IMG/VR virus record: IMGVR_UViG_3300017914_002346
Direction: 5' to 3' (one strand)
Source of the DNA: a virus
Lineage: Duplodnaviria > Caudoviricetes
Length of the DNA stretch: 64,000 nt
Below are positions 1 to 64,000 of the stretch, piece after piece (positions within the stretch are counted from its first letter, which is position 1; every line of letters begins with the position of its first letter). Made by a program: the position numbers and the translations under genes. The notes beneath the pieces were generated by a model. The model was not told the DNA's origin. It searched no databases and saw only the letters and a program-made list of their open reading frames with translations.

Positions 1-37
1 TTGTGGCATGCATGACCTCTAGTTTTAGTATTTATTG

Positions 38-1891
38 TTATAAATTATCAACTCTGTAAACATCATCATACCAATTAGGAAGTTCTGGCTCTCTGTCATC
101 AACCGGAACCCACATATCACCTGAGTTATCAAATAGCCTTTCATTCATGATATCTATTGATTGAAAACCTAGAGGCATATCATCATCTTTTTCTTCTACC
201 GCTTCTTGGTAGATTACTTTAGATGGATCTGTCTCTGTCATTTCCTTCCAATAATCAGAACCAACACACCAACCAAATAATACCATACACATTACTAAGT
301 CATCATTTGTGCCGGGTTCAGCTGCAAAAGCTGAATTAACATTATCATTTTTTCTAGTAAACGTAGTCATTTCTACGTATATTTCATAATCTTCTGTTAG
401 GAGTTTATCTGTTTCAATTAACGATTTAAAATTTGAACAACCTTTAGTCTTAACTGAAGCACTAGTTGTTACACCTAATTTAGAACCCTGTCCTTCACCT
501 AACACAAAACCTGCTCTACCCTTACTTACAGTCTTAAGAACATTATCATATTCCATATCAGCGAATAAACTATTAACTACTTGACCACCTACATCATTAG
601 TTTCAACTAATATATGTGCGTTATTAAAATAAGCACCAATGTTAGATAAAAACTGAGGATAGATCATAGGTGTAACAGTATTAGATCTATACTTTGCTAC
701 TACTTTATATGGCATAGTAGTTACATCAAATACTATAAAAGCAGAGTAATCTAATCTTAAACCTCTCGCACAATCAACTGTTATAAGGTATCTATGATCT
801 GCTTTTGGTTCTTCATAAAAATCAACTTCATCTTTCTTTCTAATAGGGTTGATAAAAGACATATTAGATAGTTTAGATGGTGAAATTAACGTAGAAGCAG
901 ATCCTATAAACTGAGTTTCGAATTCTTGTCTAAATTGATCTTCAGATGTATTAGCAATTTGTTGTTGTTTCCAGTCATCATCTCTACCTGGAACATCCCA
1001 CCAGTTAATCTCAATAGGTTTAAAATTAGATCTACCTTCTTGTGCTTCCATCCACATTTTATAAAAATGATTCATACCTTTAGGAGTAGACACTACAATC
1101 ATTTTTGTATCTGCGCCAGATGAAATTGTAGGATAAACTGATCTAAAAAAGTCTTCAGCATCATGAGGCGGAACAAATGCAAACTCATCTAGAAAGATTA
1201 GAGAGAAAGACATGCCTCGAGCAGCTGACCCTGAACTTGATGTAGCAATAACTCTGCTTGCATTTTCTAAACTAATAGACCTTTTATTATATGTGTCAAC
1301 ACCTTGCTGTAACCAAAACGGTAAACTCTCATATGCTAATTGTAATCGTCCTAATAACTCTTGAGCAAGTTCACCTTTGTTAGCTAGAATACCTACATTC
1401 TTACCTGGGTTAAAAAGTATATACCAAAGAATAAAAGCAACACTAGTAGTAGATTTACCACACTGTCTTGGTAACTTGCAAATACTAAATCTATTATCTT
1501 TGAAACTATTAACCATTCCTTTTTGAAAATCATATAAGGTGAAAGGAATAGTACCAAAATCAACTGACATAATTCTTACATATGTCTCAGCAAAGTATAT
1601 TGGATCTTCCATACACTTTTTATATTCTCTTAATTGTTCAGGTGTATACTCTAAGTTAGCATGTGGTGCTTTTACATTAGGATTGCCTAAGTAGTGAGGA
1701 GCATTTGTCGGATTAAGTTCAAATAATTCAGGGTGAGTTAATTCTGTAGGAGCATCTTGATAAGTTCTTTGTTCAGATAACCAACCTAGTAAGTCTTTCT
1801 TAGACTTAACTAATACATCACCAAAGCTCTTCCAATTCTGATGTGTATTAGAATTATAATCTTTTTTTAAAACTACGTTATATTCGCTCAT
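38..1891 (-). CDS. gp17: Terminase large subunit
   Basis: YLGNPN N-terminal motif, Walker A LPRQCGKST, Walker B LIFLDEFAF, VSTPKGMNHFY, C-terminal nuclease with DDLVM; T4 gp17-like. Confidence 0.97.
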   Translation of the reverse strand: MSEYNVVLKKDYNSNTHQNWKSFGDVLVKSKKDLLGWLSEQRTYQDAPTELTHPELFELNPTNAPHYLGNPNVKAPHANLEYTPEQLREYKKCMEDPIYFAETYVRIMSVDFGTIPFTLYDFQKGMVNSFKDNRFSICKLPRQCGKSTTSVAFILWYILFNPGKNVGILANKGELAQELLGRLQLAYESLPFWLQQGVDTYNKRSISLENASRVIATSSSGSAARGMSFSLIFLDEFAFVPPHDAEDFFRSVYPTISSGADTKMIVVSTPKGMNHFYKMWMEAQEGRSNFKPIEINWWDVPGRDDDWKQQQIANTSEDQFRQEFETQFIGSASTLISPSKLSNMSFINPIRKKDEVDFYEEPKADHRYLITVDCARGLRLDYSAFIVFDVTTMPYKVVAKYRSNTVTPMIYPQFLSNIGAYFNNAHILVETNDVGGQVVNSLFADMEYDNVLKTVSKGRAGFVLGEGQGSKLGVTTSASVKTKGCSNFKSLIETDKLLTEDYEIYVEMTTFTRKNDNVNSAFAAEPGTNDDLVMCMVLFGWCVGSDYWKEMTETDPSKVIYQEAVEEKDDDMPLGFQSIDIMNERLFDNSGDMWVPVDDREPELPNWYDDVYRVDNL

Positions 1892-2244
1892 TCTTTACCT
1901 AATAATTCTAACAAGTCCTTAGTATTTAACTTAACATTCAAGTTATTAGTTGTAGATACTTTTTCCTTATTAGGATTATTAAGCTTCTCAGTTCTTAGCT
2001 GATGTTCCATCATCTTTTGGGCTATGTCACTTAAGGTAGCAGCAGTGTTAGTTGCTACTTCAATAGCTCTAGGGTGTTCTGACTCTTGTGCTAATTGTAC
2101 TGCTGAATCTAATATATCTTGCAACCTTTCAGCAGATGCGTATAATAACTCTCTTGAGTACGTATAATCATCTTGTCTATTTTCAAGTACCTTTTTTAAA
2201 TCTTTTTCAATAACAGATACTTCTTGAGTAATAGTATCGCTCAT
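1888..2244 (-). CDS. gp16: Terminase small subunit
   Basis: DDYTYSRELL..ESEHPRAIEVA..TTNN..TKDLLELL pattern; immediately upstream of gp17; start moved to ATG 2244 behind a GGAGG SD. Confidence 0.88.
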   Translation of the reverse strand: MSDTITQEVSVIEKDLKKVLENRQDDYTYSRELLYASAERLQDILDSAVQLAQESEHPRAIEVATNTAATLSDIAQKMMEHQLRTEKLNNPNKEKVSTTNNLNVKLNTKDLLELLGKE

Positions 2245-2316
2245 AAAAACCTCCAATAATAATTTATAATGTATTGTTAGAAGCCTGTTTTACGAACGAG
2301 AAGCTACTCTCTAAGT

Positions 2317-2324
2317 TATTTATA
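2317..2324 (-). promoter_or_regulatory. T4-type late promoter TATAAATA upstream of gp16/gp17
   Basis: Exact consensus on the minus strand. Confidence 0.8.
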
Positions 2325-2336
2325 TTAAATATTAAT

Positions 2337-3410
2337 ATGTATATTATTGACACTTTAGATACTGAAATTACTAATAGATGTAACGCGGCATGCCCTCTTT
2401 GTCCTAGGACAGGTACCTTTAATGGTTTAGCAGAGTTTATGGATCGCTCAGGTCCGTTAGATGTAGATCCTAAAATATTTGATAAAATATTTACCTCAGA
2501 GAAAGGTAAAAATATTAAGAGAGTTACTTATTGTGGTAACTATGGCGACCCTTGTGTGCATCCACAAGCAATGGAAATATTTAAAAAATGTGAGTCGTAT
2601 GGTGTTACTTTACAAAAAATAGATAGCAACGCTAGTATGAGAAACCCATCTTGGTGGGCAGAGCTTGGTAGTATAAAAGGTATGGAAGTAAATTTTGCTA
2701 TTGATGGATTAGAAGATACTAACCATCTATATAGAGTAAACACTAAGTGGGATAAGATAATGGCTAACGCAGAAGCATTTATAAAAGCTGGAGGTATAGC
2801 CCACTGGGTCTTTATTGTGTTTAAACATAATGAACATCAAGTTGAACAAGCTAGAGAACTTTCTAGAAAAATGGGATTTAAAAGATTTGCATCAAAAGAA
2901 ACAGTTAGACAATACTTACCAGATGTACCTTTAGAAAATCAAGGTCATTATGACTTAGCAGGTAACCTTTATAAGAAAAGTAGTAAACACGAAGAAAAAA
3001 GAACTATATATTCTTTACCAGAAAGTAAAAGATATCAACCTGAAATGTTAAGATACGGTTATAAAGAATCACCTATTGTATGTAGATCAGAAGATAAGAA
3101 GCAAATGTTCTTAACTAGTGATGAAAGGATTATTCCATGCTGTCATGTACAAGAGTTTTTTACTATTAAAGATTATCACCCTGAAAGAATAAATCAAGAA
3201 CCTAAATATCAAGGATATGAAATAGATGTTTTTTATAAACAATTTGGTGTCCTTTCTGATTTAAACAAAAATACATTTGATGAAATAGTAGATAGTTATA
3301 TGGAAGCTTACCCTTATCTAGAGTATATGTGGCAAGAAAGAAAAATGGCTAGATGTAATAAAAAATGTGGAAGTAATTTTAGAAATGGTTCACGATATCA
3401 AGAAAATTAA
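2337..3410 (+). CDS. Radical SAM protein with C-terminal SPASM/Twitch-like cysteines
   Basis: CNAACPLC motif, CGNYGDP, FAIDGL, C-terminal C..PCC..CxxxC; likely start ATG 2337. Confidence 0.9.
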   Translation: MYIIDTLDTEITNRCNAACPLCPRTGTFNGLAEFMDRSGPLDVDPKIFDKIFTSEKGKNIKRVTYCGNYGDPCVHPQAMEIFKKCESYGVTLQKIDSNASMRNPSWWAELGSIKGMEVNFAIDGLEDTNHLYRVNTKWDKIMANAEAFIKAGGIAHWVFIVFKHNEHQVEQARELSRKMGFKRFASKETVRQYLPDVPLENQGHYDLAGNLYKKSSKHEEKRTIYSLPESKRYQPEMLRYGYKESPIVCRSEDKKQMFLTSDERIIPCCHVQEFFTIKDYHPERINQEPKYQGYEIDVFYKQFGVLSDLNKNTFDEIVDSYMEAYPYLEYMWQERKMARCNKKCGSNFRNGSRYQEN

Positions 3411-3837
3411 AACTGAGTTAGACACTTTACCTGAATATGATAATCAGATATACTTGCAAGGTTTTTATGCAGGTCAGAATCCAACAGAACTGACTCAAGG
3501 ACAAACTTATAAGTATGTTGATGAAAATGAGTTATCTTGTTCTGTACCTCTTTTTAATTTGCCAGTTATTAATTCAATTATAGATCACTACAACTTAGTT
3601 CGAACTAGAGTCATGAAGATGAAACCAAAGACCTGCTACTATTGGCATAAAGATGTAACAAAGAGATTGCATATACCTGTAGTGACTCATGAACATTGTT
3701 TTCTAATTGTAGATGGTGAACAGATACATTTACCAGCAACTGGTGATGATTATATTATTGATACTACCAAAATGCATACAGCTATGAATTGTTCTAAGAT
3801 AGATAGAATTCATATTGTAGGAGCCTTTCGTGTATGA
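3385..3837 (+). CDS. Aspartyl/asparaginyl beta-hydroxylase-like 2OG-Fe(II) oxygenase
   Basis: HKD..RLHIP..HTAMN..RIHIV cupin pattern. Confidence 0.7.
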   Translation: MVHDIKKIKTELDTLPEYDNQIYLQGFYAGQNPTELTQGQTYKYVDENELSCSVPLFNLPVINSIIDHYNLVRTRVMKMKPKTCYYWHKDVTKRLHIPVVTHEHCFLIVDGEQIHLPATGDDYIIDTTKMHTAMNCSKIDRIHIVGAFRV

Positions 3838-5008
3838 TATTTTATTACTATCATTACCTGAAATGGATAAAGATAAACCGTCTCCAGGTCCTGCATATCT
3901 AAAAGGTTTTTTACAACCAGAGTTTAAAGTAAAAGTTATTGACGGTAATCAGATAGGTGATATAGATCATATATTACTTACTGTTGAGCAATACCAATTT
4001 AAGTGGTTAGGTATATCTGTATTCTCATATGAACAAGTAAATATTGCTTTAGAGATAGGATCAAATTTTAATAAAGTAGTTTACGGTGGTTCTGGAGTAC
4101 ATAAAGATTGGCCTACGGATTATTTCATAGTTGGTGAAGGTGAGTATGCTCTAAGAGAATTTTTACGAGGTAACGAATATAAAAATTTTAAGCAAATTGA
4201 AGATCTTAATATGCTTCCTATTCCAGATTATACTGATCAACTACATCCTAATATTAACGAATTAGTAATGACAGGTTCTAGAGGGTGTGTGCGTAATTGT
4301 TCTTTTTGTGATGTAGCTAGCATCTGGTCAAAGTATAGATGGGTTGATGGGAAAAAGCTTGCAGATAATATGCATGCTGTTTGTGAGCAAACTGGTATCT
4401 ATAAGATATCATTTTCAGATAGCTTAGTAAACGGATCTATGAAACACTTTCGCGAATTGGTAAAGGAGTTATCTTCTAGACCAAAAAAGATACGCTGGAA
4501 TGGACAATTTATAGCTCGTAAACAAAATAGTTTTTCACAAGAAGATTTTGATAACTTACTTAATTCAGGTTGTACAGGTTTAACTATTGGAATTGAATCT
4601 GGATCTGAATCAGTTAGAAATCATATGGGTAAAAAATTTGATAATAACGATTTAGATTATTTTATAACTAATCTAGGTGAACGTGGAATTAAAATGAAGT
4701 TTTTATTGATAGCTGGTTATCCGACAGAAACAGAAAGCGACTTTAAAGAAACTATAGAGATGCTACATCGATATAAAAAATATTCTGCTAAGGTAGAAAT
4801 ATCACCTCATATGATGTTAGTTGATAAAAACACACCGTTGGATTATCACCATAGAGATCTATTTGATATATTTGGATTTGAATGGAAAAATGAAAACTCT
4901 GATTACAAAGAACGATATAAAAGATTTTTAGAAATATTTAAAGTAGGACAAGAACTTGGTTATGGATTTAAACAACATGCACTTGATAAGATAGAGAAGT
5001 TTGCATGA
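3830..5008 (+). CDS. B12-binding radical SAM protein (class B methyltransferase-like)
   Basis: N-terminal cobalamin-binding-like domain (YGG, GEGE), SRGCVRNCSFC, GIESGS, AGYPTET. Confidence 0.88.
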   Translation: MYDILLLSLPEMDKDKPSPGPAYLKGFLQPEFKVKVIDGNQIGDIDHILLTVEQYQFKWLGISVFSYEQVNIALEIGSNFNKVVYGGSGVHKDWPTDYFIVGEGEYALREFLRGNEYKNFKQIEDLNMLPIPDYTDQLHPNINELVMTGSRGCVRNCSFCDVASIWSKYRWVDGKKLADNMHAVCEQTGIYKISFSDSLVNGSMKHFRELVKELSSRPKKIRWNGQFIARKQNSFSQEDFDNLLNSGCTGLTIGIESGSESVRNHMGKKFDNNDLDYFITNLGERGIKMKFLLIAGYPTETESDFKETIEMLHRYKKYSAKVEISPHMMLVDKNTPLDYHHRDLFDIFGFEWKNENSDYKERYKRFLEIFKVGQELGYGFKQHALDKIEKFA

Positions 5009-6318
5009 TTATAGGATACTCTAACGGCTTTCATGATGCGGGCATGTCTGTTATTTCCTATAGTGGAGATATAGTATATGCAGGTCATGCAGAAAGATAC
5101 TCAAGAGTAAAAGGTGATAAAAACCATTGTGGACGTATGCCTGTTTATAATGGTACAACTGTTTTCTATGAAGACCCTAAACTTAAAAATGAGAGATTAA
5201 TATTTGCAGGACAAGAAAAAATATATAGACCTGAATATGATCATTATTGTGAACATCATTGGTCACATGCTGCGGCTAGTTACTATACAAGACCATACGA
5301 AGAAGAGCCTGTATGTGTTGTTATAGACGCAATAGGAGAATGGGATACTTGCTCTATATGGTATAAGAAAAAGAAAGTATGGTCTCAAGAGTATCCTTAC
5401 TCATTAGGTTTATTTTATTCTGCTATTACTCAACGCTGTGGTCTAAAACCAATGGAAGATGAGTATATTACAATGGGAATGGCAGCTTATGGTAAACCTA
5501 TTTTTAATTTGGAATACTTATTAGAAATGAACTTACATAAAGGTTGTGGTAATATAATACCTAATGCAAAGCGTAGCGATTTAGCAGCATCAGCACAACA
5601 TTTATTAGAAACTAAAATTATTGAGATAATGAATAAAGCTAAAGAGTACTCTAATTTTTTGTGCTATGGGGGTGGTGTAGCTCTTAATTGTGTAGCTAAT
5701 TCTAAAATATATGACATGTTTAATAAAGTGTGGATATTTCCTAATCCTGGTGATGCTGGCTCTTCTTTAGGAGCTGCTGCTTCATATTTAGATAAAAAGG
5801 TTAAGTGGAAAGATTGTTTCTTAGGTAATGATATTAATCAAGAACTTGATATTAAAGGTATTGTACAAGAACTACTTAAGAACAAAGTTGCAGGTGTTGC
5901 TAATGGTAAGGCTGAGTTTGGTCCAAGAGCTTTGGGTAATCGTAGTTTGTTAGGTGATCCTAGATATAACATAAAAGACAAAATAAATGATATAAAGCAA
6001 AGACAAAGATATAGACCATTCTCTCCTGCTGTGTTATCGGAGTATGCTTCTGAGTTCTTCGATGGTCCTATGAATGAATATATGCAATATGTAGCAGTAG
6101 CTAAACATGATTACAACTCTGTAATACATGTTGACGGTACATCTAGAGTGCAAAAAGTGTATAAGGGTAACCTTAGAAAGATACTAGAAGAGTGGTATGA
6201 ACAAACTGGCTGTCCTATGTTATTAAACACTTCATTAAACATTAAAGGTCAACCTATAGTAAACAGCTGGCATGACGCAGAAGATTTTATGAAAAAGTAT
6301 AAAGTAAAATGTTTTTAG
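5005..6318 (+). CDS. Carbamoyltransferase (NodU/CmcH/TobZ family)
   Basis: HDAG, HHWSHAA, GGVALNC, GDAGSSLGAA, EFGPRALGNRS, RPFSP, HVDGTSRVQ, LLNTSLN. Confidence 0.95.
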   Translation: MIIGYSNGFHDAGMSVISYSGDIVYAGHAERYSRVKGDKNHCGRMPVYNGTTVFYEDPKLKNERLIFAGQEKIYRPEYDHYCEHHWSHAAASYYTRPYEEEPVCVVIDAIGEWDTCSIWYKKKKVWSQEYPYSLGLFYSAITQRCGLKPMEDEYITMGMAAYGKPIFNLEYLLEMNLHKGCGNIIPNAKRSDLAASAQHLLETKIIEIMNKAKEYSNFLCYGGGVALNCVANSKIYDMFNKVWIFPNPGDAGSSLGAAASYLDKKVKWKDCFLGNDINQELDIKGIVQELLKNKVAGVANGKAEFGPRALGNRSLLGDPRYNIKDKINDIKQRQRYRPFSPAVLSEYASEFFDGPMNEYMQYVAVAKHDYNSVIHVDGTSRVQKVYKGNLRKILEEWYEQTGCPMLLNTSLNIKGQPIVNSWHDAEDFMKKYKVKCF

Positions 6319-7028
6319 TTAGTGGTTGTTCTTTTACATCAGATAAACAATATGTAGATGGCTCAGGTAAAAACTGGGCTAAACAACTATCTGAAATGTT
6401 AAATGAAGATTATGAAAATGTTGCTCTAGGTGGTTATTGCAATAATAATATTTTTAATTCTGTATATGACAAATTAGTATTAAGTAATAATAATTTCTCA
6501 AAAGTGATAGTAATGTGGACAGGGTTTGAGAGACTTAAAATATTTCAACAATCAGTAGATCCTATTGCTTGGGAAAGAAACTATAAGTTGTTTGGACACC
6601 CTCATAACCCTAACAATACAGTTAATCCTCCTACAGGGTTAAAAACGAACAAACTTAAACATGCAATTAATTATTACAATTTTGAAAAGGTGATAGATGA
6701 TAACTTAAGATACCAATACATCTTACAACAAGAATGTTTTTTAAGAGGTATAGATTTATATTATTGTCAGGGAGTAAAAGAGATATCTAATTTGAGACAA
6801 ATTAGTCATTTATTTGATTCTGATACAATAACAAAACATGATAATTTTTATAAACATATTAAAGAATCTAAATTTTATAAACTAATAGATAGAAAAAATA
6901 CGTTAGAGAAAAATTATAGAATGAGATATGGAAATACACCAAAACTAATTATACCTAAAGATAATCATCCCTCAGAATATGGACATAGTTTAGTAGCTAA
7001 TGATCTGTTTAATATTATTCGTAAATAA
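6309..7028 (+). CDS. SGNH/GDSL-like hydrolase or acyltransferase
   Basis: N-terminal GCSFT block and C-terminal DNHPSEYGH (DxHP). Confidence 0.65.
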   Translation: MFLVSGCSFTSDKQYVDGSGKNWAKQLSEMLNEDYENVALGGYCNNNIFNSVYDKLVLSNNNFSKVIVMWTGFERLKIFQQSVDPIAWERNYKLFGHPHNPNNTVNPPTGLKTNKLKHAINYYNFEKVIDDNLRYQYILQQECFLRGIDLYYCQGVKEISNLRQISHLFDSDTITKHDNFYKHIKESKFYKLIDRKNTLEKNYRMRYGNTPKLIIPKDNHPSEYGHSLVANDLFNIIRK

Positions 7029-7794
7029 AATTATCATCTAATTCATAATCTGAATACCAATAATCAAATACCCAATTATCATCTGAATTATGAATTAAGT
7101 TGTCTGCATTAGAAAAATGAACCATCTTTATAGTATCACAAAAATCACCACCCATCATAAATGGTTCTTCTGAGTTAACAAACTCATTCCAGTTTTTCTG
7201 TATTTTAAGATAATCAATATCATGATACTTTGCAAACCATTCCATAGGCAACCAATGTTTATTATTAACATGGTTATCAATAAAATTTTGTTCCCCGTTT
7301 ACTGGACCTTCACATTGACCTGTTTCAATGTAATATTGTTGCCAATGTTCAGGATCTTCAATAAATTTTTTCCACAGGTAGTTTGTTTCTCCCATTCTAT
7401 ACATTTGAAAACCACCGTTCAATTTACAAAAATGTCTTAGATTTGACCACCATCTTTCAAAGCAACCAAAAGTATTTTCAGGTAAATTATAGTTTAGAAT
7501 ATCATCTAGATTGTTTATTATAATCCAGTCTATATCTAATATAATACATGTGCTACCTTCTTTAATATCTGCAAAGCCGTTCTTATGAAAAATTAATTTA
7601 TGCCATTGTAATTTAAACTCATTAGGATCTTTTATATCTACTGTTTTAATATCAGATACTAAACCACTACTATCTTCTGTATAACAATAAAAATTAAAAT
7701 CTACTGTAGAGTTTCTTTTCATACTAAAGAAAAGATTATTAACATATTGAGAAGAATACTTATCACCAACTTTAAGAGTTAAAATATTAATCAT
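7015..7794 (-). CDS. Glycosyltransferase (GT-A fold)
   Basis: LKVGDKYSSQYVNNL N-terminus, DxD motif ILDID, GEQNFI; paralogue of 12141..12860. Confidence 0.75.
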   Translation of the reverse strand: MINILTLKVGDKYSSQYVNNLFFSMKRNSTVDFNFYCYTEDSSGLVSDIKTVDIKDPNEFKLQWHKLIFHKNGFADIKEGSTCIILDIDWIIINNLDDILNYNLPENTFGCFERWWSNLRHFCKLNGGFQMYRMGETNYLWKKFIEDPEHWQQYYIETGQCEGPVNGEQNFIDNHVNNKHWLPMEWFAKYHDIDYLKIQKNWNEFVNSEEPFMMGGDFCDTIKMVHFSNADNLIHNSDDNWVFDYWYSDYELDDNFIYE

Positions 7795-8825
7795 GTTACT
7801 ACTCTATCAGAACCTGCAGATCTCTGACCACACACTCTTTGACAAGTACCTGGTCCGTTATACTGCCATTCATTTTTCACTTCGTTGAAAAAATCATTAT
7901 TAAATGCATATTTTAAAATAGCGCCTGATTCTACTTCTAAAAGATTAACAGCTGGATTCATTTTCTCCATTAAAACTATTTCAGTAGCATTTTTATATCT
8001 ATCAGGAGATGATTTATAGTTTTGAAATTGTTTATATAGATCAGAAGCTAAATGACAACAAGGCCATAAAGTACCATCACAATGAATAAAAGTATTTTTA
8101 TGTTTTAAATAACTGCAGCTTATATTCTTAATTTCTTTATCTTGTTTTCTACTTACTCCTGAGCCTACAAAAGAATCACTAGGTGGTTCTAGAACTCTTT
8201 TTTCTCCTTCAGGTGTTACATAACTAATACCATCAACATCTTTACCCCAACCTCTATTAGATTTTCTTAAAATAAACTCTTTAAAACCTAACTCTTTGGA
8301 CAAAGATTTTGCTTCTTCTACTTGATGTTCATTATGTTTAAAAGGAATAAACTCCCATACTGCGTTACCACCACTTTGTATAAAGGATTTAGCGTTATTA
8401 ATAATTTTATTAAAGTCTGTTTTTTGTCTATATAAATGATTAGTATCCTCTAAGCCGTCAATATGAAAAAAAACTGTAGATGAGTTGCTATTCATACAGC
8501 TACCCATCTCACTCCACCATTTTTCATTTCGTAAGCTGCCGTTAGTTTCTAATAATATAGTTACAGGATAATTACTCAGGTACTTAACTATAGGTAAACA
8601 GTCCTTAGCAGCAATAGGGTCACCTACATTACCACATAAGCTTACTTCATCTATAGTATAAAGAACATCTTCGTTCATTATGTGCTTAAAATCATTTACT
8701 AATAATTCTCTTTTCCTACTTACATATTCTGTAGGCAGTGAAAAATTATACCTATTAGTTCTCATACAGAGAGGACAAGCAGCATTACATTTTTCAGATA
8801 ATTCAAAAGTAACTTTTTTAATCAA
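7791..8825 (-). CDS. Radical SAM protein with SPASM/Twitch-like cysteines
   Basis: CNAACPLC, CGNVGDP, TNGS, IDGLEDTNHLYR; paralogue of 2337..3410. Confidence 0.9.
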   Translation of the reverse strand: MIKKVTFELSEKCNAACPLCMRTNRYNFSLPTEYVSRKRELLVNDFKHIMNEDVLYTIDEVSLCGNVGDPIAAKDCLPIVKYLSNYPVTILLETNGSLRNEKWWSEMGSCMNSNSSTVFFHIDGLEDTNHLYRQKTDFNKIINNAKSFIQSGGNAVWEFIPFKHNEHQVEEAKSLSKELGFKEFILRKSNRGWGKDVDGISYVTPEGEKRVLEPPSDSFVGSGVSRKQDKEIKNISCSYLKHKNTFIHCDGTLWPCCHLASDLYKQFQNYKSSPDRYKNATEIVLMEKMNPAVNLLEVESGAILKYAFNNDFFNEVKNEWQYNGPGTCQRVCGQRSAGSDRVVT

Positions 8826-9531
8826 CTACACCACCATCGTAAGAACCAAAACCCCATTTCTTTTCCAAACACCAATAACATATTTGACAGGGAGTTATAC
8901 CACCGTTTCTTAATCTAGTACAACTTACTGTATATGGATATAAACTTTCTAATAAGTCAAATTGTTTATAAATTTTAAACAGATAAGATTTGTCAACAGT
9001 TTTAAAAGGTTCTCTATTTTTTTTCAGGTTATTAACTTGCTTTATACTATAATCTCTTTCTTTAAGTGCGGGGGTTTCACTAACTAATTTATCTAAGGCT
9101 TCTATTTGTCCTTCCGGTGGTTTTCTAGTTGTACCTAGTAGTATTACATCTAAGTCAAAATCTAATTTAAACTGATCTCTTGTTTTTCTTAGTAAAAGTT
9201 TTTTTTCTTGTTTATAAGCTACAAAATAATCATAAAAATGTAACCCTTCAAATTGTATTTCTGGAAACATATTTACTAAAATATCATAACATTTTTGAGC
9301 AGGTTTTATACTATAATTTTCATTTTCATATCTAGTGTTATTAGCATTAAAACAATAAACTTTAATTTGTGATTGCATATTTTTACGCATTATAGATTCA
9401 CATAATACATAAGTTAAAAGACTGGAATCTACACCACCCGTAAAAGATACAGCTATTTTATTATTATAAATTTCACCTTTTAATAATCTATCAAAATAGT
9501 CTATTTTAATATTGTCTGCTTCTAGTATCAT
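8818..9531 (-). CDS. QueC-like PP-loop ATPase
   Basis: SFTGGVDSS PP-loop; TVSC..PCQICYWC Zn site. Confidence 0.8.
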   Translation of the reverse strand: MILEADNIKIDYFDRLLKGEIYNNKIAVSFTGGVDSSLLTYVLCESIMRKNMQSQIKVYCFNANNTRYENENYSIKPAQKCYDILVNMFPEIQFEGLHFYDYFVAYKQEKKLLLRKTRDQFKLDFDLDVILLGTTRKPPEGQIEALDKLVSETPALKERDYSIKQVNNLKKNREPFKTVDKSYLFKIYKQFDLLESLYPYTVSCTRLRNGGITPCQICYWCLEKKWGFGSYDGGVVD

Positions 9532-10241
9532 TTTATACCACCATCATACATACCGAAAGCCCATTTCTTTTCTCTACACCACCAACACTCTTTACATGGT
9601 TCTGAAAAAAAACTAGTTGACTCGGAATACTCGACACAACTTGCAGTAATAGGAAAAAGCTCATCCATTAAATTAAATTTTTTATATTGTTCAGATACAA
9701 ATCTTTTATCTAAAAACTCCATTGGACAATAAAAAGGCTTATCATGATTTTCATGATAAGGTTGCCTTAAGTTACCGTGTTGATCTCTTCTCTCTTCTCT
9801 TTTATGTAGAAGATTATTCTCTTTAGCAACATCTTCTGGTGGATTAGCTGTTCTTCCGTGAAATAAAACATCTATAATTTTTTCTTCTCTAAGTCTATCT
9901 TCATGCTGAACGTGTTGATTAGTTTTGTCCTTCTCATGTTTTTTATCATAATAATTAAACTCATGATCTTTCCAATTAAGATTAGGAAACCATTCTTTGA
10001 ATAGTAAGATAATTTCTCTTACATTCCATTCATTAGTAGGTCTTAAATTATGTACACCGGTAATAGGAATAATACCAACATCAAATTTTTTTCTGTATTC
10101 TAACTCTCTACAAGTCATAAACAAAAGTAGAGAAGAGTCAGCACCACCAGAAAGATTAATTCCTATATTTTTAAACCTGTTAAGTTTATCTTCATAAGGA
10201 TCCCAAAAATTTAATTTACCAATACTTGAATTATAAATCAT
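9528..10241 (-). CDS. QueC-like PP-loop ATPase
   Basis: LSGGADSS PP-loop; TASC..PCKECWWC Zn site. Confidence 0.8.
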   Translation of the reverse strand: MIYNSSIGKLNFWDPYEDKLNRFKNIGINLSGGADSSLLLFMTCRELEYRKKFDVGIIPITGVHNLRPTNEWNVREIILLFKEWFPNLNWKDHEFNYYDKKHEKDKTNQHVQHEDRLREEKIIDVLFHGRTANPPEDVAKENNLLHKREERRDQHGNLRQPYHENHDKPFYCPMEFLDKRFVSEQYKKFNLMDELFPITASCVEYSESTSFFSEPCKECWWCREKKWAFGMYDGGIK

Positions 10242-11586
10242 AATAACTATCGTGTTTAAAATGAGACTTCCATTCAGGAAAGTATTTTAAAATATTATCG
10301 CCTCTGTTTTTGTCTCTTCTTATTATAGATGCTATCATTTGATGATATCTTAATTCATCAAACTCAGCTCTTTCTAGATAATCAATAACTTTACCTAGCT
10401 TTTCAACTACATCATAACTATTATTATACAATCTATTTAAGTGATGTTCTCTAATGTCTGGAGGTAAACTTTTAAGAGTAAACCAAGCGGGTCTTCCTAT
10501 ATGCATATAAGAGGGTTCTACACCAAACTCTAAAGCGCCTTTTAGTATTTCATCTGCATAACCTGAATTTATAGGATTAATAGTAGGGTTAAAACCAATA
10601 TTTACATTTGGTATCTTACTTATCTTTTTAATGTTAGTAAACACTTCATTCCAATCAGAAGGCCATCTTATATAATTATTTTTTTCGCCCCATAGTTCTA
10701 GAGAGCATCTATAAATTACGCTCTTAAACTTTGATAGTAGTTCATAGATATAATCAGGATTAGGATGGCCAAAATTATTTGAGAAGCAAAAGATAGTTAT
10801 ATCTTTAGCCCATCCTTCTTCTACACATTTCTCTAGCACTCTAACATTCTTTTTAATTAACCAAGTCTCACCACCTATAAGCTGAATACGTTTAGTTTTT
10901 TCTACTAACTTCCAAAAGTCGTCCATATCTAAATTATGATCGTTGTGAGTAATAAGAGGAGGAGTCCAAGGCATTTTCATATCAGCTCTTTGTTCTGATC
11001 TGTGAAGAATATCTTCTTCCGTCATTTCTCCTATATCCATAAGTTCTTGAGCTACTCCAGATGAATCTTCTGGTGAACACATTAGACATTGAAGGTTACA
11101 AAAATTACCCCAAGTCTTAATACGAATAGTATGAACGGTTTTAGGTATAGGATATTCTTTACCTTTGTTCTCTTCAACATACTTGACTAATCTAGCAAGT
11201 TCTTTTCTTGTATCTTCATCCTTTTCAACAGGTTGGTTACTTTGCATTCTAGTACTAACATGACCGTTAGTTTCTGTTTCAATACAACGTGAACAAACTC
11301 TTTCTATCATATCAGTAGAATGACCATGTACCATTTCTTCTCTTAGTTTAAATAGTTCTGGTTCATTCCAAATATCATCTAACTTTATAGTTGAGATATG
11401 TTTTTTAACACATACTGTAGTATTAGAACAAGGATGAGGAAGACCATAATTTGAAACATATAAATTAATAAATGGCTGCGCACAAAACCATTTTTCATCT
11501 TTAGTTAAATTTTCTAGCATTTTTTTATAGTTAGGTTTTTCCTTGCTAGTAGGAGACATATTACCTAAATAATCATACTCTTCCAA
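10231..11586 (-). CDS. Radical SAM protein with N-terminal SPASM/Twitch-like domain
   Basis: N-terminal CAQPF..PC..CSRC; CNLQCLMC; GGE motif. Confidence 0.88.
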   Translation of the reverse strand: MEEYDYLGNMSPTSKEKPNYKKMLENLTKDEKWFCAQPFINLYVSNYGLPHPCSNTTVCVKKHISTIKLDDIWNEPELFKLREEMVHGHSTDMIERVCSRCIETETNGHVSTRMQSNQPVEKDEDTRKELARLVKYVEENKGKEYPIPKTVHTIRIKTWGNFCNLQCLMCSPEDSSGVAQELMDIGEMTEEDILHRSEQRADMKMPWTPPLITHNDHNLDMDDFWKLVEKTKRIQLIGGETWLIKKNVRVLEKCVEEGWAKDITIFCFSNNFGHPNPDYIYELLSKFKSVIYRCSLELWGEKNNYIRWPSDWNEVFTNIKKISKIPNVNIGFNPTINPINSGYADEILKGALEFGVEPSYMHIGRPAWFTLKSLPPDIREHHLNRLYNNSYDVVEKLGKVIDYLERAEFDELRYHQMIASIIRRDKNRGDNILKYFPEWKSHFKHDSYYDL

Positions 11587-12157
11587 TTACCATAAACCTT
11601 TTGTAAATATCAAAATCTAATTCATCTTCATAGAATACTTTTTTAATATTATATTGTTTGTTAAGTTCCTCATAACTCTTAACACAATTAATATGTTCTT
11701 GTATTTCTGTGTAGTTATTGCTTTGTAATAAAACTATACCTGATTCTATGTTTAATGGTTTCATATGCTCACATGAAGTGCATATTATAAGTTTTCTATT
11801 ACCTGAGAAAGTAATATTAGTAGCATCTTGTAGTTTGTAATTTATTTTTTTGTCAAGAGGAAAATAATAGTTCTTACATATCTCTATCGCTGTTTCGTCT
11901 ACCTCATAAAAATTAATTAGTATATCATTAAACAGTTCTCTTATTATTGGAATAATTTGATGACCGTACCACCCTCCAATAACCTCAACTCTGTCTAGAG
12001 GAGAGTTTTGTATCTTTTTATCTCTTACTTTAGTCAATTCTCTTTTAAGCCAATACTTACTTTCAATCTGTTTAGAATCAAAAGATTGTGCTATATCAGC
12101 TGCTCTCATAGGATATCTTTTAAGCACTTTTTGAGTAGTACTATCTATAGTAAACAT
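11573..12157 (-). CDS. Class I SAM-dependent methyltransferase-like protein
   Basis: VIGGWYG glycine loop, acidic residue after strand 2 (YEVD), CTSCEHM. Confidence 0.6.
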   Translation of the reverse strand: MFTIDSTTQKVLKRYPMRAADIAQSFDSKQIESKYWLKRELTKVRDKKIQNSPLDRVEVIGGWYGHQIIPIIRELFNDILINFYEVDETAIEICKNYYFPLDKKINYKLQDATNITFSGNRKLIICTSCEHMKPLNIESGIVLLQSNNYTEIQEHINCVKSYEELNKQYNIKKVFYEDELDFDIYKRFMVIGRV

Positions 12158-12860
12158 CCATACCCTTTAACATTTCATCTTCTGTAAATTGTTTGTCCAA
12201 TCCGTTGAGTAAACAAACTTTTCTTTCTGGTCTGTCAAACATATTAATTCTTAAATCATTTTTATATTTGTTAGTTACTATTTGACCATTAGTTTCACCA
12301 TCTCCGTACACTCTAGAATAAAACCATTCTTCAGGAAACGTTTCTATATGCTCTCTAAGTTCTCTTTCCCAATATAAAAATCTATCTATACCTTTGTACT
12401 TAAGCATAAAAAATTCATCATCTTTACGAAAGTATTCCCATATAAAATCTAAAGTGTCTGCTTCCCATATCAAACAGCTTGAGTTTCTTCTCATATCAAA
12501 ATTTTCTTCATTTAATACACTTTCAGGTTTCCAATAAGAAGAAATTTTGCAAAGACCTTTAGTTTTAAAATTAGCTATCTCATCAATATTATTTTGAATT
12601 ATTACATCTAAATCAAAGAATAAACACTTACCTTTCAGATTACCAAAACCTTTTTCAAACATTGCTAACTTATTCCACCAAACTTCAAGGTTATTATGTT
12701 TGATAGGAATAATATTAATATCTTTAAGGTTGCTACTATCTTCTGTTAAACAATAAAAATTAAAAGGTAAAGTTAAGTTCTTTTTAACCATGTAATGTAA
12801 TCTGTTTACATGTTCATAGTTGTATTTGTCACCCCATTTTACACAAATAACATTAATCAT
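12141..12860 (-). CDS. Glycosyltransferase (GT-A fold)
   Basis: VICVKWGDKY, WWNKL, DxD motif FFDLD, NSS. Confidence 0.78.
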   Translation of the reverse strand: MINVICVKWGDKYNYEHVNRLHYMVKKNLTLPFNFYCLTEDSSNLKDINIIPIKHNNLEVWWNKLAMFEKGFGNLKGKCLFFDLDVIIQNNIDEIANFKTKGLCKISSYWKPESVLNEENFDMRRNSSCLIWEADTLDFIWEYFRKDDEFFMLKYKGIDRFLYWERELREHIETFPEEWFYSRVYGDGETNGQIVTNKYKNDLRINMFDRPERKVCLLNGLDKQFTEDEMLKGMDVYYR

Positions 12861-13479
12861 TTTCTATATCTTCTATCATACTCTCCCACATACCTTTATG
12901 AGGTAATACAAAACTGCATGTAAGTCTATGTTCATCAAAACCTCTAGCTGTATGCCAAAAAATATCTTCTTCTTTAAAACCAAAATAACCAGCTTTAGCT
13001 GACCAACCTACAGGGTCATTTAATGTAATAATTTCTTTAGTTTTAGGGTCTTGGTATCGAAAAAAACCGTTGCCTTTTAAACTGTAAGAGAGTATAATAT
13101 TATATCCATGACAGTTTTCGTTTGTATGCCATCCAATGAAACCGTTAGGAGGATAAACCATCATAAGAGAGCTAAACTTAGAACCTAATACGTCATTAAT
13201 TCTAGTTTTATACTCTTCAAACTCTTCATAAAGGTGAGTAAATTTATATTGAGAAGTAAAAAGAAAATCATAACCAAAACTATCTAAAGGAAAGCCTTCA
13301 TGTTTACTATCAAGTTTAGTTTTCTCTAAACACTCTATACTTACAGCTTCATCAACGTTGCTCGCATTGCGCCAGTGTTGTTCATAACCTATCTTAGATA
13401 AATCTAGATTGTAGACTAAATCGCTATATTCGTTAAGTACTGATAGTAGTTCTTTATTTTTAATAATAACGTTTTTCAT
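12853..13479 (-). CDS. Putative cupin / 2OG-Fe(II) oxygenase-like protein
   Basis: YPPNGFIGWHTN and FWHTARG..R double-stranded beta-helix pattern. Confidence 0.5.
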   Translation of the reverse strand: MKNVIIKNKELLSVLNEYSDLVYNLDLSKIGYEQHWRNASNVDEAVSIECLEKTKLDSKHEGFPLDSFGYDFLFTSQYKFTHLYEEFEEYKTRINDVLGSKFSSLMMVYPPNGFIGWHTNENCHGYNIILSYSLKGNGFFRYQDPKTKEIITLNDPVGWSAKAGYFGFKEEDIFWHTARGFDEHRLTCSFVLPHKGMWESMIEDIEND

Positions 13480-14120
13480 ATCGTGTGATGTAGTAAAACT
13501 ATCTCTTTATCTGTTTCTTCTTTTTTATACAAGTGTACAAAGTTCCATCTCGCGTCTAACTCTTTAATTTTTAGTTTATATTTCTTATTAAGATGCCAAA
13601 ATGTATACTGATCCCATCTTTTAATATTATCTGGTTTATCTATAAATTTTTCTGGATTTGATATTTGTAGGTTATAATTATCCCACCACATTTTCATAAA
13701 CCAATTTATATCTTTACGAAAGATAAACATACCACAGTGCCAAGTTAAGTTATCATATCCATGATTAAAATAGTATTGTGAAGCTGCATACTCTCTAATT
13801 TTAGTAAGTGCTATATCATAATTACCAAGTTCATCGAAAACATTTTCTATATCTGAATTAATACATTCCATGTCAGCATCTAAATAACAACACAGATCAT
13901 ATGATGTATTGTATAAACTGTATAGTTTAGTTCTTTTGTTTACAGGGCAATCAGTTACTATATTAACGTATTTTTTATCTGAAGAATTTACGAATCGTTC
14001 TTCAGTAAAAAGAGTAATATTAGCATCCTTATAATAATCAAGAATACTATCTATTAGTAACATAGCTGAAGTGTAATATTTTTTATCTAAGGTAGCAGAT
14101 AAAACAAAGCCGTTAGTCAT
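13476..14120 (-). CDS. Glycosyltransferase (GT8-like)
   Basis: DxD motif YLDAD, WDQ, RWNF, terminal HHT; likely start MTNGFV at 14120. Confidence 0.75.
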   Translation of the reverse strand: MTNGFVLSATLDKKYYTSAMLLIDSILDYYKDANITLFTEERFVNSSDKKYVNIVTDCPVNKRTKLYSLYNTSYDLCCYLDADMECINSDIENVFDELGNYDIALTKIREYAASQYYFNHGYDNLTWHCGMFIFRKDINWFMKMWWDNYNLQISNPEKFIDKPDNIKRWDQYTFWHLNKKYKLKIKELDARWNFVHLYKKEETDKEIVLLHHTI

Positions 14121-14547
14121 TCCTATAGCTTTCTGAAACAATAGCAGATGCGTATGCGTATGCTTCAGAAATATTTTTAGCTTTTCTTAACTTGCTTTTT
14201 AAAATTCTATTCTGTGAAGCTTTAACTTCTTCGATTTCAAATAACTCAAGTTTTTTATTAAACAACTCTTCCTGCTCGTTGTTTTGTTTAATAACTTTTT
14301 CTTTTTCTTCTGATTTTGGCTTTTTTCTATTCCAATGCATTTCACTATGCTGTGTAATAGTTTCTTCTCCAAACTGAGAAATAATTTTTGCAAAATCGGG
14401 ATTAATAGAACCTGTATCGGTTAACTTATTAACAATTGTATAAACACTTTGAACTCCACCCTCAGGTGTAGTAGTCTCTAACATACAATGTATCATTTCT
14501 TTTTTTTCATTATCAAAAATAGGGTTTGTATAAACCATTCCGCTCAT
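14113..14547 (-). CDS. Hypothetical protein
   Basis: ORF coupled by an ATGA overlap to the upstream structural gene. Confidence 0.7.
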   Translation of the reverse strand: MSGMVYTNPIFDNEKKEMIHCMLETTTPEGGVQSVYTIVNKLTDTGSINPDFAKIISQFGEETITQHSEMHWNRKKPKSEEKEKVIKQNNEQEELFNKKLELFEIEEVKASQNRILKSKLRKAKNISEAYAYASAIVSESYRND

Positions 14548-15440
14548 CCTGTTCTTCTCCATAATTTATATACTGTGTTGTCGCTTGAAGTAGTAAGAAT
14601 AGTGTTACCTGTATAATACCCGGTAAAAGTACCATAGTTAACACCTGCATAGTAAAGTATGTAGTTACCTGAGTAAGCTACGTTACCTTGATCTTTTAAT
14701 GTATCTTTAACGTCCACACCCGCTTGTACCCATGTACCTGTAGCTGGTGCTGTAGGTTGAAAAGCATACGTACCGATTAATTTAGTTTGAATAATGTTTG
14801 CTAATCTAGCTGATAGAGACTGTATTTCACTATCACCCATTTCTATTAGACCTGGACCTGAGGAATCATTAATCTTTAACGGTCTTTGACCACCATCTAT
14901 TTCTGAAATACCAGGACCTGTACTTTGTTGTAAGTAGTATGTAACTGATGTTCCATCTACTTGTGTATCAGTTAAAGTACCTCTTTGTGTATGATTAGCA
15001 ACAGATGCTGAGGTAGAGAAAGTATAAACACCATAAGCTGTACCAGCAGCTATTTTGTTGAGACAAGTTTGAAGAATAGTCGAATCTAAGCTGTTATCAT
15101 TAGATTCAATTAAACCTACCGCAACATTACTATCACTATCTATTTCAACAGGTCTAATAATATTAGACTCGTCATCTGAGTCTGTAACTTGATAAAGAGT
15201 TGTAGTAGTACTTGATGTTGATCCTGTAGCTGGATGAGTACCTACCGCTTCAGTTCTAACAGCATTAACGTATGAGCCAATACTAACCTTACCTGTAGCT
15301 GAACCTCCTACAGTTAAAGTTGCGCATGTATTATTCTGAGAGAAATTCAATAATACTAAATCAGCAATGTAACTTAGATCGCTATCTTGTGCTTCAATTA
15401 CACCGCCATTGTTTAAATCAATTACTACTGGTCTTGCCAT
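14544..15440 (-). CDS. Putative virion structural protein with three internal repeats
   Basis: T/S/G-rich; RP(V/L)xI..G(V/L)IExxD three times; DSD motifs. Confidence 0.6.
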   Translation of the reverse strand: MARPVVIDLNNGGVIEAQDSDLSYIADLVLLNFSQNNTCATLTVGGSATGKVSIGSYVNAVRTEAVGTHPATGSTSSTTTTLYQVTDSDDESNIIRPVEIDSDSNVAVGLIESNDNSLDSTILQTCLNKIAAGTAYGVYTFSTSASVANHTQRGTLTDTQVDGTSVTYYLQQSTGPGISEIDGGQRPLKINDSSGPGLIEMGDSEIQSLSARLANIIQTKLIGTYAFQPTAPATGTWVQAGVDVKDTLKDQGNVAYSGNYILYYAGVNYGTFTGYYTGNTILTTSSDNTVYKLWRRTG

Positions 15441-15450
15441 AATCTAATCC

Positions 15451-16584
15451 TTAAGGTGTATCTGAATCGTGTTGTAATACACTTCCAGAAAATGCTGTGC
15501 TACCATCTACTCTCTTAATAGTAAATCTTTGAGGATGAGTAAAGGTGCTTCCCGCAAAAGTAATCTCACTATCTATATTAAGCTTTCCTACTGATAATTT
15601 ATTACCTTGAGCAGAAGAAGACCAAATTTTTCTCCAAATAGCATATAAAAGATTACCATTACCATCTGAATCATATACTACATATTTTTGAGCTACTAAA
15701 CTATCACTATCAGTAGTTCTAATATTGTATTGATAATCAGAATCATCTGTAATTGATGTATCTAACCAATACAATTCTCCTTGTTCAGAGTCTTTATTTT
15801 GTATCCACAAGTTACCAATATTTAAAGCTTTTTCGGGCGGTGTGTTCTTTACAATAGGAATATTGTTAAGCTCAATTATTTCGTATTCTTCTCTAGGATT
15901 ACGTTGAGCTATTTTATGACCTGATGCAACTGAACCTGCAAAGTCAGTTAAGAATATTGTTGAACCTGAATGTGAGATTAACCTACCATTACCTAATGTT
16001 CTTCTTACACCACCACCCTGATCTTGATCAAAGTCAATAATAGTACTAGCTGAAGTATTAGTTAGAGAAGGTGTGCCTGAAAGATTAACTCTAAGAATAG
16101 TTTTTGTAGTAAAGTCAATATATCTGGCAAAGTCTGAATCTTGTGTAAATGTTGCTGTACCTGTTGAATTATAATATGTTACAGAATTAGATGTAGAAGA
16201 AACATTAGAAGCTCCTACCTCTGCTGTAGCTGCATTTTTAATTTGAGTAACTACATCAGCAATCACAGTATCAGAATCAATGTTTAATGATTTAGCATTA
16301 CCATTAATATTATATCCTAATGTAATTGTATCTGAATCATAATCAACATCTTGAATAGTAATAACAAAACCAGCATTTTGATTGAATGTAGTTACTGTTT
16401 GCGAGTATTGAAATGAAGTAAATCTTTGTCTCTTAGTATACAATTTCCTCGTAATGAGGTTCATTGCAATTTCACCTTCAAGCACTTGACTTGGAAGTGG
16501 TTGACCTTCTCCGTTTACACCGTTAATTCTAGCTCTTCGGTGTTGTACGAAACCTCTTTGAATTTGGGTATCACTATCAATCAT
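15451..16584 (-). CDS. Putative tail fibre / fibre-associated protein
   Basis: N-terminal QHRR..P..GEIAMN..KLY motif typical of T4 gp36/gp37-type fibre N-termini; 8 DSD. Confidence 0.65.
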   Translation of the reverse strand: MIDSDTQIQRGFVQHRRARINGVNGEGQPLPSQVLEGEIAMNLITRKLYTKRQRFTSFQYSQTVTTFNQNAGFVITIQDVDYDSDTITLGYNINGNAKSLNIDSDTVIADVVTQIKNAATAEVGASNVSSTSNSVTYYNSTGTATFTQDSDFARYIDFTTKTILRVNLSGTPSLTNTSASTIIDFDQDQGGGVRRTLGNGRLISHSGSTIFLTDFAGSVASGHKIAQRNPREEYEIIELNNIPIVKNTPPEKALNIGNLWIQNKDSEQGELYWLDTSITDDSDYQYNIRTTDSDSLVAQKYVVYDSDGNGNLLYAIWRKIWSSSAQGNKLSVGKLNIDSEITFAGSTFTHPQRFTIKRVDGSTAFSGSVLQHDSDTP

Positions 16585-17980
16585 CTACTCTTGCTCCTGG
16601 CACTAATAACTGAACCATACCTGGAAAAGGATCATCAGCAATTAAAATAATATTACCTGTTTGATCAACTATAGAACCTGTAGTAACTTGTTTATAAACT
16701 TGGCTTGGATTAGCATCTGCAAAACCATTGTATATAACAGGTCTACCTTTTCCGTCAGAGTCTAAATCTGGAGAGTTAGTAAATGCTCCGTCTGAGTCTC
16801 TACCAAATACAGCTTTTAGTCTTTTAAATTTATCTCTATTAGAAGATGTTTCTTGCTCTGTATTAATGTAATCATACAAGAAAGTATTAATTTGATTTAG
16901 AGCTTCTGAATCTGTTTTAGAAGCAGTCATTCTTCTATAGACTTGAAAAACTGGCTGAGATGTAGCATCATCAATATCATTTTGTTTTGATGTAGGAGCT
17001 ACAGGTAGTATATACTGACCGTTAAGTAACTCTAATTCTCCACCAACTGTTAAGTTAGGTTTATTCCATTCAATCCAATCAGCTGATTCAAAATTATCTT
17101 GTCTAGCATTCATTACTTGTTGTGTGCTAGTAAGTGTAGTTCTTCTTAGAATCCAACCAGTATCAGGACCCTGATATGTAAAGATCATAGTATTGTCTTG
17201 TGCAGTGCTAAAGTTCACATAAGATCTTCCACTACTATCTACAAATTTTTGATCTAACTTTGGATAAGTTGTAATTACATCAGAGTCAATATAGGTTTGA
17301 TCTGTAAAGTTTACTCTCTTATATACAGGGTAAAACTTTTCACCGTTATGATCAGTAATAGCAACTGCATCTGAATCAGGATATGAACCTGATGCTTCAG
17401 GTGTGTTAGTTTTCCATTCAGTTACTTGAGCAGTTTTTCTAAACTCATATGGTGTAGTCCAAAAAGAAATATTTTTATGCTGCCATGATGAAAACGAATC
17501 TCTAATTTCTACAACATCACCAGCTCTTGCTAAAGGTAAAACCATATGTACTGTTCTACCTGCAGAAACTTCTCTCAAGTCAGCTGTAATTCTTTCACCT
17601 CTAGATAAGAAATACCATTCACTATCTCTATAGATATCTGGAATACCATCAGCATTTGAATCTACAAACACACTTTCACTATCTACACCATAACCATAAT
17701 TATTAATAGAATCTTTAGGTGTTGCAGGTCCACCTGATTTAAACTGTACAATAGTGTATTTTCCTGCAGGGTGCAATTCACCAACTTTATATTCATAATC
17801 CTGAAACGGTCTTCTATATCCATAGAAAGCATTATTAGGATCATTGCCTATCGGGTTATCACCAAAGTTAGAATAAATGTCAGCAAACAGGTTATTGATT
17901 TTCTGTCCACCTCTACGAGCAGAATCACCTGTACCTGAATCTGGTGTTACACCTAAATTAATTAAATCTCTTGCAGCCAT
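16577..17980 (-). CDS. Baseplate wedge gp9/gp10-like protein
   Basis: INLGVTPDSGTGDSARRGGQKINNLF N-terminal motif; LP..GDVVEIRD..SW motif. Confidence 0.7.
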   Translation of the reverse strand: MAARDLINLGVTPDSGTGDSARRGGQKINNLFADIYSNFGDNPIGNDPNNAFYGYRRPFQDYEYKVGELHPAGKYTIVQFKSGGPATPKDSINNYGYGVDSESVFVDSNADGIPDIYRDSEWYFLSRGERITADLREVSAGRTVHMVLPLARAGDVVEIRDSFSSWQHKNISFWTTPYEFRKTAQVTEWKTNTPEASGSYPDSDAVAITDHNGEKFYPVYKRVNFTDQTYIDSDVITTYPKLDQKFVDSSGRSYVNFSTAQDNTMIFTYQGPDTGWILRRTTLTSTQQVMNARQDNFESADWIEWNKPNLTVGGELELLNGQYILPVAPTSKQNDIDDATSQPVFQVYRRMTASKTDSEALNQINTFLYDYINTEQETSSNRDKFKRLKAVFGRDSDGAFTNSPDLDSDGKGRPVIYNGFADANPSQVYKQVTTGSIVDQTGNIILIADDPFPGMVQLLVPGARVDD

Positions 17981-17984
17981 ATTT

Positions 17985-17991
17985 TATTTAT
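17985..17991 (-). promoter_or_regulatory. Late promoter ATAAATA, 4 nt before ATG 17980
   Basis: T4-type late -10 element. Confidence 0.7.
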
Positions 17992-17994
17992 TTC

Positions 17995-18861
17995 CTATAT
18001 TAAGCCAAAATCGCGAACAACCTTAACAATGTTTCCATCTGAGTCACTTAAGTTTAGAACTGTAGGACCTATTCTATAATCACTGTCAAGTACTGCATCT
18101 GAGTCAGAAGCTGTTACATTTACAAATCCAACCTCAGAACCTATAATATTAGAAGCTCTAGTTAAAGTATCAAGCTCTGGAGATCTTCCATCTGAATCTC
18201 TTCCTGGGATAGCTAACATTGCTCTTGAATCAAAAATTACATTTGATGTTACAGCTGGGCCCCATAGATAAATTTTAGCAGTAAATTCAAAAGTCCATTC
18301 TACTAATCTTCTATCTCCCAAATCACCTGTCCAATCATCAGCCCATGTAGCAGCTGTCAATATGATAGGTAGGTCATAAGTATTAGTAGGAATTGGAGTA
18401 TCAGAATCGTTATCTAATGGAAAGTTTCTAACTCTAACAGTGTAAGCAGGAGTAAAGAAGGGTAATATTTGTTCTGCTATTTGCCAACCATCATTTAAAT
18501 TTTTAGTTGTAAGATACATAGTAAAATCTAAATTGTACGGAGTAGGTGAATGTACTCTCTGTCTTGGTATACCTAAAGTATCAGGTGTTCTAATTACAGT
18601 TTGTTTGTTAGTAATCTTTCTATCAATATCATAATTCATAGCAACTACTTCATATGACATTCTAGGAAGAAGTTTCTCAAACATTTCTTCTTCTCTTTCA
18701 AATTGTTTTTGAGCTTCTAACCATTTTTGTCTAGGGCCATAAGCTATTGGCACCGGTACAAACTTACCATCTCTTCTTTTAATTACAATATTATTAAACA
18801 AGCTGCCAAAGACAGCAACAGCTGATTTAATAGTTTCGTTATAAAAGTGTTGCCCTATCAT
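17995..18861 (-). CDS. gp15: Tail sheath stabilizer / terminator
   Basis: FYNETIK..FGSLFNNI..VPIAYGP..LPRMSYE..QILPFFTP. Confidence 0.93.
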   Translation of the reverse strand: MIGQHFYNETIKSAVAVFGSLFNNIVIKRRDGKFVPVPIAYGPRQKWLEAQKQFEREEEMFEKLLPRMSYEVVAMNYDIDRKITNKQTVIRTPDTLGIPRQRVHSPTPYNLDFTMYLTTKNLNDGWQIAEQILPFFTPAYTVRVRNFPLDNDSDTPIPTNTYDLPIILTAATWADDWTGDLGDRRLVEWTFEFTAKIYLWGPAVTSNVIFDSRAMLAIPGRDSDGRSPELDTLTRASNIIGSEVGFVNVTASDSDAVLDSDYRIGPTVLNLSDSDGNIVKVVRDFGLI

Positions 18862-19913
18862 TAGATTTCATCTATATTATTAATTACACCGGCGTATCCA
18901 AACGCCTCAGCTGTGTAGTCTTTATCCACTACCTTAGCTTTTTCTTTTAGAGGTTTACCTTCATTGTCATACTTAGTTTCTAATTGTGCACGTTCTTCTA
19001 TATGCATGTTTTCAGCCCAAGTATCAAAATGATCATCGCTATCATCAGCAATATTAAGATTCTTAGTATCCGAATCTGTAAGTTCAAGACCCGACTTCGC
19101 TCTAGCAATCGGTCCAGTGTCTGAATCAATGAGGTTAGCTTGTGTTCCATCCTTCTTATATTCCACAACTCTAGGGTTAAATTCGAGGTCTTCACCGCTA
19201 AGCTCAAACAATCTACATCTTAATTTATATTGATAATTGTCTCCTATTTGATAAAAAGCACCGTCATGATAAGTTGTAACTCTTAAAATTTCAAATACTT
19301 TAGGAATATACTGCTCTTTGTTTTGTGCTGATCTACCAAAAGGGATTACAACTAAGTCACCTTCTAGAGGTCTAGATCTTTTAAATGTTTCTGCGTCATC
19401 ACTATCACCAGCAACTTTTAAGTCTGAATCAAAATTATTATATAAGTTTTCAAAATTGTTAATAGCTACTGAAAGAATAACTTCTTCTCTAAACTCAATA
19501 CCATAAGTAGTCATTACATCGCCTTCACCTTCAAAACCAGCAGCTGCAACTAATAACATATCCATTTGTAGACCTCTATGAAATCTACTTTCTGGTCTTT
19601 CATTCCAAACATTATCTGTATAAGGAGAAGAACGAGGCATATAACGAACGGTAATACCGTTTACGTTAATAGACTCTCTTATCATATTTTGAATTAGTCT
19701 TTGTTCGTTTGTCGAGAAACGAGAAGAGGCTCCGAACTGGTTAATATAGCCATCGATATAAGTATTTCTAATGCCTGCTGAGATGGCATAGTCGCTATTG
19801 ACTTTTTGTATCGATCTGTTGAGATTAACGCCGAAGTCTGAATCATTGTCAGCATTGTTTAAGTCTGTTGTAGACGCTAATGTAAAACCTGAATAGTTGT
19901 TCTTTATTGCCAT
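18861..19913 (-). CDS. gp14: Neck protein
   Basis: EQRLIQNMIRESI..G..YMPR, RPLEGDLV, FYQIG..YKLRCRLFE. Confidence 0.9.
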   Translation of the reverse strand: MAIKNNYSGFTLASTTDLNNADNDSDFGVNLNRSIQKVNSDYAISAGIRNTYIDGYINQFGASSRFSTNEQRLIQNMIRESINVNGITVRYMPRSSPYTDNVWNERPESRFHRGLQMDMLLVAAAGFEGEGDVMTTYGIEFREEVILSVAINNFENLYNNFDSDLKVAGDSDDAETFKRSRPLEGDLVVIPFGRSAQNKEQYIPKVFEILRVTTYHDGAFYQIGDNYQYKLRCRLFELSGEDLEFNPRVVEYKKDGTQANLIDSDTGPIARAKSGLELTDSDTKNLNIADDSDDHFDTWAENMHIEERAQLETKYDNEGKPLKEKAKVVDKDYTAEAFGYAGVINNIDEI

Positions 19914-20680
19914 TAGCCATAGTATCCGGAATCGAACCCTCTTTGTGAAAAACGTAAATGTGCTTCTGTAATTGCATCACTAACGTTTCTTGCTTTAATA
20001 TCTAAATTTGAATTAGTACCTGCTTCTGTTTGCACAAAATTATCATAAAGAGATTTCTGTTTAGCTGCTGTCATATCAGTGTCAGCAGTTCCGGCTTTAT
20101 ACTTAGCAATAGATGTTTTAAAATCAAATTGAATGTTATCAGCTTTACTCTGATAAACTACTTTGTAATTGTTGTTACTCTTATCATATTGTAAAATTGA
20201 ACCCGCGTGTAGAACAACATCACCTTCAGCGAGATCAATATTATCAGAAACAATATTTGGATATGTAGACTTCCAGGAAGTATAACCATTAGCTCTTAAA
20301 GTCGTTTTCAATACCGCTATATTCTCATCACTAATCATAGTAAGAGGGAGTTCTGAATAATTTAACACACCTAGGAAAGGTCCAAAAAATTCTAATCTAT
20401 TAAGCTCTTGATCTAGAATTTCACTTGTTCTATATTCTGCTTCAATAAAGTTGTTTATTTTAATAAAGGCTGTACGTAATGGATCACCATCATTAGAGTT
20501 AGGTGAAGTACCTACATCTACAACAGTTGATTCAGTAGTAATTCTATTAGCACTTGTATATTGTATAATACCAGTATCAGAATCAATAACGTTAGGAATA
20601 AGAGTAGGTTCAGAGGCTGAACGACCTTTTGGAAATAAGTGGTGATCTAATCTTCTATTTGTTGATGCGTATCTAGCCAT
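19913..20680 (-). CDS. Structural protein with gp9/gp10-like N-terminal motif
   Basis: DVGTSPNSNDGDPLRTAFIKINN. Confidence 0.6.
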   Translation of the reverse strand: MARYASTNRRLDHHLFPKGRSASEPTLIPNVIDSDTGIIQYTSANRITTESTVVDVGTSPNSNDGDPLRTAFIKINNFIEAEYRTSEILDQELNRLEFFGPFLGVLNYSELPLTMISDENIAVLKTTLRANGYTSWKSTYPNIVSDNIDLAEGDVVLHAGSILQYDKSNNNYKVVYQSKADNIQFDFKTSIAKYKAGTADTDMTAAKQKSLYDNFVQTEAGTNSNLDIKARNVSDAITEAHLRFSQRGFDSGYYG

Positions 20681-20858
20681 TTCTCTCTACTAACTTTTCT
20701 AACAAATTTTCTATTCTATTTATTTTAGCTTCCATAACGTCTAAACGCTTAGCATCTTGCTTTCTTTTCTTCGCAGCTTCATAAACTTTCCAGTTTGTAT
20801 TTAGAATAGCGTTTGTATTTTCATTCTTTATTAAATCGCTTTGACCTTTAATTTTCAT
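20673..20858 (-). CDS. Small hypothetical protein (coiled-coil C-terminus)
   Basis: Coupled ORF in the structural operon. Confidence 0.6.
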   Translation of the reverse strand: MKIKGQSDLIKNENTNAILNTNWKVYEAAKKRKQDAKRLDVMEAKINRIENLLEKLVERNG

Positions 20859-20860
20859 TA

Positions 20861-23800
20861 TTAAATATCCGCTATAATTCTAAGATCTTTTATTCTAGGT
20901 ATTTGTGCTTCGTTCTTACATATCATTCTAATTCTAATCTTAAACGATGTGAATTCAAAAGGAACTTCTTGTTCAGCTTTAAACTGTTTATAATCAGTAT
21001 CAGAACTGAAAGGACCATGACTACCTTCTGTAATAAACTGTGTAGCTCTAAAGTCAGTCCAATCAATTTGATCAAAAGGTGTGGTATCGCCTCTTTGTCT
21101 AGCTTTATAAGCAAATTCTAATTTAGAATCTGGTTCCATATCTGCGTCAAAGATAATATTAAATCCATCAGCAGGTATTTCAAGATCAATTTGTTTAGTT
21201 ACATAAGCAGAAAATTCTGTTTCTGATTGCTGAGCAGCAATATAAGAAGCATATTCTTGTAATGTTGCATCTGCATCTCCGCTTGAAATAGAAGTGGTAG
21301 TTAATCCAGTACTAATCTCAGAATCATTTAACAGAGTACCTGTAATGTTTCTAAAGACTACTGGATATAAGTTATCATCAACGTTAAAGACAGGAGACGA
21401 ATATTTACTTCCACTTTCTAATTCAATCTTCATAGTCAAATCTGCAGTAGTAGCATTTAACTGATTTCTAATTATGTAAGGATTTTCTAACTCAATATAT
21501 TCATTCATATCAATTTCAACAGGATCGTTAGTTGAAACATTAGCTGCAGCACCATTTTTAATTTTATTCGAATCAATTTCTAAATTAAGCGAGTTAGTTT
21601 CAGTACCTGTAAAAGTAATACTTGCTGCATCACCTTCAGCTTTTGACATTAAAATGTTAGTAATAAGACTATCATAAACTATAGGTTGAGTAGCAAAAGT
21701 ATCAAACACTGGTACAGGGGGTTTACCTGAACTTGTAGCTTTAGTAGTAGTTTTAATAAAGTAACTATCTAATGTAGCAAACAAAACATCATGTGTACCG
21801 TTTAGTTCTGAATCAGGAATACCGTTAAAGTTGTTTGGTGTACCAAATTTATCAAACCCTTTCAAAGTAACCTGTGCATTGTTAAAATGCATTCCATGAT
21901 TAGGATGAGTTACTTTTACATAGTTAGAATATTCATAAGTTTCAATTGCTAACCCTCTAGTAAACGCTCCAATATCTGCATTAAAGTTTTTCAAATTAGA
22001 TATTGTATTCTTTAATGTAATACTAGATGTAGGTGGTCTTTGATCATTGTTAATATCAAAGTTAGCTTGATTTAACCTAAACATCATATCAGTGTTTTGC
22101 TCTGGAGACCATGTACTTTGATTTTGTGAAACAAAAAACGATCCAAAGTAACCACCTACATTAGGTTGCGCGTCGTGAGTACCTGTACCGTCTAATTTTT
22201 GTTTGCCAAGATCTGCAACGAAGACTTCTGTAGCATCGGAAGGTGATTTCAATACAATACAATACTCTTCATTAGGTTCTCTAATTTCTACAGGTCTTTT
22301 AAATCTAAACCTTGTATAGTTAGTGGAAGAAGGGGTAGTTACTTGCATCGACTTATCTACTTTTACTCTTCCTGTAGTTCCTATTCTCTGCTTTGGACCC
22401 CCTGGATATCCATTAATCATTTTTCTAATTTCAACAATGATATTATCCATAACAGGTCTATCATCTACAAAACTCAACCACAAATCACATGATGTAATAA
22501 TAGCTTCTGGTTGTGTAGGAAATTCTTCACCAGCTAAAATTTGTTCTGCTGTAACTTTTCCTACTACGGGTAGTTTAAATGCTTGTGCTATAGGATCCCC
22601 ATTATCATCATTATCATCTTCAATTGGTGGAGGAGGAGGTAAAGTTCTTCTACCTCTTACTTGAACACCTAGGTTTTGAGTATCAACTCTTTTATTATCA
22701 ACTGAAGTTGTAACATCAAAGAAATCTCTATGTCCAATAGAATTAAAAGTAGCAGCAGCGTTTGAATCTCTACCATCTACAGGCTCATCTTTTATCTGTA
22801 CAGTCTCTTTACCAGCTTTGAAAGTTTGATAAGGTATATTAAATGTACCTGAAATCTTACCATCACTATTAGAAACTAAACCAGTTTTTATAGGTACACC
22901 ACCTATATCAATCTTGTGTGAGGTGTTAGGTCTTAGACCCTCTGCTTCAAATTTAATACCACCTGCTGGGTTTCTCATCCAGTGATCTTTAATGTTTTGA
23001 ATAATTTGAGTACCTCTCAAAGTCTCAGAAGGTTTAGTTCCTGCTATTGCTCTTGGTTTACCAAAAGTGGTAGTAGTAACTCTTCTTCTTGCTTGAGATG
23101 TAGTAATAGTTCTACCTCTTCTTGAAGTTCTTTGAGACCCAAACCATTGTAATCTAGAAGTTGAACTACCACCAGGCGAAGCAGTTGTAACCTTTAAGAA
23201 CTGACTAAACTGATCAGAGTCTCCACTAAACGGTCTTATTCTACCATTAAAATTAGTGAAGTAGTTATTTACTCTATCTCTCCAATGATTTTCTGAAGGT
23301 GTAAGAGTTAAAGAACCTACAAAGATCCAAGTTGCAAAAGGATTAATTTTATGACTACCAGTAGCGTTTAATTGCTCTACCATAGTCTCTTCATTGTACT
23401 TTTTAATTACAATATTTTTAGCTAAGTAATAAGGATCAAGACTATCAGTACTATCAACAGCCATTTCAATTTGTTCACCATCTGTTTGACCTGGAATAAG
23501 ATGATTTTCAATTACATCAATAGATGCGTTATACTCTTCATGTAAAGAGTCTGCTGAGCTATTAGGATTATTTTCAGCAAGAGCAAAATCATCAGTAACG
23601 AATCCTGATTTTGATCTACTTCCTAAATCATCATGTAATGCTTGTGATTCCAGTAATGATAGAGCAACTGATTCTTCTAGACGATTAATTCTAGATTCAA
23701 TTTCACCGATATCTCTCATAGTATAACGTTTGTTATCTACTGTTTCAATGTCTATTTCTTTTTCTGGATATCTAACTGCTGGTGGAATCGTTAGATAGTA

Positions 23801-26548
23801 AAGTGGCATTGCATTAGTAGCTGTAGTTGGTTTCTGAGGATTATCGACTACAGCTTGACCTTTCTTAATTACAAAACCACCGTCTTTAGAAATAGAAATA
23901 CACATTACATATTGTAGATATTCTTCTAAGTCAGCTGTAAAGTAAGTATTAGGTTTAATCTTTGGTTGCTTGTAATAATTTCTTTCAGAGAAGATAAACG
24001 GTGATTTAGTAATATCAGTTACTATATCTTCTACTCTAAATCTAAAGTCAATTGAGTTTCTTAAATCGCGACCTGAATCATCAACCTTGGGAATAATTTC
24101 CTTTGGTTCAGAGTAATATCTTACATCTTCATCATAAAAAGGTAGCTTACTATAACTATCTGCGCTATAGTAAAAATTATTAACTGGCGATGCTTCAAAA
24201 TAAGAATAGAAAATAACTAGATCACCAGATGGTGCTGGTTTGTTTTCATTCTTTAGAGTAAGTCTACCAATATCATAAAATTCACTTCTTTGACCATTAT
24301 CAAAAACGTAATTAGCAATATAGTCTTTACCTTTAGCTGCTGTATTACTAACATGAGTGATAGGACTGTTATAAGCAGCAACACCTGCTGGTGAAATAAC
24401 ACTTAAAGTTTCACCAGTAGTAAAGCTTGTATTTTTTCTATAAATTACTTCTAAAGTAGTTGTAGAACCTGTACCTGTTAAAAAACTATGGTAACCTGAA
24501 GTAGAAGCAATATCACCTGCTCCTGTTGTAGTAGAGTTTTGTAATGTAACAATAGCTTCTGTACCTGAAGATAAACCTCTAACTATAGCACCCTGAGGTA
24601 CTAAGCCCGTTGTATTAATCTCAATTCTAGCAAATTGACCATTAGCAAAAGTACTATCTGAAGATAAATTAATACCATACACTTCATGAACATCTGGGTA
24701 GGCTAAAGATATAAGTTTATCTTGAGCTGACCAACCAAAGTTAACACCAGTTCTTGCAGATGACCCTGTGTTTTTTACTTTAATGTATTTGAACTTTAAA
24801 CGCTTTTCAATTTCTTCTTGATCATCAACTCTTGATTCGTTATAGTAACCATTAGCATCACCAGAAGAGATACCAGTATCATCTAAGATAGTAAAATCAT
24901 TATCAAATACTGTTGCAGTTCCTCTAAAAGTTTTAATATGTCTTGATAAGGTATTAATAAGTTCAGGGTTTGGATTAGTAAATGAATCCGGATCTACAGT
25001 AGCAGAAAAACCTCCTGCTCCAGTTATAGTACTAACATCATTAACACTAAACACTTGAGCTGTAGAAATAGTAGATGAAGTTGACTGTACAGTTGATTTT
25101 ATAGTCTGATTAATTCTAAATTTACCTGACCAGTTTATTAATGTAATAGCATTACCAGTTATACCTGCTTGTCCATCTGCATTATATACGTAACCTGTAT
25201 TTCTATTTGTAAATGCATCATTACCATCAGACCAGCTTAAAGAAGTAGCCGTAGTAATAACTTGAAACATTTTTACGTCATAGATAAACAATCTACCATT
25301 AGTATAGCTATACCCTCTAGCTACGCCAATAGTTTCAGCATCTGAATCTTTAAGTAACAATCTATTAGCATAAGTAAACGGATCACTACCTGTCTGACCT
25401 GGAAGAGTACCTGTAGGTGTACCTGACACTTCATAACTTGAAATATTATTAAACGGTACTTGAAAGTTTTTAGTTCTTTTAGTATCACCATCTTTTGTGA
25501 CTGTTAATTTAGTAGTACCAGTTTTATCTACTTCATAACCATATACATATGCTTTGGAAGGACCCAGTTTAGCTACAAAGGTATCTGAATCACCGTCTTC
25601 TAAAGATAATGAGAATGGTTTAAGAAAATAATTTCCTGATTCATCATAGGTTCTTCTTGCAAGCGTTTTTCCTAAATCAGCATATTGAGGGTTAGTAGTT
25701 TTATTTTCAACTTCATTACCATCTTCTACTTCAGTTAAGAAATAAAAGTTTTCTGGTGTAGTAGCGCCTTTTGCTACAACAACAAAAGTTAAACTTTGAG
25801 TTAATCTATGCGCGCCAGGGGCGCCTTCGTTTGAGGAACCTCTAGCGTTGTCAAACAAAGTAGCATCAGTGTTTTGAGTAGCAATACTTTGTTCTGCTTT
25901 GAGACCTATTTTTGCTGACGGTGTATGACTATTGTTATCAATAATAACTGTTTGTTTATCTACTCTACTAAAAATACCGTTTACAAAATATACACCTTCT
26001 TCAACTTCAGCTATTGTAACTGGATTTACTGCATTAAATGTCTGAACTAATTCTGTAGTAATAAGATTAGAGTTATCAGCTAATGTAGCATAAATGTAAT
26101 CACCTGTAGCAGCAAACTTCTTTTGAGTAAGATAGTAAAAATATAAATTGCCTACATTATTTGTACCTGTAGTACCTGTAGGTTGTTTAATTACTTTAGC
26201 TCTTACACTTCCATCAGCATTAGTAATAATTAAGTTTTCTAAGTTACCTATTGTAGATAAGATAGATGCAGTTCTTGCACCTGATAAAGGAAATGATGTA
26301 TTACCAGAACCTGTTAAAAACAGTCTATAGATCTCATTATTGATAGTAGTAGAACCACCAGTTACTTTAGAACCTTCTTTAAATACATGCTCTCCAAATC
26401 TATTGATTTGAGTTTGCAAAAAGCTTTGTAATGTAGTTAATTCTCTTGCTTGTACAGGAAAGCCTGGACGAAATAAAACTCGGAGATAATCTTTTTCCGG
26501 GTCATAATCATCAAAGTAAGGAGATACGTTTAAGTTAATTTCTGCCAT
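20861..26548 (-). CDS. Large virion structural protein (VrlC/DUF4815-like)
   Basis: NLNVSPYFDD..VLFRPGFPVQARELT, APGAHR, LARRTYDESG, NKRYTMRDIG, DPIAQAF motifs. Confidence 0.85.
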   Translation of the reverse strand: MAEINLNVSPYFDDYDPEKDYLRVLFRPGFPVQARELTTLQSFLQTQINRFGEHVFKEGSKVTGGSTTINNEIYRLFLTGSGNTSFPLSGARTASILSTIGNLENLIITNADGSVRAKVIKQPTGTTGTNNVGNLYFYYLTQKKFAATGDYIYATLADNSNLITTELVQTFNAVNPVTIAEVEEGVYFVNGIFSRVDKQTVIIDNNSHTPSAKIGLKAEQSIATQNTDATLFDNARGSSNEGAPGAHRLTQSLTFVVVAKGATTPENFYFLTEVEDGNEVENKTTNPQYADLGKTLARRTYDESGNYFLKPFSLSLEDGDSDTFVAKLGPSKAYVYGYEVDKTGTTKLTVTKDGDTKRTKNFQVPFNNISSYEVSGTPTGTLPGQTGSDPFTYANRLLLKDSDAETIGVARGYSYTNGRLFIYDVKMFQVITTATSLSWSDGNDAFTNRNTGYVYNADGQAGITGNAITLINWSGKFRINQTIKSTVQSTSSTISTAQVFSVNDVSTITGAGGFSATVDPDSFTNPNPELINTLSRHIKTFRGTATVFDNDFTILDDTGISSGDANGYYNESRVDDQEEIEKRLKFKYIKVKNTGSSARTGVNFGWSAQDKLISLAYPDVHEVYGINLSSDSTFANGQFARIEINTTGLVPQGAIVRGLSSGTEAIVTLQNSTTTGAGDIASTSGYHSFLTGTGSTTTLEVIYRKNTSFTTGETLSVISPAGVAAYNSPITHVSNTAAKGKDYIANYVFDNGQRSEFYDIGRLTLKNENKPAPSGDLVIFYSYFEASPVNNFYYSADSYSKLPFYDEDVRYYSEPKEIIPKVDDSGRDLRNSIDFRFRVEDIVTDITKSPFIFSERNYYKQPKIKPNTYFTADLEEYLQYVMCISISKDGGFVIKKGQAVVDNPQKPTTATNAMPLYYLTIPPAVRYPEKEIDIETVDNKRYTMRDIGEIESRINRLEESVALSLLESQALHDDLGSRSKSGFVTDDFALAENNPNSSADSLHEEYNASIDVIENHLIPGQTDGEQIEMAVDSTDSLDPYYLAKNIVIKKYNEETMVEQLNATGSHKINPFATWIFVGSLTLTPSENHWRDRVNNYFTNFNGRIRPFSGDSDQFSQFLKVTTASPGGSSTSRLQWFGSQRTSRRGRTITTSQARRRVTTTTFGKPRAIAGTKPSETLRGTQIIQNIKDHWMRNPAGGIKFEAEGLRPNTSHKIDIGGVPIKTGLVSNSDGKISGTFNIPYQTFKAGKETVQIKDEPVDGRDSNAAATFNSIGHRDFFDVTTSVDNKRVDTQNLGVQVRGRRTLPPPPPIEDDNDDNGDPIAQAFKLPVVGKVTAEQILAGEEFPTQPEAIITSCDLWLSFVDDRPVMDNIIVEIRKMINGYPGGPKQRIGTTGRVKVDKSMQVTTPSSTNYTRFRFKRPVEIREPNEEYCIVLKSPSDATEVFVADLGKQKLDGTGTHDAQPNVGGYFGSFFVSQNQSTWSPEQNTDMMFRLNQANFDINNDQRPPTSSITLKNTISNLKNFNADIGAFTRGLAIETYEYSNYVKVTHPNHGMHFNNAQVTLKGFDKFGTPNNFNGIPDSELNGTHDVLFATLDSYFIKTTTKATSSGKPPVPVFDTFATQPIVYDSLITNILMSKAEGDAASITFTGTETNSLNLEIDSNKIKNGAAANVSTNDPVEIDMNEYIELENPYIIRNQLNATTADLTMKIELESGSKYSSPVFNVDDNLYPVVFRNITGTLLNDSEISTGLTTTSISSGDADATLQEYASYIAAQQSETEFSAYVTKQIDLEIPADGFNIIFDADMEPDSKLEFAYKARQRGDTTPFDQIDWTDFRATQFITEGSHGPFSSDTDYKQFKAEQEVPFEFTSFKIRIRMICKNEAQIPRIKDLRIIADI

Positions 26549-26571
26549 AGTACACCATTTTAATTATTTAT

Positions 26572-27999
26572 TCAAAAACTTAATATGAAATTCATAGATT
26601 CAATCTGATCTTGAGATCTTATAAGAGGTGTTGTTTTCCAATCAGATACAATTATATTACCTGAGTTGAAAACTACCTCTCTATCAAAAGTTTTATTAAT
26701 AGTATGAATTTTGTTAATTCCATCATTTAATGAGACTTGTTCACTATCTGTAAACTTATCATTTTCTTTATCATTAATATAGTTAATGTAATACACTCTA
26801 TCTAAGTCCACAGAAACAACTCTACCTCTTCTACCGTCATCAGTAGGGTATGGAATAATAATATCATTTACATTGAATGTTGAAGTGTTATCTGTTTTAA
26901 AACTTTTACAAGCTACATAAAAATCTTGCGTCGCGATTTTATTAGTATTTACATCAATAGGGTTTCTAATTAAATTACACATTTGATATTGATTTTGCGC
27001 TAACGGTAAAAAACTATCTTGAGGAATATTTCTTGCTACTAACATAATATTTTTAGCATTAAGATCTTCTGTACTGTTAGATCCATGTCCTAATCCGTCA
27101 GATATTCTTGCTGAAAGACCTGTAATCTTTCTACCATCTTCATCCACTACTTTTAATAAACCTTGATAACCTAACCCTTCACTTATTAAAGTAGGTACAA
27201 AAGAATTAATATCTGAATCAAATTTTATAGTAGCTTCAAAATGTTGTGTAATAAGATCGCTATCATTTCTTGAATCAGTAATTCTAACTTTAATTTCTCT
27301 TTTTAACTGCCAATCGCTATCTCTACTAGTTAATAAAGCATCACTATCAATAGTTACATTGTATATAGAACCCACTGAAGCATTTTGTTGTACAGCATAT
27401 TGTAAGTATCTGTTTGTACCTGCTACTAAAGTTTTAGCTTCTTCTGCAGATACTTTCTCTGGTACAGGTATATATTCTGAGTTTAAAAATCTTACTGCAT
27501 CTGAATTACTAATTGTATACAAATATTGCCATACATAATTATCACTAGAAGTAACAGGGGTTGCTGATGTACCTGTAGGAGGGTTTATTGAGGGTTTTCT
27601 TGGAGAAAATAGACATTTATAAACGTTTAATCTACCTACACCACTTACAAACTCTCTTAATAGTACGTACGAGTCGTTTGTAGAAGGCCATGCTTCGTAA
27701 GTTCTACCTTTTATCCAATCTACTCTTTTAACTGCTCTGCTAACACCACCTGGTAAAATTCTATGTAGTGTAGTTGTGTTTTGGTTATAAAAAGCTTGAT
27801 CATCTCTTCCATAGTCTGAATCAGCTCCACCAAAAAATTCTGATTCACTATCAAAACTACTTGAGTAATTGTAGTAATCACTATCATGAATAAAAGTAGC
27901 AGAAGCATAATATGTCTCATTATTAGTAGCTTCTTTGAGCTTACTATACATAGCTTCTGCTATAAGTAAATTAATATCACCTGTTACTTTAGCTGTCAC
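26572..27999 (-). CDS. gp8: Baseplate wedge subunit
   Basis: VYKCL..PTG..DNYVWQYLYTI..FL..YIPV; GHGS; R..DQIE C-terminus. Confidence 0.85.
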   Translation of the reverse strand: MTAKVTGDINLLIAEAMYSKLKEATNNETYYASATFIHDSDYYNYSSSFDSESEFFGGADSDYGRDDQAFYNQNTTTLHRILPGGVSRAVKRVDWIKGRTYEAWPSTNDSYVLLREFVSGVGRLNVYKCLFSPRKPSINPPTGTSATPVTSSDNYVWQYLYTISNSDAVRFLNSEYIPVPEKVSAEEAKTLVAGTNRYLQYAVQQNASVGSIYNVTIDSDALLTSRDSDWQLKREIKVRITDSRNDSDLITQHFEATIKFDSDINSFVPTLISEGLGYQGLLKVVDEDGRKITGLSARISDGLGHGSNSTEDLNAKNIMLVARNIPQDSFLPLAQNQYQMCNLIRNPIDVNTNKIATQDFYVACKSFKTDNTSTFNVNDIIIPYPTDDGRRGRVVSVDLDRVYYINYINDKENDKFTDSEQVSLNDGINKIHTINKTFDREVVFNSGNIIVSDWKTTPLIRSQDQIESMNFILSF

Positions 28000-30900
28000 G
28001 TTTTCTACCCTTCATAGAAGTAATAGGATCTCTCCATACTTCATAATCATCATTTGCGTTAGCACTATTCCAATCAAAAATAGTTCCGGCACTATTATTT
28101 AATAGAGCATCTTCACCTATTTGATAATGACGATTCCAAATAATATTATCTGAATCTAAATTATCCCATACAATAACTTTAAACGGAGTTTTGACTTTTT
28201 GATAGTCTGGAGTTCTTCTCTCTGCGTATGCAACTTTTAATTGTCTAGGTTTAATTTTAGCATTCTGAATGAAGGATGAATATCCGTTTATTTCCCAACC
28301 TTCACTATCTAATCTATATTGATTAATCTCATTCCAAATTCTTTCATAAGCTTCAATATCTTTATACTCTGTACCATCCTGATCTTTAAATGTTAAAGTA
28401 CCATCAAGTCTCATAGCTAGGTTAAGATCAGAAGCTTTCTTAAAACTCATTTCTCTTTTTCTATCTGTATTAAACCACTTAAATGTTCTGGTATCATTAG
28501 TTGATTTAAGCCTGCCATAGTCAATAGCTCTATAAACATTAGATTCACTGTCACTCCATCTTAAGTGAAAACCAACTGGTAAATCTGAATCATATACGTT
28601 GTACAATTCATTGATAGGATCAATGAATTTTGTAGAAGCTATTTGTACTGGGTCATAGCTTCTTCTAGTTCTAGATTCTTTCTTATAAAAATCTTGAACG
28701 GTGTTATTATATTTTTTAAAGTTATCTAATAGTTGTTTTACATAACCAGAACCATCAGAGTCTTGAGAAGTAACACTCTTGAGAAGTTCATCAGAATCAT
28801 AATTTAAAGTAGAATCGTAAGCTCCATCATAATCTACTTCTTCTTTTCTAACTAGACCAACAGGTTCAAAATCAAACCAGCTTGTACCGTATTCTGATAC
28901 AATTGCTTCATCGTAACCTCTTTCATAGTTACTAGCTCTTAAAGCATACATATTTTGATTTGTTTGCTGATAGAAAAGAAAACTGTTAGATTCATATCTT
29001 GTATTATCAGCAGTTACTCTATTTTCGAGATCAGGATCCGAATAATGGTCTAAAGCTGTATCAAAAGTGAATTTAGTATCTTGAACTTCTCTACTTGATT
29101 CAGCAGTAACATTAATATTCACAGGAGTAATCTGATTAAGATTTGTTTCACCTAATAAAATCATACCAGCAGGGTGGAGAGTTTTCTTAATTTTATCTCT
29201 CCAAAGACTAATTGAAAGATTACTTTGAATAATATAAGTGTAATTTGAATACAAATAATTATCTTGAATAACACCACCTGATAAAGAGTTTAGAAAACCG
29301 TCTTCATTGATAAAAGTCTTAGTACTTTCAGAGAAAGCTTTTAACTGTGCTTCAAATCTAGCTCTATTATGAGATGCAATAACCCCTGTCAAAGGTTTCT
29401 TATTTCTTACAGCTACCTTACCTGTAGCTACATTGTAACCCGCAACTCTTAATATTCTGTTCTTAGGTATATCAAATAATTCTAAATCACTATCAGTAGG
29501 AAAAAGAGTATTTTCGTATTGAGCTATAGAAATATTTTTCTTTGTTGAATCTATTCTGTTTACTAAGCCAAAATAACCAGTATTAGTCCATATTGCTATT
29601 TCACTATCTACTCCTAATCTAGGATCCGTAAAGTCATTTCTCCAATTAAATGTATAATCAGAATCATTGAATTTATAGTTATTAAGTAAGTTGTAATGAT
29701 AACTATCAAGTTTATTGATAAACTTGCTATAAATTCTTACTTTAAATCCTTGATCACTATCTTCTGTAACTTCATAATTTAATCTATTTGCTTTGGTTTT
29801 CCATGACGTAGTAGCTAAAGATAATCCTTGATCAGAATCAATTTTGTATTCAGAATCTATCCAGTTGAAATTTTCACTATCAAAATCTATAGGTAAAGTA
29901 ATAGTTCTAATTTTATATCTTAAATCATCACTATCATAATTTATTACCTTATTAGCTCTAATAGTGATATCGATTCTATCTGAGTCATTTAAGAATGAAT
30001 CATTTACTTGTCTTAGATATTGAATGCTTACTACTTGACCATTATCAAAATTAACAGGACTTTCTGTTACAATATTCATAGGTGCAGTTATAGAGATATC
30101 ACTCGCATTGTTAAAATAACCTCTATCAAAAATATTCAGCTTTGCGATTGTACCAATATTTGTAGAAACAGGAGAAAAGATAGCTCCCTGACCTGATACA
30201 GGTGCTTTACTGTAAGGTAAACCTTGATTAGAAGTAGAGCTAGCAGTAATTTTTAAATTAGGCAGCGCTCTATAACTACCACCATTAGTAATAGGGACAA
30301 TTACGTTTTCAAAATCATCTGCTAAAAAACCGTTGTTTAGTTTACCTGTTCTAACTTTAAAACCATCTACTTCTGTTATTCTACCATTACTGTCAACAGC
30401 TGATATTAAAGCTGTACCACCAGTACCATCACCTGGTGTAGCAGGAGAGAACTCAAATAAGTCGTTGACTTTATAGAACTCACCTCTATCTCTAAAGTGA
30501 ATACCTGTTACAGATCCTGGATTAACAGAATCAACAATAATATTAAAATTTTTATTAGCAGATATAGATTTTACTCTAATAACATCACCAGGAATATAAC
30601 CAGGTGCATTTTGTTTAGTTGTTATACCTGTTAAAGATAACATCGGTTTAACATCAATAAAAATTGTTGTATCGTTTTGATCTGTTATTCTGTATGTCTG
30701 TGATGAGTCAAACTCATACGTAAAGTTTAGCTGTACTTGAATGACCTGCTGCTTATCACTATCACCTGTTTTACCCAAAACTTGACCGCTTAAAGAAGTA
30801 GCTATATCTGAATCAGTAGAAAAATTATCATCAGAATGAGATATAGGTGCTAGAGTAAAATCTATATCATTAAGTTTAGAAGCATTGTTTACAACTCTAA

Positions 30901-31357
30901 AAGTTACTAACGGAAAAGCTAGATACTTTCCTTCTGAAGCTTCTATAATATTCTCTCTAGTTTCAAAAAGATCAATATCTTCATCATACAACATTCTAAA
31001 GAATAATTCAAAAGACTTGGGTGAACCTTTAGCAAGATATAAATCTCTTATCTTCTTAACTAAAAATCTATCTTTTACTTTAGAAGTTTCAATAGCAATA
31101 GGTAGTACTTCGTTTTTAAAATATTTAAAATATTTGTCTAAAGTACTGTCAATATCTTTATACTGAGCAGCATTGCTAATTATACCGCCAGGGTTATGAA
31201 GCTGTTTAAACAAATCTTTTACGTTTTTAGATTCACTATCGTTTCTTTTTTCAAGAAACTCATAATAAGCTTCAATAAACAGTTTAAATTTATCATCTGA
31301 CTCAGAGATAAATTCAGGTAAGTTATCGCTTATAAAAGGTTTAAGTACTTTATCCAT
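27989..31357 (-). CDS. gp7: Baseplate wedge initiator (gp7-like)
   Basis: LPEFI..FIEAYYEFLE, KGSPKSFELFFRMLY, IQDNYLYSNYTY, LHPAG; lies between gp6 and gp8. Confidence 0.75.
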   Translation of the reverse strand: MDKVLKPFISDNLPEFISESDDKFKLFIEAYYEFLEKRNDSESKNVKDLFKQLHNPGGIISNAAQYKDIDSTLDKYFKYFKNEVLPIAIETSKVKDRFLVKKIRDLYLAKGSPKSFELFFRMLYDEDIDLFETRENIIEASEGKYLAFPLVTFRVVNNASKLNDIDFTLAPISHSDDNFSTDSDIATSLSGQVLGKTGDSDKQQVIQVQLNFTYEFDSSQTYRITDQNDTTIFIDVKPMLSLTGITTKQNAPGYIPGDVIRVKSISANKNFNIIVDSVNPGSVTGIHFRDRGEFYKVNDLFEFSPATPGDGTGGTALISAVDSNGRITEVDGFKVRTGKLNNGFLADDFENVIVPITNGGSYRALPNLKITASSTSNQGLPYSKAPVSGQGAIFSPVSTNIGTIAKLNIFDRGYFNNASDISITAPMNIVTESPVNFDNGQVVSIQYLRQVNDSFLNDSDRIDITIRANKVINYDSDDLRYKIRTITLPIDFDSENFNWIDSEYKIDSDQGLSLATTSWKTKANRLNYEVTEDSDQGFKVRIYSKFINKLDSYHYNLLNNYKFNDSDYTFNWRNDFTDPRLGVDSEIAIWTNTGYFGLVNRIDSTKKNISIAQYENTLFPTDSDLELFDIPKNRILRVAGYNVATGKVAVRNKKPLTGVIASHNRARFEAQLKAFSESTKTFINEDGFLNSLSGGVIQDNYLYSNYTYIIQSNLSISLWRDKIKKTLHPAGMILLGETNLNQITPVNINVTAESSREVQDTKFTFDTALDHYSDPDLENRVTADNTRYESNSFLFYQQTNQNMYALRASNYERGYDEAIVSEYGTSWFDFEPVGLVRKEEVDYDGAYDSTLNYDSDELLKSVTSQDSDGSGYVKQLLDNFKKYNNTVQDFYKKESRTRRSYDPVQIASTKFIDPINELYNVYDSDLPVGFHLRWSDSESNVYRAIDYGRLKSTNDTRTFKWFNTDRKREMSFKKASDLNLAMRLDGTLTFKDQDGTEYKDIEAYERIWNEINQYRLDSEGWEINGYSSFIQNAKIKPRQLKVAYAERRTPDYQKVKTPFKVIVWDNLDSDNIIWNRHYQIGEDALLNNSAGTIFDWNSANANDDYEVWRDPITSMKGRKRDS

Positions 31358-33162
31358 TAGATACTACGTGATATGTTTAAGTTTTTAATAGTCGCTGTTT
31401 CGTTCTTTTCTAATACATCTACAATTGAATCATCAGTAGCTACTTGTAGAATAATATTATTGTCTGCTTGAACATCAAACGAGTCCGGTATAACTGTAAA
31501 CTCGATTGTTGTATCAGTAGGATCGAAATCTTGAATAGTTATGGCACCGGTTTCATAATTAATTGTCCCTGCGTTAGGTTCTACAGTTATTTTTTTGTCA
31601 TCTACTATATCGAAAAGTCTTATATTACCAAAACCGTCTTCATCAAAACCTGATTGATTAGTTCTTCCTTCTCTTAAGAATAGATTAGTTGAAAGTATAC
31701 CACCATTTGCAGAATTAAATCCATCATTAGGATGGTAAAGTTTATTATTATAAGTCCAGTTATAGAAAGCTAAAGTTCCACCAGTTACTTTATTATCAAC
31801 TCTTAATGAAACTCTAGTATTAGAACTTTCTATAGCACTGTCAAGATCTTGAATTTGAGAAGAAAGATAAGATTCTCTAAAATTGTTTAAAAACTCTCCT
31901 AAGTAAACGGTGTTTAAATTACTTAATAAACTAGTAATTCTAGCTTTTAATGCTGCTCTATTTGTTACTAGTTTAGTATCATCATAAATAGCTACTGTCT
32001 TTAAAACTACTTTAAGAATAAACGGGTCAACAAACTCTGGTCTTACAGTTACAACACTTGACTTGTTAAGTATGGTTGTTAAAAGTGTATCTTTAGTTGA
32101 TGCTGTCAGCTTATCGCCTGATTTAGGTTTAATAGCAATAAAAACTTTACCAGGTTGATTTACTTTTTCACCACCATAGACATTGATTGATTGAATGTCG
32201 GAAAATTTGTTTTTAAGTAATGCTGAATAATCGTTTTCTGTAACAGCTCTGAACTGAGCTTGATACCAATGAGGAGCATTATCTTTAATCTCTTGAATAG
32301 ACTCAGGGCTTTGACCGTTTTGAGATATATTAGGTGTACCTGAAATGGTAATATCTGTTCTACCTGGAACATTTACAGAGAAACTTTTGACACCATTTGC
32401 AGCTTCTCCAGATGATTGTAAAAATGTAGCAATAATTTCATCACTTATGTTAAGTTTTTTACCTATTACATTATTACCAAAAATAATTTTTAAAGTTCTA
32501 TCTCTAGTTTCTTCAACAAAATATAACTCACTGTTTCTGTTTTGACCAACAATACCTTCTTCTTCAGGAGTAACTTGATTAAACTTAGTACCGTTAACTG
32601 AAACTGTTAAGGTGCTGTTATCAATATTAGTGTATCCTAGATCGAATGCAGGAAACTCTGTAGTTTTATCAGTATGCACAAATCTTTGAGTAAACAGTTT
32701 ACCTTCAAATACATCAACAGTAATGGTATTGGAACTTTGAGCAGAACTAAAGTTTACAGTATAATCTTGTATAGTATAAAAATTAAAAGTTAAACTACCA
32801 CTTGTAGCTTTAAATAAACTTCCAGCGGGTATAACAAAAAAACCTTCATTTGATAATCTAGGAACGTTTAATTTAATTTTTGTTGTAGAACATTTAGCAG
32901 TTCTTGGTAAATAATTTAAACTTTTAGCTAATGAAACTACATTTGATCTTACTAATGCAGTATCAATAAATGATTCATTAAGCATAAAATTAGCTGCTAA
33001 TGAGTTGTAATGGGTATTATAAGCTAAAATATCCATTAATAAGTTTAAACCTGAACCAGCAAATTCATAATCTGCAAATTCAGGCCTATTCTTAAAATAG
33101 GTTATCATATCATCTTTAATAGATTGGAAATCTAAATCACTAACTACTGGTCTATTGTCCAT
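31357..33162 (-). CDS. gp6: Baseplate wedge subunit
   Basis: LDFQSIK..DYEFAGSGL..LAYNTHY, RAVTENDY, G.I.YETG. Confidence 0.95.
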   Translation of the reverse strand: MDNRPVVSDLDFQSIKDDMITYFKNRPEFADYEFAGSGLNLLMDILAYNTHYNSLAANFMLNESFIDTALVRSNVVSLAKSLNYLPRTAKCSTTKIKLNVPRLSNEGFFVIPAGSLFKATSGSLTFNFYTIQDYTVNFSSAQSSNTITVDVFEGKLFTQRFVHTDKTTEFPAFDLGYTNIDNSTLTVSVNGTKFNQVTPEEEGIVGQNRNSELYFVEETRDRTLKIIFGNNVIGKKLNISDEIIATFLQSSGEAANGVKSFSVNVPGRTDITISGTPNISQNGQSPESIQEIKDNAPHWYQAQFRAVTENDYSALLKNKFSDIQSINVYGGEKVNQPGKVFIAIKPKSGDKLTASTKDTLLTTILNKSSVVTVRPEFVDPFILKVVLKTVAIYDDTKLVTNRAALKARITSLLSNLNTVYLGEFLNNFRESYLSSQIQDLDSAIESSNTRVSLRVDNKVTGGTLAFYNWTYNNKLYHPNDGFNSANGGILSTNLFLREGRTNQSGFDEDGFGNIRLFDIVDDKKITVEPNAGTINYETGAITIQDFDPTDTTIEFTVIPDSFDVQADNNIILQVATDDSIVDVLEKNETATIKNLNISRSI

Positions 33163-33566
33163 TATCTAAGCCTTTTAAGTACTGTTTCAAAATCAGTAAC
33201 AATATTTTTGCTTAATATTCTATATTGTAAGTTAATATGATAAGCATTCTGATCTTGTAAATCTTCTATGAATAAATTAAGAATTTCTATTCTAGGTTCA
33301 TGATTTTGCAAAGTCTCTTTGATAGCGCTTCTTATTTCTTCAATAGTAATAGGATCCGCTAACTCAAAAAGTAAACCTCTAATATTACAGCCAAACAAAG
33401 GATTGAAAGGTCTTTCATAATAATTTGTATTAATCAAGTTTTTTACGCTTTGATTAATCGCATTTACATCAGACTTAGTTCCTATATCTCCTGTTATTGG
33501 GTTATTTGAAAAAGAGATATCAAAATCTTTAAATACATTTTTTGTTTCAAACGTTTGTTGTGCCAT
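33162..33566 (-). CDS. gp25: Baseplate wedge subunit
   Basis: AINQSVKNLI.T..ERPF.P.FG..LLFE..EPRI. Confidence 0.93.
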   Translation of the reverse strand: MAQQTFETKNVFKDFDISFSNNPITGDIGTKSDVNAINQSVKNLINTNYYERPFNPLFGCNIRGLLFELADPITIEEIRSAIKETLQNHEPRIEILNLFIEDLQDQNAYHINLQYRILSKNIVTDFETVLKRLR

Positions 33567-33570
33567 GTTT

Positions 33571-33588
33571 TATTTATTTAGATAAATA
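33571..33588. promoter_or_regulatory. Divergent pair of late promoters (ATAAATA on each strand)
   Basis: Minus 33571-33577 before gp25; plus 33582-33588 before the 33626 ORF. Confidence 0.7.
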
Positions 33589-33625
33589 CAATTGATAGAG
33601 CTCTTTACATGTAAAGGTATGATAT

Positions 33626-35095
33626 ATGTCTGGTAGAAAAAACCACGGAAACAACGCAAAAAGGTTTGACGTAAACGCTTTCTATGCTAATCTTAGAAAA
33701 GCTAAAGTATTAGAATTACTTGATAAAGACGGAAACACCCCATACGACTCAGATGCTATAGACAACAGTGTATGGGAATATGCTGCATACCTTTACAACG
33801 ATATTAATAACTTAGGAATTCTATCATATTTTGATTCAGATTCATTTAGACATGATTCAGATGGTAGTGGAGAAAATGGTTTTGGTGATCCTATCACTAG
33901 AACAGCAGCGGTTACTAAAGTTTATAATCCATTAAGACGTTTTCTATATTCAGTAGATAATCAAGATGGTATTGACGATTCTGATGATGTTATTACTTCT
34001 GGGTTTAGAAGAAAATATTATACACTTCCTATGTCCGATTCTGAAGGTACTTTAAGACATGTTAATATCTATACGATTCTTAAAGCACACTTTAATAGAT
34101 GGTTAAAATATGATCCTTATGAAAGACGTTATATAGCAAAAAGAGTGTTTGATGTACTGAATGCAGATTCAGATATGAGATACGATTTTGCTAGAATGAC
34201 TGTTGTAGCTTTCGAAGAAGATTCTGATCTTATGAGAAGAGTAGTAGAACAAGTAAGTAATGTTCTACAAAGCGACTCTGAAATAAGAAACGAAATGGTT
34301 TTAACTACCATTACAGCTTTTCAAAATGATTCAGATGCAGCTAGAAGTTTAATTGATATTATTCATAATGTTTATCAAACAGACTCTGATAGAAGAGTTA
34401 CTTTAATTAATCATGTGATGACAGGTTTTGAGAATGACTCAGACTCTGCTAGACGTTTTGAGCAAATAATTAGTAATGTATATCAAAACGATTCTGATAC
34501 TATAACTAATTTAGTTACTCTTATTAATAGAGTATATCAACATGATTCTGATAAAATAAGTCAGATTGTAACTTTAATCAATAGAGTATATCAAAACGAC
34601 TCAGATAAAATTAGTAATTTAGTTACATTAATTAACAGAGTATATCAAAACGATTCTGACAAAGCAATACATCTTACTCAAACTATTGTTAATGTGTTAG
34701 AATCTGATTCAGATTCTGCTAATAAGCTCACAGAAGTAATTCTAAATCAAATAGAGAACGATTCTGATTATCAGACTATTTTCAGTACTATCTTAAATTC
34801 AACACCTATTACACAACTTATACCAGGTAGTTCTACAACTAACACTTTCTTAGGTGATTCTGATCATCACTTCCATTTTGGTTTCATAAACAATTTAGTT
34901 GTAGATAGTGAATTACGTATTACAGATGGCACCGTAGTAGTTGATAGTGATTCTACATTAAAGATAGAAGGTGACATAGAAATAGACAATGTTAAGTTAA
35001 AACATGCTATGTTATTTTCTATTAAGAATGTAAGTGGTGATCCTGTTATGCAAGGTTACTTATTATCACCTCAAGATTCAGAAATAATTATTTAA
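33626..35095 (+). CDS. DSD-repeat helical protein, probable virion fibre or appendage
   Basis: 17 DSD + 4 DSE; eleven 18-aa repeats; late promoter; C-terminus resembles that of 15451..16584. Confidence 0.6.
   Translation: MSGRKNHGNNAKRFDVNAFYANLRKAKVLELLDKDGNTPYDSDAIDNSVWEYAAYLYNDINNLGILSYFDSDSFRHDSDGSGENGFGDPITRTAAVTKVYNPLRRFLYSVDNQDGIDDSDDVITSGFRRKYYTLPMSDSEGTLRHVNIYTILKAHFNRWLKYDPYERRYIAKRVFDVLNADSDMRYDFARMTVVAFEEDSDLMRRVVEQVSNVLQSDSEIRNEMVLTTITAFQNDSDAARSLIDIIHNVYQTDSDRRVTLINHVMTGFENDSDSARRFEQIISNVYQNDSDTITNLVTLINRVYQHDSDKISQIVTLINRVYQNDSDKISNLVTLINRVYQNDSDKAIHLTQTIVNVLESDSDSANKLTEVILNQIENDSDYQTIFSTILNSTPITQLIPGSSTTNTFLGDSDHHFHFGFINNLVVDSELRITDGTVVVDSDSTLKIEGDIEIDNVKLKHAMLFSIKNVSGDPVMQGYLLSPQDSEIII
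34166..34768 (+). repeat. Degenerate 54-bp (18-aa) tandem repeat, 11 units, each starting DS(D/E)
   Basis: DS(D/E) every 54 nt from 34166 to 34760; near-identical central units such as DSDKISNLVTLINRVYQN. Confidence 0.92.
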
Positions 35096-35535
35096 GATAA
35101 GAATAACTCTTTTTCGTCAGCTCTTCTTTTAACTAATCCTTTGAGTACTTTACCACCTGCTCTACGCCATTTCCAGAACTCATTCGACGCGCCTTCATAA
35201 TCCCCTCTGTTGAGTTTCGATCTGAGCGTACTCGATTGATAGTTTCCAAGACCCACGTTAAATGAAAAAGACACCAAAGCGTCAAATTGACCTTGCGAAA
35301 GACTGACTTTTGTGAGTCTTTCGATACCATCTTCAAAACGGATAAGATCATCATACAAGATTTGATCAATCTCTTCATCTGTGAACTCCTTATTCCATTC
35401 TTTTGGTAACTTTTTACCATCACCAATAAGATGACCTACACCTACAGTCCACAACCCAATTGGATCTTGATAAGGTTTACGAACAAACCCCTCATGGTGT
35501 TTAATCATCTTAATGCACTTATCGCTTACCTTCAT
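35092..35535 (-). CDS. Lysozyme / endolysin (GH24)
   Basis: HEG..PYQD..TVGVGH catalytic E-D-T, QFDALVSF.FNVG, GLVKRR.DE. Confidence 0.95.
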   Translation of the reverse strand: MKVSDKCIKMIKHHEGFVRKPYQDPIGLWTVGVGHLIGDGKKLPKEWNKEFTDEEIDQILYDDLIRFEDGIERLTKVSLSQGQFDALVSFSFNVGLGNYQSSTLRSKLNRGDYEGASNEFWKWRRAGGKVLKGLVKRRADEKELFLS

Positions 35536-35984
35536 TTTTTAACTGCTCTAGAACCAAACCAGAAAGCAATAATAGCAGCGAATATAGCTTGTGTTTCTTC
35601 TGACCATAGAGTCTCTGTTACAGCGGCTACATCACCACCATCACGAAGTACCACATAAACTGCTACTCCTTCTACAAAAAAGAAAAGTAAGAAAAACAAA
35701 TATGTGATTACAGGTCTAACAGAAGAACGCATATTGTTAACCCAAGTAGATGCATGGGCAGCTGACTTAGTATCATGTTCTAATAAACCTATCTCTCTTT
35801 GAATTTCTGATTGTAAGAGCATCGCTTCTGCTTTAGCGTTTTGTAATCTTTCTTCTCTTTCGATCTGAAGAGCCATTACTTCCAATTCATGCTTCTTATC
35901 TTTACCATCCTGCCATGTATCCAATAATTTAGGTACAAAAGAAGTACCAAACCCTAATGCAGTTGAAATAATAGTTGATATCAT
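35532..35984 (-). CDS. Putative holin (3TM-holin-like)
   Basis: VRPVITY and AIIAFWFGSR motifs, TM helices, coupled to the lysozyme gene. Confidence 0.7.
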   Translation of the reverse strand: MISTIISTALGFGTSFVPKLLDTWQDGKDKKHELEVMALQIEREERLQNAKAEAMLLQSEIQREIGLLEHDTKSAAHASTWVNNMRSSVRPVITYLFFLLFFFVEGVAVYVVLRDGGDVAAVTETLWSEETQAIFAAIIAFWFGSRAVKK

Positions 35985-36007
35985 AATAAAACTCCTTTAT
36001 ATATTTA

Positions 36008-38080
36008 TTAACTATTAGCAATATCATACCAGTCCCTAGTACTTGGTAATATATCAAATCTTTGATTATCTGTTGCAGCTTTATATTCTAAATATAAATC
36101 ATGATGTTGTTGTGCAATAAGCATAGCTTCTGGTATTAAAATACCAAAGAAATTAGCTGCTCTGATACTACTCATTGTTGGAATAGTAGCTGATGGTCCG
36201 TAAGTATCAGTATAAATCCAAGCACGAGTCTTTTTAAACTCAAAATAATTTTTCATATAATTTTCTGATCTACCTTCAGGTGTAGTTCTCCAACTCCAAT
36301 CATCGACTAATTCTGCACCATTATTTCCTAATCTAGGATCAGTTGGTGTACCGATATACTTAGTTGGAGTTTGTAGTTCGTAACCTGTATCAAGTATCTT
36401 ATTTTCTGGCATTTTTATATCACCAAAAACTGCAATAACACCTCTAGAGCTACTGTCAGCTAATACAGTTATATAATGACCTATAACAGAATAATAAAAT
36501 TGTATTTCATTATCAATTTGTTCTTGTTCTAAGTTAGCTGATATAAACCTTTCATAAAAATCTAAATCATCTTGACTTAAACCTGCATCAAAACCATACT
36601 CTCTTACTTTTTGAGTATCAAGAATACTAATACCTCTTTTAATACCCTCATCTGTATTTCTATATTCTTTTAAAGTTGATTTCATAACCTTATATTGTTC
36701 TTTAGATCTAAATTCATCTTTATAGAACTTACGCATTTTTTTACTTTCAAGGTAATTTCTTGCTTCAAAATTAGGATATTGTTTAGGCAATTCTAGAGAT
36801 ATATTTCCAAAAGGACCTGTTAAAGAATCAACAAATTTAGATACTATTAATTTATTTGACGCTATAATATCTTCTTCAATTTTATCCAAAGATCTAGTAA
36901 TAGGTTTTACTTCTTTAGAAACCGGGTCTACAACAGCTGCTTCTGGTTTAATTGTTTCAATGGGCTGTTCTTTTGGTTTTACTATTGTTTCTTCAGTTTC
37001 TATACTTGTAGTATTTGATTGTTCAGAGGTAGGTTCTTTAACTTGAGGTGGCTTTGCTTCTACTTCTTTCTTACCTCCTCTAGTGGTAACTTCCGTATCT
37101 TCTGGGAAGACTTCACACAAGTCTAACTGACTAATAGGTGTGGTTGAGGTAAATGCAAGAGGGTCCTGAGCTTGTAAGTTAGGTATTAAACTTGCAGGGT
37201 CTGTTAAATTTATACCACTTGTAAATTCACTTAAAGCACCTGCAGCTATATTAGAAATTGCGCTAGCTGGATCTTTTGCAAAAGTGTTAATAGCATCTAA
37301 AGCATTTAAAGCATCTGTTAAACCACCTATGTTAGTATTTGTTCCTAGTTCAGAAAAAGCGTTATTATTAGCAACTTGAGGAGTAGGAGGTGGTTCTTGA
37401 ATACCGTATTCTTCTCTAAGTTTTTGAGCTGTAGCTTCCACTTCAGGAACAAATTCTAAGAATGTATCTATTATTTCCTTCGCTAAAGAATTAAATTGTT
37501 TAGGATTTTCTTTTGAATCAATTAGTTTTTGCAACTCTTCTTGAAGACTCTTTTTAGGATCTGTATCTTCAATAAGAATAGTCCATCTTACTCTAATTCT
37601 ATTACCTTCAGTTTCTACCAAGTATGGCCAGTCAGTATCATCGTTTGGTGTTTCTATACCGTTAGACTCTAATGTTGCAAGTCCATTTAAGATAGCTCTT
37701 CTATAACTACCGTATTTTTGTAGATATACCGCATCATTTCCTACTATAGTGCTTTGTTTAGAAAATAGAAAAGTAGGACCAAGCCAGGGTGATGTCCATT
37801 TCTTTTTCTTTTCATCCCATATTTCAGGTGAGTTTATTCTTTTATATGATTTAGATGGTAATGCAATAGGTAATATACCAGTTAATGTATATTCAACATA
37901 TCTCTTTTTTGCTTCTACTTTTACATTATTAATCTTTGTGTTTACTTCTGTAGTAGTCTCAGTCATTTTAGCAAGATTAGCTTTTGTAGCCGCGCCACCT
38001 TTAACTAAGTTTGCGAGTTCTTTTTCTTTCTTTTTAATCTCCTCTAGCTCTACACTAGTTACACATCTCTTCTTAGCCAT
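36008..38080 (-). CDS. Hypothetical protein (possibly baseplate-associated)
   Basis: 690-aa ORF directly downstream of the PAAR gene. Confidence 0.6.
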   Translation of the reverse strand: MAKKRCVTSVELEEIKKKEKELANLVKGGAATKANLAKMTETTTEVNTKINNVKVEAKKRYVEYTLTGILPIALPSKSYKRINSPEIWDEKKKKWTSPWLGPTFLFSKQSTIVGNDAVYLQKYGSYRRAILNGLATLESNGIETPNDDTDWPYLVETEGNRIRVRWTILIEDTDPKKSLQEELQKLIDSKENPKQFNSLAKEIIDTFLEFVPEVEATAQKLREEYGIQEPPPTPQVANNNAFSELGTNTNIGGLTDALNALDAINTFAKDPASAISNIAAGALSEFTSGINLTDPASLIPNLQAQDPLAFTSTTPISQLDLCEVFPEDTEVTTRGGKKEVEAKPPQVKEPTSEQSNTTSIETEETIVKPKEQPIETIKPEAAVVDPVSKEVKPITRSLDKIEEDIIASNKLIVSKFVDSLTGPFGNISLELPKQYPNFEARNYLESKKMRKFYKDEFRSKEQYKVMKSTLKEYRNTDEGIKRGISILDTQKVREYGFDAGLSQDDLDFYERFISANLEQEQIDNEIQFYYSVIGHYITVLADSSSRGVIAVFGDIKMPENKILDTGYELQTPTKYIGTPTDPRLGNNGAELVDDWSWRTTPEGRSENYMKNYFEFKKTRAWIYTDTYGPSATIPTMSSIRAANFFGILIPEAMLIAQQHHDLYLEYKAATDNQRFDILPSTRDWYDIANS

Positions 38081-38082
38081 TG

Positions 38083-38379
38083 TTAACCCCCTGCAAACAC
38101 ATTAGGAGACCCAGATGCAGAAGCATTAGGTACCCAAGATCCGTGGCCGCCTGTAGAGTCTCCTTGTCTATGTACACCTATTCCATTAACAAAAACAGTA
38201 CCGCTTCCACCTGTAGCAGGATCACCACAACTAGTTGCATCTCCAATTCTCACTGTACTAGCATTATTAGTAAACACATTTGATGAACCTGAAGCATAAG
38301 CCGTTTGATGAAACGGGTTAGGTGTTGGTGATGCATGTCCTACGTGACTGTCTAATCCTACTCTAGTTACTGCTGGCAT
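38083..38379 (-). CDS. gp5.4: PAAR spike-tip protein
   Basis: MPAVTRVG, RIGD..CG, RQGD..GHG, GSPNVFAG. Confidence 0.92.
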   Translation of the reverse strand: MPAVTRVGLDSHVGHASPTPNPFHQTAYASGSSNVFTNNASTVRIGDATSCGDPATGGSGTVFVNGIGVHRQGDSTGGHGSWVPNASASGSPNVFAGG

Positions 38380-39659
38380 TAGTTAAGATCTATCCTCGCT
38401 GCATCTACGTCTAAGTTACCAGTAATCTGGGTAGTTTGATCACCAGTAATAGTTTCACTTACATTACCACCTACTGTTTCAGTAATATTTTTATCTACAT
38501 TAATTATTTGATTTTCTGGGGTTTCAATAGTCATGTCTTTTCCTGATATAATAGTCATAGTACTCATAGAAGTAGTTGAATGAGCTTTAACAGAAATTTC
38601 ATCATGATTACCCATTACAAATTTGGTTGAATCTCTATTAATAGTAAGATCTTCATTTCCACCTATAGTTGTTTTTCTATCCGAATCAACTATTCTAGTT
38701 TCCATTCCACCAACTCTTTGAACATAATCTACTTTAACATTTGAACCAAAATCTTTACCTATTTCTGTAAAATCAGAATTGTGTATTTTACTATGTCTAC
38801 TACCTCTGTTAATTCTTTCAGTTTTATTACCTTCAACTTCTAAGTGATAATTACCCTTTACCAAGGTTCTCATATCACCTTCAACAGTAATGTTAAGATT
38901 ACCTTTTACGAACATATTATTATTTTTAAATGTTACTTCGTAATTATCACCTACAACAGTAGTTGCCATATCGCCATTATGTAACATTTCATAATTAGTT
39001 CCTGAATTATGAAACTGTGCAATTCTTGTTGCACCTGGTGTATCATCCACTTCTAATACATGACCAGTTTCAGATTGTGTAACTTTATTAAAAGGATATA
39101 CAGGTTTTTCACCACCATGTACGTCTGGATAATCCCATGTGTTTCTAGAATAGTAAGTATCACTTTTATCATCTACTAAAGAATTTACTCTAGGTGGAAC
39201 AGCAGTTTCTACTCCTGTTACTCTCTGATTTTCTCTAGCTGTAAAACTAGGATCAATCTCATAAGTAGATGTTCTTGCATGCAGAGGTTGATCAGTACTT
39301 GTAGTATAAACTGGATTTACACCTGTACTATCAGAATATGTACCTTCTGGGTCTAAAGTATTAGGTTGAGAAGGAAGTACACCCATAACTAAAGGCTGTT
39401 GCATATTTTTACCATCAGTAAAGAAGCCTACAACCCAGGCACCTTCTACAATACCTGTAGCTGATTGTCCTACTGAACCTGTACCGGCACTATTAGAAGG
39501 TAATATCATACTAGCCCATGGTAAATCATTTACAGATAACTCTTCTTTAGGTACGTCATGAATACCAAAACATCTTACCTTAACTCTACCCATTTCTTCA
39601 GGGTCGTTTCTATCTTCTACAACACCTACAAACCATACCATTTCGCCTGAATACATCAT
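38379..39659 (-). CDS. gp5: Baseplate central spike without lysozyme domain
   Basis: WFVGVVEDRNDP..GRVKVR, LPWA, GHVLEVDDTPG, beta-helix repeats. Confidence 0.93.
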   Translation of the reverse strand: MMYSGEMVWFVGVVEDRNDPEEMGRVKVRCFGIHDVPKEELSVNDLPWASMILPSNSAGTGSVGQSATGIVEGAWVVGFFTDGKNMQQPLVMGVLPSQPNTLDPEGTYSDSTGVNPVYTTSTDQPLHARTSTYEIDPSFTARENQRVTGVETAVPPRVNSLVDDKSDTYYSRNTWDYPDVHGGEKPVYPFNKVTQSETGHVLEVDDTPGATRIAQFHNSGTNYEMLHNGDMATTVVGDNYEVTFKNNNMFVKGNLNITVEGDMRTLVKGNYHLEVEGNKTERINRGSRHSKIHNSDFTEIGKDFGSNVKVDYVQRVGGMETRIVDSDRKTTIGGNEDLTINRDSTKFVMGNHDEISVKAHSTTSMSTMTIISGKDMTIETPENQIINVDKNITETVGGNVSETITGDQTTQITGNLDVDAARIDLN

Positions 39660-40897
39660 TGTTCGCTACTCTCTAATTGTGACTCTTTACTTAAACCTAA
39701 CAGCATATTATGTTCATCTCTACTGTAGATATCTCTTTTTGATGTAATATAATACTTACCTGATACTCTATTATCAATTCTTCTATTCTGTTCAGATTGA
39801 GGCTCAGGTGTAGCAATTTCAAGTTCAATAATTTGACCCACGTCTATTAAAAAATTACCTACAACTTCAATTGTTAAGCTCTGTGATCCGTCAATATTAT
39901 TGACTTTAATTTTACTTATATCATTACTTTTATTAATTGTTCCATCACTATGAATGTTACTAGTTAATATGTCATATTTTGTTAAAGCTGGTTCATACGC
40001 ATTTGATTTGTATTGTGGAAAATTATTTAAATGGTTTTCTTTATCAAAATTAGTAAAATAGTTATATACTACTTTATTGTTTGTCTTAGCAATAATATCA
40101 GGAGAATAAACTATACCTGATATCTTACCTTTTCTCATACTTTCATGAATATTAAATTGATTATTATAGGTTAGTTTTTTAACAGCTCTTAAAGCTAGCT
40201 CAGAGTTAGGAGCTTGTTGTTCTCCTTTTGTACCTACAACTAAATTATAGCTATATTTAAATGCTGGTCTTTCACCATAATTATCTAAAGCTTTCTCTAC
40301 AGGCATGAAGTTATAATTTAATTTTGAATCTTGAAAAAATTTAAATCTAACTTGGTCTTTGGTCCAAACAGCTTTACCAGCTAACCAGTTAAGTGTATGT
40401 ATTGGAGACCAGTTTGGAACTACAACTTTTGTACTATTAGAACTTGGTTCAAAAGTGCCTATAGTGTCTACATCTGTTGCAAATTCATCAAATACTTGTC
40501 TTGCTATTTCACTTATATTACCATTATATGATTTTATAATTCCTGCGTGTAAAGAAGTAAATGCAAAATGAGAGATGCACTTTAAGCTATACCCTCTTTG
40601 ACTATCAAAGTTAGACATCTTTTCTAAACTAATTACCTTTAGAAAAAACTCTCTAGTCTCATCATTAGAACTTAAAGTAATAGATACATTATCTCCACCA
40701 GAGATTTTATATCTTTCAAAAACGTTTTGACTATCCATTATTAAAAGATCAACTGCAGTAGTATCACCATTAATAAAAGTGTTAACGTTTAGTTCTACAA
40801 ATAAATCAGACACATCAACTTTAGTAACACCATTACTGATTATTACTTCATCTACTTTTATTCTACCCGGATAAAATTGATAGTCTAAATTACTCAT
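39656..40897 (-). CDS. Baseplate hub protein (gp27-like)
   Basis: Position between gp53 and gp5; PNW.P, G.YYIT motifs. Confidence 0.6.
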   Translation of the reverse strand: MSNLDYQFYPGRIKVDEVIISNGVTKVDVSDLFVELNVNTFINGDTTAVDLLIMDSQNVFERYKISGGDNVSITLSSNDETREFFLKVISLEKMSNFDSQRGYSLKCISHFAFTSLHAGIIKSYNGNISEIARQVFDEFATDVDTIGTFEPSSNSTKVVVPNWSPIHTLNWLAGKAVWTKDQVRFKFFQDSKLNYNFMPVEKALDNYGERPAFKYSYNLVVGTKGEQQAPNSELALRAVKKLTYNNQFNIHESMRKGKISGIVYSPDIIAKTNNKVVYNYFTNFDKENHLNNFPQYKSNAYEPALTKYDILTSNIHSDGTINKSNDISKIKVNNIDGSQSLTIEVVGNFLIDVGQIIELEIATPEPQSEQNRRIDNRVSGKYYITSKRDIYSRDEHNMLLGLSKESQLESSEQ

Positions 40898-41540
40898 TTG
40901 TTAATTTTCTTAACTCTTTTTCCATTTGCTGCACCAAATTTGAATTCGGTATTATAATATCTCTTTTCGCTTCGTTTAAATTAAATTCATAAGTAAATAT
41001 AGAAACAGGAGTTAAGGTAGGTCTGGTGTATTGTCTATTAAAAGCATCTTTAGTTTCACCAAACTTAGTATCAAAAGAATAATAATTACCGTTAGTGTCT
41101 TCAAAATGATGTGGTCTGTATTTTACACCGTGTACACCATCTGAGTCTTCGAAATTATTAGAAGTTGAACCTGTAAAATAAATTAACTCTCTAGTATCTA
41201 CATCTGAAAGAGTAACTTCTGAATCATTAGGTTTTCTTTGTACTCTATATTTTTCTAATAGAAAACTATCTAACTGTCTTGAAGTTTTAGGCCAGTCATT
41301 ATAAAGATTCATAATATTGTTAGCTAACATTATACACCAATGAAACTTAACTGTTCCATAAGTATTAAAACTTATGTGTTCTGGTGTTTCGTTTTCTTTT
41401 ACATAATATGGTTGAAAGTTTGTTTGATCTAATAAAACTTTATCTAAAAGAGTTAATCTTGTAGAAAGATTTTTAAACAACCTTACTTTATTATCAGGAA
41501 ATTGATATTCAATGTAGTTAAAATTATTAAAGTAGCTCAT
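40890..41540 (-). CDS. gp53: Baseplate wedge protein
   Basis: YFNNF..Y, ETPEHIS..YG..HW.I.LANNI..DWP, YE..LNE.KR.I. Confidence 0.92.
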   Translation of the reverse strand: MSYFNNFNYIEYQFPDNKVRLFKNLSTRLTLLDKVLLDQTNFQPYYVKENETPEHISFNTYGTVKFHWCIMLANNIMNLYNDWPKTSRQLDSFLLEKYRVQRKPNDSEVTLSDVDTRELIYFTGSTSNNFEDSDGVHGVKYRPHHFEDTNGNYYSFDTKFGETKDAFNRQYTRPTLTPVSIFTYEFNLNEAKRDIIIPNSNLVQQMEKELRKLTNE

Positions 41541-42673
41541 TATACACCACCATTACCACCAGGTCCAGCCGGCTGAGCTGCTGTGTTATTACTACCCACA
41601 CTACCTGAAGTACTGTTTTCATTTCCAAATATATCCCCAGCTTTTTTATTATCAAAAGACCCGGTTCTGTAAAGAGGTTCAATTTCAACAAACTGCAATC
41701 TAACAACTACTTCCATGGGAGCACCGTCATTAAACGTAGAGTTTTGTGTTTCACCGCCATAAGCTACATCTACACTTTGCAAAAAACAGTTTTTAGGTTG
41801 CATATGAAACTCCAAAGGACCACCTTGACGCATATATTTTATTTCCCATTGACATGGTACTTCATAAAAACCAATGTTTGAAGAATTGTCCCTTGCAGGT
41901 AGCATATAGAATAAAAACGTATCACAGATATCTTTTATAACTGCTGATTCGTTACCATTTTTTGGCATCATTCTAAATTCATAACTGAACTGTCTATGTA
42001 AAACACTATTAAAGACTTGAAAAGAAAAGTTGTTAGTTACTCTATTAGTAGCTATACCGGTGATAGCTCTTCTGTTTCCTGAGCTAATTAAATCTTGCAT
42101 AGTACCTGCACCAATATTACCTAATGCTTCCAGTGTACTAATGTTATCTAAGTTACTTGCAGTTTTAACAGCTTGTATACCAATACCACCCAATGCAGCT
42201 GTTTCGTAATCAACACTTGAATTAGTTTCTAAATTTTGAGGTAAATATAAGTTAATACTACCAGCAGTTTTTAATTCATCTGGTAAAGTTTTTAATCCAA
42301 AGTCTAGAGTAGTACCTGTAATGTCTGCAAATCTACCTATTAGATTACCAGCAGCTCCAAAAACGTTTTTAACAGATAAGGGAGCAGAAGTTAATGTATT
42401 AACAGTATTTGAAACAGCATTAGTTAACCCTGCTGCAGTTTGCGCTATACCACCTACACCTGCAGCTATTTGACCTGTAATATTAGATACGCTTGGATTA
42501 AGTCTAGAATAAGCTGGGTTGTTTGCTGGGGGATTAATACCATTTGTACCTTGCATTAAGTTTTCTGTACCACCATATTTCATAACTTTAGGCACAAACC
42601 TAATATAATTAGGAACATCTGTAGTACCTAAGTTTTCTGGAAACCTTAAAGATTTAAAACTAAACCCTGACAT
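41540..42673 (-). CDS. gp48: Baseplate tail-tube cap
   Basis: LRFPE, INLYLP, R.FSYEF.M.PKN..E, F.DGAP..L.F.E; start moved to MSGFSF at 42673. Confidence 0.85.
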   Translation of the reverse strand: MSGFSFKSLRFPENLGTTDVPNYIRFVPKVMKYGGTENLMQGTNGINPPANNPAYSRLNPSVSNITGQIAAGVGGIAQTAAGLTNAVSNTVNTLTSAPLSVKNVFGAAGNLIGRFADITGTTLDFGLKTLPDELKTAGSINLYLPQNLETNSSVDYETAALGGIGIQAVKTASNLDNISTLEALGNIGAGTMQDLISSGNRRAITGIATNRVTNNFSFQVFNSVLHRQFSYEFRMMPKNGNESAVIKDICDTFLFYMLPARDNSSNIGFYEVPCQWEIKYMRQGGPLEFHMQPKNCFLQSVDVAYGGETQNSTFNDGAPMEVVVRLQFVEIEPLYRTGSFDNKKAGDIFGNENSTSGSVGSNNTAAQPAGPGGNGGV

Positions 42674-42680
42674 ATAAATA
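42673..42680 (+). promoter_or_regulatory. Late promoter TATAAATA before gp4
   Basis: Exact consensus. Confidence 0.75.
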
Positions 42681-42707
42681 CCTCGTATAGTGTATTTAAT
42701 AAAGAAA

Positions 42708-43259
42708 ATGGCATATAAAGGCAAATTTACAACGTTTGAAAATCCAGAGAAATATATTGGTGATAAAGATAATGTAATATACAGATCTTTATGGGAACGT
42801 AATGTCATGCGCTGGTTAGATACAAACCCCACTATTGTCGAATGGGGTTCAGAAGAGATGTCAATTACTTATGACCATCCTGTAAGAGGTGGTACTGCAA
42901 GGTATTTTCCAGACTTTATCTTTAAACATAAGAATGGGGAAGTAAAGGTTATTGAAGTTAAACCTTTTAAACAAACCAGAGAGCCAGGCAAACCTAAACG
43001 TCAAACACAACAATATGTAGAGTCTGTAATGACATACGCTGTTAATCAAGAAAAGTGGAAAGCAGCAAAAGAAGTCTGTAAAAGAAATGATATTGTCTTT
43101 GAGATATGGACAGAAGTAAAACTTAAAAAGCTTGGTATACTTAACTGGGAAACAGACAAAGGTGTGCTATTATCAGAATCTAAAAATAGTAGTAAACCTA
43201 AAATGCAACATCTTACAACTAAGAGAAAACCTAGACCTAGACCTAAAAGAAGGTCTTAA
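42708..43259 (+). CDS. gp4: Head completion nuclease
   Basis: MAYKGKF..NPEKY.GD..YRSLWE, YFPDF, IEVKP, NQEKWKAA. Confidence 0.95.
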   Translation: MAYKGKFTTFENPEKYIGDKDNVIYRSLWERNVMRWLDTNPTIVEWGSEEMSITYDHPVRGGTARYFPDFIFKHKNGEVKVIEVKPFKQTREPGKPKRQTQQYVESVMTYAVNQEKWKAAKEVCKRNDIVFEIWTEVKLKKLGILNWETDKGVLLSESKNSSKPKMQHLTTKRKPRPRPKRRS

Positions 43260-44914
43260 ATTGCTGGATCAGCTGATCCGTCATCCATAACAGTTTGATT
43301 AGGTTGTGGTTTTAACTGAATAGCCATATTATTATTAATTTGTTGTTGAGAGAACTGATTAAAGTTCGAACCACCCAAACCAAAAGCTAAACCTGTTCGA
43401 GCACTCTCAGCTTCTCTTCTCTCTCTTCTATATTCTTCTTCAGTTAATTGTCCGTTTTCATTCATCTTTGCTAAAGTTTGTAAGTATTCATCATAACTTC
43501 TACTTGACTTAATAGCTTGTTGATCTAATCTAGCTACTTCAGCTGCTCTTGCTACTTCTTCTGGATCATCTTTTATGCCCAGTTTAATTAAAATAGAGTC
43601 AACAGAATCAGAAACAAAATTAACTATCTTATCTAAAAAACCAGTTAGACTATCAATAATTGGCTGAATACCTGCTACAGCAGTATCAAATTGTTGTTTT
43701 ACCCATGCATCCATTTTTGAAGCTATAGCATCTACATCTTTAGCATCATACATACCAAAAGTAAGTGTTTTAACAATACCATCTGCAATATCGTAAATTA
43801 CTCTATCTACTAACTTAAAAACAGCCATAAGTTTATCACCCAAACTATCAGCCGAACCCCAGTCCTGGCTAAACTCAGACAATCTGTTACCTATGTTAAA
43901 GATAGCGTTTATTATACCACCTATTAACCCTGCTGCAGCTACTAAAGGTGCAGCACCTGCTATCATAGAACCTCCGCCCAGGACAGCTGCTATTTTACCA
44001 ATAGCAAGAAATACAGCACCAATTTTACCTGCAGCAGCAAGTATACCTGCACCAACTTTTAAACCACCTAAAATAACAATTAATTTACCAATATCAGATT
44101 CCCATAAGTTACTAACTACTTGACTAAGGCTTGTATAAATTTCTTTCATTCTTCCAAAGAAACTATCATTATTACCATCACCTTCTTTACCTATCAGTTC
44201 ACCAATATTTTGAATTATATTTTTTATTGGAGGTAAAGAATCTCTCATTCCTTTAAATAAAATTGACAAGTCTTTTTCTAAATAATTTGCTATCCATTCA
44301 ACGTATCCGTTTATATCTCTAGCTAAAGCACCGATACTATTTTCATCCATTCCTAAGAAACCACCTATAACGCTTGCAAGCGCAGAGGACAATCTTTCTG
44401 TCCAATCAATAGGAACATTTTCAAAATACTTATCTGCTTTATTCCACCCTTCTATAAATTTTATAAAACCTACTGTAGCTAACCCTAAACCTAAAGACTT
44501 CTTAAGAAAATCCCAAAAACCTCCAGCTTTTTTGCCTAATTTATCTAAAGCTAACGATTTTTTTAACCCTTTTAAAATGTTTTTTATAGCTTTAGAATCT
44601 TCTCTCATAGAAGCAAAACTTCTAAAAAACTCAAATTTAAAATCCACACCTAAAAATTTAGTTAAAGCGCTTTGAGTACCTTCACCTGAAGTAGTAACAT
44701 CTTTAAGAGTATCAAAAATTGATATAGCTTTTTTAAGTTGAGCTCTTTGATCTTTAACGGCTTTGGATTGTTCTTCTGTTAAGGTTTTAAACCTATCTGC
44801 AGGGAAAGCTTTCATGCTAGTTTCATACATATCTTTAACTTGAGCTTCAGTATTATTCTGCTCTTCAAGTTTTTTACTAATATCTTTTAAAACTTTTAAT
44901 TCATCATCAGCCAT
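43256..44914 (-). CDS. Tape-measure-like protein (gp29 position)
   Basis: Helical, A/G-rich hydrophobic central segment; immediately downstream of gp26/gp51. Confidence 0.55.
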   Translation of the reverse strand: MADDELKVLKDISKKLEEQNNTEAQVKDMYETSMKAFPADRFKTLTEEQSKAVKDQRAQLKKAISIFDTLKDVTTSGEGTQSALTKFLGVDFKFEFFRSFASMREDSKAIKNILKGLKKSLALDKLGKKAGGFWDFLKKSLGLGLATVGFIKFIEGWNKADKYFENVPIDWTERLSSALASVIGGFLGMDENSIGALARDINGYVEWIANYLEKDLSILFKGMRDSLPPIKNIIQNIGELIGKEGDGNNDSFFGRMKEIYTSLSQVVSNLWESDIGKLIVILGGLKVGAGILAAAGKIGAVFLAIGKIAAVLGGGSMIAGAAPLVAAAGLIGGIINAIFNIGNRLSEFSQDWGSADSLGDKLMAVFKLVDRVIYDIADGIVKTLTFGMYDAKDVDAIASKMDAWVKQQFDTAVAGIQPIIDSLTGFLDKIVNFVSDSVDSILIKLGIKDDPEEVARAAEVARLDQQAIKSSRSYDEYLQTLAKMNENGQLTEEEYRRERREAESARTGLAFGLGGSNFNQFSQQQINNNMAIQLKPQPNQTVMDDGSADPAI

Positions 44915-45101
44915 TTTTGTTATTTCTATTCCTTATTTTTTCATTTTCTTCTTCGATGTGTTGTTTAAGAAGAGCTAAGTAAATATCCCTCTCCCACGGC
45001 ATCATATCTTCTATTTCATGTACTGACCAATTATGGTGTTGTTTTAAATTAAAAATTAAATGATAATACTGCAAAAGGTTAATATGAGAGAGGCTTACGA
45101 G
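44907..45101 (-). CDS. gp51: gp51-like baseplate hub assembly segment, probably reached by -1 frameshift from gp26
   Basis: Not in the ORF track; reads LVSLSHINLLQYYHLIFNLKQHHNWSVHEIEDMMPWERDIYLALLKQHIEEEN..; no ATG before the internal MMPWER. Confidence 0.8.
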   Translation of the reverse strand, partial: LVSLSHINLLQYYHLIFNLKQHHNWSVHEIEDMMPWERDIYLALLKQHIEEENEKIRNRNNKNG

Positions 45102-45796
45102 AAAAAATCAGATAGACCCTCCATTTTTAAATTGTTATTAGAATTGCAATATTTACAAGAATAATTTACTTCATGACTTAACTTAGGAATACTAGCTACA
45201 TAATCTTGAAGATTAGCAAATTGATCTGCTGTAAGTTGTTCAATAATATCTAACACGTCTTGAACATCAGTAGTATTAACCTCAATAACTTCCTCTCCAT
45301 AATAAACTTTATAAACTAACATGCTTACAAATTTAAGAATACCTTCTGTTGTATTTTCTATCTGATTAACCATGTCAATATCTGGATCTCTCATTTCAAA
45401 AAAAAGATCATCAGTTACTTTAATTTTATTATTTCTATCTTCTAAATTAATAACTTTTACACTATCTAAATCAACTACAACTTCGTTTTGAGTTTCACAC
45501 TCTGGGCATTTGGCTCCTATTTTAGCAGTTTCACCAACTGACTTAGATCTGATTTTTAAGAATAAATATTCTACATCATAAGATGTCAAATTGTTCACTT
45601 CTTCTCCGACTAAACAATTCATCATTACTCTTTTTAAACTTTCAACCATTTGGTTTTTATCTTCACTTTCGGAAGCTATAAGCAGTACTTTTTCATCACC
45701 TACTTTGAACGGTTTAATTTTAACTTCTTTATTTGATGATGGTACCACCTCACTGTATAAAGGGGTGTTAAGTTTAATATTTTTTAACTGGCTCAT
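45095..45796 (-). CDS. gp26: Baseplate hub assembly protein (gp26-like)
   Basis: PFKVGDEKVLL, DVEYLFLKIRSKSVGE, CxxC twice, EGLSDFF end. Confidence 0.88.
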   Translation of the reverse strand: MSQLKNIKLNTPLYSEVVPSSNKEVKIKPFKVGDEKVLLIASESEDKNQMVESLKRVMMNCLVGEEVNNLTSYDVEYLFLKIRSKSVGETAKIGAKCPECETQNEVVVDLDSVKVINLEDRNNKIKVTDDLFFEMRDPDIDMVNQIENTTEGILKFVSMLVYKVYYGEEVIEVNTTDVQDVLDIIEQLTADQFANLQDYVASIPKLSHEVNYSCKYCNSNNNLKMEGLSDFFS

Positions 45797-46494
45797 TATT
45801 TTATCCTCTCATAATTATGATACTTAAACGTAATAGTTAGTCTAAGTAGATCGCCCTCAGTAGATACAAGCTCTTGTACACCAACGTTAGTTGGATAAAC
45901 TTCGTTAAACCTGTATTCCGCAACTTCTTTACTCCAGCTTTGATTATATTTTATAATCTCTATCCTACTAGTGTAATCTTGATAATAAGAATGTCTTTTA
46001 GAGGATGGATTAAAAATTAAATCTTGCCAGTTTTCAAAAAATCTTCTTTCTCTTAAATCTTCAGAACTGTAATATACAACAGTAAGATCTCCATGCTGGT
46101 GTCTAATACCATATTGTCTCGCTTCACCATAGTCTCTATATTCTGTACTTAGAATGTCTCTTCCTGGTATTTGACATGACTCACAAAATAAAGATAGAGC
46201 TTCTGTCTTACCCCTCTGATTAGTAAGCAACCCTCCAAGAGTTGGTACTTCTAAATTAGTACCTAGAAAAGTATTACCTACATCTAATATATTGTTTATT
46301 CCGTTAACAGCATTATCTAAACTATCTAAACCGGGTAAGTTAATATTAGTTTTAAGCGGACCTTTTGATAATAAATTACTTAAGATATTACCGGTTGATG
46401 TTAATCCTTTGGGAGGGTAAATAATGCTTTGCCAGCGGTTATTTCTAGCTAAACCTTGACTTGATACATTTGCTTTAAATTCACCTATGTTCAT
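45796..46494 (-). CDS. Tail-tube-fold protein (gp54/gp19-like)
   Basis: GLARNNR, C..CQIPG, FFENWQ, YPTNVG, LTITFKY. Confidence 0.75.
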   Translation of the reverse strand: MNIGEFKANVSSQGLARNNRWQSIIYPPKGLTSTGNILSNLLSKGPLKTNINLPGLDSLDNAVNGINNILDVGNTFLGTNLEVPTLGGLLTNQRGKTEALSLFCESCQIPGRDILSTEYRDYGEARQYGIRHQHGDLTVVYYSSEDLRERRFFENWQDLIFNPSSKRHSYYQDYTSRIEIIKYNQSWSKEVAEYRFNEVYPTNVGVQELVSTEGDLLRLTITFKYHNYERIK

Positions 46495-47039
46495 AACTTA
46501 CGCCTCGAATCTCTCCAAACATTTTTAATACTTTCTTTTTGAAAGCTTTCGAAGGGTAATTGAATAGCTATTTCCCATTCATCTCTAGGTATAGTAACAG
46601 GTGTAGATTTTACTTGGTTGAAAAGATATCTCTTTAAACACACTTTTGTCATGTCATTGTTTTCTAAAGCTGACGCTATCTGTTGCATTGACTTACTGTT
46701 ATATTCAATCTCATAGAATAAAGCTGCTCTCATTTTTGGTGGTAAATAGTGAACGTTAGCACCGTACCAACCACCCTTTGCTATGTCTAATACTACTATC
46801 AACGGATGTGTATCATAAAATTTTAATTTGTCTTTATATTTAGGATCATATACATAAGTAACCATACTACCAGGAAAAATTCTATTAGCTCTTAAACCTT
46901 TAGTTACCCTATCAAGATTTCTAATTTTAGAATCTTTTCTAATACGTTGAGCAAACCAATTCATTGATTCCTTAGTACCTAGGGTAATCTCTGCTTTAGC
47001 TGCTAGATCTCTATATCTATTAAATAGTGTATTACTCAT
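46491..47039 (-). CDS. gp2: DNA end protector
   Basis: YDPKYK..L.FYD.HPL, GANVHYLPP..R, KRYL, WEIA..LP.E.F. Confidence 0.92.
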   Translation of the reverse strand: MSNTLFNRYRDLAAKAEITLGTKESMNWFAQRIRKDSKIRNLDRVTKGLRANRIFPGSMVTYVYDPKYKDKLKFYDTHPLIVVLDIAKGGWYGANVHYLPPKMRAALFYEIEYNSKSMQQIASALENNDMTKVCLKRYLFNQVKSTPVTIPRDEWEIAIQLPFESFQKESIKNVWRDSRRKL

Positions 47040-47083
47040 AAATTATTTATTGCGTTTATTATAATCATATCAGGAGATAGTTA

Positions 47084-47248
47084 ATGGAAGATAACAGAGA
47101 TGTAATTGAAGCTGGCCGTGTGGCGTGGAATACATTGTCTACAATAATGGATAACGAACCCGAACTATTCAACAAATATGACGAGTTTAAAGAATTTTAT
47201 GGCTTGTTATGTGATAGATTGTTTGAAAGCGAAGGAGAAACAATGTAA
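47084..47248 (+). CDS. Small hypothetical protein (54 aa)
   Basis: Not in the ORF track; AGGAG SD; MEDNRDVIEAG..; stop overlaps the next ATG. Confidence 0.65.
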   Translation: MEDNRDVIEAGRVAWNTLSTIMDNEPELFNKYDEFKEFYGLLCDRLFESEGETM

Positions 47249-47481
47249 TGCCTGTATATAACTTTGTTAACGAACAAGGTGATATCGAGACTCATACTTT
47301 AAAGTATGCAGAGCTTGAACAATTTAAGAAAGATAACCCTCAACTTACTTACACTATAAGTACACCTAGTTTTGGTAATAGATCTATTGAAAGTGGTAGA
47401 TTACCAGATGCATTCAAAGATAGAATGAGGTTACTTAAAGAAAAACATCCTAAATCTAAAGCGGTAGATCACTTAATATAA
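47248..47481 (+). CDS. Hypothetical protein (FmdB-like N-terminus)
   Basis: MPVYNF..NPQL pattern; GGAG SD. Confidence 0.6.
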   Translation: MPVYNFVNEQGDIETHTLKYAELEQFKKDNPQLTYTISTPSFGNRSIESGRLPDAFKDRMRLLKEKHPKSKAVDHLI

Positions 47482-48629
47482 TGAAAGCATTATCCTCAGA
47501 TGAAAAAGCGTTCTTTGAACGCAAACTTGACGCTATTAAGGAAAAAGTAGAACTAGCAGGCGGTGAGCTTGATGGTGGCATATTTAACTTACCTACTCCT
47601 AAAGAGATCTACGAATACTTAGATAAGTATGTTGTAGGCCAAGAGATGGCTAAGAAAAAACTTTCTGTAGTAGCACATAACCATTATAAAAGACTTCTTA
47701 TTTACAAGGAATCTGACTTTGAGAAAAAACTTGATAAGACTAATTTGATTATGCTTGGACCCACAGGTTCAGGTAAAACTTATCTTATTAAACAGCTAGC
47801 TGATTTTCTTAACGTTCCTTGCTTTGTAGCTGATGCTAATAGTCTTACAGCAGCTGGTTATGTGGGTAAAGATGTAGATACTCTAGTAGAAGGCTTAGTT
47901 GATGCTGCACAAGGTAACTATGATGCAGCTGGTACAGGTATTATCTTTATTGATGAATTTGATAAGATAGCTAAGAGAAAAGTGCCTGGTAGAAGTAGAG
48001 ATGTTGGTGGTGAAGCAGTACAGCAAGCGCTACTTAAAATTATTGAAGGTACCAAAGTTGATATTGAACGAACTACAGGTTTTACCAAAGTAAAGTTTCA
48101 GATAGACACTTCTAATATTCTAGTTATCGTAGGTGGTGCTTTCGTAGATTTAGAAGAGATTGTAGCTAAAAGACTTAAAGTAGGTCCTACTACATCTTTA
48201 GGTTTTGGTGCTGATCTTGAAACAGACATATCTGAACTAGGATTACTACATCATACTAAACCTGAAGACTTAGAAGAGTTTGGTTTTATTCCAGAGATAT
48301 TAGGTCGTATACCTTTAATTGCAACACTTAATGAATTAACGGAAGAAGATCTAGTTAACATCTTGAGTAAAGTAGAAAATAACCTAATTTATCAGTATAA
48401 AGAATTATATAAGTTTTCTGAATTAGAGGTAAACTTTGAGGAAGAATCTCTATTTGAAATTGCTAGATTGGCAAAAGAACAGAAAACCGGAGCGAGAGGA
48501 TTGAAAAGCATTGTAGAGAACTTACTACTTGATAGTATGTTTGATCTTAAGAATGCTAATATTACAGCTAATGATGTCAAAAATATTCAATCACAATTGG
48601 GTAGAAATACCGAAAATAAAGCAGATTAA
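47481..48629 (+). CDS. clpX: ClpX-like AAA+ unfoldase lacking the N-terminal zinc-binding domain
   Basis: GPTGSGKT, GYVG pore loop, IFIDEFDKI, RDVGGEAVQQALLK, LGF loop, TGARGL. Confidence 0.93.
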   Translation: MKALSSDEKAFFERKLDAIKEKVELAGGELDGGIFNLPTPKEIYEYLDKYVVGQEMAKKKLSVVAHNHYKRLLIYKESDFEKKLDKTNLIMLGPTGSGKTYLIKQLADFLNVPCFVADANSLTAAGYVGKDVDTLVEGLVDAAQGNYDAAGTGIIFIDEFDKIAKRKVPGRSRDVGGEAVQQALLKIIEGTKVDIERTTGFTKVKFQIDTSNILVIVGGAFVDLEEIVAKRLKVGPTTSLGFGADLETDISELGLLHHTKPEDLEEFGFIPEILGRIPLIATLNELTEEDLVNILSKVENNLIYQYKELYKFSELEVNFEEESLFEIARLAKEQKTGARGLKSIVENLLLDSMFDLKNANITANDVKNIQSQLGRNTENKAD

Positions 48630-49251
48630 TACTGAGGACGGAAGAAGATATGAGGTTAATGAGAAAGCTAAATATCCATCTATTACAACTGTCCTTAGTA
48701 AGACTAAAGATCTACGTCCTCTTCTCGAATGGCGTAAAAGGGTTGGCGAAGAGTATGCGCAGAAAGTTACGACAGCTGCTACTACACGTGGAACATCAAT
48801 GCATAAACTCTGCGAGAATTATCTTCTCAACGAAGAATTGGATGATCTTGGTTCTACTTCTGGTGAGTTACTTTTTAGGGGAATTCGACCTTACTTAGAT
48901 AGGATAGATAATGTACGAGCACTTGAATCAGGACTCTTCTCTCATAAACTACATGTCGCCGGAACTGTTGACTGCATTGCGGACTATGACGGTGAACTCT
49001 CAATTATTGACTTCAAAACAGCGCGAACTGTTAAGCGAGAGTCTTATATTCACGACTACTTCATGCAAGGGGCGTTCTACTTCACATCGTTCTATGAACT
49101 AACAGGTGAGTTACCTAAACAGATACTTATACTTATATCAGTCCAAGATGGTTCTGTACAAGAGTTTAAAGTAAGAGGTAGAGACATAATACATTGGACT
49201 GAACAGTTAAAGGAAAGGATTAAGCAGTATGAATCTTCTCAAGCCAAGTGA
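48571..49251 (+). CDS. PD-(D/E)XK exonuclease (Cas4/RecB-like)
   Basis: YPSITTVL, RGT.MH, AGTVDC, IIDFKT, Q..FY. Confidence 0.85.
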   Translation: MMSKIFNHNWVEIPKIKQINTEDGRRYEVNEKAKYPSITTVLSKTKDLRPLLEWRKRVGEEYAQKVTTAATTRGTSMHKLCENYLLNEELDDLGSTSGELLFRGIRPYLDRIDNVRALESGLFSHKLHVAGTVDCIADYDGELSIIDFKTARTVKRESYIHDYFMQGAFYFTSFYELTGELPKQILILISVQDGSVQEFKVRGRDIIHWTEQLKERIKQYESSQAK

Positions 49252-49447
49252 TATTGCTAATGCTGCTACTGATATTGCTGAGTTCGTCGAAACCAGCGAA
49301 CTAGCAGATAGAGATAAACAAAAGATTTTAGAGATGGTAAGAGATTTCTATACAGATAAGAATGAACATATTATTGATCAGTACTTAGCAACATTAGCTC
49401 AACGTACTATAGATAAACATTTTCCACAGACAGGATTTGAACAATAA
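49229..49447 (+). CDS. Hypothetical protein
   Basis: Coupled ORF within the operon. Confidence 0.6.
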   Translation: MNLLKPSDIANAATDIAEFVETSELADRDKQKILEMVRDFYTDKNEHIIDQYLATLAQRTIDKHFPQTGFEQ

Positions 49448-49686
49448 TGTTTTCATCTGATAGTGAAATACGTAAAAGAATTAAAAATTTAGCAGAAGAA
49501 ATAGAAAGTTTAAGAAAAATTTCTCCTGAACTTAACTATATTGAATGTACAGTTGAAATCTGTGAACGGTATAGCATTGAATTTGAATCTGTAAAAAAGA
49601 TACTACCTAAAGTAATTAAAGAAAAGATTGAAGCAGATGCTATGGAACTCAACATGCTTAAGTATAAAAGTAACAGGATAACATGA
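49447..49686 (+). CDS. gp33: Late transcription coactivator
   Basis: YIE..C....IE.E...K.....KEKIE.DA..LN.L; upstream of gp59 and gp32. Confidence 0.85.
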   Translation: MFSSDSEIRKRIKNLAEEIESLRKISPELNYIECTVEICERYSIEFESVKKILPKVIKEKIEADAMELNMLKYKSNRIT

Positions 49687-50270
49687 CAAAAGATGGGTAT
49701 GAAGTATACATTATGTACTTGGCTTTACAACGTCATTTCAGTACTAATTACGATTACTTTCAATATAACGGAAGGGTTAAGGCGTCTGCAGATTCGTATT
49801 CTAACAGAAATGACCTCTTCAGCTTCGAAAAGCTTACTAAAATCATTAAAGCAGAAGACAGAGAAGACTTCTTCGTAGCACACTTTTTAGATAACCCTAA
49901 AGAGTGGATACGTAATATGTCTAAAGCTAAGTTAGACGAATACAAAGCTACTTACAAAAATTTTCCTAACAAGTTTAAAGAAGACTTAGAGTTTATTAAA
50001 CTTAATGGTCCTCATAATATGATACATCATACTAAAGATGAAATTCCCGGTATACACAAATATTGTATTAATAACACACTTTCTATAGAAACAGTTATAG
50101 TATTAAATGATATTTTTCCGTTTCTTGATAGACATGAAAATGAAGTTAGTGTGCCATTTGTATGGCCTGATTATATTTCTAAAGTCTATAACTACAGACC
50201 TTTCGTCCAGAAAAAATTGAAGAATGACTTTATAAATATTGTAGACATTGCGCGCAATGTCTTATTTTAA
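49683..50270 (+). CDS. gp59: Helicase loader
   Basis: Y..YLAL..HF...YDYF.YNG; Y.PF near C-terminus; synteny. Confidence 0.88.
   Translation: MTKDGYEVYIMYLALQRHFSTNYDYFQYNGRVKASADSYSNRNDLFSFEKLTKIIKAEDREDFFVAHFLDNPKEWIRNMSKAKLDEYKATYKNFPNKFKEDLEFIKLNGPHNMIHHTKDEIPGIHKYCINNTLSIETVIVLNDIFPFLDRHENEVSVPFVWPDYISKVYNYRPFVQKKLKNDFINIVDIARNVLF
50231..50238 (+). promoter_or_regulatory. Late promoter TATAAATA upstream of gp32
   Basis: Exact consensus. Confidence 0.65.
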
Positions 50271-50303
50271 CGAAACGACGAAACATCGATAAGGAGAAAC
50301 TAT

Positions 50304-51206
50304 ATGTCATTTCAAGATTATCTAAAAAACCGTCAAGATGCCTTTGCAACTATGACAGACTCTCTCAAAAAAGAAGTTAATAACGAAAATCGTCCAGGTG
50401 ATGATGATCGTATCTGGAAACCTAAAATGGGTAAGGACAATACAGGTTATGCTGTAGTGCGCTTTCTTCCAGGTAAAGATGTTAACAAGACTCCATGGGT
50501 ACGAGTATACTCACATGGTTTTCAAGGACCAACCGGTAAGTGGTATATTGAAAAGTCGCGTACTACTCTAGGTGAACAAGATCCTGTATCAGAGTATAAC
50601 TCTAAGTTATGGAACTCTGGTATTGAGTCTAATAAAGAAGTAGCGCGTAAACAGAAGCGTCGTACATCTTATTATGCTAACGTTCTAGTGGTTAAAGACC
50701 CTGCTAACCCTATGAATGAAGGTAAAGTTATGATCTATCAATTTGGTCAAAAGATCTTTGATAAGATTATGGCTTCTATGCAACCAGAATTTGCTGATGA
50801 AGAAGCAGTAAATCCATTTGATCTAATCGAAGGTGCTAACTTTAGAGTTAAGATTAAGATTGTATCTGGCTATTGGAACTATGATTCCTCTGAGTTTGAA
50901 CGTGCGTCAGCGTTGTCAGAAGATGAAAGTAAGCTAGAATCAGTGTTCAACGCTCAGCATGATGTGCATGAATTTATTGAACCGTCTTCGTTTAAGTCAT
51001 ATGAAGAACTGAATACTAAGTTAATGGGTGTGTTAGGTAATGTAGAAGAAGCTAATACTATGTCACCTGTATCAGTTCCAACTGCAGAGACAACAGAAAC
51101 GCAAGAAGAGTTTAGTGCTGTATTTGATAAACCAGCAGATACTACTTCTTCGAGTAGCGATGATGATGATCTAGAAGATTATTTCAAATCATTAGCTGCT
51201 GACTAA
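50304..51206 (+). CDS. gp32: Single-stranded DNA-binding protein
   Basis: DDRIWKP, AVVRFLP, HGFQGP.G.WYIE, FGQKIFDKI, GANF, NYD.SEF, acidic tail. Confidence 0.97.
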   Translation: MSFQDYLKNRQDAFATMTDSLKKEVNNENRPGDDDRIWKPKMGKDNTGYAVVRFLPGKDVNKTPWVRVYSHGFQGPTGKWYIEKSRTTLGEQDPVSEYNSKLWNSGIESNKEVARKQKRRTSYYANVLVVKDPANPMNEGKVMIYQFGQKIFDKIMASMQPEFADEEAVNPFDLIEGANFRVKIKIVSGYWNYDSSEFERASALSEDESKLESVFNAQHDVHEFIEPSSFKSYEELNTKLMGVLGNVEEANTMSPVSVPTAETTETQEEFSAVFDKPADTTSSSSDDDDLEDYFKSLAAD

Positions 51207-51224
51207 TATGCCATTGTAGCGTAG

Positions 51225-51253
51225 AAAAGAGGGTCTATAGACCCTCTTTTTTT
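51225..51253. terminator. Probable bidirectional intrinsic terminator
   Basis: Perfect palindrome AAAAGAGGGTCTATAGACCCTCTTTT between convergent genes. Confidence 0.85.
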
Positions 51254-53804
51254 ATAAATCAAACTCATCAGTTGGTGCTGTAAAGTTACTTGTATATACA
51301 GCTCTGTCAGATATTCTCCAGTCTTGCATATATCCCGTAAAGTCATTAGCGGTTAGGGAAACAGGTCCACAACCCCATTGCCATTCTGTACCATCAGCAA
51401 AGGCATATGTACCATTATTTGTATTTGTACCTTGAGATGTTCCATCAATGTATAGTGTCCATGTCCCAGAATTTCTTACCACTGCAACATGATGCCAAGT
51501 ATTTGCTGTAAATGATCCTGTTATCTGAACACCACTCTGCAATCCCCAAAGTTGCACTTGAGTATTGTAAGTAAATAAACCAAATGGAGTACTACTAGTA
51601 TATGTACTTGTACCAACTAACAACCTATATGATGTACTTTGTGTTGCTGTCTGATAGAACCAACCTTCTACTGTTAAATCATCTTCCAGTCCAAAATCCT
51701 GGACTTGCAATCTATCATCTCCGCCATCAAAATAGATAGAAGATGATGTACTAAATTTTCTTTGTGTAGTAGAAGCTTTTGTATTATTAATAAGCTGGAA
51801 GGTGTTTGCTGCTGCCGCATCATAAATATTTGCATCTGTTTTGTTGTTCATTAATAGTTTTGTATTGGATGTAGAACTGATAGGTTCAGTTGGAGGTGTA
51901 AATGCAGCGGTACGTACCGCTCCTCCTTGATCTAATCTTACATCTGCTAGATGCCCTGTAGCGTATTGTTGAGTTGATCCATTACTATCAACTCTTCCTC
52001 CAATTTGTATTAGATTATTTGCATTTGGTATATTTGTTGAATTTGTTGTTGATTGGTCTTCAACACCATTCACAAATATTTTTAGAGTAGTACCGCTTCT
52101 AGATATAGCTAAATGAACCCAAGTTTTAGCTAAAACTATCGCAGTTCCAGATGTAAGTGAAGTCCAACCTGAACCGCTACCAATGTACCCATACACCTTT
52201 CCATTAGTGTTGACTCCAAGTAAGAAACCTTCATGATCATTTACATTACCTTGACCAAATGCAACAAGATAATGATTACCAGCAGCTGGGATAGACAATG
52301 GATAATACCAGCATTCAAAATTAAAATCACCTGTTCCCATTGTATATTCATTATCAGCGCTTTCATTGTCAACTAGATAATCACCAGTACCATCAAAATA
52401 AACGGAACCTCCATCAATTGAATTCCAAGGTTCATAATCATAAGGACTTATAGGATGAGTTTCAACACCACCAAACCCTGTCATGGTATGTGCATAAGAA
52501 GAACTATCTGCAAGATATGGTAGTTGACAAGTTAATAATACTGTGTTAGTAACTGCTGTAAGTCTTTCAGTAGGTGGTGTAAATTCTGAATCGTAAACAC
52601 TTCGTCCTTTTACAATTCTTAAATCGCTTACATAGCCATCTAATCCACCGTTTACTTCATATCTACCTATTTGCATTTTTCTAGAAGATGTATAGATAGT
52701 TTCTGTCCCAGTTCTAGTAGCTACTTGTTCGCCATTTAAATATGTATACCATTTGTTTCCAGACCTGGTTGCTGCAAGATGGTTCCATTGATTAAGCGGT
52801 GGACTACCAAAAGATATATTAAACGCACTAGACTGTCCATTTGTTGATACTAAAAATCTAAGAGCAGCGCTAGAATAATACCACAACCATTCATTTACAC
52901 CAGCTATACTTCCTTGTTGCCATTTACCTACAACAACATCATTGTTTGTCCAACTATTAACATAAATCCAACATTCAATAGTAAAATCGCTATCAGTTAA
53001 ATTTAACGATGAATCATGATCAATATCAACATAATCACTAGTTTCTGAACCATCTGCTAAATAAACACTATACCCTCCTTTACGATAAGGTGTAAATGTA
53101 GATGCTTGTGGTGTACCGTTACGTGTAAATGATTGTGATGTACCATCTGAATCTAAGAAAGTGATATTTGAATTATATACATCATTACCGGTAGCCTTCA
53201 TTAGCAATAAAGTACTAGCAGAATTAGAAATAACATTTATAAAATTTAATGTGAATGTACTAACTGTCGAAGCAAAACTTATGCCATCCGAAGCTTTAAA
53301 AGTTACTGTTCCTGAATTAGTAAGACCTGGAGCTTCATTTTCACTGTCTGGAGTTAAAGTAAAGATTCTACCGTTATCGCTATCTTTTGTTATAGTAATA
53401 AAAGTATTAGCATCTGAATCAGCTGTTGCAGTATAAGTAATTGCATGACCATCACTATCATCTGCTAGTAATGTAACAGTTATAGCAGTATCAATAGTAA
53501 AAGTGTATAAAGTGTTTGCTTCTGTTTCCCAGTAAGGTGATGCATTAACTAATGCAACTTTGTACCAACCTGAACCATTATATATGTACAACCCATTATT
53601 AGAAGTAACAAAAGCCTGTGCGCCTGTAGTAGCTGAACCAGGTAAATCGCTTAAGTTAGTATAAACGTCAGTACCAGCAGAAACTGCAGCAGAACCTAAC
53701 ACAGCTGATGTCACTACAGTATCTGAGTCAATTAAATTAAATTTAACTGCTCCTGAATCTTTATCTAACATGTTTGCTATTTGTCTATTTTTACTCATAA
53801 TCAC
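51252..53804 (-). CDS. Fibre/adhesin with three LamG (ConA-like) domains
   Basis: FTIECW..W.H.A..R.G..Y.NG..GY..D.R repeated three times; N-terminal module shared with neighbours. Confidence 0.8.
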   Translation of the reverse strand: MIMSKNRQIANMLDKDSGAVKFNLIDSDTVVTSAVLGSAAVSAGTDVYTNLSDLPGSATTGAQAFVTSNNGLYIYNGSGWYKVALVNASPYWETEANTLYTFTIDTAITVTLLADDSDGHAITYTATADSDANTFITITKDSDNGRIFTLTPDSENEAPGLTNSGTVTFKASDGISFASTVSTFTLNFINVISNSASTLLLMKATGNDVYNSNITFLDSDGTSQSFTRNGTPQASTFTPYRKGGYSVYLADGSETSDYVDIDHDSSLNLTDSDFTIECWIYVNSWTNNDVVVGKWQQGSIAGVNEWLWYYSSAALRFLVSTNGQSSAFNISFGSPPLNQWNHLAATRSGNKWYTYLNGEQVATRTGTETIYTSSRKMQIGRYEVNGGLDGYVSDLRIVKGRSVYDSEFTPPTERLTAVTNTVLLTCQLPYLADSSSYAHTMTGFGGVETHPISPYDYEPWNSIDGGSVYFDGTGDYLVDNESADNEYTMGTGDFNFECWYYPLSIPAAGNHYLVAFGQGNVNDHEGFLLGVNTNGKVYGYIGSGSGWTSLTSGTAIVLAKTWVHLAISRSGTTLKIFVNGVEDQSTTNSTNIPNANNLIQIGGRVDSNGSTQQYATGHLADVRLDQGGAVRTAAFTPPTEPISSTSNTKLLMNNKTDANIYDAAAANTFQLINNTKASTTQRKFSTSSSIYFDGGDDRLQVQDFGLEDDLTVEGWFYQTATQSTSYRLLVGTSTYTSSTPFGLFTYNTQVQLWGLQSGVQITGSFTANTWHHVAVVRNSGTWTLYIDGTSQGTNTNNGTYAFADGTEWQWGCGPVSLTANDFTGYMQDWRISDRAVYTSNFTAPTDEFDL

Positions 53805-54064
53805 TCACTGTCTAATTCAGTTTGAATTCTATACCAACCTGTACCATTATAAAAATAATATTTGTTTGTTGAAGTAATAAAAGCTCTATCCCCTTGAGTA
53901 CCTGAACCTGGTAAATCATCAATAGATGTATAAGTAGTTACTAGACCTGATTCAGATGCTTTACCTTTTAAATATGATGCAACAATAGCATCTGAATCAA
54001 TAGCTACAGTCTCACCGCTGGCTCCTAAAACTCTAGCTAATCTTCTTGCGTTGGTTAATGGCAT
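53801..54064 (-). CDS. Short paralogue consisting only of the fibre N-terminal module
   Basis: DSDAIV..DLPGSG.QG..AFITS.N..Y..NG.GWY. Confidence 0.7.
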   Translation of the reverse strand: MPLTNARRLARVLGASGETVAIDSDAIVASYLKGKASESGLVTTYTSIDDLPGSGTQGDRAFITSTNKYYFYNGTGWYRIQTELDSE

Positions 54065-54080
54065 TTTTACCTCTATCTAT

Positions 54081-55295
54081 TTAATGATTAATACTTATAT
54101 AAGATCCATATAAACTTGCATCTAATAATTGTAAAGTTCTGTTAGTTGAAGTGGTCTGTCTTTTATTTGCAGAAACTGCTATTCTTGTAATATTTGAAGT
54201 TGATGATCTACCTAATTCAGACCAACTTGTGCCATTAGCTGAATACCACCAAGCAGCCTTTGTGTTTGCTGCATTTCTCATATAAGCCATCCAGAAGGCA
54301 CTAGTATTTCCTGCAGCAATAGTAGTTACATTTGTAGCATTACCCTGGGATGCAGAACCTCCATATGAACCATAATAAACTCTACTATCATAAGTATCAC
54401 CTGTATTTGATCCTGTATATTCACCAATATAACAAGCACCTCTATCGTTAAAACCACTATCAGGGTCTCTCATTTTAACCACTAGTAAATAGTTTTGTGA
54501 TGCTGTCCAGCCGGAAAAAGCAGGAGTAACATGTGTACCGTCAAAGAATTGATCAGTATCAATAGTCCATGTGTAATTACTAGAGTTGTAAGAAGAAACA
54601 CTTGCTACTGATACGCCAGGATGGTTAGCGTAAGCATCCAGTCTGTATAATGCAGCATTTTGCCATTGTGTTCCATTTGCAGAAGGTGTAATAAAGTATG
54701 TAGGACCTAACGCAGCTGTGACATTGAAAGTGGACGTACTGGTAATAAAGTTTACACCATCACTTGCTTTAAATGTAACTGTACCTGTTAAATCGTTTTC
54801 ACTATCCGTATTTTCTTTTAATGATGCAGTAAATACTCTACCGTTATCGCTATCTTTTGTAAGATTTAAGAACTGATTTGCATCACTGTCTAATGTAGTA
54901 GTATATGTAATAGTTTGAGACGGGTTATCACTATCACCCGCTTCAATTGCGATTTCTATTTCAGAATCATTATTACCATCTCCTAAGTCAAAACTAAAAG
55001 TAGAATTAGGTTCTGTAATCCAATAAGGTGTTTCGTTTAGTTTTAAAACTTGATGCCAACCATCATCATTTTTAATGTAAAAAAAGCTATTAGCTGAAAC
55101 AAAAGCTTGACTACCTGTAACTGCATCGCTATCTAAACCGCTTAACGCACTAACAACCTCAGTACCTGCACTTGGCACAAAAGCACCTTTACTCGCAGAA
55201 TTTACAATAGCATCTGAATCATAAGCAGTTAATCTTAACTTGTTAGTTCTACCTAAAAATATTCTTGAAAGTCTTCTTGTTCTACTACGTGCCAT
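54081..55295 (-). CDS. Fibre/adhesin paralogue
   Basis: Shared module TPYWITEP..AGDSD..LDSD..KDSDNGR..TFKASDG plus a distinct C-terminal domain. Confidence 0.7.
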   Translation of the reverse strand: MARSRTRRLSRIFLGRTNKLRLTAYDSDAIVNSASKGAFVPSAGTEVVSALSGLDSDAVTGSQAFVSANSFFYIKNDDGWHQVLKLNETPYWITEPNSTFSFDLGDGNNDSEIEIAIEAGDSDNPSQTITYTTTLDSDANQFLNLTKDSDNGRVFTASLKENTDSENDLTGTVTFKASDGVNFITSTSTFNVTAALGPTYFITPSANGTQWQNAALYRLDAYANHPGVSVASVSSYNSSNYTWTIDTDQFFDGTHVTPAFSGWTASQNYLLVVKMRDPDSGFNDRGACYIGEYTGSNTGDTYDSRVYYGSYGGSASQGNATNVTTIAAGNTSAFWMAYMRNAANTKAAWWYSANGTSWSELGRSSTSNITRIAVSANKRQTTSTNRTLQLLDASLYGSYISINH

Positions 55296-55310
55296 ATTAA
55301 TTCTCAGATA

Positions 55311-56546
55311 CTAAATCGTTAATGTATTAGCATAAGTTGAAGCATCAACTAATTGAACTCTTGGTTGGGGTGAGGTTGTCTGTCTAACTCCTGTAGTAGC
55401 GCTTATATATCCTACATTACCGTTAGCTGCTCCATCTGTGTCAAAATGCAATCTCCAACTACCATCCCAATAAGTCCAACCTCTTAATTTATTACCTTGT
55501 CTTCTTACAGCAACATACCAATTAGATTCACCCTCAGATATTCCTGTGTTATCTAAAGTAGCTGATACAAGACCTGGTGAATCCGTTCCTTCTGCACCTG
55601 CTGGTCCGCTACCGTTAAAACTAAAACCACCCCAATATCTTAAATAGTTACCGGCTTGATTATTAATATCACCAGAAGATAAAGTTGCATCAGATCTTTG
55701 TAACATCATATAGCCGCTACCTCTATTATTAAAATCTTGTGTAAAATTATCAAAGTACATTACGCAAAGATAATCATCATCAGAGGAAACATCTAATGCT
55801 TGAGCATAATAAACACCATCAAAGAAGTTACCATTATCCTGCTGCCATCTAGCAGCACCAGCATCATAGTTAGCAGTCCATGTACCACCACCATTATTGT
55901 ATGCGTCGTTAAGTACAAGAGTTGCATTACCCCATTCAGTACCATCAGCTGATGGGTTTAAGAATCTAGTTATATTAGTTCTAAAGTTAATTGTTACAGC
56001 TTTTGAAGCAAAACTTATTCCGTCAGATGCTTTGAATGTAATAATACCACTCTGATCATTATCACTATCAAAACCTTCTTTTAAACCTATGTTAAATATT
56101 CTACCATTATCACTATCTTTAGATACATCTGTAAATACATTAACATCAGAATCTAGAGTTGCTGTATAAGTTACATTTGTACCGTCAGAATCACCAGCTT
56201 CAATTACTAAGACAAAATCTGAGTCTACATTACCTCTATCTAACGTGTATGAGCTTGCAGGCTCTGTTATCCAATAAGGTGTTAAATTTATAAGTGCTTG
56301 TCTAAACCAACCATTGCCAGTAAACATATACAAGTTATTTGTACTAGTAACAAAAGCTTGATCACCATTGTTAGCACTGTTAGGAAGATCATCTACGTTA
56401 TCATATATTAAGGTTGTAACACCAGAAACTGAATCTCCTCTAGATGCAATATCAACTAAAGTATCACTATCAACTGTTTCTGTACGAACAGTGTCTGTGT
56501 TACCTATAAGTAGTCTTGATATTCTTCTAGATTTTGATCTCGCCAT
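55311..56546 (-). CDS. Fibre/adhesin paralogue
   Basis: Same shared module; late promoter at 56551-56557. Confidence 0.7.
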   Translation of the reverse strand: MARSKSRRISRLLIGNTDTVRTETVDSDTLVDIASRGDSVSGVTTLIYDNVDDLPNSANNGDQAFVTSTNNLYMFTGNGWFRQALINLTPYWITEPASSYTLDRGNVDSDFVLVIEAGDSDGTNVTYTATLDSDVNVFTDVSKDSDNGRIFNIGLKEGFDSDNDQSGIITFKASDGISFASKAVTINFRTNITRFLNPSADGTEWGNATLVLNDAYNNGGGTWTANYDAGAARWQQDNGNFFDGVYYAQALDVSSDDDYLCVMYFDNFTQDFNNRGSGYMMLQRSDATLSSGDINNQAGNYLRYWGGFSFNGSGPAGAEGTDSPGLVSATLDNTGISEGESNWYVAVRRQGNKLRGWTYWDGSWRLHFDTDGAANGNVGYISATTGVRQTTSPQPRVQLVDASTYANTLTI

Positions 56547-56661
56547 ACACTATTTATCTGAGTCTAGAATCTTTAAAATGTATTCAGTTTTACCTTTATC
56601 GTCTGTTATTTTTTTCCAGACGCTTTTAAAGCATAAAACAGGACTACGATAAATTTTTCTT

Positions 56662-57141
56662 CTATTGTAACGGTAAGATAAACGCATTTGCTGAATTGTT
56701 AATTATCCAAATTAACCAAATAAAAACAGCACCAGCACCAGCACAGAGCAATATTATCCAAAACCATTCAATAACTTGCTCTATTTGTTTTTCTTTGCGC
56801 TCTTTTTCAGCTAATCTAGCTTTTCTAATTTCGGCTTGTACTCTAAGAAGTTCTTGCCAAGCATTTGGACCATAATTCATCATAATGAAGATTCTAAGCT
56901 CGTCTTCCATTTTCTTTGCTTTTTTCATAGCAGCAAAAGTTTCCAAAGCTTCTTCTTCAACGCTTCCAAATTTGCGTTTTGACTTTACTTCATTATTATG
57001 GGAGTCTTTAATAGTATTTACCGCGTTCATCCAGCGACCTACGTCACCAGCCATAGACTCAATTTCTTTGCCTACTTCAAAACCTTTTTTAATGGCGTTA
57101 TAGGCAGTCGTAGCAGCAGCTATTGCGGTTACTGGATCCAT
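56662..57141 (-). CDS. Hypothetical membrane-anchored protein
   Basis: C-terminal TM helix; TATAAATA at 57158-57165. Confidence 0.65.
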   Translation of the reverse strand: MDPVTAIAAATTAYNAIKKGFEVGKEIESMAGDVGRWMNAVNTIKDSHNNEVKSKRKFGSVEEEALETFAAMKKAKKMEDELRIFIMMNYGPNAWQELLRVQAEIRKARLAEKERKEKQIEQVIEWFWIILLCAGAGAVFIWLIWIINNSANAFILPLQ

Positions 57142-57167
57142 ATCACACCTCTCAATCTATTTATAGA

Positions 57168-58100
57168 TTAAGTAGTTGCGCCAGCCTTTTTCTTCTTGTA
57201 GGAAAGAGTTTCAGAGTCCCAAATATAACCTTGTTTTGCCATTTGATCTAACTCAGCTTTATCTGGTGTTTTTTCTCGATGTGTGACAATAGGTTTTTCA
57301 GGTTGTGGATTTCTCTTAGGAGGATTAGGTTTTTTAATGACTGGGGGTGTAGGGGTCACTCTCATACTAAGATCATTCCATGCAACTAATAGAGCAACAG
57401 CAAGAGGATCAAACACAGTGACAATAATAATGATAACCCATCTTACCGCCTGTTCTAATAAATCCTTATCTGCATCTCCGTAAATAAGTTCTGCAATATA
57501 TTTGATAGGACCAACTTCTGCTTCTAATTCTAGTTGACCTTTTTCTAAAATTATTAACTCTTCTTGCAGAGTTGATATTCTGTCTTCAGCGCCGCTAATA
57601 ATTGTGGATAGATTTTCTCGTTCGGATTTTTGGCGCTCTCTAGTAGCAATCGCACCTTCATCGCCCCGTATTCTGTCGTACTCAATGAGCACGTTGATAG
57701 CTTCGTCAAGTTGGAAGAGAACTTGATCAGCATCTTCAATCGTTCTTCGCTCTCTGGAGATCTGGGATTCGATTCTTTCGATCCTGAGAGTGTTATCACC
57801 GGCAACGGTAGTTTGTTCAATATGGGCACGGGAGAGGAACCCGAAGATTCCCATCGAAGTGATGAACATGAGGACAATAACAGCAATAACAAGATAAGAC
57901 TTAAGCAAAAAATTAACTTGCGTCCAAAAACGATGTAAATATGAGACTGTAACAAGTTTTCCAACTTCTAAAATTGAACCCATAATTATAACAGGAATTG
58001 CTGCGGCTGCAAAAATAGCAGCTAATCCAATGATTGAATAATAAGCAGCAACCCCCGATATAGCTAAAGCTGTTGTTAAAATAAGTAATCTAAAGAACAT
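57168..58100 (-). CDS. Membrane protein with coiled-coil domain
   Basis: Three N-terminal TM segments, coiled coil, fourth TM segment; TATAAATA at 58105-58112. Confidence 0.7.
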   Translation of the reverse strand: MFFRLLILTTALAISGVAAYYSIIGLAAIFAAAAIPVIIMGSILEVGKLVTVSYLHRFWTQVNFLLKSYLVIAVIVLMFITSMGIFGFLSRAHIEQTTVAGDNTLRIERIESQISRERRTIEDADQVLFQLDEAINVLIEYDRIRGDEGAIATRERQKSERENLSTIISGAEDRISTLQEELIILEKGQLELEAEVGPIKYIAELIYGDADKDLLEQAVRWVIIIIVTVFDPLAVALLVAWNDLSMRVTPTPPVIKKPNPPKRNPQPEKPIVTHREKTPDKAELDQMAKQGYIWDSETLSYKKKKAGATT

Positions 58101-58107
58101 ACATTAT

Positions 58108-59322
58108 TTATACTACAGGTGGTGGAGGAGGAGGCGGTAGATCTAACTTTGGACCTACTGCTGCCATACCTGGTGGCGGCGGAGGTGGAGGTAAGTTTAG
58201 ACCTGGAGGCGGCCCCTCTTTCTTAGATTGCTGTTTAGGTGTAACATCGATATCAAACTTGCGTTCCATTACTTCTGATTGCTGAGCAAGCATAACACGC
58301 ATTTGATATTCTTCATTGAACATCTTTTCAACTTCTTTTACGTTACCAACTCTTGCAATATTACCTTCTCTAACCAATAGAGGTGGAACTATAATATTAT
58401 AGCCTGCAATTTCAATACCAAGCTCAACACCATCAAGATTACCTCTTTCTTTAAGAGCTTTTTCATACTCTTTATTAACTTGTACTTTAATATTGAGGAC
58501 ATCTTGAGGGTTAAGCAGATCAGGATAGATACAATTCTCTTGACCTGCCATCTGACGTTCTATACAAGCTCTAACATTATCTTCATTTACAGCATGAGCA
58601 AGTTCTTTATCTTCTTTTGTCTTTTCTAGAATATCCACTAACTCAGCATCATTAGTTAAATGATCAATCAGATTATCAAAAGTAATTTGATGAAAGTTAT
58701 CAAAACCTCTTAATCGTTCTGGAGATTTACCTTCAAACGGGTTAACATGATAGAACTCTGTATCAGGACAAGCTTTCAATATCCATTGATATCTACGCTG
58801 CCAGTTACGATATGTAGGCGCTCCGTTTTTAATTTTCTCATCTTCAGGTTTTTTAGCATAATGTTTCATACCTTCGTAAAGATTATTCATTATACCGTTT
58901 TGTTCTTTATTCTCTGAACCAAAACCAAAGAAGTCCATCCCAATAAGAAACACTTTAGGTGATTCAAAATGAGAAGCTGCTAAATGCGCTGCCATAGGTC
59001 CTGCAGCAAACTTTTCTGGTGTAGATGCTTTCTTAGCACCTGATCCGGGTTTAGGATACCAAGTATAAAACCAGTTTGACTTAGGATACTGACTATACTG
59101 TTTGATAATAGTTTTAGTCATAGGTTCATCAGAAGCTACTAGAACATGAGGTCTAAACTCTTCTTTAAAGAACCAGTTACAACCAAACAATAGACCATAA
59201 TCCATTAGCTGCTGGATGTTAAGATCTTTTCTAGAGGTACCATTACCGATTACAAAAGCATATTCGCGTTTTGGTAGTTGCGGTTTTGCACCTGGTGATT
59301 TTTTTATCTTTAATTTACGCAT
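58108..59322 (-). CDS. Maf/DUF115/sialyltransferase-like glycosyltransferase with Pro-rich tail
   Basis: AFVIGNGTSR, FGCN, VFLIGMDF motifs; likely start MRKLK at 59322. Confidence 0.6.
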   Translation of the reverse strand: MRKLKIKKSPGAKPQLPKREYAFVIGNGTSRKDLNIQQLMDYGLLFGCNWFFKEEFRPHVLVASDEPMTKTIIKQYSQYPKSNWFYTWYPKPGSGAKKASTPEKFAAGPMAAHLAASHFESPKVFLIGMDFFGFGSENKEQNGIMNNLYEGMKHYAKKPEDEKIKNGAPTYRNWQRRYQWILKACPDTEFYHVNPFEGKSPERLRGFDNFHQITFDNLIDHLTNDAELVDILEKTKEDKELAHAVNEDNVRACIERQMAGQENCIYPDLLNPQDVLNIKVQVNKEYEKALKERGNLDGVELGIEIAGYNIIVPPLLVREGNIARVGNVKEVEKMFNEEYQMRVMLAQQSEVMERKFDIDVTPKQQSKKEGPPPGLNLPPPPPPPGMAAVGPKLDLPPPPPPPVV

Positions 59323-59521
59323 TGAGAGGATTAAAGTAAGAGTTAGGAGTTTCTTTATACTGGGTACAAACAATATGTACTAAACGATCAATTTCTTTTT
59401 CATCTAGTGACTTAAGTTGACTATTTGCACGGATAAAATTAATTACTTCAGTAACGTCTCTTGACTGATACTGAAAGACTGCGGTTTCGATAAGTTCGAA
59501 AATTTGCTTATAAGTAGACAT
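59315..59521 (-). CDS. Hypothetical protein
   Basis: ORF overlapping the next start codon. Confidence 0.55.
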   Translation of the reverse strand: MSTYKQIFELIETAVFQYQSRDVTEVINFIRANSQLKSLDEKEIDRLVHIVCTQYKETPNSYFNPLNA

Positions 59522-59564
59522 CGCATTTCCATAGTTAAAGTTAACATTACTAATATAATAGTAA

Positions 59565-59711
59565 TTAAGAGTAGTTTTTTGCGTTACGAGAAATATATTC
59601 AGCGTAAATATCTGCTGAAGTTTTCTCTTTTTCTTCTTCAGGTGTTTCTTCTACCTGTTCTTCATTAGTTTCTTCTTCGCCTTTAAACTTTTTAAAGTCA
59701 TCTATACTCAT
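59565..59711 (-). CDS. Small acidic hypothetical protein (48 aa)
   Basis: Not in the ORF track; MSIDDFKKFKGEEETNEE..; ATGA overlap with the upstream gene. Confidence 0.6.
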   Translation of the reverse strand: MSIDDFKKFKGEEETNEEQVEETPEEEKEKTSADIYAEYISRNAKNYS

Positions 59712-60823
59712 AATGTATATCCTTTGCTACCAGTATACAGTCTTGGTGAAAGACCATCTACACGACCACCACCTTCCCATCCTAAACTATAATCCATGTT
59801 CCATAAGTTAGATTTAAAGGTAGAAATTACATCATCTGGTGTATGCCAGTTCACAAAATCACCAAATTTTTGTCCACCTGCATTTTTAGTAGAAATAAGT
59901 GAAACCATATCAAAATTAGTTTGCTGTTTATAAGTAATAAAACCTAATCCTGTAGCATACGCGCTTAAATCAATGAAATTAGGGTCAGTTAGTATTCCTT
60001 GGTCATTAATCTTCTGTCCGTAAATTTGAACAAAGAAAGATTGCCAAAAATCTTTTGGTTTCTTTCTAGCTTTCTTTAGAGCTTCGTTAATCTCCAAAAT
60101 TACAGCATTTTTAGTTTTTCCTGTACCTGTAAATGCTGCAAGAATATCCTTATCACTCTTAGAACTTGCCCAATCGGGAATTTGCTTTTTACATTCGTTA
60201 ATAAACCAAGTTTTAGCACCACCCCACATGTTCTTACCAGATTTACCTAGATGACCACCACCTGTTTTAACCTCGATAAGTTGTCCACCAGCAAAAGCAT
60301 CACCAAAAGTGTCGCCATCACCACCTTTACCACCATCTGCAGCTAAAAATATCATAACTGCTTCCATCTGACCAACAGCAACAGTACCGTTTTCGTCAAT
60401 TTGAGGTTTCCAGCGCAAAAACCAAGAATACAACTGTTTCATAATAGAATCAGTTGCGTTTATGTATGCAGAATAGTTACCTGACTTAGCTGAAGTAAAT
60501 CTTTTCGCATTAAAGTACCTTCCTTCAATGCAGCCCTGTATAAAATCGATTTTTTCTTCAGTATCACCCTTAGCAGATGAAACTTTATTAACAAATTCAA
60601 CAAAAGGCGTAGAATTACGTTGAGCGAAGTTATTCAACTTACGAGCTGCAAATAATTCTTTAGATTTTGCTTCTAGAACTGGTCTTTCGACTGCTCTTAA
60701 CAGGTTAATAAGAGTTCTACCATCAGCGTTATCAACTGCATTACGAATAACTTCACGAGCCTGTGCAGCTGACATGTTTCTCGCTTCAGTAATTAAGGAT
60801 TTAAATGTGTCAAAGTTAATCAT
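59708..60823 (-). CDS. Hypothetical protein with possible PD-(D/E)XK nuclease motif
   Basis: E..GD....LIEVK; late promoter at 60828-60834. Confidence 0.5.
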   Translation of the reverse strand: MINFDTFKSLITEARNMSAAQAREVIRNAVDNADGRTLINLLRAVERPVLEAKSKELFAARKLNNFAQRNSTPFVEFVNKVSSAKGDTEEKIDFIQGCIEGRYFNAKRFTSAKSGNYSAYINATDSIMKQLYSWFLRWKPQIDENGTVAVGQMEAVMIFLAADGGKGGDGDTFGDAFAGGQLIEVKTGGGHLGKSGKNMWGGAKTWFINECKKQIPDWASSKSDKDILAAFTGTGKTKNAVILEINEALKKARKKPKDFWQSFFVQIYGQKINDQGILTDPNFIDLSAYATGLGFITYKQQTNFDMVSLISTKNAGGQKFGDFVNWHTPDDVISTFKSNLWNMDYSLGWEGGGRVDGLSPRLYTGSKGYTL

Positions 60824-60830
60824 ACACTAT

Positions 60831-61418
60831 TTATTGTCCTGTTATAGTATTATACACCTCTTTCCAGCTAGACATAACTGGAATTCCGTCAGTATCTTCA
60901 GTTTTAAGATGAATATGCTTAATGAGAAGTGATTCTAAACCAAATTTCTTACCACATTTAGCATTTTCTACTTTATCTTCTAACCAAAATGCACCAGGAT
61001 ACAGATTTGCAAAATATTCTAATGCTTCATCCTTATCTGCACCAGTATCTAAAAAGACAAACTCGTCAAAAACAGTATCTCCAAAGATTTTCTTAAGATT
61101 TTTTTCACGTAATCTATGAGCATACTTGTTAAGACTTAATGAAGTGATACATATAAAAGTATATCCGTGTTCTTCGTAGAGTTTTCTAACATATTTTACT
61201 GAATCATACAACGGTGGTAAGTATCCAATGTTAGCAGACCCGTTAAAATCTCTAACATAACGTTTCATTCTATCTTTATCAATATTGTAACGTTCTACTT
61301 GATCATAAACTCGAGTATCTCCTTCAGGAAAGATGCCTTGTTCTTGCATCATCCAGAAATCAAAAGGATCTCTCCAGTTAAGTAATACTCCATCACAATC
61401 AGTTAATATAACAGTCAT
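60831..61418 (-). CDS. HAD-family phosphatase / 5'-nucleotidase-like
   Basis: DCDGVL motif I, ITS, K, LEDK. Confidence 0.8.
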   Translation of the reverse strand: MTVILTDCDGVLLNWRDPFDFWMMQEQGIFPEGDTRVYDQVERYNIDKDRMKRYVRDFNGSANIGYLPPLYDSVKYVRKLYEEHGYTFICITSLSLNKYAHRLREKNLKKIFGDTVFDEFVFLDTGADKDEALEYFANLYPGAFWLEDKVENAKCGKKFGLESLLIKHIHLKTEDTDGIPVMSSWKEVYNTITGQ

Positions 61419-61958
61419 TTATTTCTCCCATCTATAAAAAATATGATCTTCAATTCTAACAGTCATCGTCTTTGTGACTGCCCATTCCGGTGTTACATAG
61501 TCTGCATGATAGTGAGTTGCTCCTTCAGTAAAGTCTTGAAACTGGTTATGGTAGACTTTGAATGCAATACTATATGCAAGACTTCTTATGTCATTATCAT
61601 AATAAGGAATTTCATCTGATTTTCCATCGCAATACCAACTAAAATGACAACGATGTCTGACAGGTACTTCTACTTCTATATCTTTCCATGAAGGTTTTGT
61701 AGGTCCCTGCTTGACTACTTCACAATATGAATGAGGAAACCTATCATCATAAACTCTATTTGCAGTTACTAATGCAACTGCCATCATACCCTTAACTGAT
61801 TGATTACGAGCTTCCCAGTAAATATTATCTGCTAAACAATTCAACTCATCTTCATACTTATGAAACGGGTGCGCATTAGCAGTACCAGCATTTGCATTAC
61901 TGAAGTAACCACCGATGAACGCAGCAGCAAACAATATTGTGAGAAGATCTCTAATCAT
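61419..61958 (-). CDS. SleB/CwlJ-type cell wall hydrolase (Hydrolase_2)
   Basis: CLADNIYWEARNQ, V.NRV...FP, FSWYCDG, GATHYHA.YV.P.W, HIFY; likely start MIRDLL. Confidence 0.9.
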   Translation of the reverse strand: MIRDLLTILFAAAFIGGYFSNANAGTANAHPFHKYEDELNCLADNIYWEARNQSVKGMMAVALVTANRVYDDRFPHSYCEVVKQGPTKPSWKDIEVEVPVRHRCHFSWYCDGKSDEIPYYDNDIRSLAYSIAFKVYHNQFQDFTEGATHYHADYVTPEWAVTKTMTVRIEDHIFYRWEK

Positions 61959-62326
61959 ACTACAACCCTTACATATACAGTTGAAGACTCTTCGTAGTAA
62001 CATTCCATATAAACCTGGAAATGCTCTAGAGACTCGAAGTCAGAAGAAACAAACTCAGTAGCGAATTCTAACTCTTCCTCATCTTCCATATCGATAAGAG
62101 TAGATGAAAGAACAATCTCTTCGATCTCTTCTACAGTCTTAACAGAAAACTCATCAGTTAGATCTGAGTTAGCAACCATATCATAATCATCTAACTCACC
62201 ACGTGAACCAATATCCAGAGAGTACACACCAGACTCTTTGAAGATATCTACATCTACATTGGGGAACTGATCTTCTACCTGAGAAGGGGTCATTTCAGTA
62301 AGCATTTCGATCTTGATATTTTTCAT
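61955..62326 (-). CDS. Highly acidic early protein
   Basis: About 33 D/E versus 6 K/R in 123 aa; AAGGAG SD; sigma70-type promoter upstream. Confidence 0.7.
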   Translation of the reverse strand: MKNIKIEMLTEMTPSQVEDQFPNVDVDIFKESGVYSLDIGSRGELDDYDMVANSDLTDEFSVKTVEEIEEIVLSSTLIDMEDEEELEFATEFVSSDFESLEHFQVYMECYYEESSTVYVRVVV

Positions 62327-62355
62327 AACTTTCTCCTTAATTCTTATTATACCTT

Positions 62356-62384
62356 ATTATAGCTACTTAAAAAGAAAAGATCAA
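62356..62384 (-). promoter_or_regulatory. Sigma70-type early promoter
   Basis: TTGATC-17 nt-TATAAT on the minus strand. Confidence 0.8.
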
Positions 62385-62386
62385 CT

Positions 62387-62409
62387 AAAAAAGGGCCTCG
62401 TAACCCCTT
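62387..62409 (-). terminator. Putative intrinsic terminator after iscA
   Basis: AAGGGGTTACGAGGCCCTT hairpin followed by a T run. Confidence 0.55.
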
Positions 62410-62452
62410 GTAAACATTGAATACTGGGAAAAAGTTGAAAAAAAAGTTACTT

Positions 62453-62734
62453 TTATACGGAAAAAGATTCACCACATCCACAAGATGCGGTAGCATTAGG
62501 GTTAATTACTTTAAGATAAGAACCACCTAATTCAGTCACATAATCAATAGTACAGCCTAATACAAACATTTCTGCCATAGGATCAACAACTAAATTAGCC
62601 ACTGTAGGACTATCATCTGTCACATCCCACACATATTGAAAGCCCGAACAACCACCACCTTTTACAGACAGATAAACATTAGGTTGCCCGACTTTCTCTA
62701 AATACTGTTTTGCTTCTTCAGTTACTGTTACCAT
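62453..62734 (-). CDS. iscA: A-type Fe-S cluster carrier (IscA/HesB family)
   Basis: VKGGGCSGFQY, IDY, NPNATASCGCGESF. Confidence 0.93.
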   Translation of the reverse strand: MVTVTEEAKQYLEKVGQPNVYLSVKGGGCSGFQYVWDVTDDSPTVANLVVDPMAEMFVLGCTIDYVTELGGSYLKVINPNATASCGCGESFSV

Positions 62735-63013
62735 CTATTTGAATATGTTGGGTGACCATTTACGAAGTTTTTTACGCTTCTCTACAATCATTTTAGGTAA
62801 TTCGTTTCTATCGATAAGTTCTTTCTCTACTAAGATATCCAACATAGTTCTTACATCAGCTATCTCTTGTTGTAGATTATAAACTGCAGCTGCTAATCGT
62901 TTCTTATCGATGTTATTTTTATCATTAGCAATACGAATGACTTTACTGCATGCCTGCACTAATTCACCACATTCTTCCATAGTACATACAAGCGCATCAG
63001 TGGTAGGGTTCAT
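62735..63013 (-). CDS. MazG-like NTP pyrophosphohydrolase
   Basis: EECGELVQA..QEIADV. Confidence 0.75.
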   Translation of the reverse strand: MNPTTDALVCTMEECGELVQACSKVIRIANDKNNIDKKRLAAAVYNLQQEIADVRTMLDILVEKELIDRNELPKMIVEKRKKLRKWSPNIFK

Positions 63014-63027
63014 AATATATCCTTATA

Positions 63028-63315
63028 TTATTTTATAAAACCTGTGTGAAACTCTGCTGACATCCACTGCTCAGCGTGAGATACTACATCCGAATCAGGG
63101 GATGTACCGGCTGTTGGATGAAACTTTTCTAATAGGTCGGTAATATTTTCAATTTGTGCTTCAGATTGATATACTCTAGAAGTTTCATCTGAATCGTCTT
63201 CAACAGTTCTTACATACTTAAGTAATTCAACTTGAAAATCAATGCCATCTGAATCCGCATCAGATTTTACCATGTTTAAAAAATCAATAGCATCTTGTTT
63301 AGTATTTAAAGCCAT
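63028..63315 (-). CDS. Hypothetical acidic late protein with 3 DSD motifs
   Basis: ATAAATA at 63340-63346, GGAG SD. Confidence 0.6.
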   Translation of the reverse strand: MALNTKQDAIDFLNMVKSDADSDGIDFQVELLKYVRTVEDDSDETSRVYQSEAQIENITDLLEKFHPTAGTSPDSDVVSHAEQWMSAEFHTGFIK

Positions 63316-63345
63316 TCTCTTTATCTCCGTTTGACGAACTATTTA

Positions 63346-63906
63346 TCACCACAGAACCATCTCGGTTTCATACTCGGTTAAAGGAATTATTTGTAACAAA
63401 GGAGTACCGGCCTCTATAACACAATCTTTCTCGTATAACTTAAAGAGAGGAGTGATTTTATTATGATGACGGTCTATGAGCTGTTCGTTAGTTGGGTTAA
63501 GAATACCAGAGTAACATCTGAGTAGTTCTTTATCTGGGTATGGAACAGGCATCATGAGAACTTTGCAATCGCTGTACATTCTCCATGGCATAGACATTTT
63601 ACAGAAATCTTCTGTGAAACCAAAAGACATTTCTTTATATTCAAAGACTGGTCCTTCCAATATGCTCTCAACACCTTTATACTTATCCTCAACTGTACCG
63701 ATATTATCTTTAACAGTAATAGTCCATGGCTGTCTCAGAATATATCCCGTGCGTAATAAGTCTATAATACCAGGACACTTTCTTACAGTAGGAGATTCCT
63801 TAGAGGCTTCTTGTAACCAATCATAAGTACGTACTGAAGCTTTCTCTATAGGATAGTCAACATCTATAATAGATTCAAATTTAATCCTTTGCACTACCCG
63901 ACTCAT
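63346..63906 (-). CDS. Hypothetical protein (possible dUTPase-like beta fold)
   Basis: T.RKCPG..D...GY..; AGTPLLQIIP. Confidence 0.5.
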   Translation of the reverse strand: MSRVVQRIKFESIIDVDYPIEKASVRTYDWLQEASKESPTVRKCPGIIDLLRTGYILRQPWTITVKDNIGTVEDKYKGVESILEGPVFEYKEMSFGFTEDFCKMSMPWRMYSDCKVLMMPVPYPDKELLRCYSGILNPTNEQLIDRHHNKITPLFKLYEKDCVIEAGTPLLQIIPLTEYETEMVLW

Positions 63907-64000
63907 TCTTTAACGTAGCCCATCTCTCATCTATACGGGTACGGCTATAAGGTGACCACATCTTCATTCTTTCTGAATAGTTCCATATAGCTCTAGAACC

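Follow-up and report, generated by a model that had tools for sequence, protein, structure and literature searches.

A long run of predicted modification enzymes lies among the packaging and structural genes of an uncultured marine T4-like myovirus, which raises the question of what these enzymes modify. The window analysed here is a 64,000-nucleotide stretch of the phage DNA. The island occupies 11.8 kb of it and encodes 14 predicted enzymes (A to N), with the small-terminase gene on one side and fibre and neck genes on the other. Its left boundary is TerS, a gp16-like small terminase subunit (1888-2256, minus strand; phrog_445, E 2.6e-18), which TerL (38-1891, minus strand) precedes. The island consists of two convergent arms, a plus-strand arm spanning 2337-7028 (A to E) and a minus-strand arm spanning 14141-7015 (F to N). 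Beyond the latter O, P, Q, R, gp15, gp14 and gp13 follow in this order, all on the minus strand. O (14113-14562; 149 aa) is an unassigned protein, encoded where the fibre-like genes give way to the island. Relatives retain its C-terminus, tblastn matched homologues in contigs L022-L028, and family searches returned no family. P, Q and R (14544-17980) are fibre- or baseplate-like structural genes, upstream of the minus-arm enzymes and overlapping them, and R carries a gp9/10 N-terminal domain (PF07880). The gp15-like tail sheath stabiliser (17995-18861; phrog_227, E 3.3e-56) anchors the insertion on the right. The VrlC-like gene, gp13, gp14 and gp15 are contiguous in the window, and the island lies between gp16 and the fibre-like genes, which are inserted after gp15. 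Between the start of R (17980) and the end of F (7015) all junctions overlap except for a 10-nt gap at 15441-15450, as the first-pass annotation had described. Its description of a 14-enzyme cluster between terminase and neck/tail genes holds for position and packing, and for the individual identities in part. The G+C content of the island is 0.29-0.30, compared with 0.33-0.35 in the flanks.

The claim of four radical SAM proteins is borne out by a CX3CX2C motif in each of A, C, G and J. A (2337-3410; motif at residue 15) has a SPASM/twitch-type C-terminal Cys cluster and matches phrog_21308 (E 3.5e-24) and, below cut-off, NCBIfam rSAM/SPASM models (E 1e-10). G (7791-8825; residue 13) is a radical SAM/SPASM paralogue with 38% identity to A, and matches phrog_21308 (E 5e-23) and, below cut-off, TIGR04317 (E 1.8e-15). 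J (10231-11586; residue 163) has an N-terminal twitch domain and exceeds the NCBIfam NF033640 cut-off (250.9 bits vs 170). C (3830-5008; residue 153) exceeds the Pfam PF04055 cut-off (60 bits vs 29.5) and has the class-B (B12-binding type), methyltransferase-like architecture. The B12 dependence that had been assigned to one of the four is likely for C, judging from its sequence, the matches to PF02310 (19 bits against a cut-off of 32, E 1.3e-3) and to the PhpK family (E 1.7e-30) both being below cut-off.

Among the remaining tailoring enzymes, D (5005-6318) is confirmed as a carbamoyltransferase of the NodU/TobZ/CmcH family, with both Pfam domains over cut-off (PF16861, 150.8 bits; PF02543, 116.7 bits) and a match to phrog_1601 (E 3.9e-79). 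Two oxygenase-like proteins had been proposed. One, B (3367-3837), is an AspH/LpxO-family Fe/2OG hydroxylase-like protein (PF05118, 30.8 bits vs a cut-off of 22.6) whose HxD...H residues H94, D96 and H137 are invariant in the alignment. The other, M (12853-13479), belongs to a viral family that is possibly double-stranded beta-helix oxygenase-like at the level of its HxN...H...RxT motif, with W117, H118, N120, H176 and R185 invariant; hhalign lines up its motifs with those of the AspH-like set at a probability of only 6.7%, and one of 20 homologues matches PF03171 (E 0.0026). E (6309-7028), described earlier as an SGNH protein, is tentatively an SGNH/GDSL-like hydrolase or acyltransferase. Its G-[DC]-S, GxN[DN] and D-x-H-P blocks are conserved in five homologues, PDB matches to GDSL domains are sub-threshold (E 0.035 and 1), and the Pfam search gave no match. 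H (8818-9531; TGGVDSS) and I (9528-10241; SGGADSS) are 28% identical, PP-loop ATP pyrophosphatase-like proteins, each with a C-terminal Cys cluster, in which C202, C216, C219 and C222 of I are invariant. H has weak PP-loop, TilS and Asn-synthase matches and I weak PP-loop and QueC matches. Both carry the PP-loop motif, and their resemblance to QueC is slight (E 0.07 to 1e-3).

Three GT-A glycosyltransferases had been named, and they differ in the kind of evidence. L (12141-12860; phrog_1962, E 1.2e-12), part of the conserved core, is a GT8-like retaining GT-A enzyme with a DxD motif and a confidently predicted GT8-like fold (pLDDT 91). Foldseek matches it to LARGE1, UGGT, GlyE, glycogenin and LgtC (E 4e-8 to 3e-6), and it superimposes on viral GT8 models with a TM of 0.81. 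F (7015-7794) is assigned as a paralogue of L, sharing an invariant DxD and, in the first 100 residues, 45% identity (E 5e-22). N (13476-14141, the true start probably being the ATG at 14120) is GT8/nucleotide-diphospho-sugar-transferase-like by language-model matches of 0.97 to clusters with PF03407 and PF01501; an LDAD motif can be read in its sequence, and Pfam and PDB sequence searches gave no match. The methyltransferase-like protein, K (11573-12157), lies beside L in the conserved core and indeed has a class-I SAM-dependent methyltransferase fold by AlphaFold prediction (pLDDT 91) and Foldseek (methyltransferases at E 6e-6). Its family has no Pfam model, and its profile matches spermidine synthase and a methyltransferase (E 1.7e-4).

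Close relatives, in which gp14 and gp15 are 79-89% identical, hold quite different enzymes at this site, with enzyme identities of about 25-40%. The only part that recurs among them is a GT-K-GT-GT block (glycosyltransferase-methyltransferase-glycosyltransferase-glycosyltransferase) at ~30% identity. Their islands also carry TctA transporter, nitronate monooxygenase, FA-desaturase-like and AurF-like genes, which are not glycan-looking. One relative (contig L034/L053) has the order gp15-R-Q-P'-TerS without an island there, yet is DSD-rich, with 36 DSD in one ORF, and a metagenome contig appears, weakly, to join 2324 to 15731. Contigs from samples of other studies contain most of the island with gene order kept, at ~95% (X11) and ~99% (X3) identity. 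A pelagimyophage 'host recognition cluster' has been described (Zaragoza-Solas et al. 2020, PMC7029224); Pelagibacter phage Mosig EXVC030M is one of its carriers, and the present locus is very probably a local version of this known type of hypervariable tailoring-enzyme island.

The same modules are found in other phages. Mosig carries AspH-like, rSAM, carbamoyltransferase, K-like and E-like genes together with a DegT aminotransferase, an epimerase and a GNAT gene, and the presence of the last three beside the shared families points to amino-sugar chemistry. In L141/L142, carbamoyltransferase, AspH-like and J-like genes immediately precede gp13/gp14 on their strand, and L074, a third unrelated marine T4-like phage, has a similar enzyme set beside neck/fibre genes. 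This recurring neighbourhood counts in favour of a glycan on the virion. Viral contigs L002/L005, the covered part of which is without structural genes, hold PP-loop, three rSAM, carbamoyltransferase and three E-like genes together.

Modification of virion proteins is the leading reading, held tentatively. The scheme that we infer for sugar chemistry, acceptor and expression timing would draw on host nucleotide-sugar pools, from which sugars would be placed on a cytoplasmic acceptor and then decorated. Transfer would fall to the three GT8-like retaining glycosyltransferases, methylation to the class-I methyltransferase fold and the class-B radical SAM, carbamoylation to the NodU/TobZ-type enzyme, acylation or de-acylation to the SGNH-like protein, amidation to the PP-loop ATPase pair, and oxidation or rearrangement to the SPASM/twitch radical SAMs and AspH/LpxO-like hydroxylases. 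The most likely acceptor would be the tail, neck and fibre proteins made concurrently, giving a strain-specific glycan coat. A passage of PMC11256854 citing Freeman et al. 2023 gives mycobacteriophages as a precedent for phage-encoded virion glycosylation.

Several observations favour this virion acceptor. Stop and start codons overlap along the run of nine enzymes that lies downstream of the fibre-like genes on their strand; protein-glycosylating GT8/GT24 enzymes (GlyE, glycogenin, UGGT) are among the closest folds to L; and the GT-K-GT-GT block is on the fibre-gene side of the island in three further DSD-clade contigs (G006, G007, G008). The structural genes P, Q and R are DSD-rich as had been claimed (3, 8 and 4 copies vs 0.1-0.3 expected). 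DS[DE] occurs 88 times in the window, where 7.4 copies are expected; its Ser codons are mixed, its sites are conserved, and it turns over between relatives. This motif on virion proteins is real, clade-wide and selected, and also counts for a virion glycan. All 14 island proteins are soluble by prediction, without membrane segments, and none is a flippase, polymerase, ligase or lipid-carrier enzyme. Against the virion acceptor, DSD or another tripeptide tag is absent in Mosig, G009, G010 and L074 despite the same modules, the island-less relative keeps the tag, the island has no nucleotide-sugar synthesis gene, and no conserved enzyme able to read a sequon is visible. The exchange of enzymes between close relatives, and the genes of other appearance in their islands, also speak against it.

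The proposed late transcript fared less well. The late promoter placed at 17985 is weak: positions 17985-17992 (minus strand) read AATAAATA, only 4 nt ahead of an ATG. Equally weak is the late-like motif said to start the plus arm, where 2323-2331 (plus strand) reads TATTAAATA, a non-canonical sequence 5 nt ahead of an ATG. The perfect T4-type late-promoter motif there, TATAAATA (2317-2324), is on the minus strand and faces TerS, ~60 nt upstream of its ATG; it is the sole perfect copy in this 80-nt divergent intergenic region, and the 64 kb contain five perfect copies vs 14.7 expected by chance. The co-oriented overlap with structural genes stands; the promoter motifs are unconvincing. The arrangement is also lineage-specific, the island enzymes of L020-L036 and G006 being mostly on the strand opposite to the structural genes, which counts against a virion glycan. 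Metatranscriptome contigs ~99% identical on L and on R count weakly for it, as DNA carry-over is possible. Late expression is compatible with DNA modification too, the Mom modification of phage Mu being made late. The earlier preference for virion proteins is partly supported, by the enzyme families, the solubility, the fibre/neck neighbourhood and the lack of a hallmark DNA-hypermodification gene in the island; its late-transcript argument is lineage-specific and its promoters are weak.

Host-envelope remodelling is a rather unlikely alternative, in which the LPS core, lipid A or another surface glycoconjugate would be altered at the cytoplasmic face, masking or changing the receptor and reducing superinfection or progeny loss on cell debris; the island would then sit and vary with the fibre genes because of this remodelling. 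GT8 is the classic LPS-core transferase family, with LgtC among the fold matches of L, and the family of B includes the lipid A hydroxylase LpxO (weak match, E 0.0029). FA-desaturase-like genes, which occur in relatives' islands and in that of Mosig, and an LpxH-like gene in Mosig point the same way. This interpretation has been published for pelagimyophage (PMC7029224) and cyanomyophage (PMC12801897) glycosyltransferases, although it was itself inferred there. However, nine enzymes co-transcribed with late virion genes would come late for superinfection exclusion, the island has no membrane protein, flippase, ligase or lipid-carrier enzyme, and four radical SAMs with a PP-loop pair are unusual in LPS-core work.

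It is similarly unlikely that the enzymes form no single pathway and that assorted auxiliary genes land at this hypervariable site, serving at least two unrelated ends, such as the chemistry of small molecules or cofactors, RNA modification or host metabolism. The heterogeneous content of the site in relatives (TctA, nitronate monooxygenase, AurF-like, desaturase-like), the two convergent arms, the G+C below that of the flanks, the relative lacking the island and the weak joining contig count for this reading. The same families nevertheless co-localise repeatedly in unrelated phages, in varying order, and this recurrence argues for a joint function; the window genes are translationally coupled, and gene order is kept in the X11 and X3 contigs.

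Hypermodification of DNA or nucleotides, in which phage DNA would receive a base modification with sugar or carbamoyl groups either ahead of packaging or in its course, is improbable. Several points favour it: the terminase genes abut the island, GT-A enzymes glycosylate the DNA of other phages (bioRxiv 10.1101/2023.12.21.572611), known base-modification pathways include PP-loop (QueC-like) proteins, radical SAMs and methyltransferase folds, a K homologue in L041 follows an eight-rSAM array a few kb from FolE, QueC-like, dCTP deaminase, gp59 and gp32 genes, and L139 has a further array of at least eight rSAM genes beside ThyX. The GT-A precedent and the replication-type neighbourhood in L041 also count against a virion glycan. 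Yet the 14 island and ten other window proteins gave no Pfam match to TET/5mYOX, hydroxymethylase, DpdA, FolE, QueD or QueE, H and I resemble QueC only below threshold, and the same families lie among fibre/neck rather than replication genes in most phages examined.

Individual enzyme classes have counterparts in sugar tailoring, namely the TobZ carbamoyltransferase, GenK-type class-B rSAM methylases, the BtrN twitch rSAM dehydrogenase and the KanJ dioxygenase. The island resembles aminoglycoside and related pathways in combining glycosyltransferase, O-carbamoyltransferase, B12-rSAM, twitch/SPASM rSAM and Fe/2OG oxygenase families that act on sugars; unlike them, it has no protein reaching an equivalog score, and the window lacks a 2-deoxy-scyllo-inosose synthase-type scaffold enzyme and an aminotransferase. 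Chlorovirus capsid glycans exemplify virion glycosylation by virus-encoded glycosyltransferases. As in that system and in the mycobacteriophage Che8-type system, so far as it is outlined in PMC11256854, soluble virus-encoded glycosyltransferases would modify structural proteins while these are in the cytoplasm, and the conserved adjacency of glycosyltransferase and methyltransferase fold recalls methylated capsid glycans. The present set is far larger, rich in rSAM and variable between close relatives, and its glycan is hypothetical. In the literature search, the only precedent for Asp-flanked Ser as a glycosylation site was SdgA/SdgB, which glycosylate Ser-Asp repeats in staphylococci (PMC3794999); their targets are bacterial cell-wall proteins with long SD dipeptide repeats, whereas here isolated DS[DE] tripeptides occur in phage proteins and their tie to the island is conjectural. 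DNA glycosyl-hypermodification clusters, which combine 5mYOX or ThyS with GT-A/GT-B enzymes (bioRxiv 10.1101/2023.12.21.572611), likewise group phage GT-A enzymes with tailoring enzymes, sometimes near terminase genes; in contrast, the island has no 5mYOX/TET, C5-methyltransferase or hydroxymethylase, and the fold of L is GT8-like rather than JGT/TarP-like. The host recognition cluster (PMC7029224) is similarly a large, non-syntenic island in the virion module, beside tail-fibre genes and rich in glycosyltransferases and rSAM cassettes, and the Mosig island has AspH-like, MoaA-like rSAM, carbamoyltransferase, K-like methyltransferase and E-like families in common with ours. That cluster lies between VrlC and gp14, whereas the present island lies between the post-gp15 fibre-like genes and gp16, belongs to a clade with the DS[DE] tag that Mosig lacks, and has nine enzymes co-oriented and overlapping with structural genes.

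The phage is an uncultured marine T4-like myovirus with a G+C content of ~0.32, whose large terminase (TerL) is at most ~54% identical to that of any isolate, the best matches being cyanomyoviruses, and whose neck protein reaches no more than 31% identity. The minus strand carries, in order, an ORF of 1895 amino acids named VrlC-sized for its length only (20861-26548), gp13, gp14, gp15 (17995-18861), the structural protein R with a gp9/10 N-terminal domain, the two fibre-like proteins Q and P, the 149-residue protein O with no function assigned, and then nine enzymes, N (14141) to F (7015). Five plus-strand enzymes, A to E (2337-7028), converge on the minus-arm enzymes, and the minus-strand TerS and TerL genes are next beyond this plus arm. 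The overlapping packing described in the first-pass annotation is confirmed, as every junction from R through F overlaps except for one 10-nt gap. In outgroup T4-like contigs gp15 and TerL are separated by only 1.2-5.5 kb, which argues that R/Q/P/O and the 14-gene enzyme island are an insertion between gp15 and gp16. The island sits within the virion structural module, with gp15 and the fibre-like P/Q/R on one flank and TerS/TerL on the other.

The enzyme assignments of the first-pass annotation proved mostly right. The four radical SAM proteins A, C, G and J all possess the CX3CX2C motif and match radical SAM models; C exceeds the PF04055 cut-off and J that of NF033640, the NCBIfam model of N-terminal-twitch radical SAMs. 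The paralogues A and G (38% identical, with SPASM-type cysteines) are significant in PHROGs and NCBIfam and fall below the Pfam cut-off. C had been proposed to be B12-dependent. It probably has the class-B architecture, and its best NCBIfam matches are all B12-radical SAM families, with scores far under the cut-offs; the B12 domain itself (PF02310, residues 17-111) is matched at an E-value of 1.3e-3 and 19 bits vs a cut-off of 32.1. The carbamoyltransferase D belongs, as claimed, to the NodU/TobZ/CmcH family, with Carbam_trans_N and Carbam_trans_C matched above cut-offs at 116.7 and 150.8 bits; the NodU equivalog is not reached (108 vs 1000 bits required). Of two oxygenase-like proteins, B is secure as an AspH/LpxO-family hydroxylase (PF05118, 30.8 bits vs a 22.6 cut-off) with an intact HxD...H iron triad in which H94, D96 and H137 are invariant. 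The second, M, is tentatively compatible with an oxygenase-like protein by its invariant WHxN...H...RxT; its motifs align with an AspH-like set in hhalign, at a probability of only 6.7%. The methyltransferase-like protein K, whose family has no Pfam model, is predicted to adopt the class-I SAM methyltransferase fold in a confident AlphaFold model.

Three GT-A glycosyltransferases had been claimed, and none of the three proteins, L, F and N, matched a Pfam GT model. L qualifies by fold and F by paralogy with L, while N is proposed from language-model features that match GT8/Nucleotid_trans clusters and from an LDAD motif. The L model (pLDDT 91) is a GT8-like retaining GT-A fold that matches GT8, GT24 and GT6 structures at a probability of 1.0, with LARGE1, UGGT, GlyE, glycogenin and LgtC at the top, and it aligns to viral GT8 models with a TM score of 0.81; the DxD residues D83 and D85 are invariant. 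The fold search also retrieved an L-like GT-A domain within ~700-residue proteins of uncultured caudoviruses annotated as MptE-like (BFVD A0A6J5PVH5 and A0A6J7XC21). The MptE-like domain is presumably the domain family of Maf flagellin glycosyltransferases, and if it is of that type it offers a lead towards protein glycosylation.

The paralogues H and I share an SGGxDS motif and a C-terminal cysteine cluster. Their description as QueC-like is not upheld, since QueC models match only at E-values of 0.07-0.2, well under the cut-off, and they are filed as putative PP-loop ATPases with no specificity assigned; a relaxed Pfam search of the island added nothing beyond these sub-threshold PP-loop and QueC hints. 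Homologues of E, the candidate SGNH protein, conserve G-[DC]-S, GxN[DN] and D-x-H-P, which resemble SGNH blocks. Matches of E to GDSL domains are sub-threshold, and in several homologues the Asp-His spacing is one residue shorter than the Asp-x-x-His of SGNH block V. Searches of the PDB with N, E, H/I and M gave no significant match, and no membrane segment was predicted in any of the 14 island proteins. Because K, L/F, M, E and the radical SAM proteins A/G and J have no Pfam family or sub-threshold matches only, the island is a source of uncharacterised enzyme families whatever its target.

The perfect late motif TATAAATA is rarer than chance in the window (5 copies vs ~15 expected). The perfect TATAAATA at 2317-2324 faces TerS and not the plus arm. 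The string TATTAAATA, which the first-pass annotation places ahead of the plus arm, and the AATAAATA at 17985 are real, but each is only 4-5 nt from its ATG, a distance shorter than a promoter normally needs to drive the gene. Given this spacing, the case for late timing is carried by gene packing. AATAAATA recurs on the minus strand at 17985-17992, 20717-20724, 26565-26572, 33571-33578, 36002-36009 and 29-36, a few nucleotides upstream of several structural-gene starts, with a spacing to ATG of ~4 nt that is odd for a promoter; it may be a variant of the NATAAATA-type late promoter or a translation-initiation element. Sites resembling σ70 promoters show no excess over shuffled sequence (98 vs 102.5), and terminator-like sites do (12 vs 5.4), most of them inside genes. 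The metatranscriptome run X20 contains short contigs ~99% identical to L, R, Q and gp15. These are only a hint of island expression, as carry-over of DNA is possible and the uncovered parts are uninformative. Elsewhere, a perfect TATAAATA at 42673 is directly followed by a TnsA-like endonuclease gene (42690-43259, plus strand; PF08722, E 3.6e-19) that runs against the baseplate genes around it and probably encodes a homing or mobile endonuclease.

The arrangement seen in the window is stable: samples from other studies yielded contigs that keep its gene order over the greater part of the island, at ~95% (metagenome run X11) and 99% (X3) identity. The phage is present at ~99% identity in the seawater runs X1-X3. 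One X11 contig seems to join positions 2324 and 15731, a possible natural deletion variant weakly indicated by a 39-nt side. A joint from 6423 to 19282 and most X11 joints were discarded, as their sides are short and they probably represent other organisms or repeats. Among relatives whose gp14 and gp15 are 79-89% identical to those of the window, enzymes at the same site are only 25-40% identical or belong to other families, and most are on the opposite strand. These islands contain further radical SAM and PP-loop proteins, a TctA transporter, nitronate monooxygenase, FA-desaturase-like, AurF-like and GNAT proteins. The TctA gene of locus L059 (6183-7505) encodes a full-length tricarboxylate-transporter membrane subunit (PF01970, E 1e-84) and lies in the equivalent island beside a nitronate monooxygenase-like gene. 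A GT-K-GT-GT block recurs on the fibre-gene side of the island in contigs G006, G007 and G008, and AspH-like genes are also present in G006 and in L030. The 31-kb IMG/VR contig L034/L053 reads gp15-R-Q-P'-TerS-TerL and lacks an island at this site; its 31 kb (~18% of a genome) contain no L-family homologue.

Similar modules occur in more distant phages. The island of Pelagibacter phage Mosig EXVC030M combines AspH-like, MoaA-like radical SAM, carbamoyltransferase, K-like and E-like genes with a DegT aminotransferase, an epimerase and a GNAT protein. Carbamoyltransferase and J-like genes lie beside neck genes in two T4-like lineages, together with AspH-like genes in L141/L142 and with K- and L-like genes in L074. 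In contrast, in the large marine phage contig L041 (1-7905) a K homologue is preceded by eight tandem radical SAM genes, and FolE, QueC-like, gp59 and gp32 genes are a few kb away. In another such contig (L139, 3247-14808), an array of at least eight radical SAM genes adjoins ThyX. Adjacent K and J homologues are also found in a soil jumbo phage, Ralstonia phage RsoM2USA (MG752970.1, 215958-218304), so the pair of methyltransferase-fold and N-twitch radical SAM proteins is not confined to marine T4-like phages.

A second feature of the window is the tripeptide DSD, which occurs 88 times in its ORFs vs 7.4 expected, with DSE at 26 vs 6.6. Serine codons are mixed, which places the signal at the protein level. 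Almost every DS[DE] copy falls in a tail, neck, baseplate or fibre protein, and a single copy is found among the 14 enzymes. Tag sites are conserved, interchange DSD with DSE, and turn over among relatives. The enrichment extends throughout the clade with TerL at least 67% identical (324 vs 38 expected, 25 loci), including the 109-kb contig G006 (139 vs 14), and is absent from an outgroup with TerL 49-55% identical (24 vs 54.5, 55 loci). In the literature searched for a DSD motif in phage virions, the one relevant result was a paper on staphylococcal SD repeats. The most enriched tripeptide of the window ORFs is PPP (15 vs 1 expected). The only plus-strand DSD-rich gene of its region (33626-35095), adjoining a lysozyme gene (35092-35535), encodes a 489-residue protein in which many of the 17 DSD copies belong to an 18-residue repeat (...VYQNDSDK...).

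The island was considered as a DSD-specific writer, a role that was not adopted. The same modules are present without DSD enrichment in Mosig, G009, G010, L074 and L001-L018, the DSD-rich L034/L053 has no island at this site, and conservation of the enzymes common to the clade is far below that of the tagged proteins. The link between tag and island is therefore a coincidence at the level of the clade.

Assembly of a tailored glycan on virion proteins is tentatively favoured as the role of the island. A more specific version, judged quite unlikely as a whole, makes the island the variable "serotype" part of a virion-protein modification, a sequon-directed, hypervariable glycan coat on the bacteriophage tail attached at DS[DE] serines. 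The tag, ~10-fold over expectation, would mark tail, neck, baseplate and fibre proteins as acceptors; the GT8-like enzymes would O-glycosylate its serine, and the resulting glycan would acquire strain-specific tailoring from the radical SAM, carbamoyl, methyl, amido and hydroxyl enzymes. Remodelling of the host envelope is unlikely; we know of no experiment to date on the function of such enzyme sets, and the literature assumes modification of host LPS. It is similarly doubtful that the island is a mixed bag of auxiliary genes. DNA hypermodification is very unlikely, as no base-activating family (5mYOX/TET, dNMP hydroxymethylase, DpdA/FolE/QueD/QueE) was found among the 14 island proteins and ten other window proteins scanned.

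In marine T4-like phages that infect abundant oligotrophic bacteria, 10-45 kb of the virion module is given over to fast-changing sets of glycosyltransferase, radical SAM and tailoring genes, of which the window is a compact case with single-operon-like packing. Together with its relatives it constitutes a natural experiment, with the same structural proteins, different islands and one contig without an island at the site. Decoration of the virion by the product would, if true, change views of host range, particle stability and adsorption in viruses that rank among the most abundant in the sea, and new chemistry of radical SAM enzymes on sugars or proteins would be expected.

The behaviour of the island between relatives matches that of the hypervariable host recognition cluster published for pelagimyophages (PMC7029224): it contains both glycosyltransferases and radical SAM cassettes, and it is non-syntenic among close relatives. 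The two differ in position. The pelagimyophage cluster lies between VrlC and gp14, whereas in the window gp13, gp14 and gp15 form an unbroken series with the VrlC-sized ORF, and the island comes after gp15/R/Q/P/O. The window island is accordingly filed as a variant rather than a plain member of the cluster; what is new is a known type of island at a different site, part of it fused into the late gene string.

Follow-up and report, generated by a model that had tools for sequence, protein, structure and literature searches.

An Asp-Ser-Asp/Glu tripeptide concentrated on tail-side virion proteins of a marine T4-like phage clade, a candidate tag for serine modification

The tripeptides Asp-Ser-Asp and Asp-Ser-Glu (DS[DE]) occur at about 15 times the chance frequency in the exposed tail, neck, outer baseplate and fibre proteins of one uncultured clade of marine T4-like phages, to which this excess is confined. 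The window analyzed here is a 64,000-nucleotide stretch of one member (Caudoviricetes; IMG/VR record IMGVR_UViG_3300017914_002346). We propose, with a probability of roughly 45%, that DS[DE] is a minimal Ser-centered recognition tag, or sequon, whose reader is most likely a Ser-modifying enzyme. Cells are known to use short sequons that place one modification on many unrelated proteins, but phage particles are not. If the serines are modified, abundant marine myophages would coat their host-recognition apparatus with a chemical layer that could bear on host range, on decay, and on adsorption to particles and that gene-based annotation would miss. Should the serines prove unmodified, a tripeptide selected at more than 100 sites in one virion compartment would still need explaining.

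A tripeptide enriched in outer virion proteins

Across the 60 open reading frames of the window, DSD occurs 89 times against 8.06 ± 2.67 expected from per-protein composition shuffles (z = 30), the highest z of all tripeptides, and DSE occurs 27 times against 5.96 (z = 8.4). The enrichment put forward by a first-pass annotation of the same DNA is thus significant against composition-shuffled controls, and its per-protein DSD counts were reproduced exactly on recount. Fifteen outer virion proteins, drawn from at least 12 unrelated families, hold 111 DS[DE] against 7.3 expected, while neither the inner baseplate proteins (3 vs. 2.5) nor the non-virion proteins of the window (2 vs. 4.3) show an excess (Table 1). 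The inner baseplate had been described as free of the motif; the lack of excess stands, but the strict absence does not, as the hub and the gp53-like wedge protein carry isolated copies.

Table 1. Motif-bearing proteins and enzyme island of the window
Feature	Position	Strand	Evidence and motif content
Variable island part	2274..11586	.	Pfam: 4 radical SAM, AspH-like cupin, carbamoyltransferase, 2 weak PP-loop-like, SGNH-like
Second GT-A paralogue (W_7015), same family as 12141..12860	7015..7794	-	Profile of that family E 5e-51; DxD ILDID
Class-I methyltransferase/spermidine-synthase-like, adjoins GT-A gene	11573..12157	-	Profile vs. spermidine synthases E 1e-5
GT8-like GT-A glycosyltransferase	12141..12860	-	phrog_1962 "glycosyltransferase", E 1e-12; D83-L-D85
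Probable third GT8-like protein, weak evidence	13476..14141	-	DxD YLDAD
298-aa protein adjoining fibre gene	14544..15440	-	3 DSD + 1 DSE
Fibre protein, 377 aa	15451..16584	-	8 DSD + 2 DSE
gp9/gp10-like baseplate-fibre connector	16577..17980	-	4 DSD + 3 DSE
gp15 tail sheath stabiliser	17995..18861	-	phrog_227, E 3e-56, residues 1-209; 5 DSD
gp14 neck/head closure protein	18861..19913	-	phrog_460, phrog_679; 6 DSD
255-aa structural protein	19913..20680	-	1 DSD; G006 orthologue 5
VrlC-like virion protein, 1895 aa	20861..26548	-	phrog_358, E 3e-266; 3 DSD + 2 DSE
gp8-like baseplate wedge protein	26572..27999	-	phrog_438, E 2e-38; 6 DSD + 2 DSE
gp7-like baseplate wedge protein, 1122 aa	27989..31357	-	12 DSD + 6 DSE
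gp6 + gp25 inner baseplate wedge	31357..33566	-	phrog_219 E 9e-133, phrog_261; 0 motifs, internal control
489-aa protein	33626..35095	+	17 DSD + 4 DSE
gp5/27-like hub	38379		1 DSD
gp53-like wedge protein	40890		1 DSD + 1 DSE
Four fibre paralogues (850, 87, 404, 411 aa)	51252..56546	-	18 DSD (6+1+5+6) + 5 DSE
95-aa protein	63028..63315	-	3 DSD; matches no family

Among the motif-bearing proteins, only the four fibre paralogues are alike, their N-terminal modules being 31–43% identical; the other 11 share no detectable similarity, and DS[DE] was therefore acquired many times independently. Serine codons at the motif (TCA 38, TCT 22, AGT 18, AGC 8, TCG 3) are used much as in the background, so selection works at the protein level. 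Both points had been anticipated in the first-pass annotation, the latter from the use of both codon families.

In three of the proteins, most sites lie outside the parts matched to a family. In the gp9/gp10-like connector, phrog_677 and phrog_958 match only the N-terminal ~40 residues (3–42) and every DS[DE] lies beyond them; in the gp7-like wedge protein, 16 of 18 sites fall outside the two PHROG-matched regions (residues 3–331 and 632–850); and in gp15, four of five occupy the C-terminal extension (210–288). The protein encoded at 33626 contains 12 units of exactly 18 residues, each opening with DS[DE] (sites 181–379). Among the remaining carriers, the largest fibre paralogue matches PHROG virion and baseplate-wedge families, and the VrlC-like protein also matches the "putative VrlC protein" of the cultured pelagiphage Mosig. 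The 298-aa family is widespread beside fibre genes in marine myophage contigs; its positional counterparts in close relatives have no DSD. DSD and DSE also provide a simple sequence marker for exposed tail-side virion proteins of the clade, many of which match no known family.

The grammar of the motif is narrow. Among DxD triplets in the window, Ser is the central residue 89 times and every other residue at most 11 times; DTD lies at chance level (7 vs. 7.8 expected), bearing out the Ser specificity suggested earlier, and DT[DE] in the outer proteins numbers 4 against 7.2. Position 1 is Asp only (ESD 5 vs. 6.2; NSD 8 vs. 7.9) and position 3 is Asp or Glu only, DSN likewise being at chance; neither Thr at position 2 nor Asn or Glu at position 1 is accepted. 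Flanking residues in non-repeat proteins are almost free, with Pro absent at +1 and acidic residues depleted at −1. In the fibre repeats, Leu at −1 and Ile or Val at +2 to +4 resemble a hydrophobic staple, a pattern that fades in the non-repeat proteins. Motifs recur every 11–13 or 18 residues in fibrous parts and remain isolated throughout, with a minimum spacing of six residues and no DSDSD runs.

Predicted structures of the motif proteins, which are of low to moderate confidence, place the sites in loops and at helix starts of exposed tail-side proteins. In the AlphaFold model of the gp8-like protein (pLDDT 58), sites 39, 218, and 227 are predicted helix starts, sites 246, 261, and 418 lie in loops, and sites 50 and 60 fall in a low-confidence stretch. 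A single-sequence AlphaFold prediction of the 33626 protein is helical, and nearly every motif in it coincides with a break in a helix or with its N-terminus; the pLDDT is only 36.

Conservation and limits among relatives

Relatives were graded by the identity of their TerL and gp15 to the window proteins. The DS[DE] excess is found in all relatives whose TerL is at least 67% or whose gp15 is at least 59% identical, in none below these values, and not in Mosig. At the window sites, homologues retain DS[DE] in about 80% of cases, and Ser itself is kept in 84% of cases at the motif versus 52% at background Ser. Lost motifs are replaced by unrelated triplets rather than by near-motifs such as DTD or DAD; DS[DE] is under unit-wise purifying selection. 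Individual proteins illustrate this constancy: homologues of the 15451 fibre in 13 relatives, at 51–69% identity, carry 7–9 DSD each, the DSD sites of gp15 hold their positions across 17 relatives, and the gp14 sites are conserved with DSD and DSE interchanging. A close relative, L016, has 107 DSD in 21.5 kb. Together with the grammar, these patterns support the view that DS[DE] behaves like a short sequon: Ser-specific, directional, near context-free, and kept or lost as a unit.

The compartment pattern recurs in G006, a 109-kb clade member with 176 DS[DE] against 9.0 expected inside that compartment and 8 against 14.9 outside it. Its sheath and neck bear the motif, whereas its major capsid protein, portal, and tube lack it. 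Any decoration would therefore not cover the whole virion, contrary to the virion-wide coat first envisaged. Non-virion proteins avoid the motif no more than Mosig proteins do. Sister loci are enriched in DSA, DSD, and DSS but not in DSE, a clade-wide third-position shift that fits a putative reader with altered specificity.

The enzyme island beside the fibre genes

An island whose gene content varies among relatives (2274–14562, plus the fibre genes) separates the fibre genes downstream of gp15 from the terminase. The glycosyltransferases reported in this cluster by the first-pass annotation are borne out as three GT8-like GT-A proteins, the third on weak evidence, encoded 0.4–8 kb from the fibre gene and next to virion structural genes. 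In the family of the 12141..12860 protein, the DxD (D83-L-D85) is invariant in 35 homologues, 3 of the 35 members match Pfam Glyco_transf_8, the only PDB match of the family profile is a GT8, and an Atlas search gave a GT8 lead. The paralogue at 7015..7794 matches the same Mosig "putative glycosyltransferase" genes. For the third protein, the family profile finds only glycogenin-1 (GT8) chains, with a best E of 0.02 over the N-terminal half, including the DxD. The adjoining methyltransferase-like gene is of a type found beside GT-A genes in about 75 loci. Maf, also named earlier as part of the cluster, was not found: the MptE-like/Maf domain of Maf-type nonulosonic acid transfer (PF01973) gave no match in the island reading frames (even at E ≤ 5) or in five clade records.

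Islands of this kind have been described as the host recognition cluster of pelagimyophages and cyanomyophages, a non-syntenic island in the structural module with fibre, GT8, radical SAM, and AspH-like genes, and their enzymes were read as altering host O-antigen, with no virion peptide motif described (PMC7029224). The window's island matches this type, as does its counterpart in Mosig, but its position differs from the VrlC-gp14 site of that paper (PMC7029224).

The first-pass annotation had the neighboring enzyme cluster decorate DS[DE], and the possibility that the whole 12-kb island (radical SAM, AspH-like, carbamoyltransferase, PP-loop, GT, and methyltransferase genes) is a dedicated DSD writer draws on its adjoining the fibre and neck genes and on the GT8-like GT-A and methyltransferase-like genes that stand beside fibre genes in 11 clade records reaching the region as well as in the window. 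It is nevertheless improbable. Most island genes are not conserved within the clade: those of the variable part are missing from the islands of G006 and L012, with radical SAM, carbamoyltransferase, and PP-loop genes all absent from the former, and none is tied to the motif. In L016, which has a full motif complement, no island separates fibre from terminase at the syntenic place, and the 31-kb record contains no GT-A, so that the expected co-occurrence of DSD enrichment with the glycosyltransferase/radical SAM cluster fails. Conversely, Mosig and about 25 loci with large proteins contain GT-A, methyltransferase-like, AspH-like, radical SAM, and carbamoyltransferase genes but in no case a motif excess. 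Island genes are 27–41% identical where structural genes are 80% identical, and the second GT-A paralogue shares 55–59% identity with genes in DS[ADS]-type loci and only 29–37% with those of its own clade; cassettes are therefore exchanged between phages. The island type is the hypervariable host recognition cluster known from pelagimyophages (PMC7029224).

Nor was any other enzyme found to track the motif across the clade. The GT-A genes of the clade form at least five subfamilies, none common to all members or to all motif-rich records. Five incomplete clade records totalling 296 kb yielded no GT-B/GT4, GT2, Maf, or protein kinase gene; PF00534 in particular gave no match there, with positive controls working, and no Pfam GT-B match was obtained in the window reading frames scanned.

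Candidate readings and known systems

From the distribution and grammar of the tripeptide, we infer a reader, its enzymatic nature, and its chemistry. The tag would have arisen many times independently in surface loops and helix starts of tail-side proteins, namely, the sheath, neck gp13/14/15, peripheral baseplate gp7/8/9-10, the VrlC-like protein, and the fibres, and one trans-acting factor would read it. This reader is most likely an enzyme that modifies Ser at its hydroxyl group late in infection, either ahead of tail and fibre assembly or in the course of it, with O-glycosylation as the leading candidate chemistry and a dense decoration of tail and fibres, but not head, as the predicted outcome. 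The writer may be one of the GT8-like enzymes, may be encoded beyond the available DNA, or may belong to the host. A more specific version, held more tentatively, is that DS[DE] directs covalent Ser modification, by a sugar or another group, at over 100 sites per proteome spread across the tail, neck, outer baseplate, and fibres and sparing the head, by an enzyme outside current protein-modifier families, and that sister clades would use a shifted D-S-[A/D/S], sequon and writer co-evolving. If so, it would be the first case of a virion-wide sequon code among bacterial viruses.

That the counts are a by-product of composition, repeats, or DNA-level signals is refuted by the shuffles and controls: the raw count is raised somewhat by the four fibre paralogues and by the repeats of 18 residues, but the z of 30 is measured against per-protein shuffles, the motif stands in 11 non-repeat proteins unrelated to one another, its Ser codons include all five common ones from both codon families, and DTD, ESD, NSD, and DSN stay at chance. 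A structural role is a more serious competitor, though on balance an unlikely one. Here, DS[DE] would stay unmodified and form, where the tail surface is exposed, acidic turns of the Asx type or helix N-caps that may bind seawater Ca2+ or Mg2+, for instance as carboxylate rings along trimeric fibres or as cation bridges from fibres to sheath or neck; descent, together with selection on stability or on the dynamics of the fibres, would have fixed it in the clade. Pairs of Asp residues often serve as metal ligands. The predicted positions at helix starts and turns in the gp8-like and 33626 models, the Leu and hydrophobic flanks of the fibre repeats, which recall an N-capping box or staple, the regular spacing in fibrous parts, and the want of a writer enzyme in the window or clade records all favor this reading. 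However, generic helix caps accept Ser, Thr, Asp, or Asn and many N1–N3 residues and occur in all proteins, whereas DS[DE] is a single fixed tripeptide confined to one compartment of one clade. Helices and turns are present as well in this phage's enzymes and inner virion proteins, which show no excess, and local structure alone is therefore insufficient. Helix caps and DxD metal sites normally tolerate residue swaps, but here Ser is not exchanged for Thr, Asn, Gly, or Asp, nor the first Asp for Glu or Asn, and the staple-like flanks do not persist beyond the repeats. As for metal, the nearly free flanks differ from canonical Ca2+-binding loops (DxDxDG, EF-hand, TSP3), a scan of the outer proteins found D.D.DG only twice and D.[DN].[DN]G five times, and the motif is missing from marine relatives in the same water and from the major capsid protein of G006, which is itself exposed to seawater.

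A docking tag for a non-enzymatic partner, such as a chaperone for phage assembly, a decoration or whisker protein coating the virion on its tail side, or a component of the host surface met on adsorption, would account equally for the compartment specificity and unit-wise conservation, for the confinement to tail-assembly products and absence from the head, and for the fact that no modifying enzyme tracks the motif. It is quite unlikely all the same: three residues make a very short epitope for specific protein binding, the sites exceed 100 per proteome in many structural contexts, the neck proteins that also bear them are far from host contact, and no candidate partner was found.

A sequon read by a Ser-modifying enzyme has partial parallels. 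Mycobacteriophages reportedly glycosylate capsid and tail-tube subunits at Ser/Thr-rich C-terminal stretches, and Freeman et al. (2023, Cell Host Microbe 31:1216; listed among the references of PMC12801897) are said to have placed phage-encoded glycosyltransferases by structural genes and proposed that they decorate the phage's own virion. The clade likewise has glycosyltransferase genes adjoining virion structural genes; in contrast, its G006 capsid and tube lack the motif, its tag is a strict tripeptide, and glycosyltransferase presence does not track the motif across relatives. The general O-glycosylation of Bacteroidota is directed at exported proteins, and the cytoplasm is where phage virions are put together.

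Staphylococcal SdgB O-GlcNAcylates a minimal Asp-Ser-Asp peptide (PMC8561734) as part of the SdgB/SdgA system of SD repeats (PMC3794999), with an acceptor Ser between aspartates as in the 89 Ser-specific DSD of the window. SdgB and SdgA, however, are GT-B enzymes working on long tandem SD repeats of secreted adhesins, unlike the isolated tripeptides, free of DSDSD runs, on cytoplasmically assembled phage proteins, and a GT-B (GT4) counterpart was found neither in the window nor in the five incomplete clade records. For Bacteroidota, cited as a precedent in the first-pass annotation, the general O-glycosylation sequon is (D)(S/T)(A/I/L/V/M/T) (PMC8550257). It does not hold for the window, whose outer proteins are not enriched in D[ST][AILVMT] (30 vs. 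42.1 expected), and the clade's third residue is Asp or Glu, with Thr excluded at the center; in common with the clade's tag it is nonetheless a three-residue Asp-Ser type spread over many unrelated proteins, and the sister loci are enriched in DSA.

Strictness and compartment of the Asp-Ser-Asp/Glu motif

When the 60 open reading frames (ORFs) of the window were translated and the tripeptide DS[DE] (Asp-Ser-Asp or Asp-Ser-Glu) was recounted against shuffles of each protein's own residues, 89 DSD and 27 DSE were found, with 8.06 ± 2.67 (z = 30) and 5.96 (z = 8.4) expected, respectively. No other tripeptide comes near DSD in over-representation, the runner-up being PPP (z = 11), and chance is excluded as the origin of the excess. 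Enrichment is limited to this exact, directional motif. Of the D-x-D triplets only x = S is enriched (89, every other x reaching at most 11), among x-S-D triplets only x = D, and among D-S-x triplets only D and E; counts of DT[DE], ES[DE], NS[DE], and DS[NQ] do not exceed expectation. The motif serine is encoded by TCA, TCT, AGT, AGC, and TCG in near-background proportions. Selection therefore acts at the protein level, and codon usage rules out a DNA-level signal as the source of the motif. The hand counts of the first-pass annotation were correct for each protein and hold against composition-shuffled controls, and its arguments for Ser specificity and, from the mixed Ser codons, for protein-level selection are borne out.

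DS[DE] counts are 111 in the 15 outer proteins (expected 7.3), 3 in the 12 proteins of the inner baseplate or tube (expected 2.5), and 2 in the remaining 33 window proteins (expected 4.3). The inner baseplate, previously described as free of the motif, indeed shows no excess, but the inner baseplate and tube group is not at zero. The four fibre paralogues are the only mutually similar carriers in an all-against-all BLAST, the other 11 being unrelated, which rules out module shuffling as the motif's origin. The deficit among non-virion proteins supports no inference of avoidance, because the cultured pelagiphage Mosig (~96 kb), which lacks the system and has no outstanding tripeptide, is similarly depleted (DSD 7 vs. 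9.2 expected; DSE 2 vs. 7.6).

The motif excess is a property of one clade. All IMG/VR contigs found with gp15 at 62-85% identity display a roughly 10-fold or greater excess, and two found at 31% identity display none; among contigs found with the terminase, the excess is pervasive at TerL identities of at least 67% and absent at 55% or below. A 109-kb clade record, G006 (gp15 59% and TerL 68% identical to the window), stood in for whole-genome profiling, its proteins being assigned with PHROG. There, 15 tail-side proteins carry 176 DS[DE] (9.0 expected) and the other 105 proteins carry 8 (14.9 expected). The tail sheath has five DSD, all within residues 101-283, and the gp13-like adaptor three DSD and one DSE; the major head protein has a single DS[DE], and the tail tube, portal, prohead protease, and scaffold have none. 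From this per-protein distribution it follows that the tag marks the particle's exposed tail side, not the head. Among the closest relatives, a record with two locus numbers, L016 and L111 (TerL 87%, gp15 82%), has 107 DSD in 21.5 kb, with 5.9 expected.

The large proteins of other marine myophage contigs, found with the GT-A profile (IMG/VR loci L020, L021, L028, L031, L036, L048, and L095), carry a related motif, DS[ADS], that differs in its preference at the third position: they are enriched in DSA, DSD, and DSS, not DSE (L036, for example, has 34 DSA and 19 DSD, against 3.3 and 2.6 expected). Among the papers covered by a full-text search, none was found linking "DSD motif" with a phage structural protein or "Asp-Ser-Asp" with bacteriophage.

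Conservation and local structure of the sites

Aligned gp15 and gp14 sequences show the motifs in conserved columns, where DSD and DSE interchange, and more divergent members occasionally lose, gain, or slightly shift a motif. Across eight protein families, ~80% of the window sites are still DS[DE] in homologues; the motif Ser is kept in 84% of cases, vs. 52% for other Ser in the same proteins, and the first Asp in 83%, vs. 71% for Asp elsewhere. Lost sites turn into unrelated triplets, one-step neighbours (DTD, DAD, DSN) being rare. Selection thus acts on the entire DS[DE] unit. Flanking residues in non-repeat proteins are nearly unconstrained, except that Pro never occurs at +1 (5.4 expected) and acidic residues are scarce at -1. 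Many sites fall outside regions that match T4-type family profiles (four of five in gp15, in its C-terminal extension, and 16 of 18 in gp7).

A model of the gp8-like protein, folded with nine homologues (pLDDT 58, pTM 0.51), places sites 246, 261, and 418 in inter-strand loops, as had been anticipated, but sites 39, 218, and 227 at the first residues of short helices and sites 50 and 60 in a low-confidence stretch. In the 33626 protein, a unit of exactly 18 residues opening with DS[DE] occurs 12 times in succession; the unit approximates NVYQN-DSD-KISNLVTLIN, and its hydrophobic residues follow the 3-4 spacing characteristic of coiled coils that contain a stutter. Its single-sequence model, used for secondary-structure tendencies only given an unreliable pLDDT of 36, is helical, and at nearly every motif a helix either breaks or starts. 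The flanks of the fibre repeats resemble a hydrophobic-staple N-cap (Leu at -1, Ile/Val at +2 to +4), a pattern mostly gone in globular proteins. The sites are thus predicted to lie at turns and helix starts, as expected for both a sequon (a short recognition tag for Ser modification) and a capping motif. Local structure alone is insufficient, because helices and turns are just as numerous in the same phage's enzymes and inner proteins, which do not use the tripeptide.

The enzyme island and readings of the motif

Within the island, the enzyme gene cluster beside the fibre genes, Pfam assigns four proteins to radical SAM (one of them also has a weak SPASM match below threshold), one to Asp/Asn-hydroxylase-like cupins, and one to NodU-type carbamoyltransferases, and finds neither a glycosyltransferase nor Maf. 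The protein at 12141 nevertheless matches phrog_1962, "glycosyltransferase" (E = 1e-12); its DxD is invariant in 35 homologues, and its family weakly matches Pfam GT8 and a GT8 crystal structure. The 7015 protein is its paralogue, and the family profile of the 13476 protein matches glycogenin (GT8) only, at E = 0.02. The glycosyltransferase/Maf/radical SAM cluster described in the first-pass annotation therefore stands as to GT8-like and radical SAM proteins, not as to Maf. In the pelagimyophage "host recognition cluster," the most frequent glycosyltransferase family is GT8, and radical SAM cassettes are gained and lost (PMC7029224). The window island is an ordinary cluster of this type, and Mosig has the same kinds of enzymes.

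Coordinates of the features discussed (window positions unless a locus is named)
Position	Strand	Description
2274-14562		Enzyme island
6309-7028	+	Sole enzyme-like protein carrying DSD; N-terminal SGCSFT reads as an SGNH hydrolase block, without a supporting family match
7015-7794	-	GT-A protein
8818-9531 and 9528-10241	-	Adjacent paralogues with radical SAM genes on either side; PP-loop ATPase signatures are weak (ATP_bind_3, QueC, Asn synthase; E 0.04-0.15); may act in a nucleoside or carboxylate-activating pathway instead of in sugar chemistry
11573-12157	-	Methyltransferase-fold or spermidine-synthase-like; family profile matches spermidine synthases (E = 1e-5); invariant T-S-x-E-H (NTSCEHM in most members); always adjoins GT-A genes (~75 loci)
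12853-13479	-	Family kept at 33-42% identity in ~45 loci; G-W-H-x-N and His176 are among its invariant residues; looks cupin-like by eye; unmatched in Pfam, PHROGs, and PDB sequences
33626-35095	+	Lone plus-strand gene among minus-strand baseplate genes; no family matched; one weak homologue found (L004, 29%)
47481-48629	+	ClpX/ClpB-type AAA+ ATPase
62453-62734	-	Small Fe-S cluster assembly protein
L016, 17339-20581	+	1081-aa protein directly after the large terminase; 36 DSD and 7 DSE; no functional family matched

The search for a writer, a supposed enzyme modifying the motif Ser, applied Pfam and PHROGs to the non-structural and unassigned ORFs of the window and PHROGs only to the structural ORFs; no Maf, GT-B, GT2, or kinase was found among the ORFs scanned, nor any GT-B, GT2, Maf, or protein kinase in five clade records (296 kb). 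The 58108 and 59708 proteins, considered as hidden enzymes, have no PDB sequence match. The window and the 11 other clade records reaching this region carry GT-A genes. Among clade members with ~80% identity in their structural proteins, island genes either are missing or share 27-41% identity; G006 has GT-A, methyltransferase-like, and AspH-like genes and lacks the radical SAM, carbamoyltransferase, and PP-loop genes. A tree of 153 GT-A sequences, built to look for a motif-specific paralogue, splits those of the clade among at least five subfamilies, none of them common to all motif-bearing records. Both window GT-As cluster with those of DS[ADS] loci, not with those of their own clade; the 7015 protein is 55-59% identical to genes of L020-L022 and 29-37% identical to its own-clade counterparts, which suggests that island cassettes have been exchanged between phage lineages. 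Some 25 loci with GT-A genes beside large proteins show no motif excess. The DSD-rich L016/L111 record has only two small ORFs between its fibre gene and terminase genes and no GT-A in its 31 kb, which is only ~18% of a genome, so that a GT-A may lie elsewhere in it.

The preferred reading, held tentatively at a probability of about 0.45, is that DS[DE] would be a short linear tag read in trans by a single reader, that is, a sequon. A single reader would fit because the tripeptide is exact, directional, and Ser-specific and was gained independently in at least 12 families, because it is kept or lost as a unit and limited to one virion compartment and one clade, and because its third residue shifts clade-wide in the sister loci. 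One glycosyltransferase, SdgB, can recognise bare Asp-Ser-Asp (PMC8561734); for the window phage, we infer the steps from tag to enzyme and from enzyme to sugar. The main rival, in which the motif would be an acidic cap or turn that carries no modification and may bind metal, is rather unlikely: it accounts for the structural positions of the sites and for the writer search finding no writer, but explains neither why the motif is so strict nor why it is missing from the other proteins of the phage, from marine relatives, and from the capsid.

Ranking below both, and improbable, is the original proposal that the neighbouring cluster as a whole decorates the motif. A GT8-like enzyme remains the only visible writer candidate, a weak one, and comparative evidence argues against the island in this role, its genes being variable or missing within the clade and the same kinds occurring in Mosig, which has no motif excess. 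A docking tag for a non-enzymatic partner likewise ranks beneath the sequon and the cap or turn, and is doubtful. Among known systems, SD-repeat glycosylation resembles the window phage in acceptor chemistry and mycobacteriophage virion glycosylation in concept. The window system belongs to neither type: it has no tandem repeats, GT-B enzyme, capsid or tube targets, or enzyme-motif co-variation. Nor does its motif match the Bacteroidota sequon.

Genomic setting

The 64-kb window (GC content 30-36%) comes from an uncultured T4-like marine myophage, of which it forms the morphogenesis region. Its structural genes comprise the large terminase, gp6, gp25, a gp5/27-like hub, gp53-like, gp48/54-like, gp7-like, and gp8-like proteins, gp14, gp15, a VrlC-like giant protein, and fibres; gp32, gp59, and lysozyme are also encoded. 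No near-identical phage, and nothing close at the DNA level, was found in INPHARED. The closest cultured relatives are the pelagimyophages Mosig and HTVC008M, the methylophage Melnitz, and cyanomyophages, with a gp6 identity of only ~33%. The AAA+ ATPase (PF07724, E = 3e-25) lies between tail and replication genes and is kept in G006 (54%), and the 96 kb of Mosig that were scanned yielded no counterpart. The phage, with its four radical SAM enzymes, also encodes the small protein for Fe-S cluster assembly (PF01521, E = 1e-10), which has a G006 counterpart at 50% identity.
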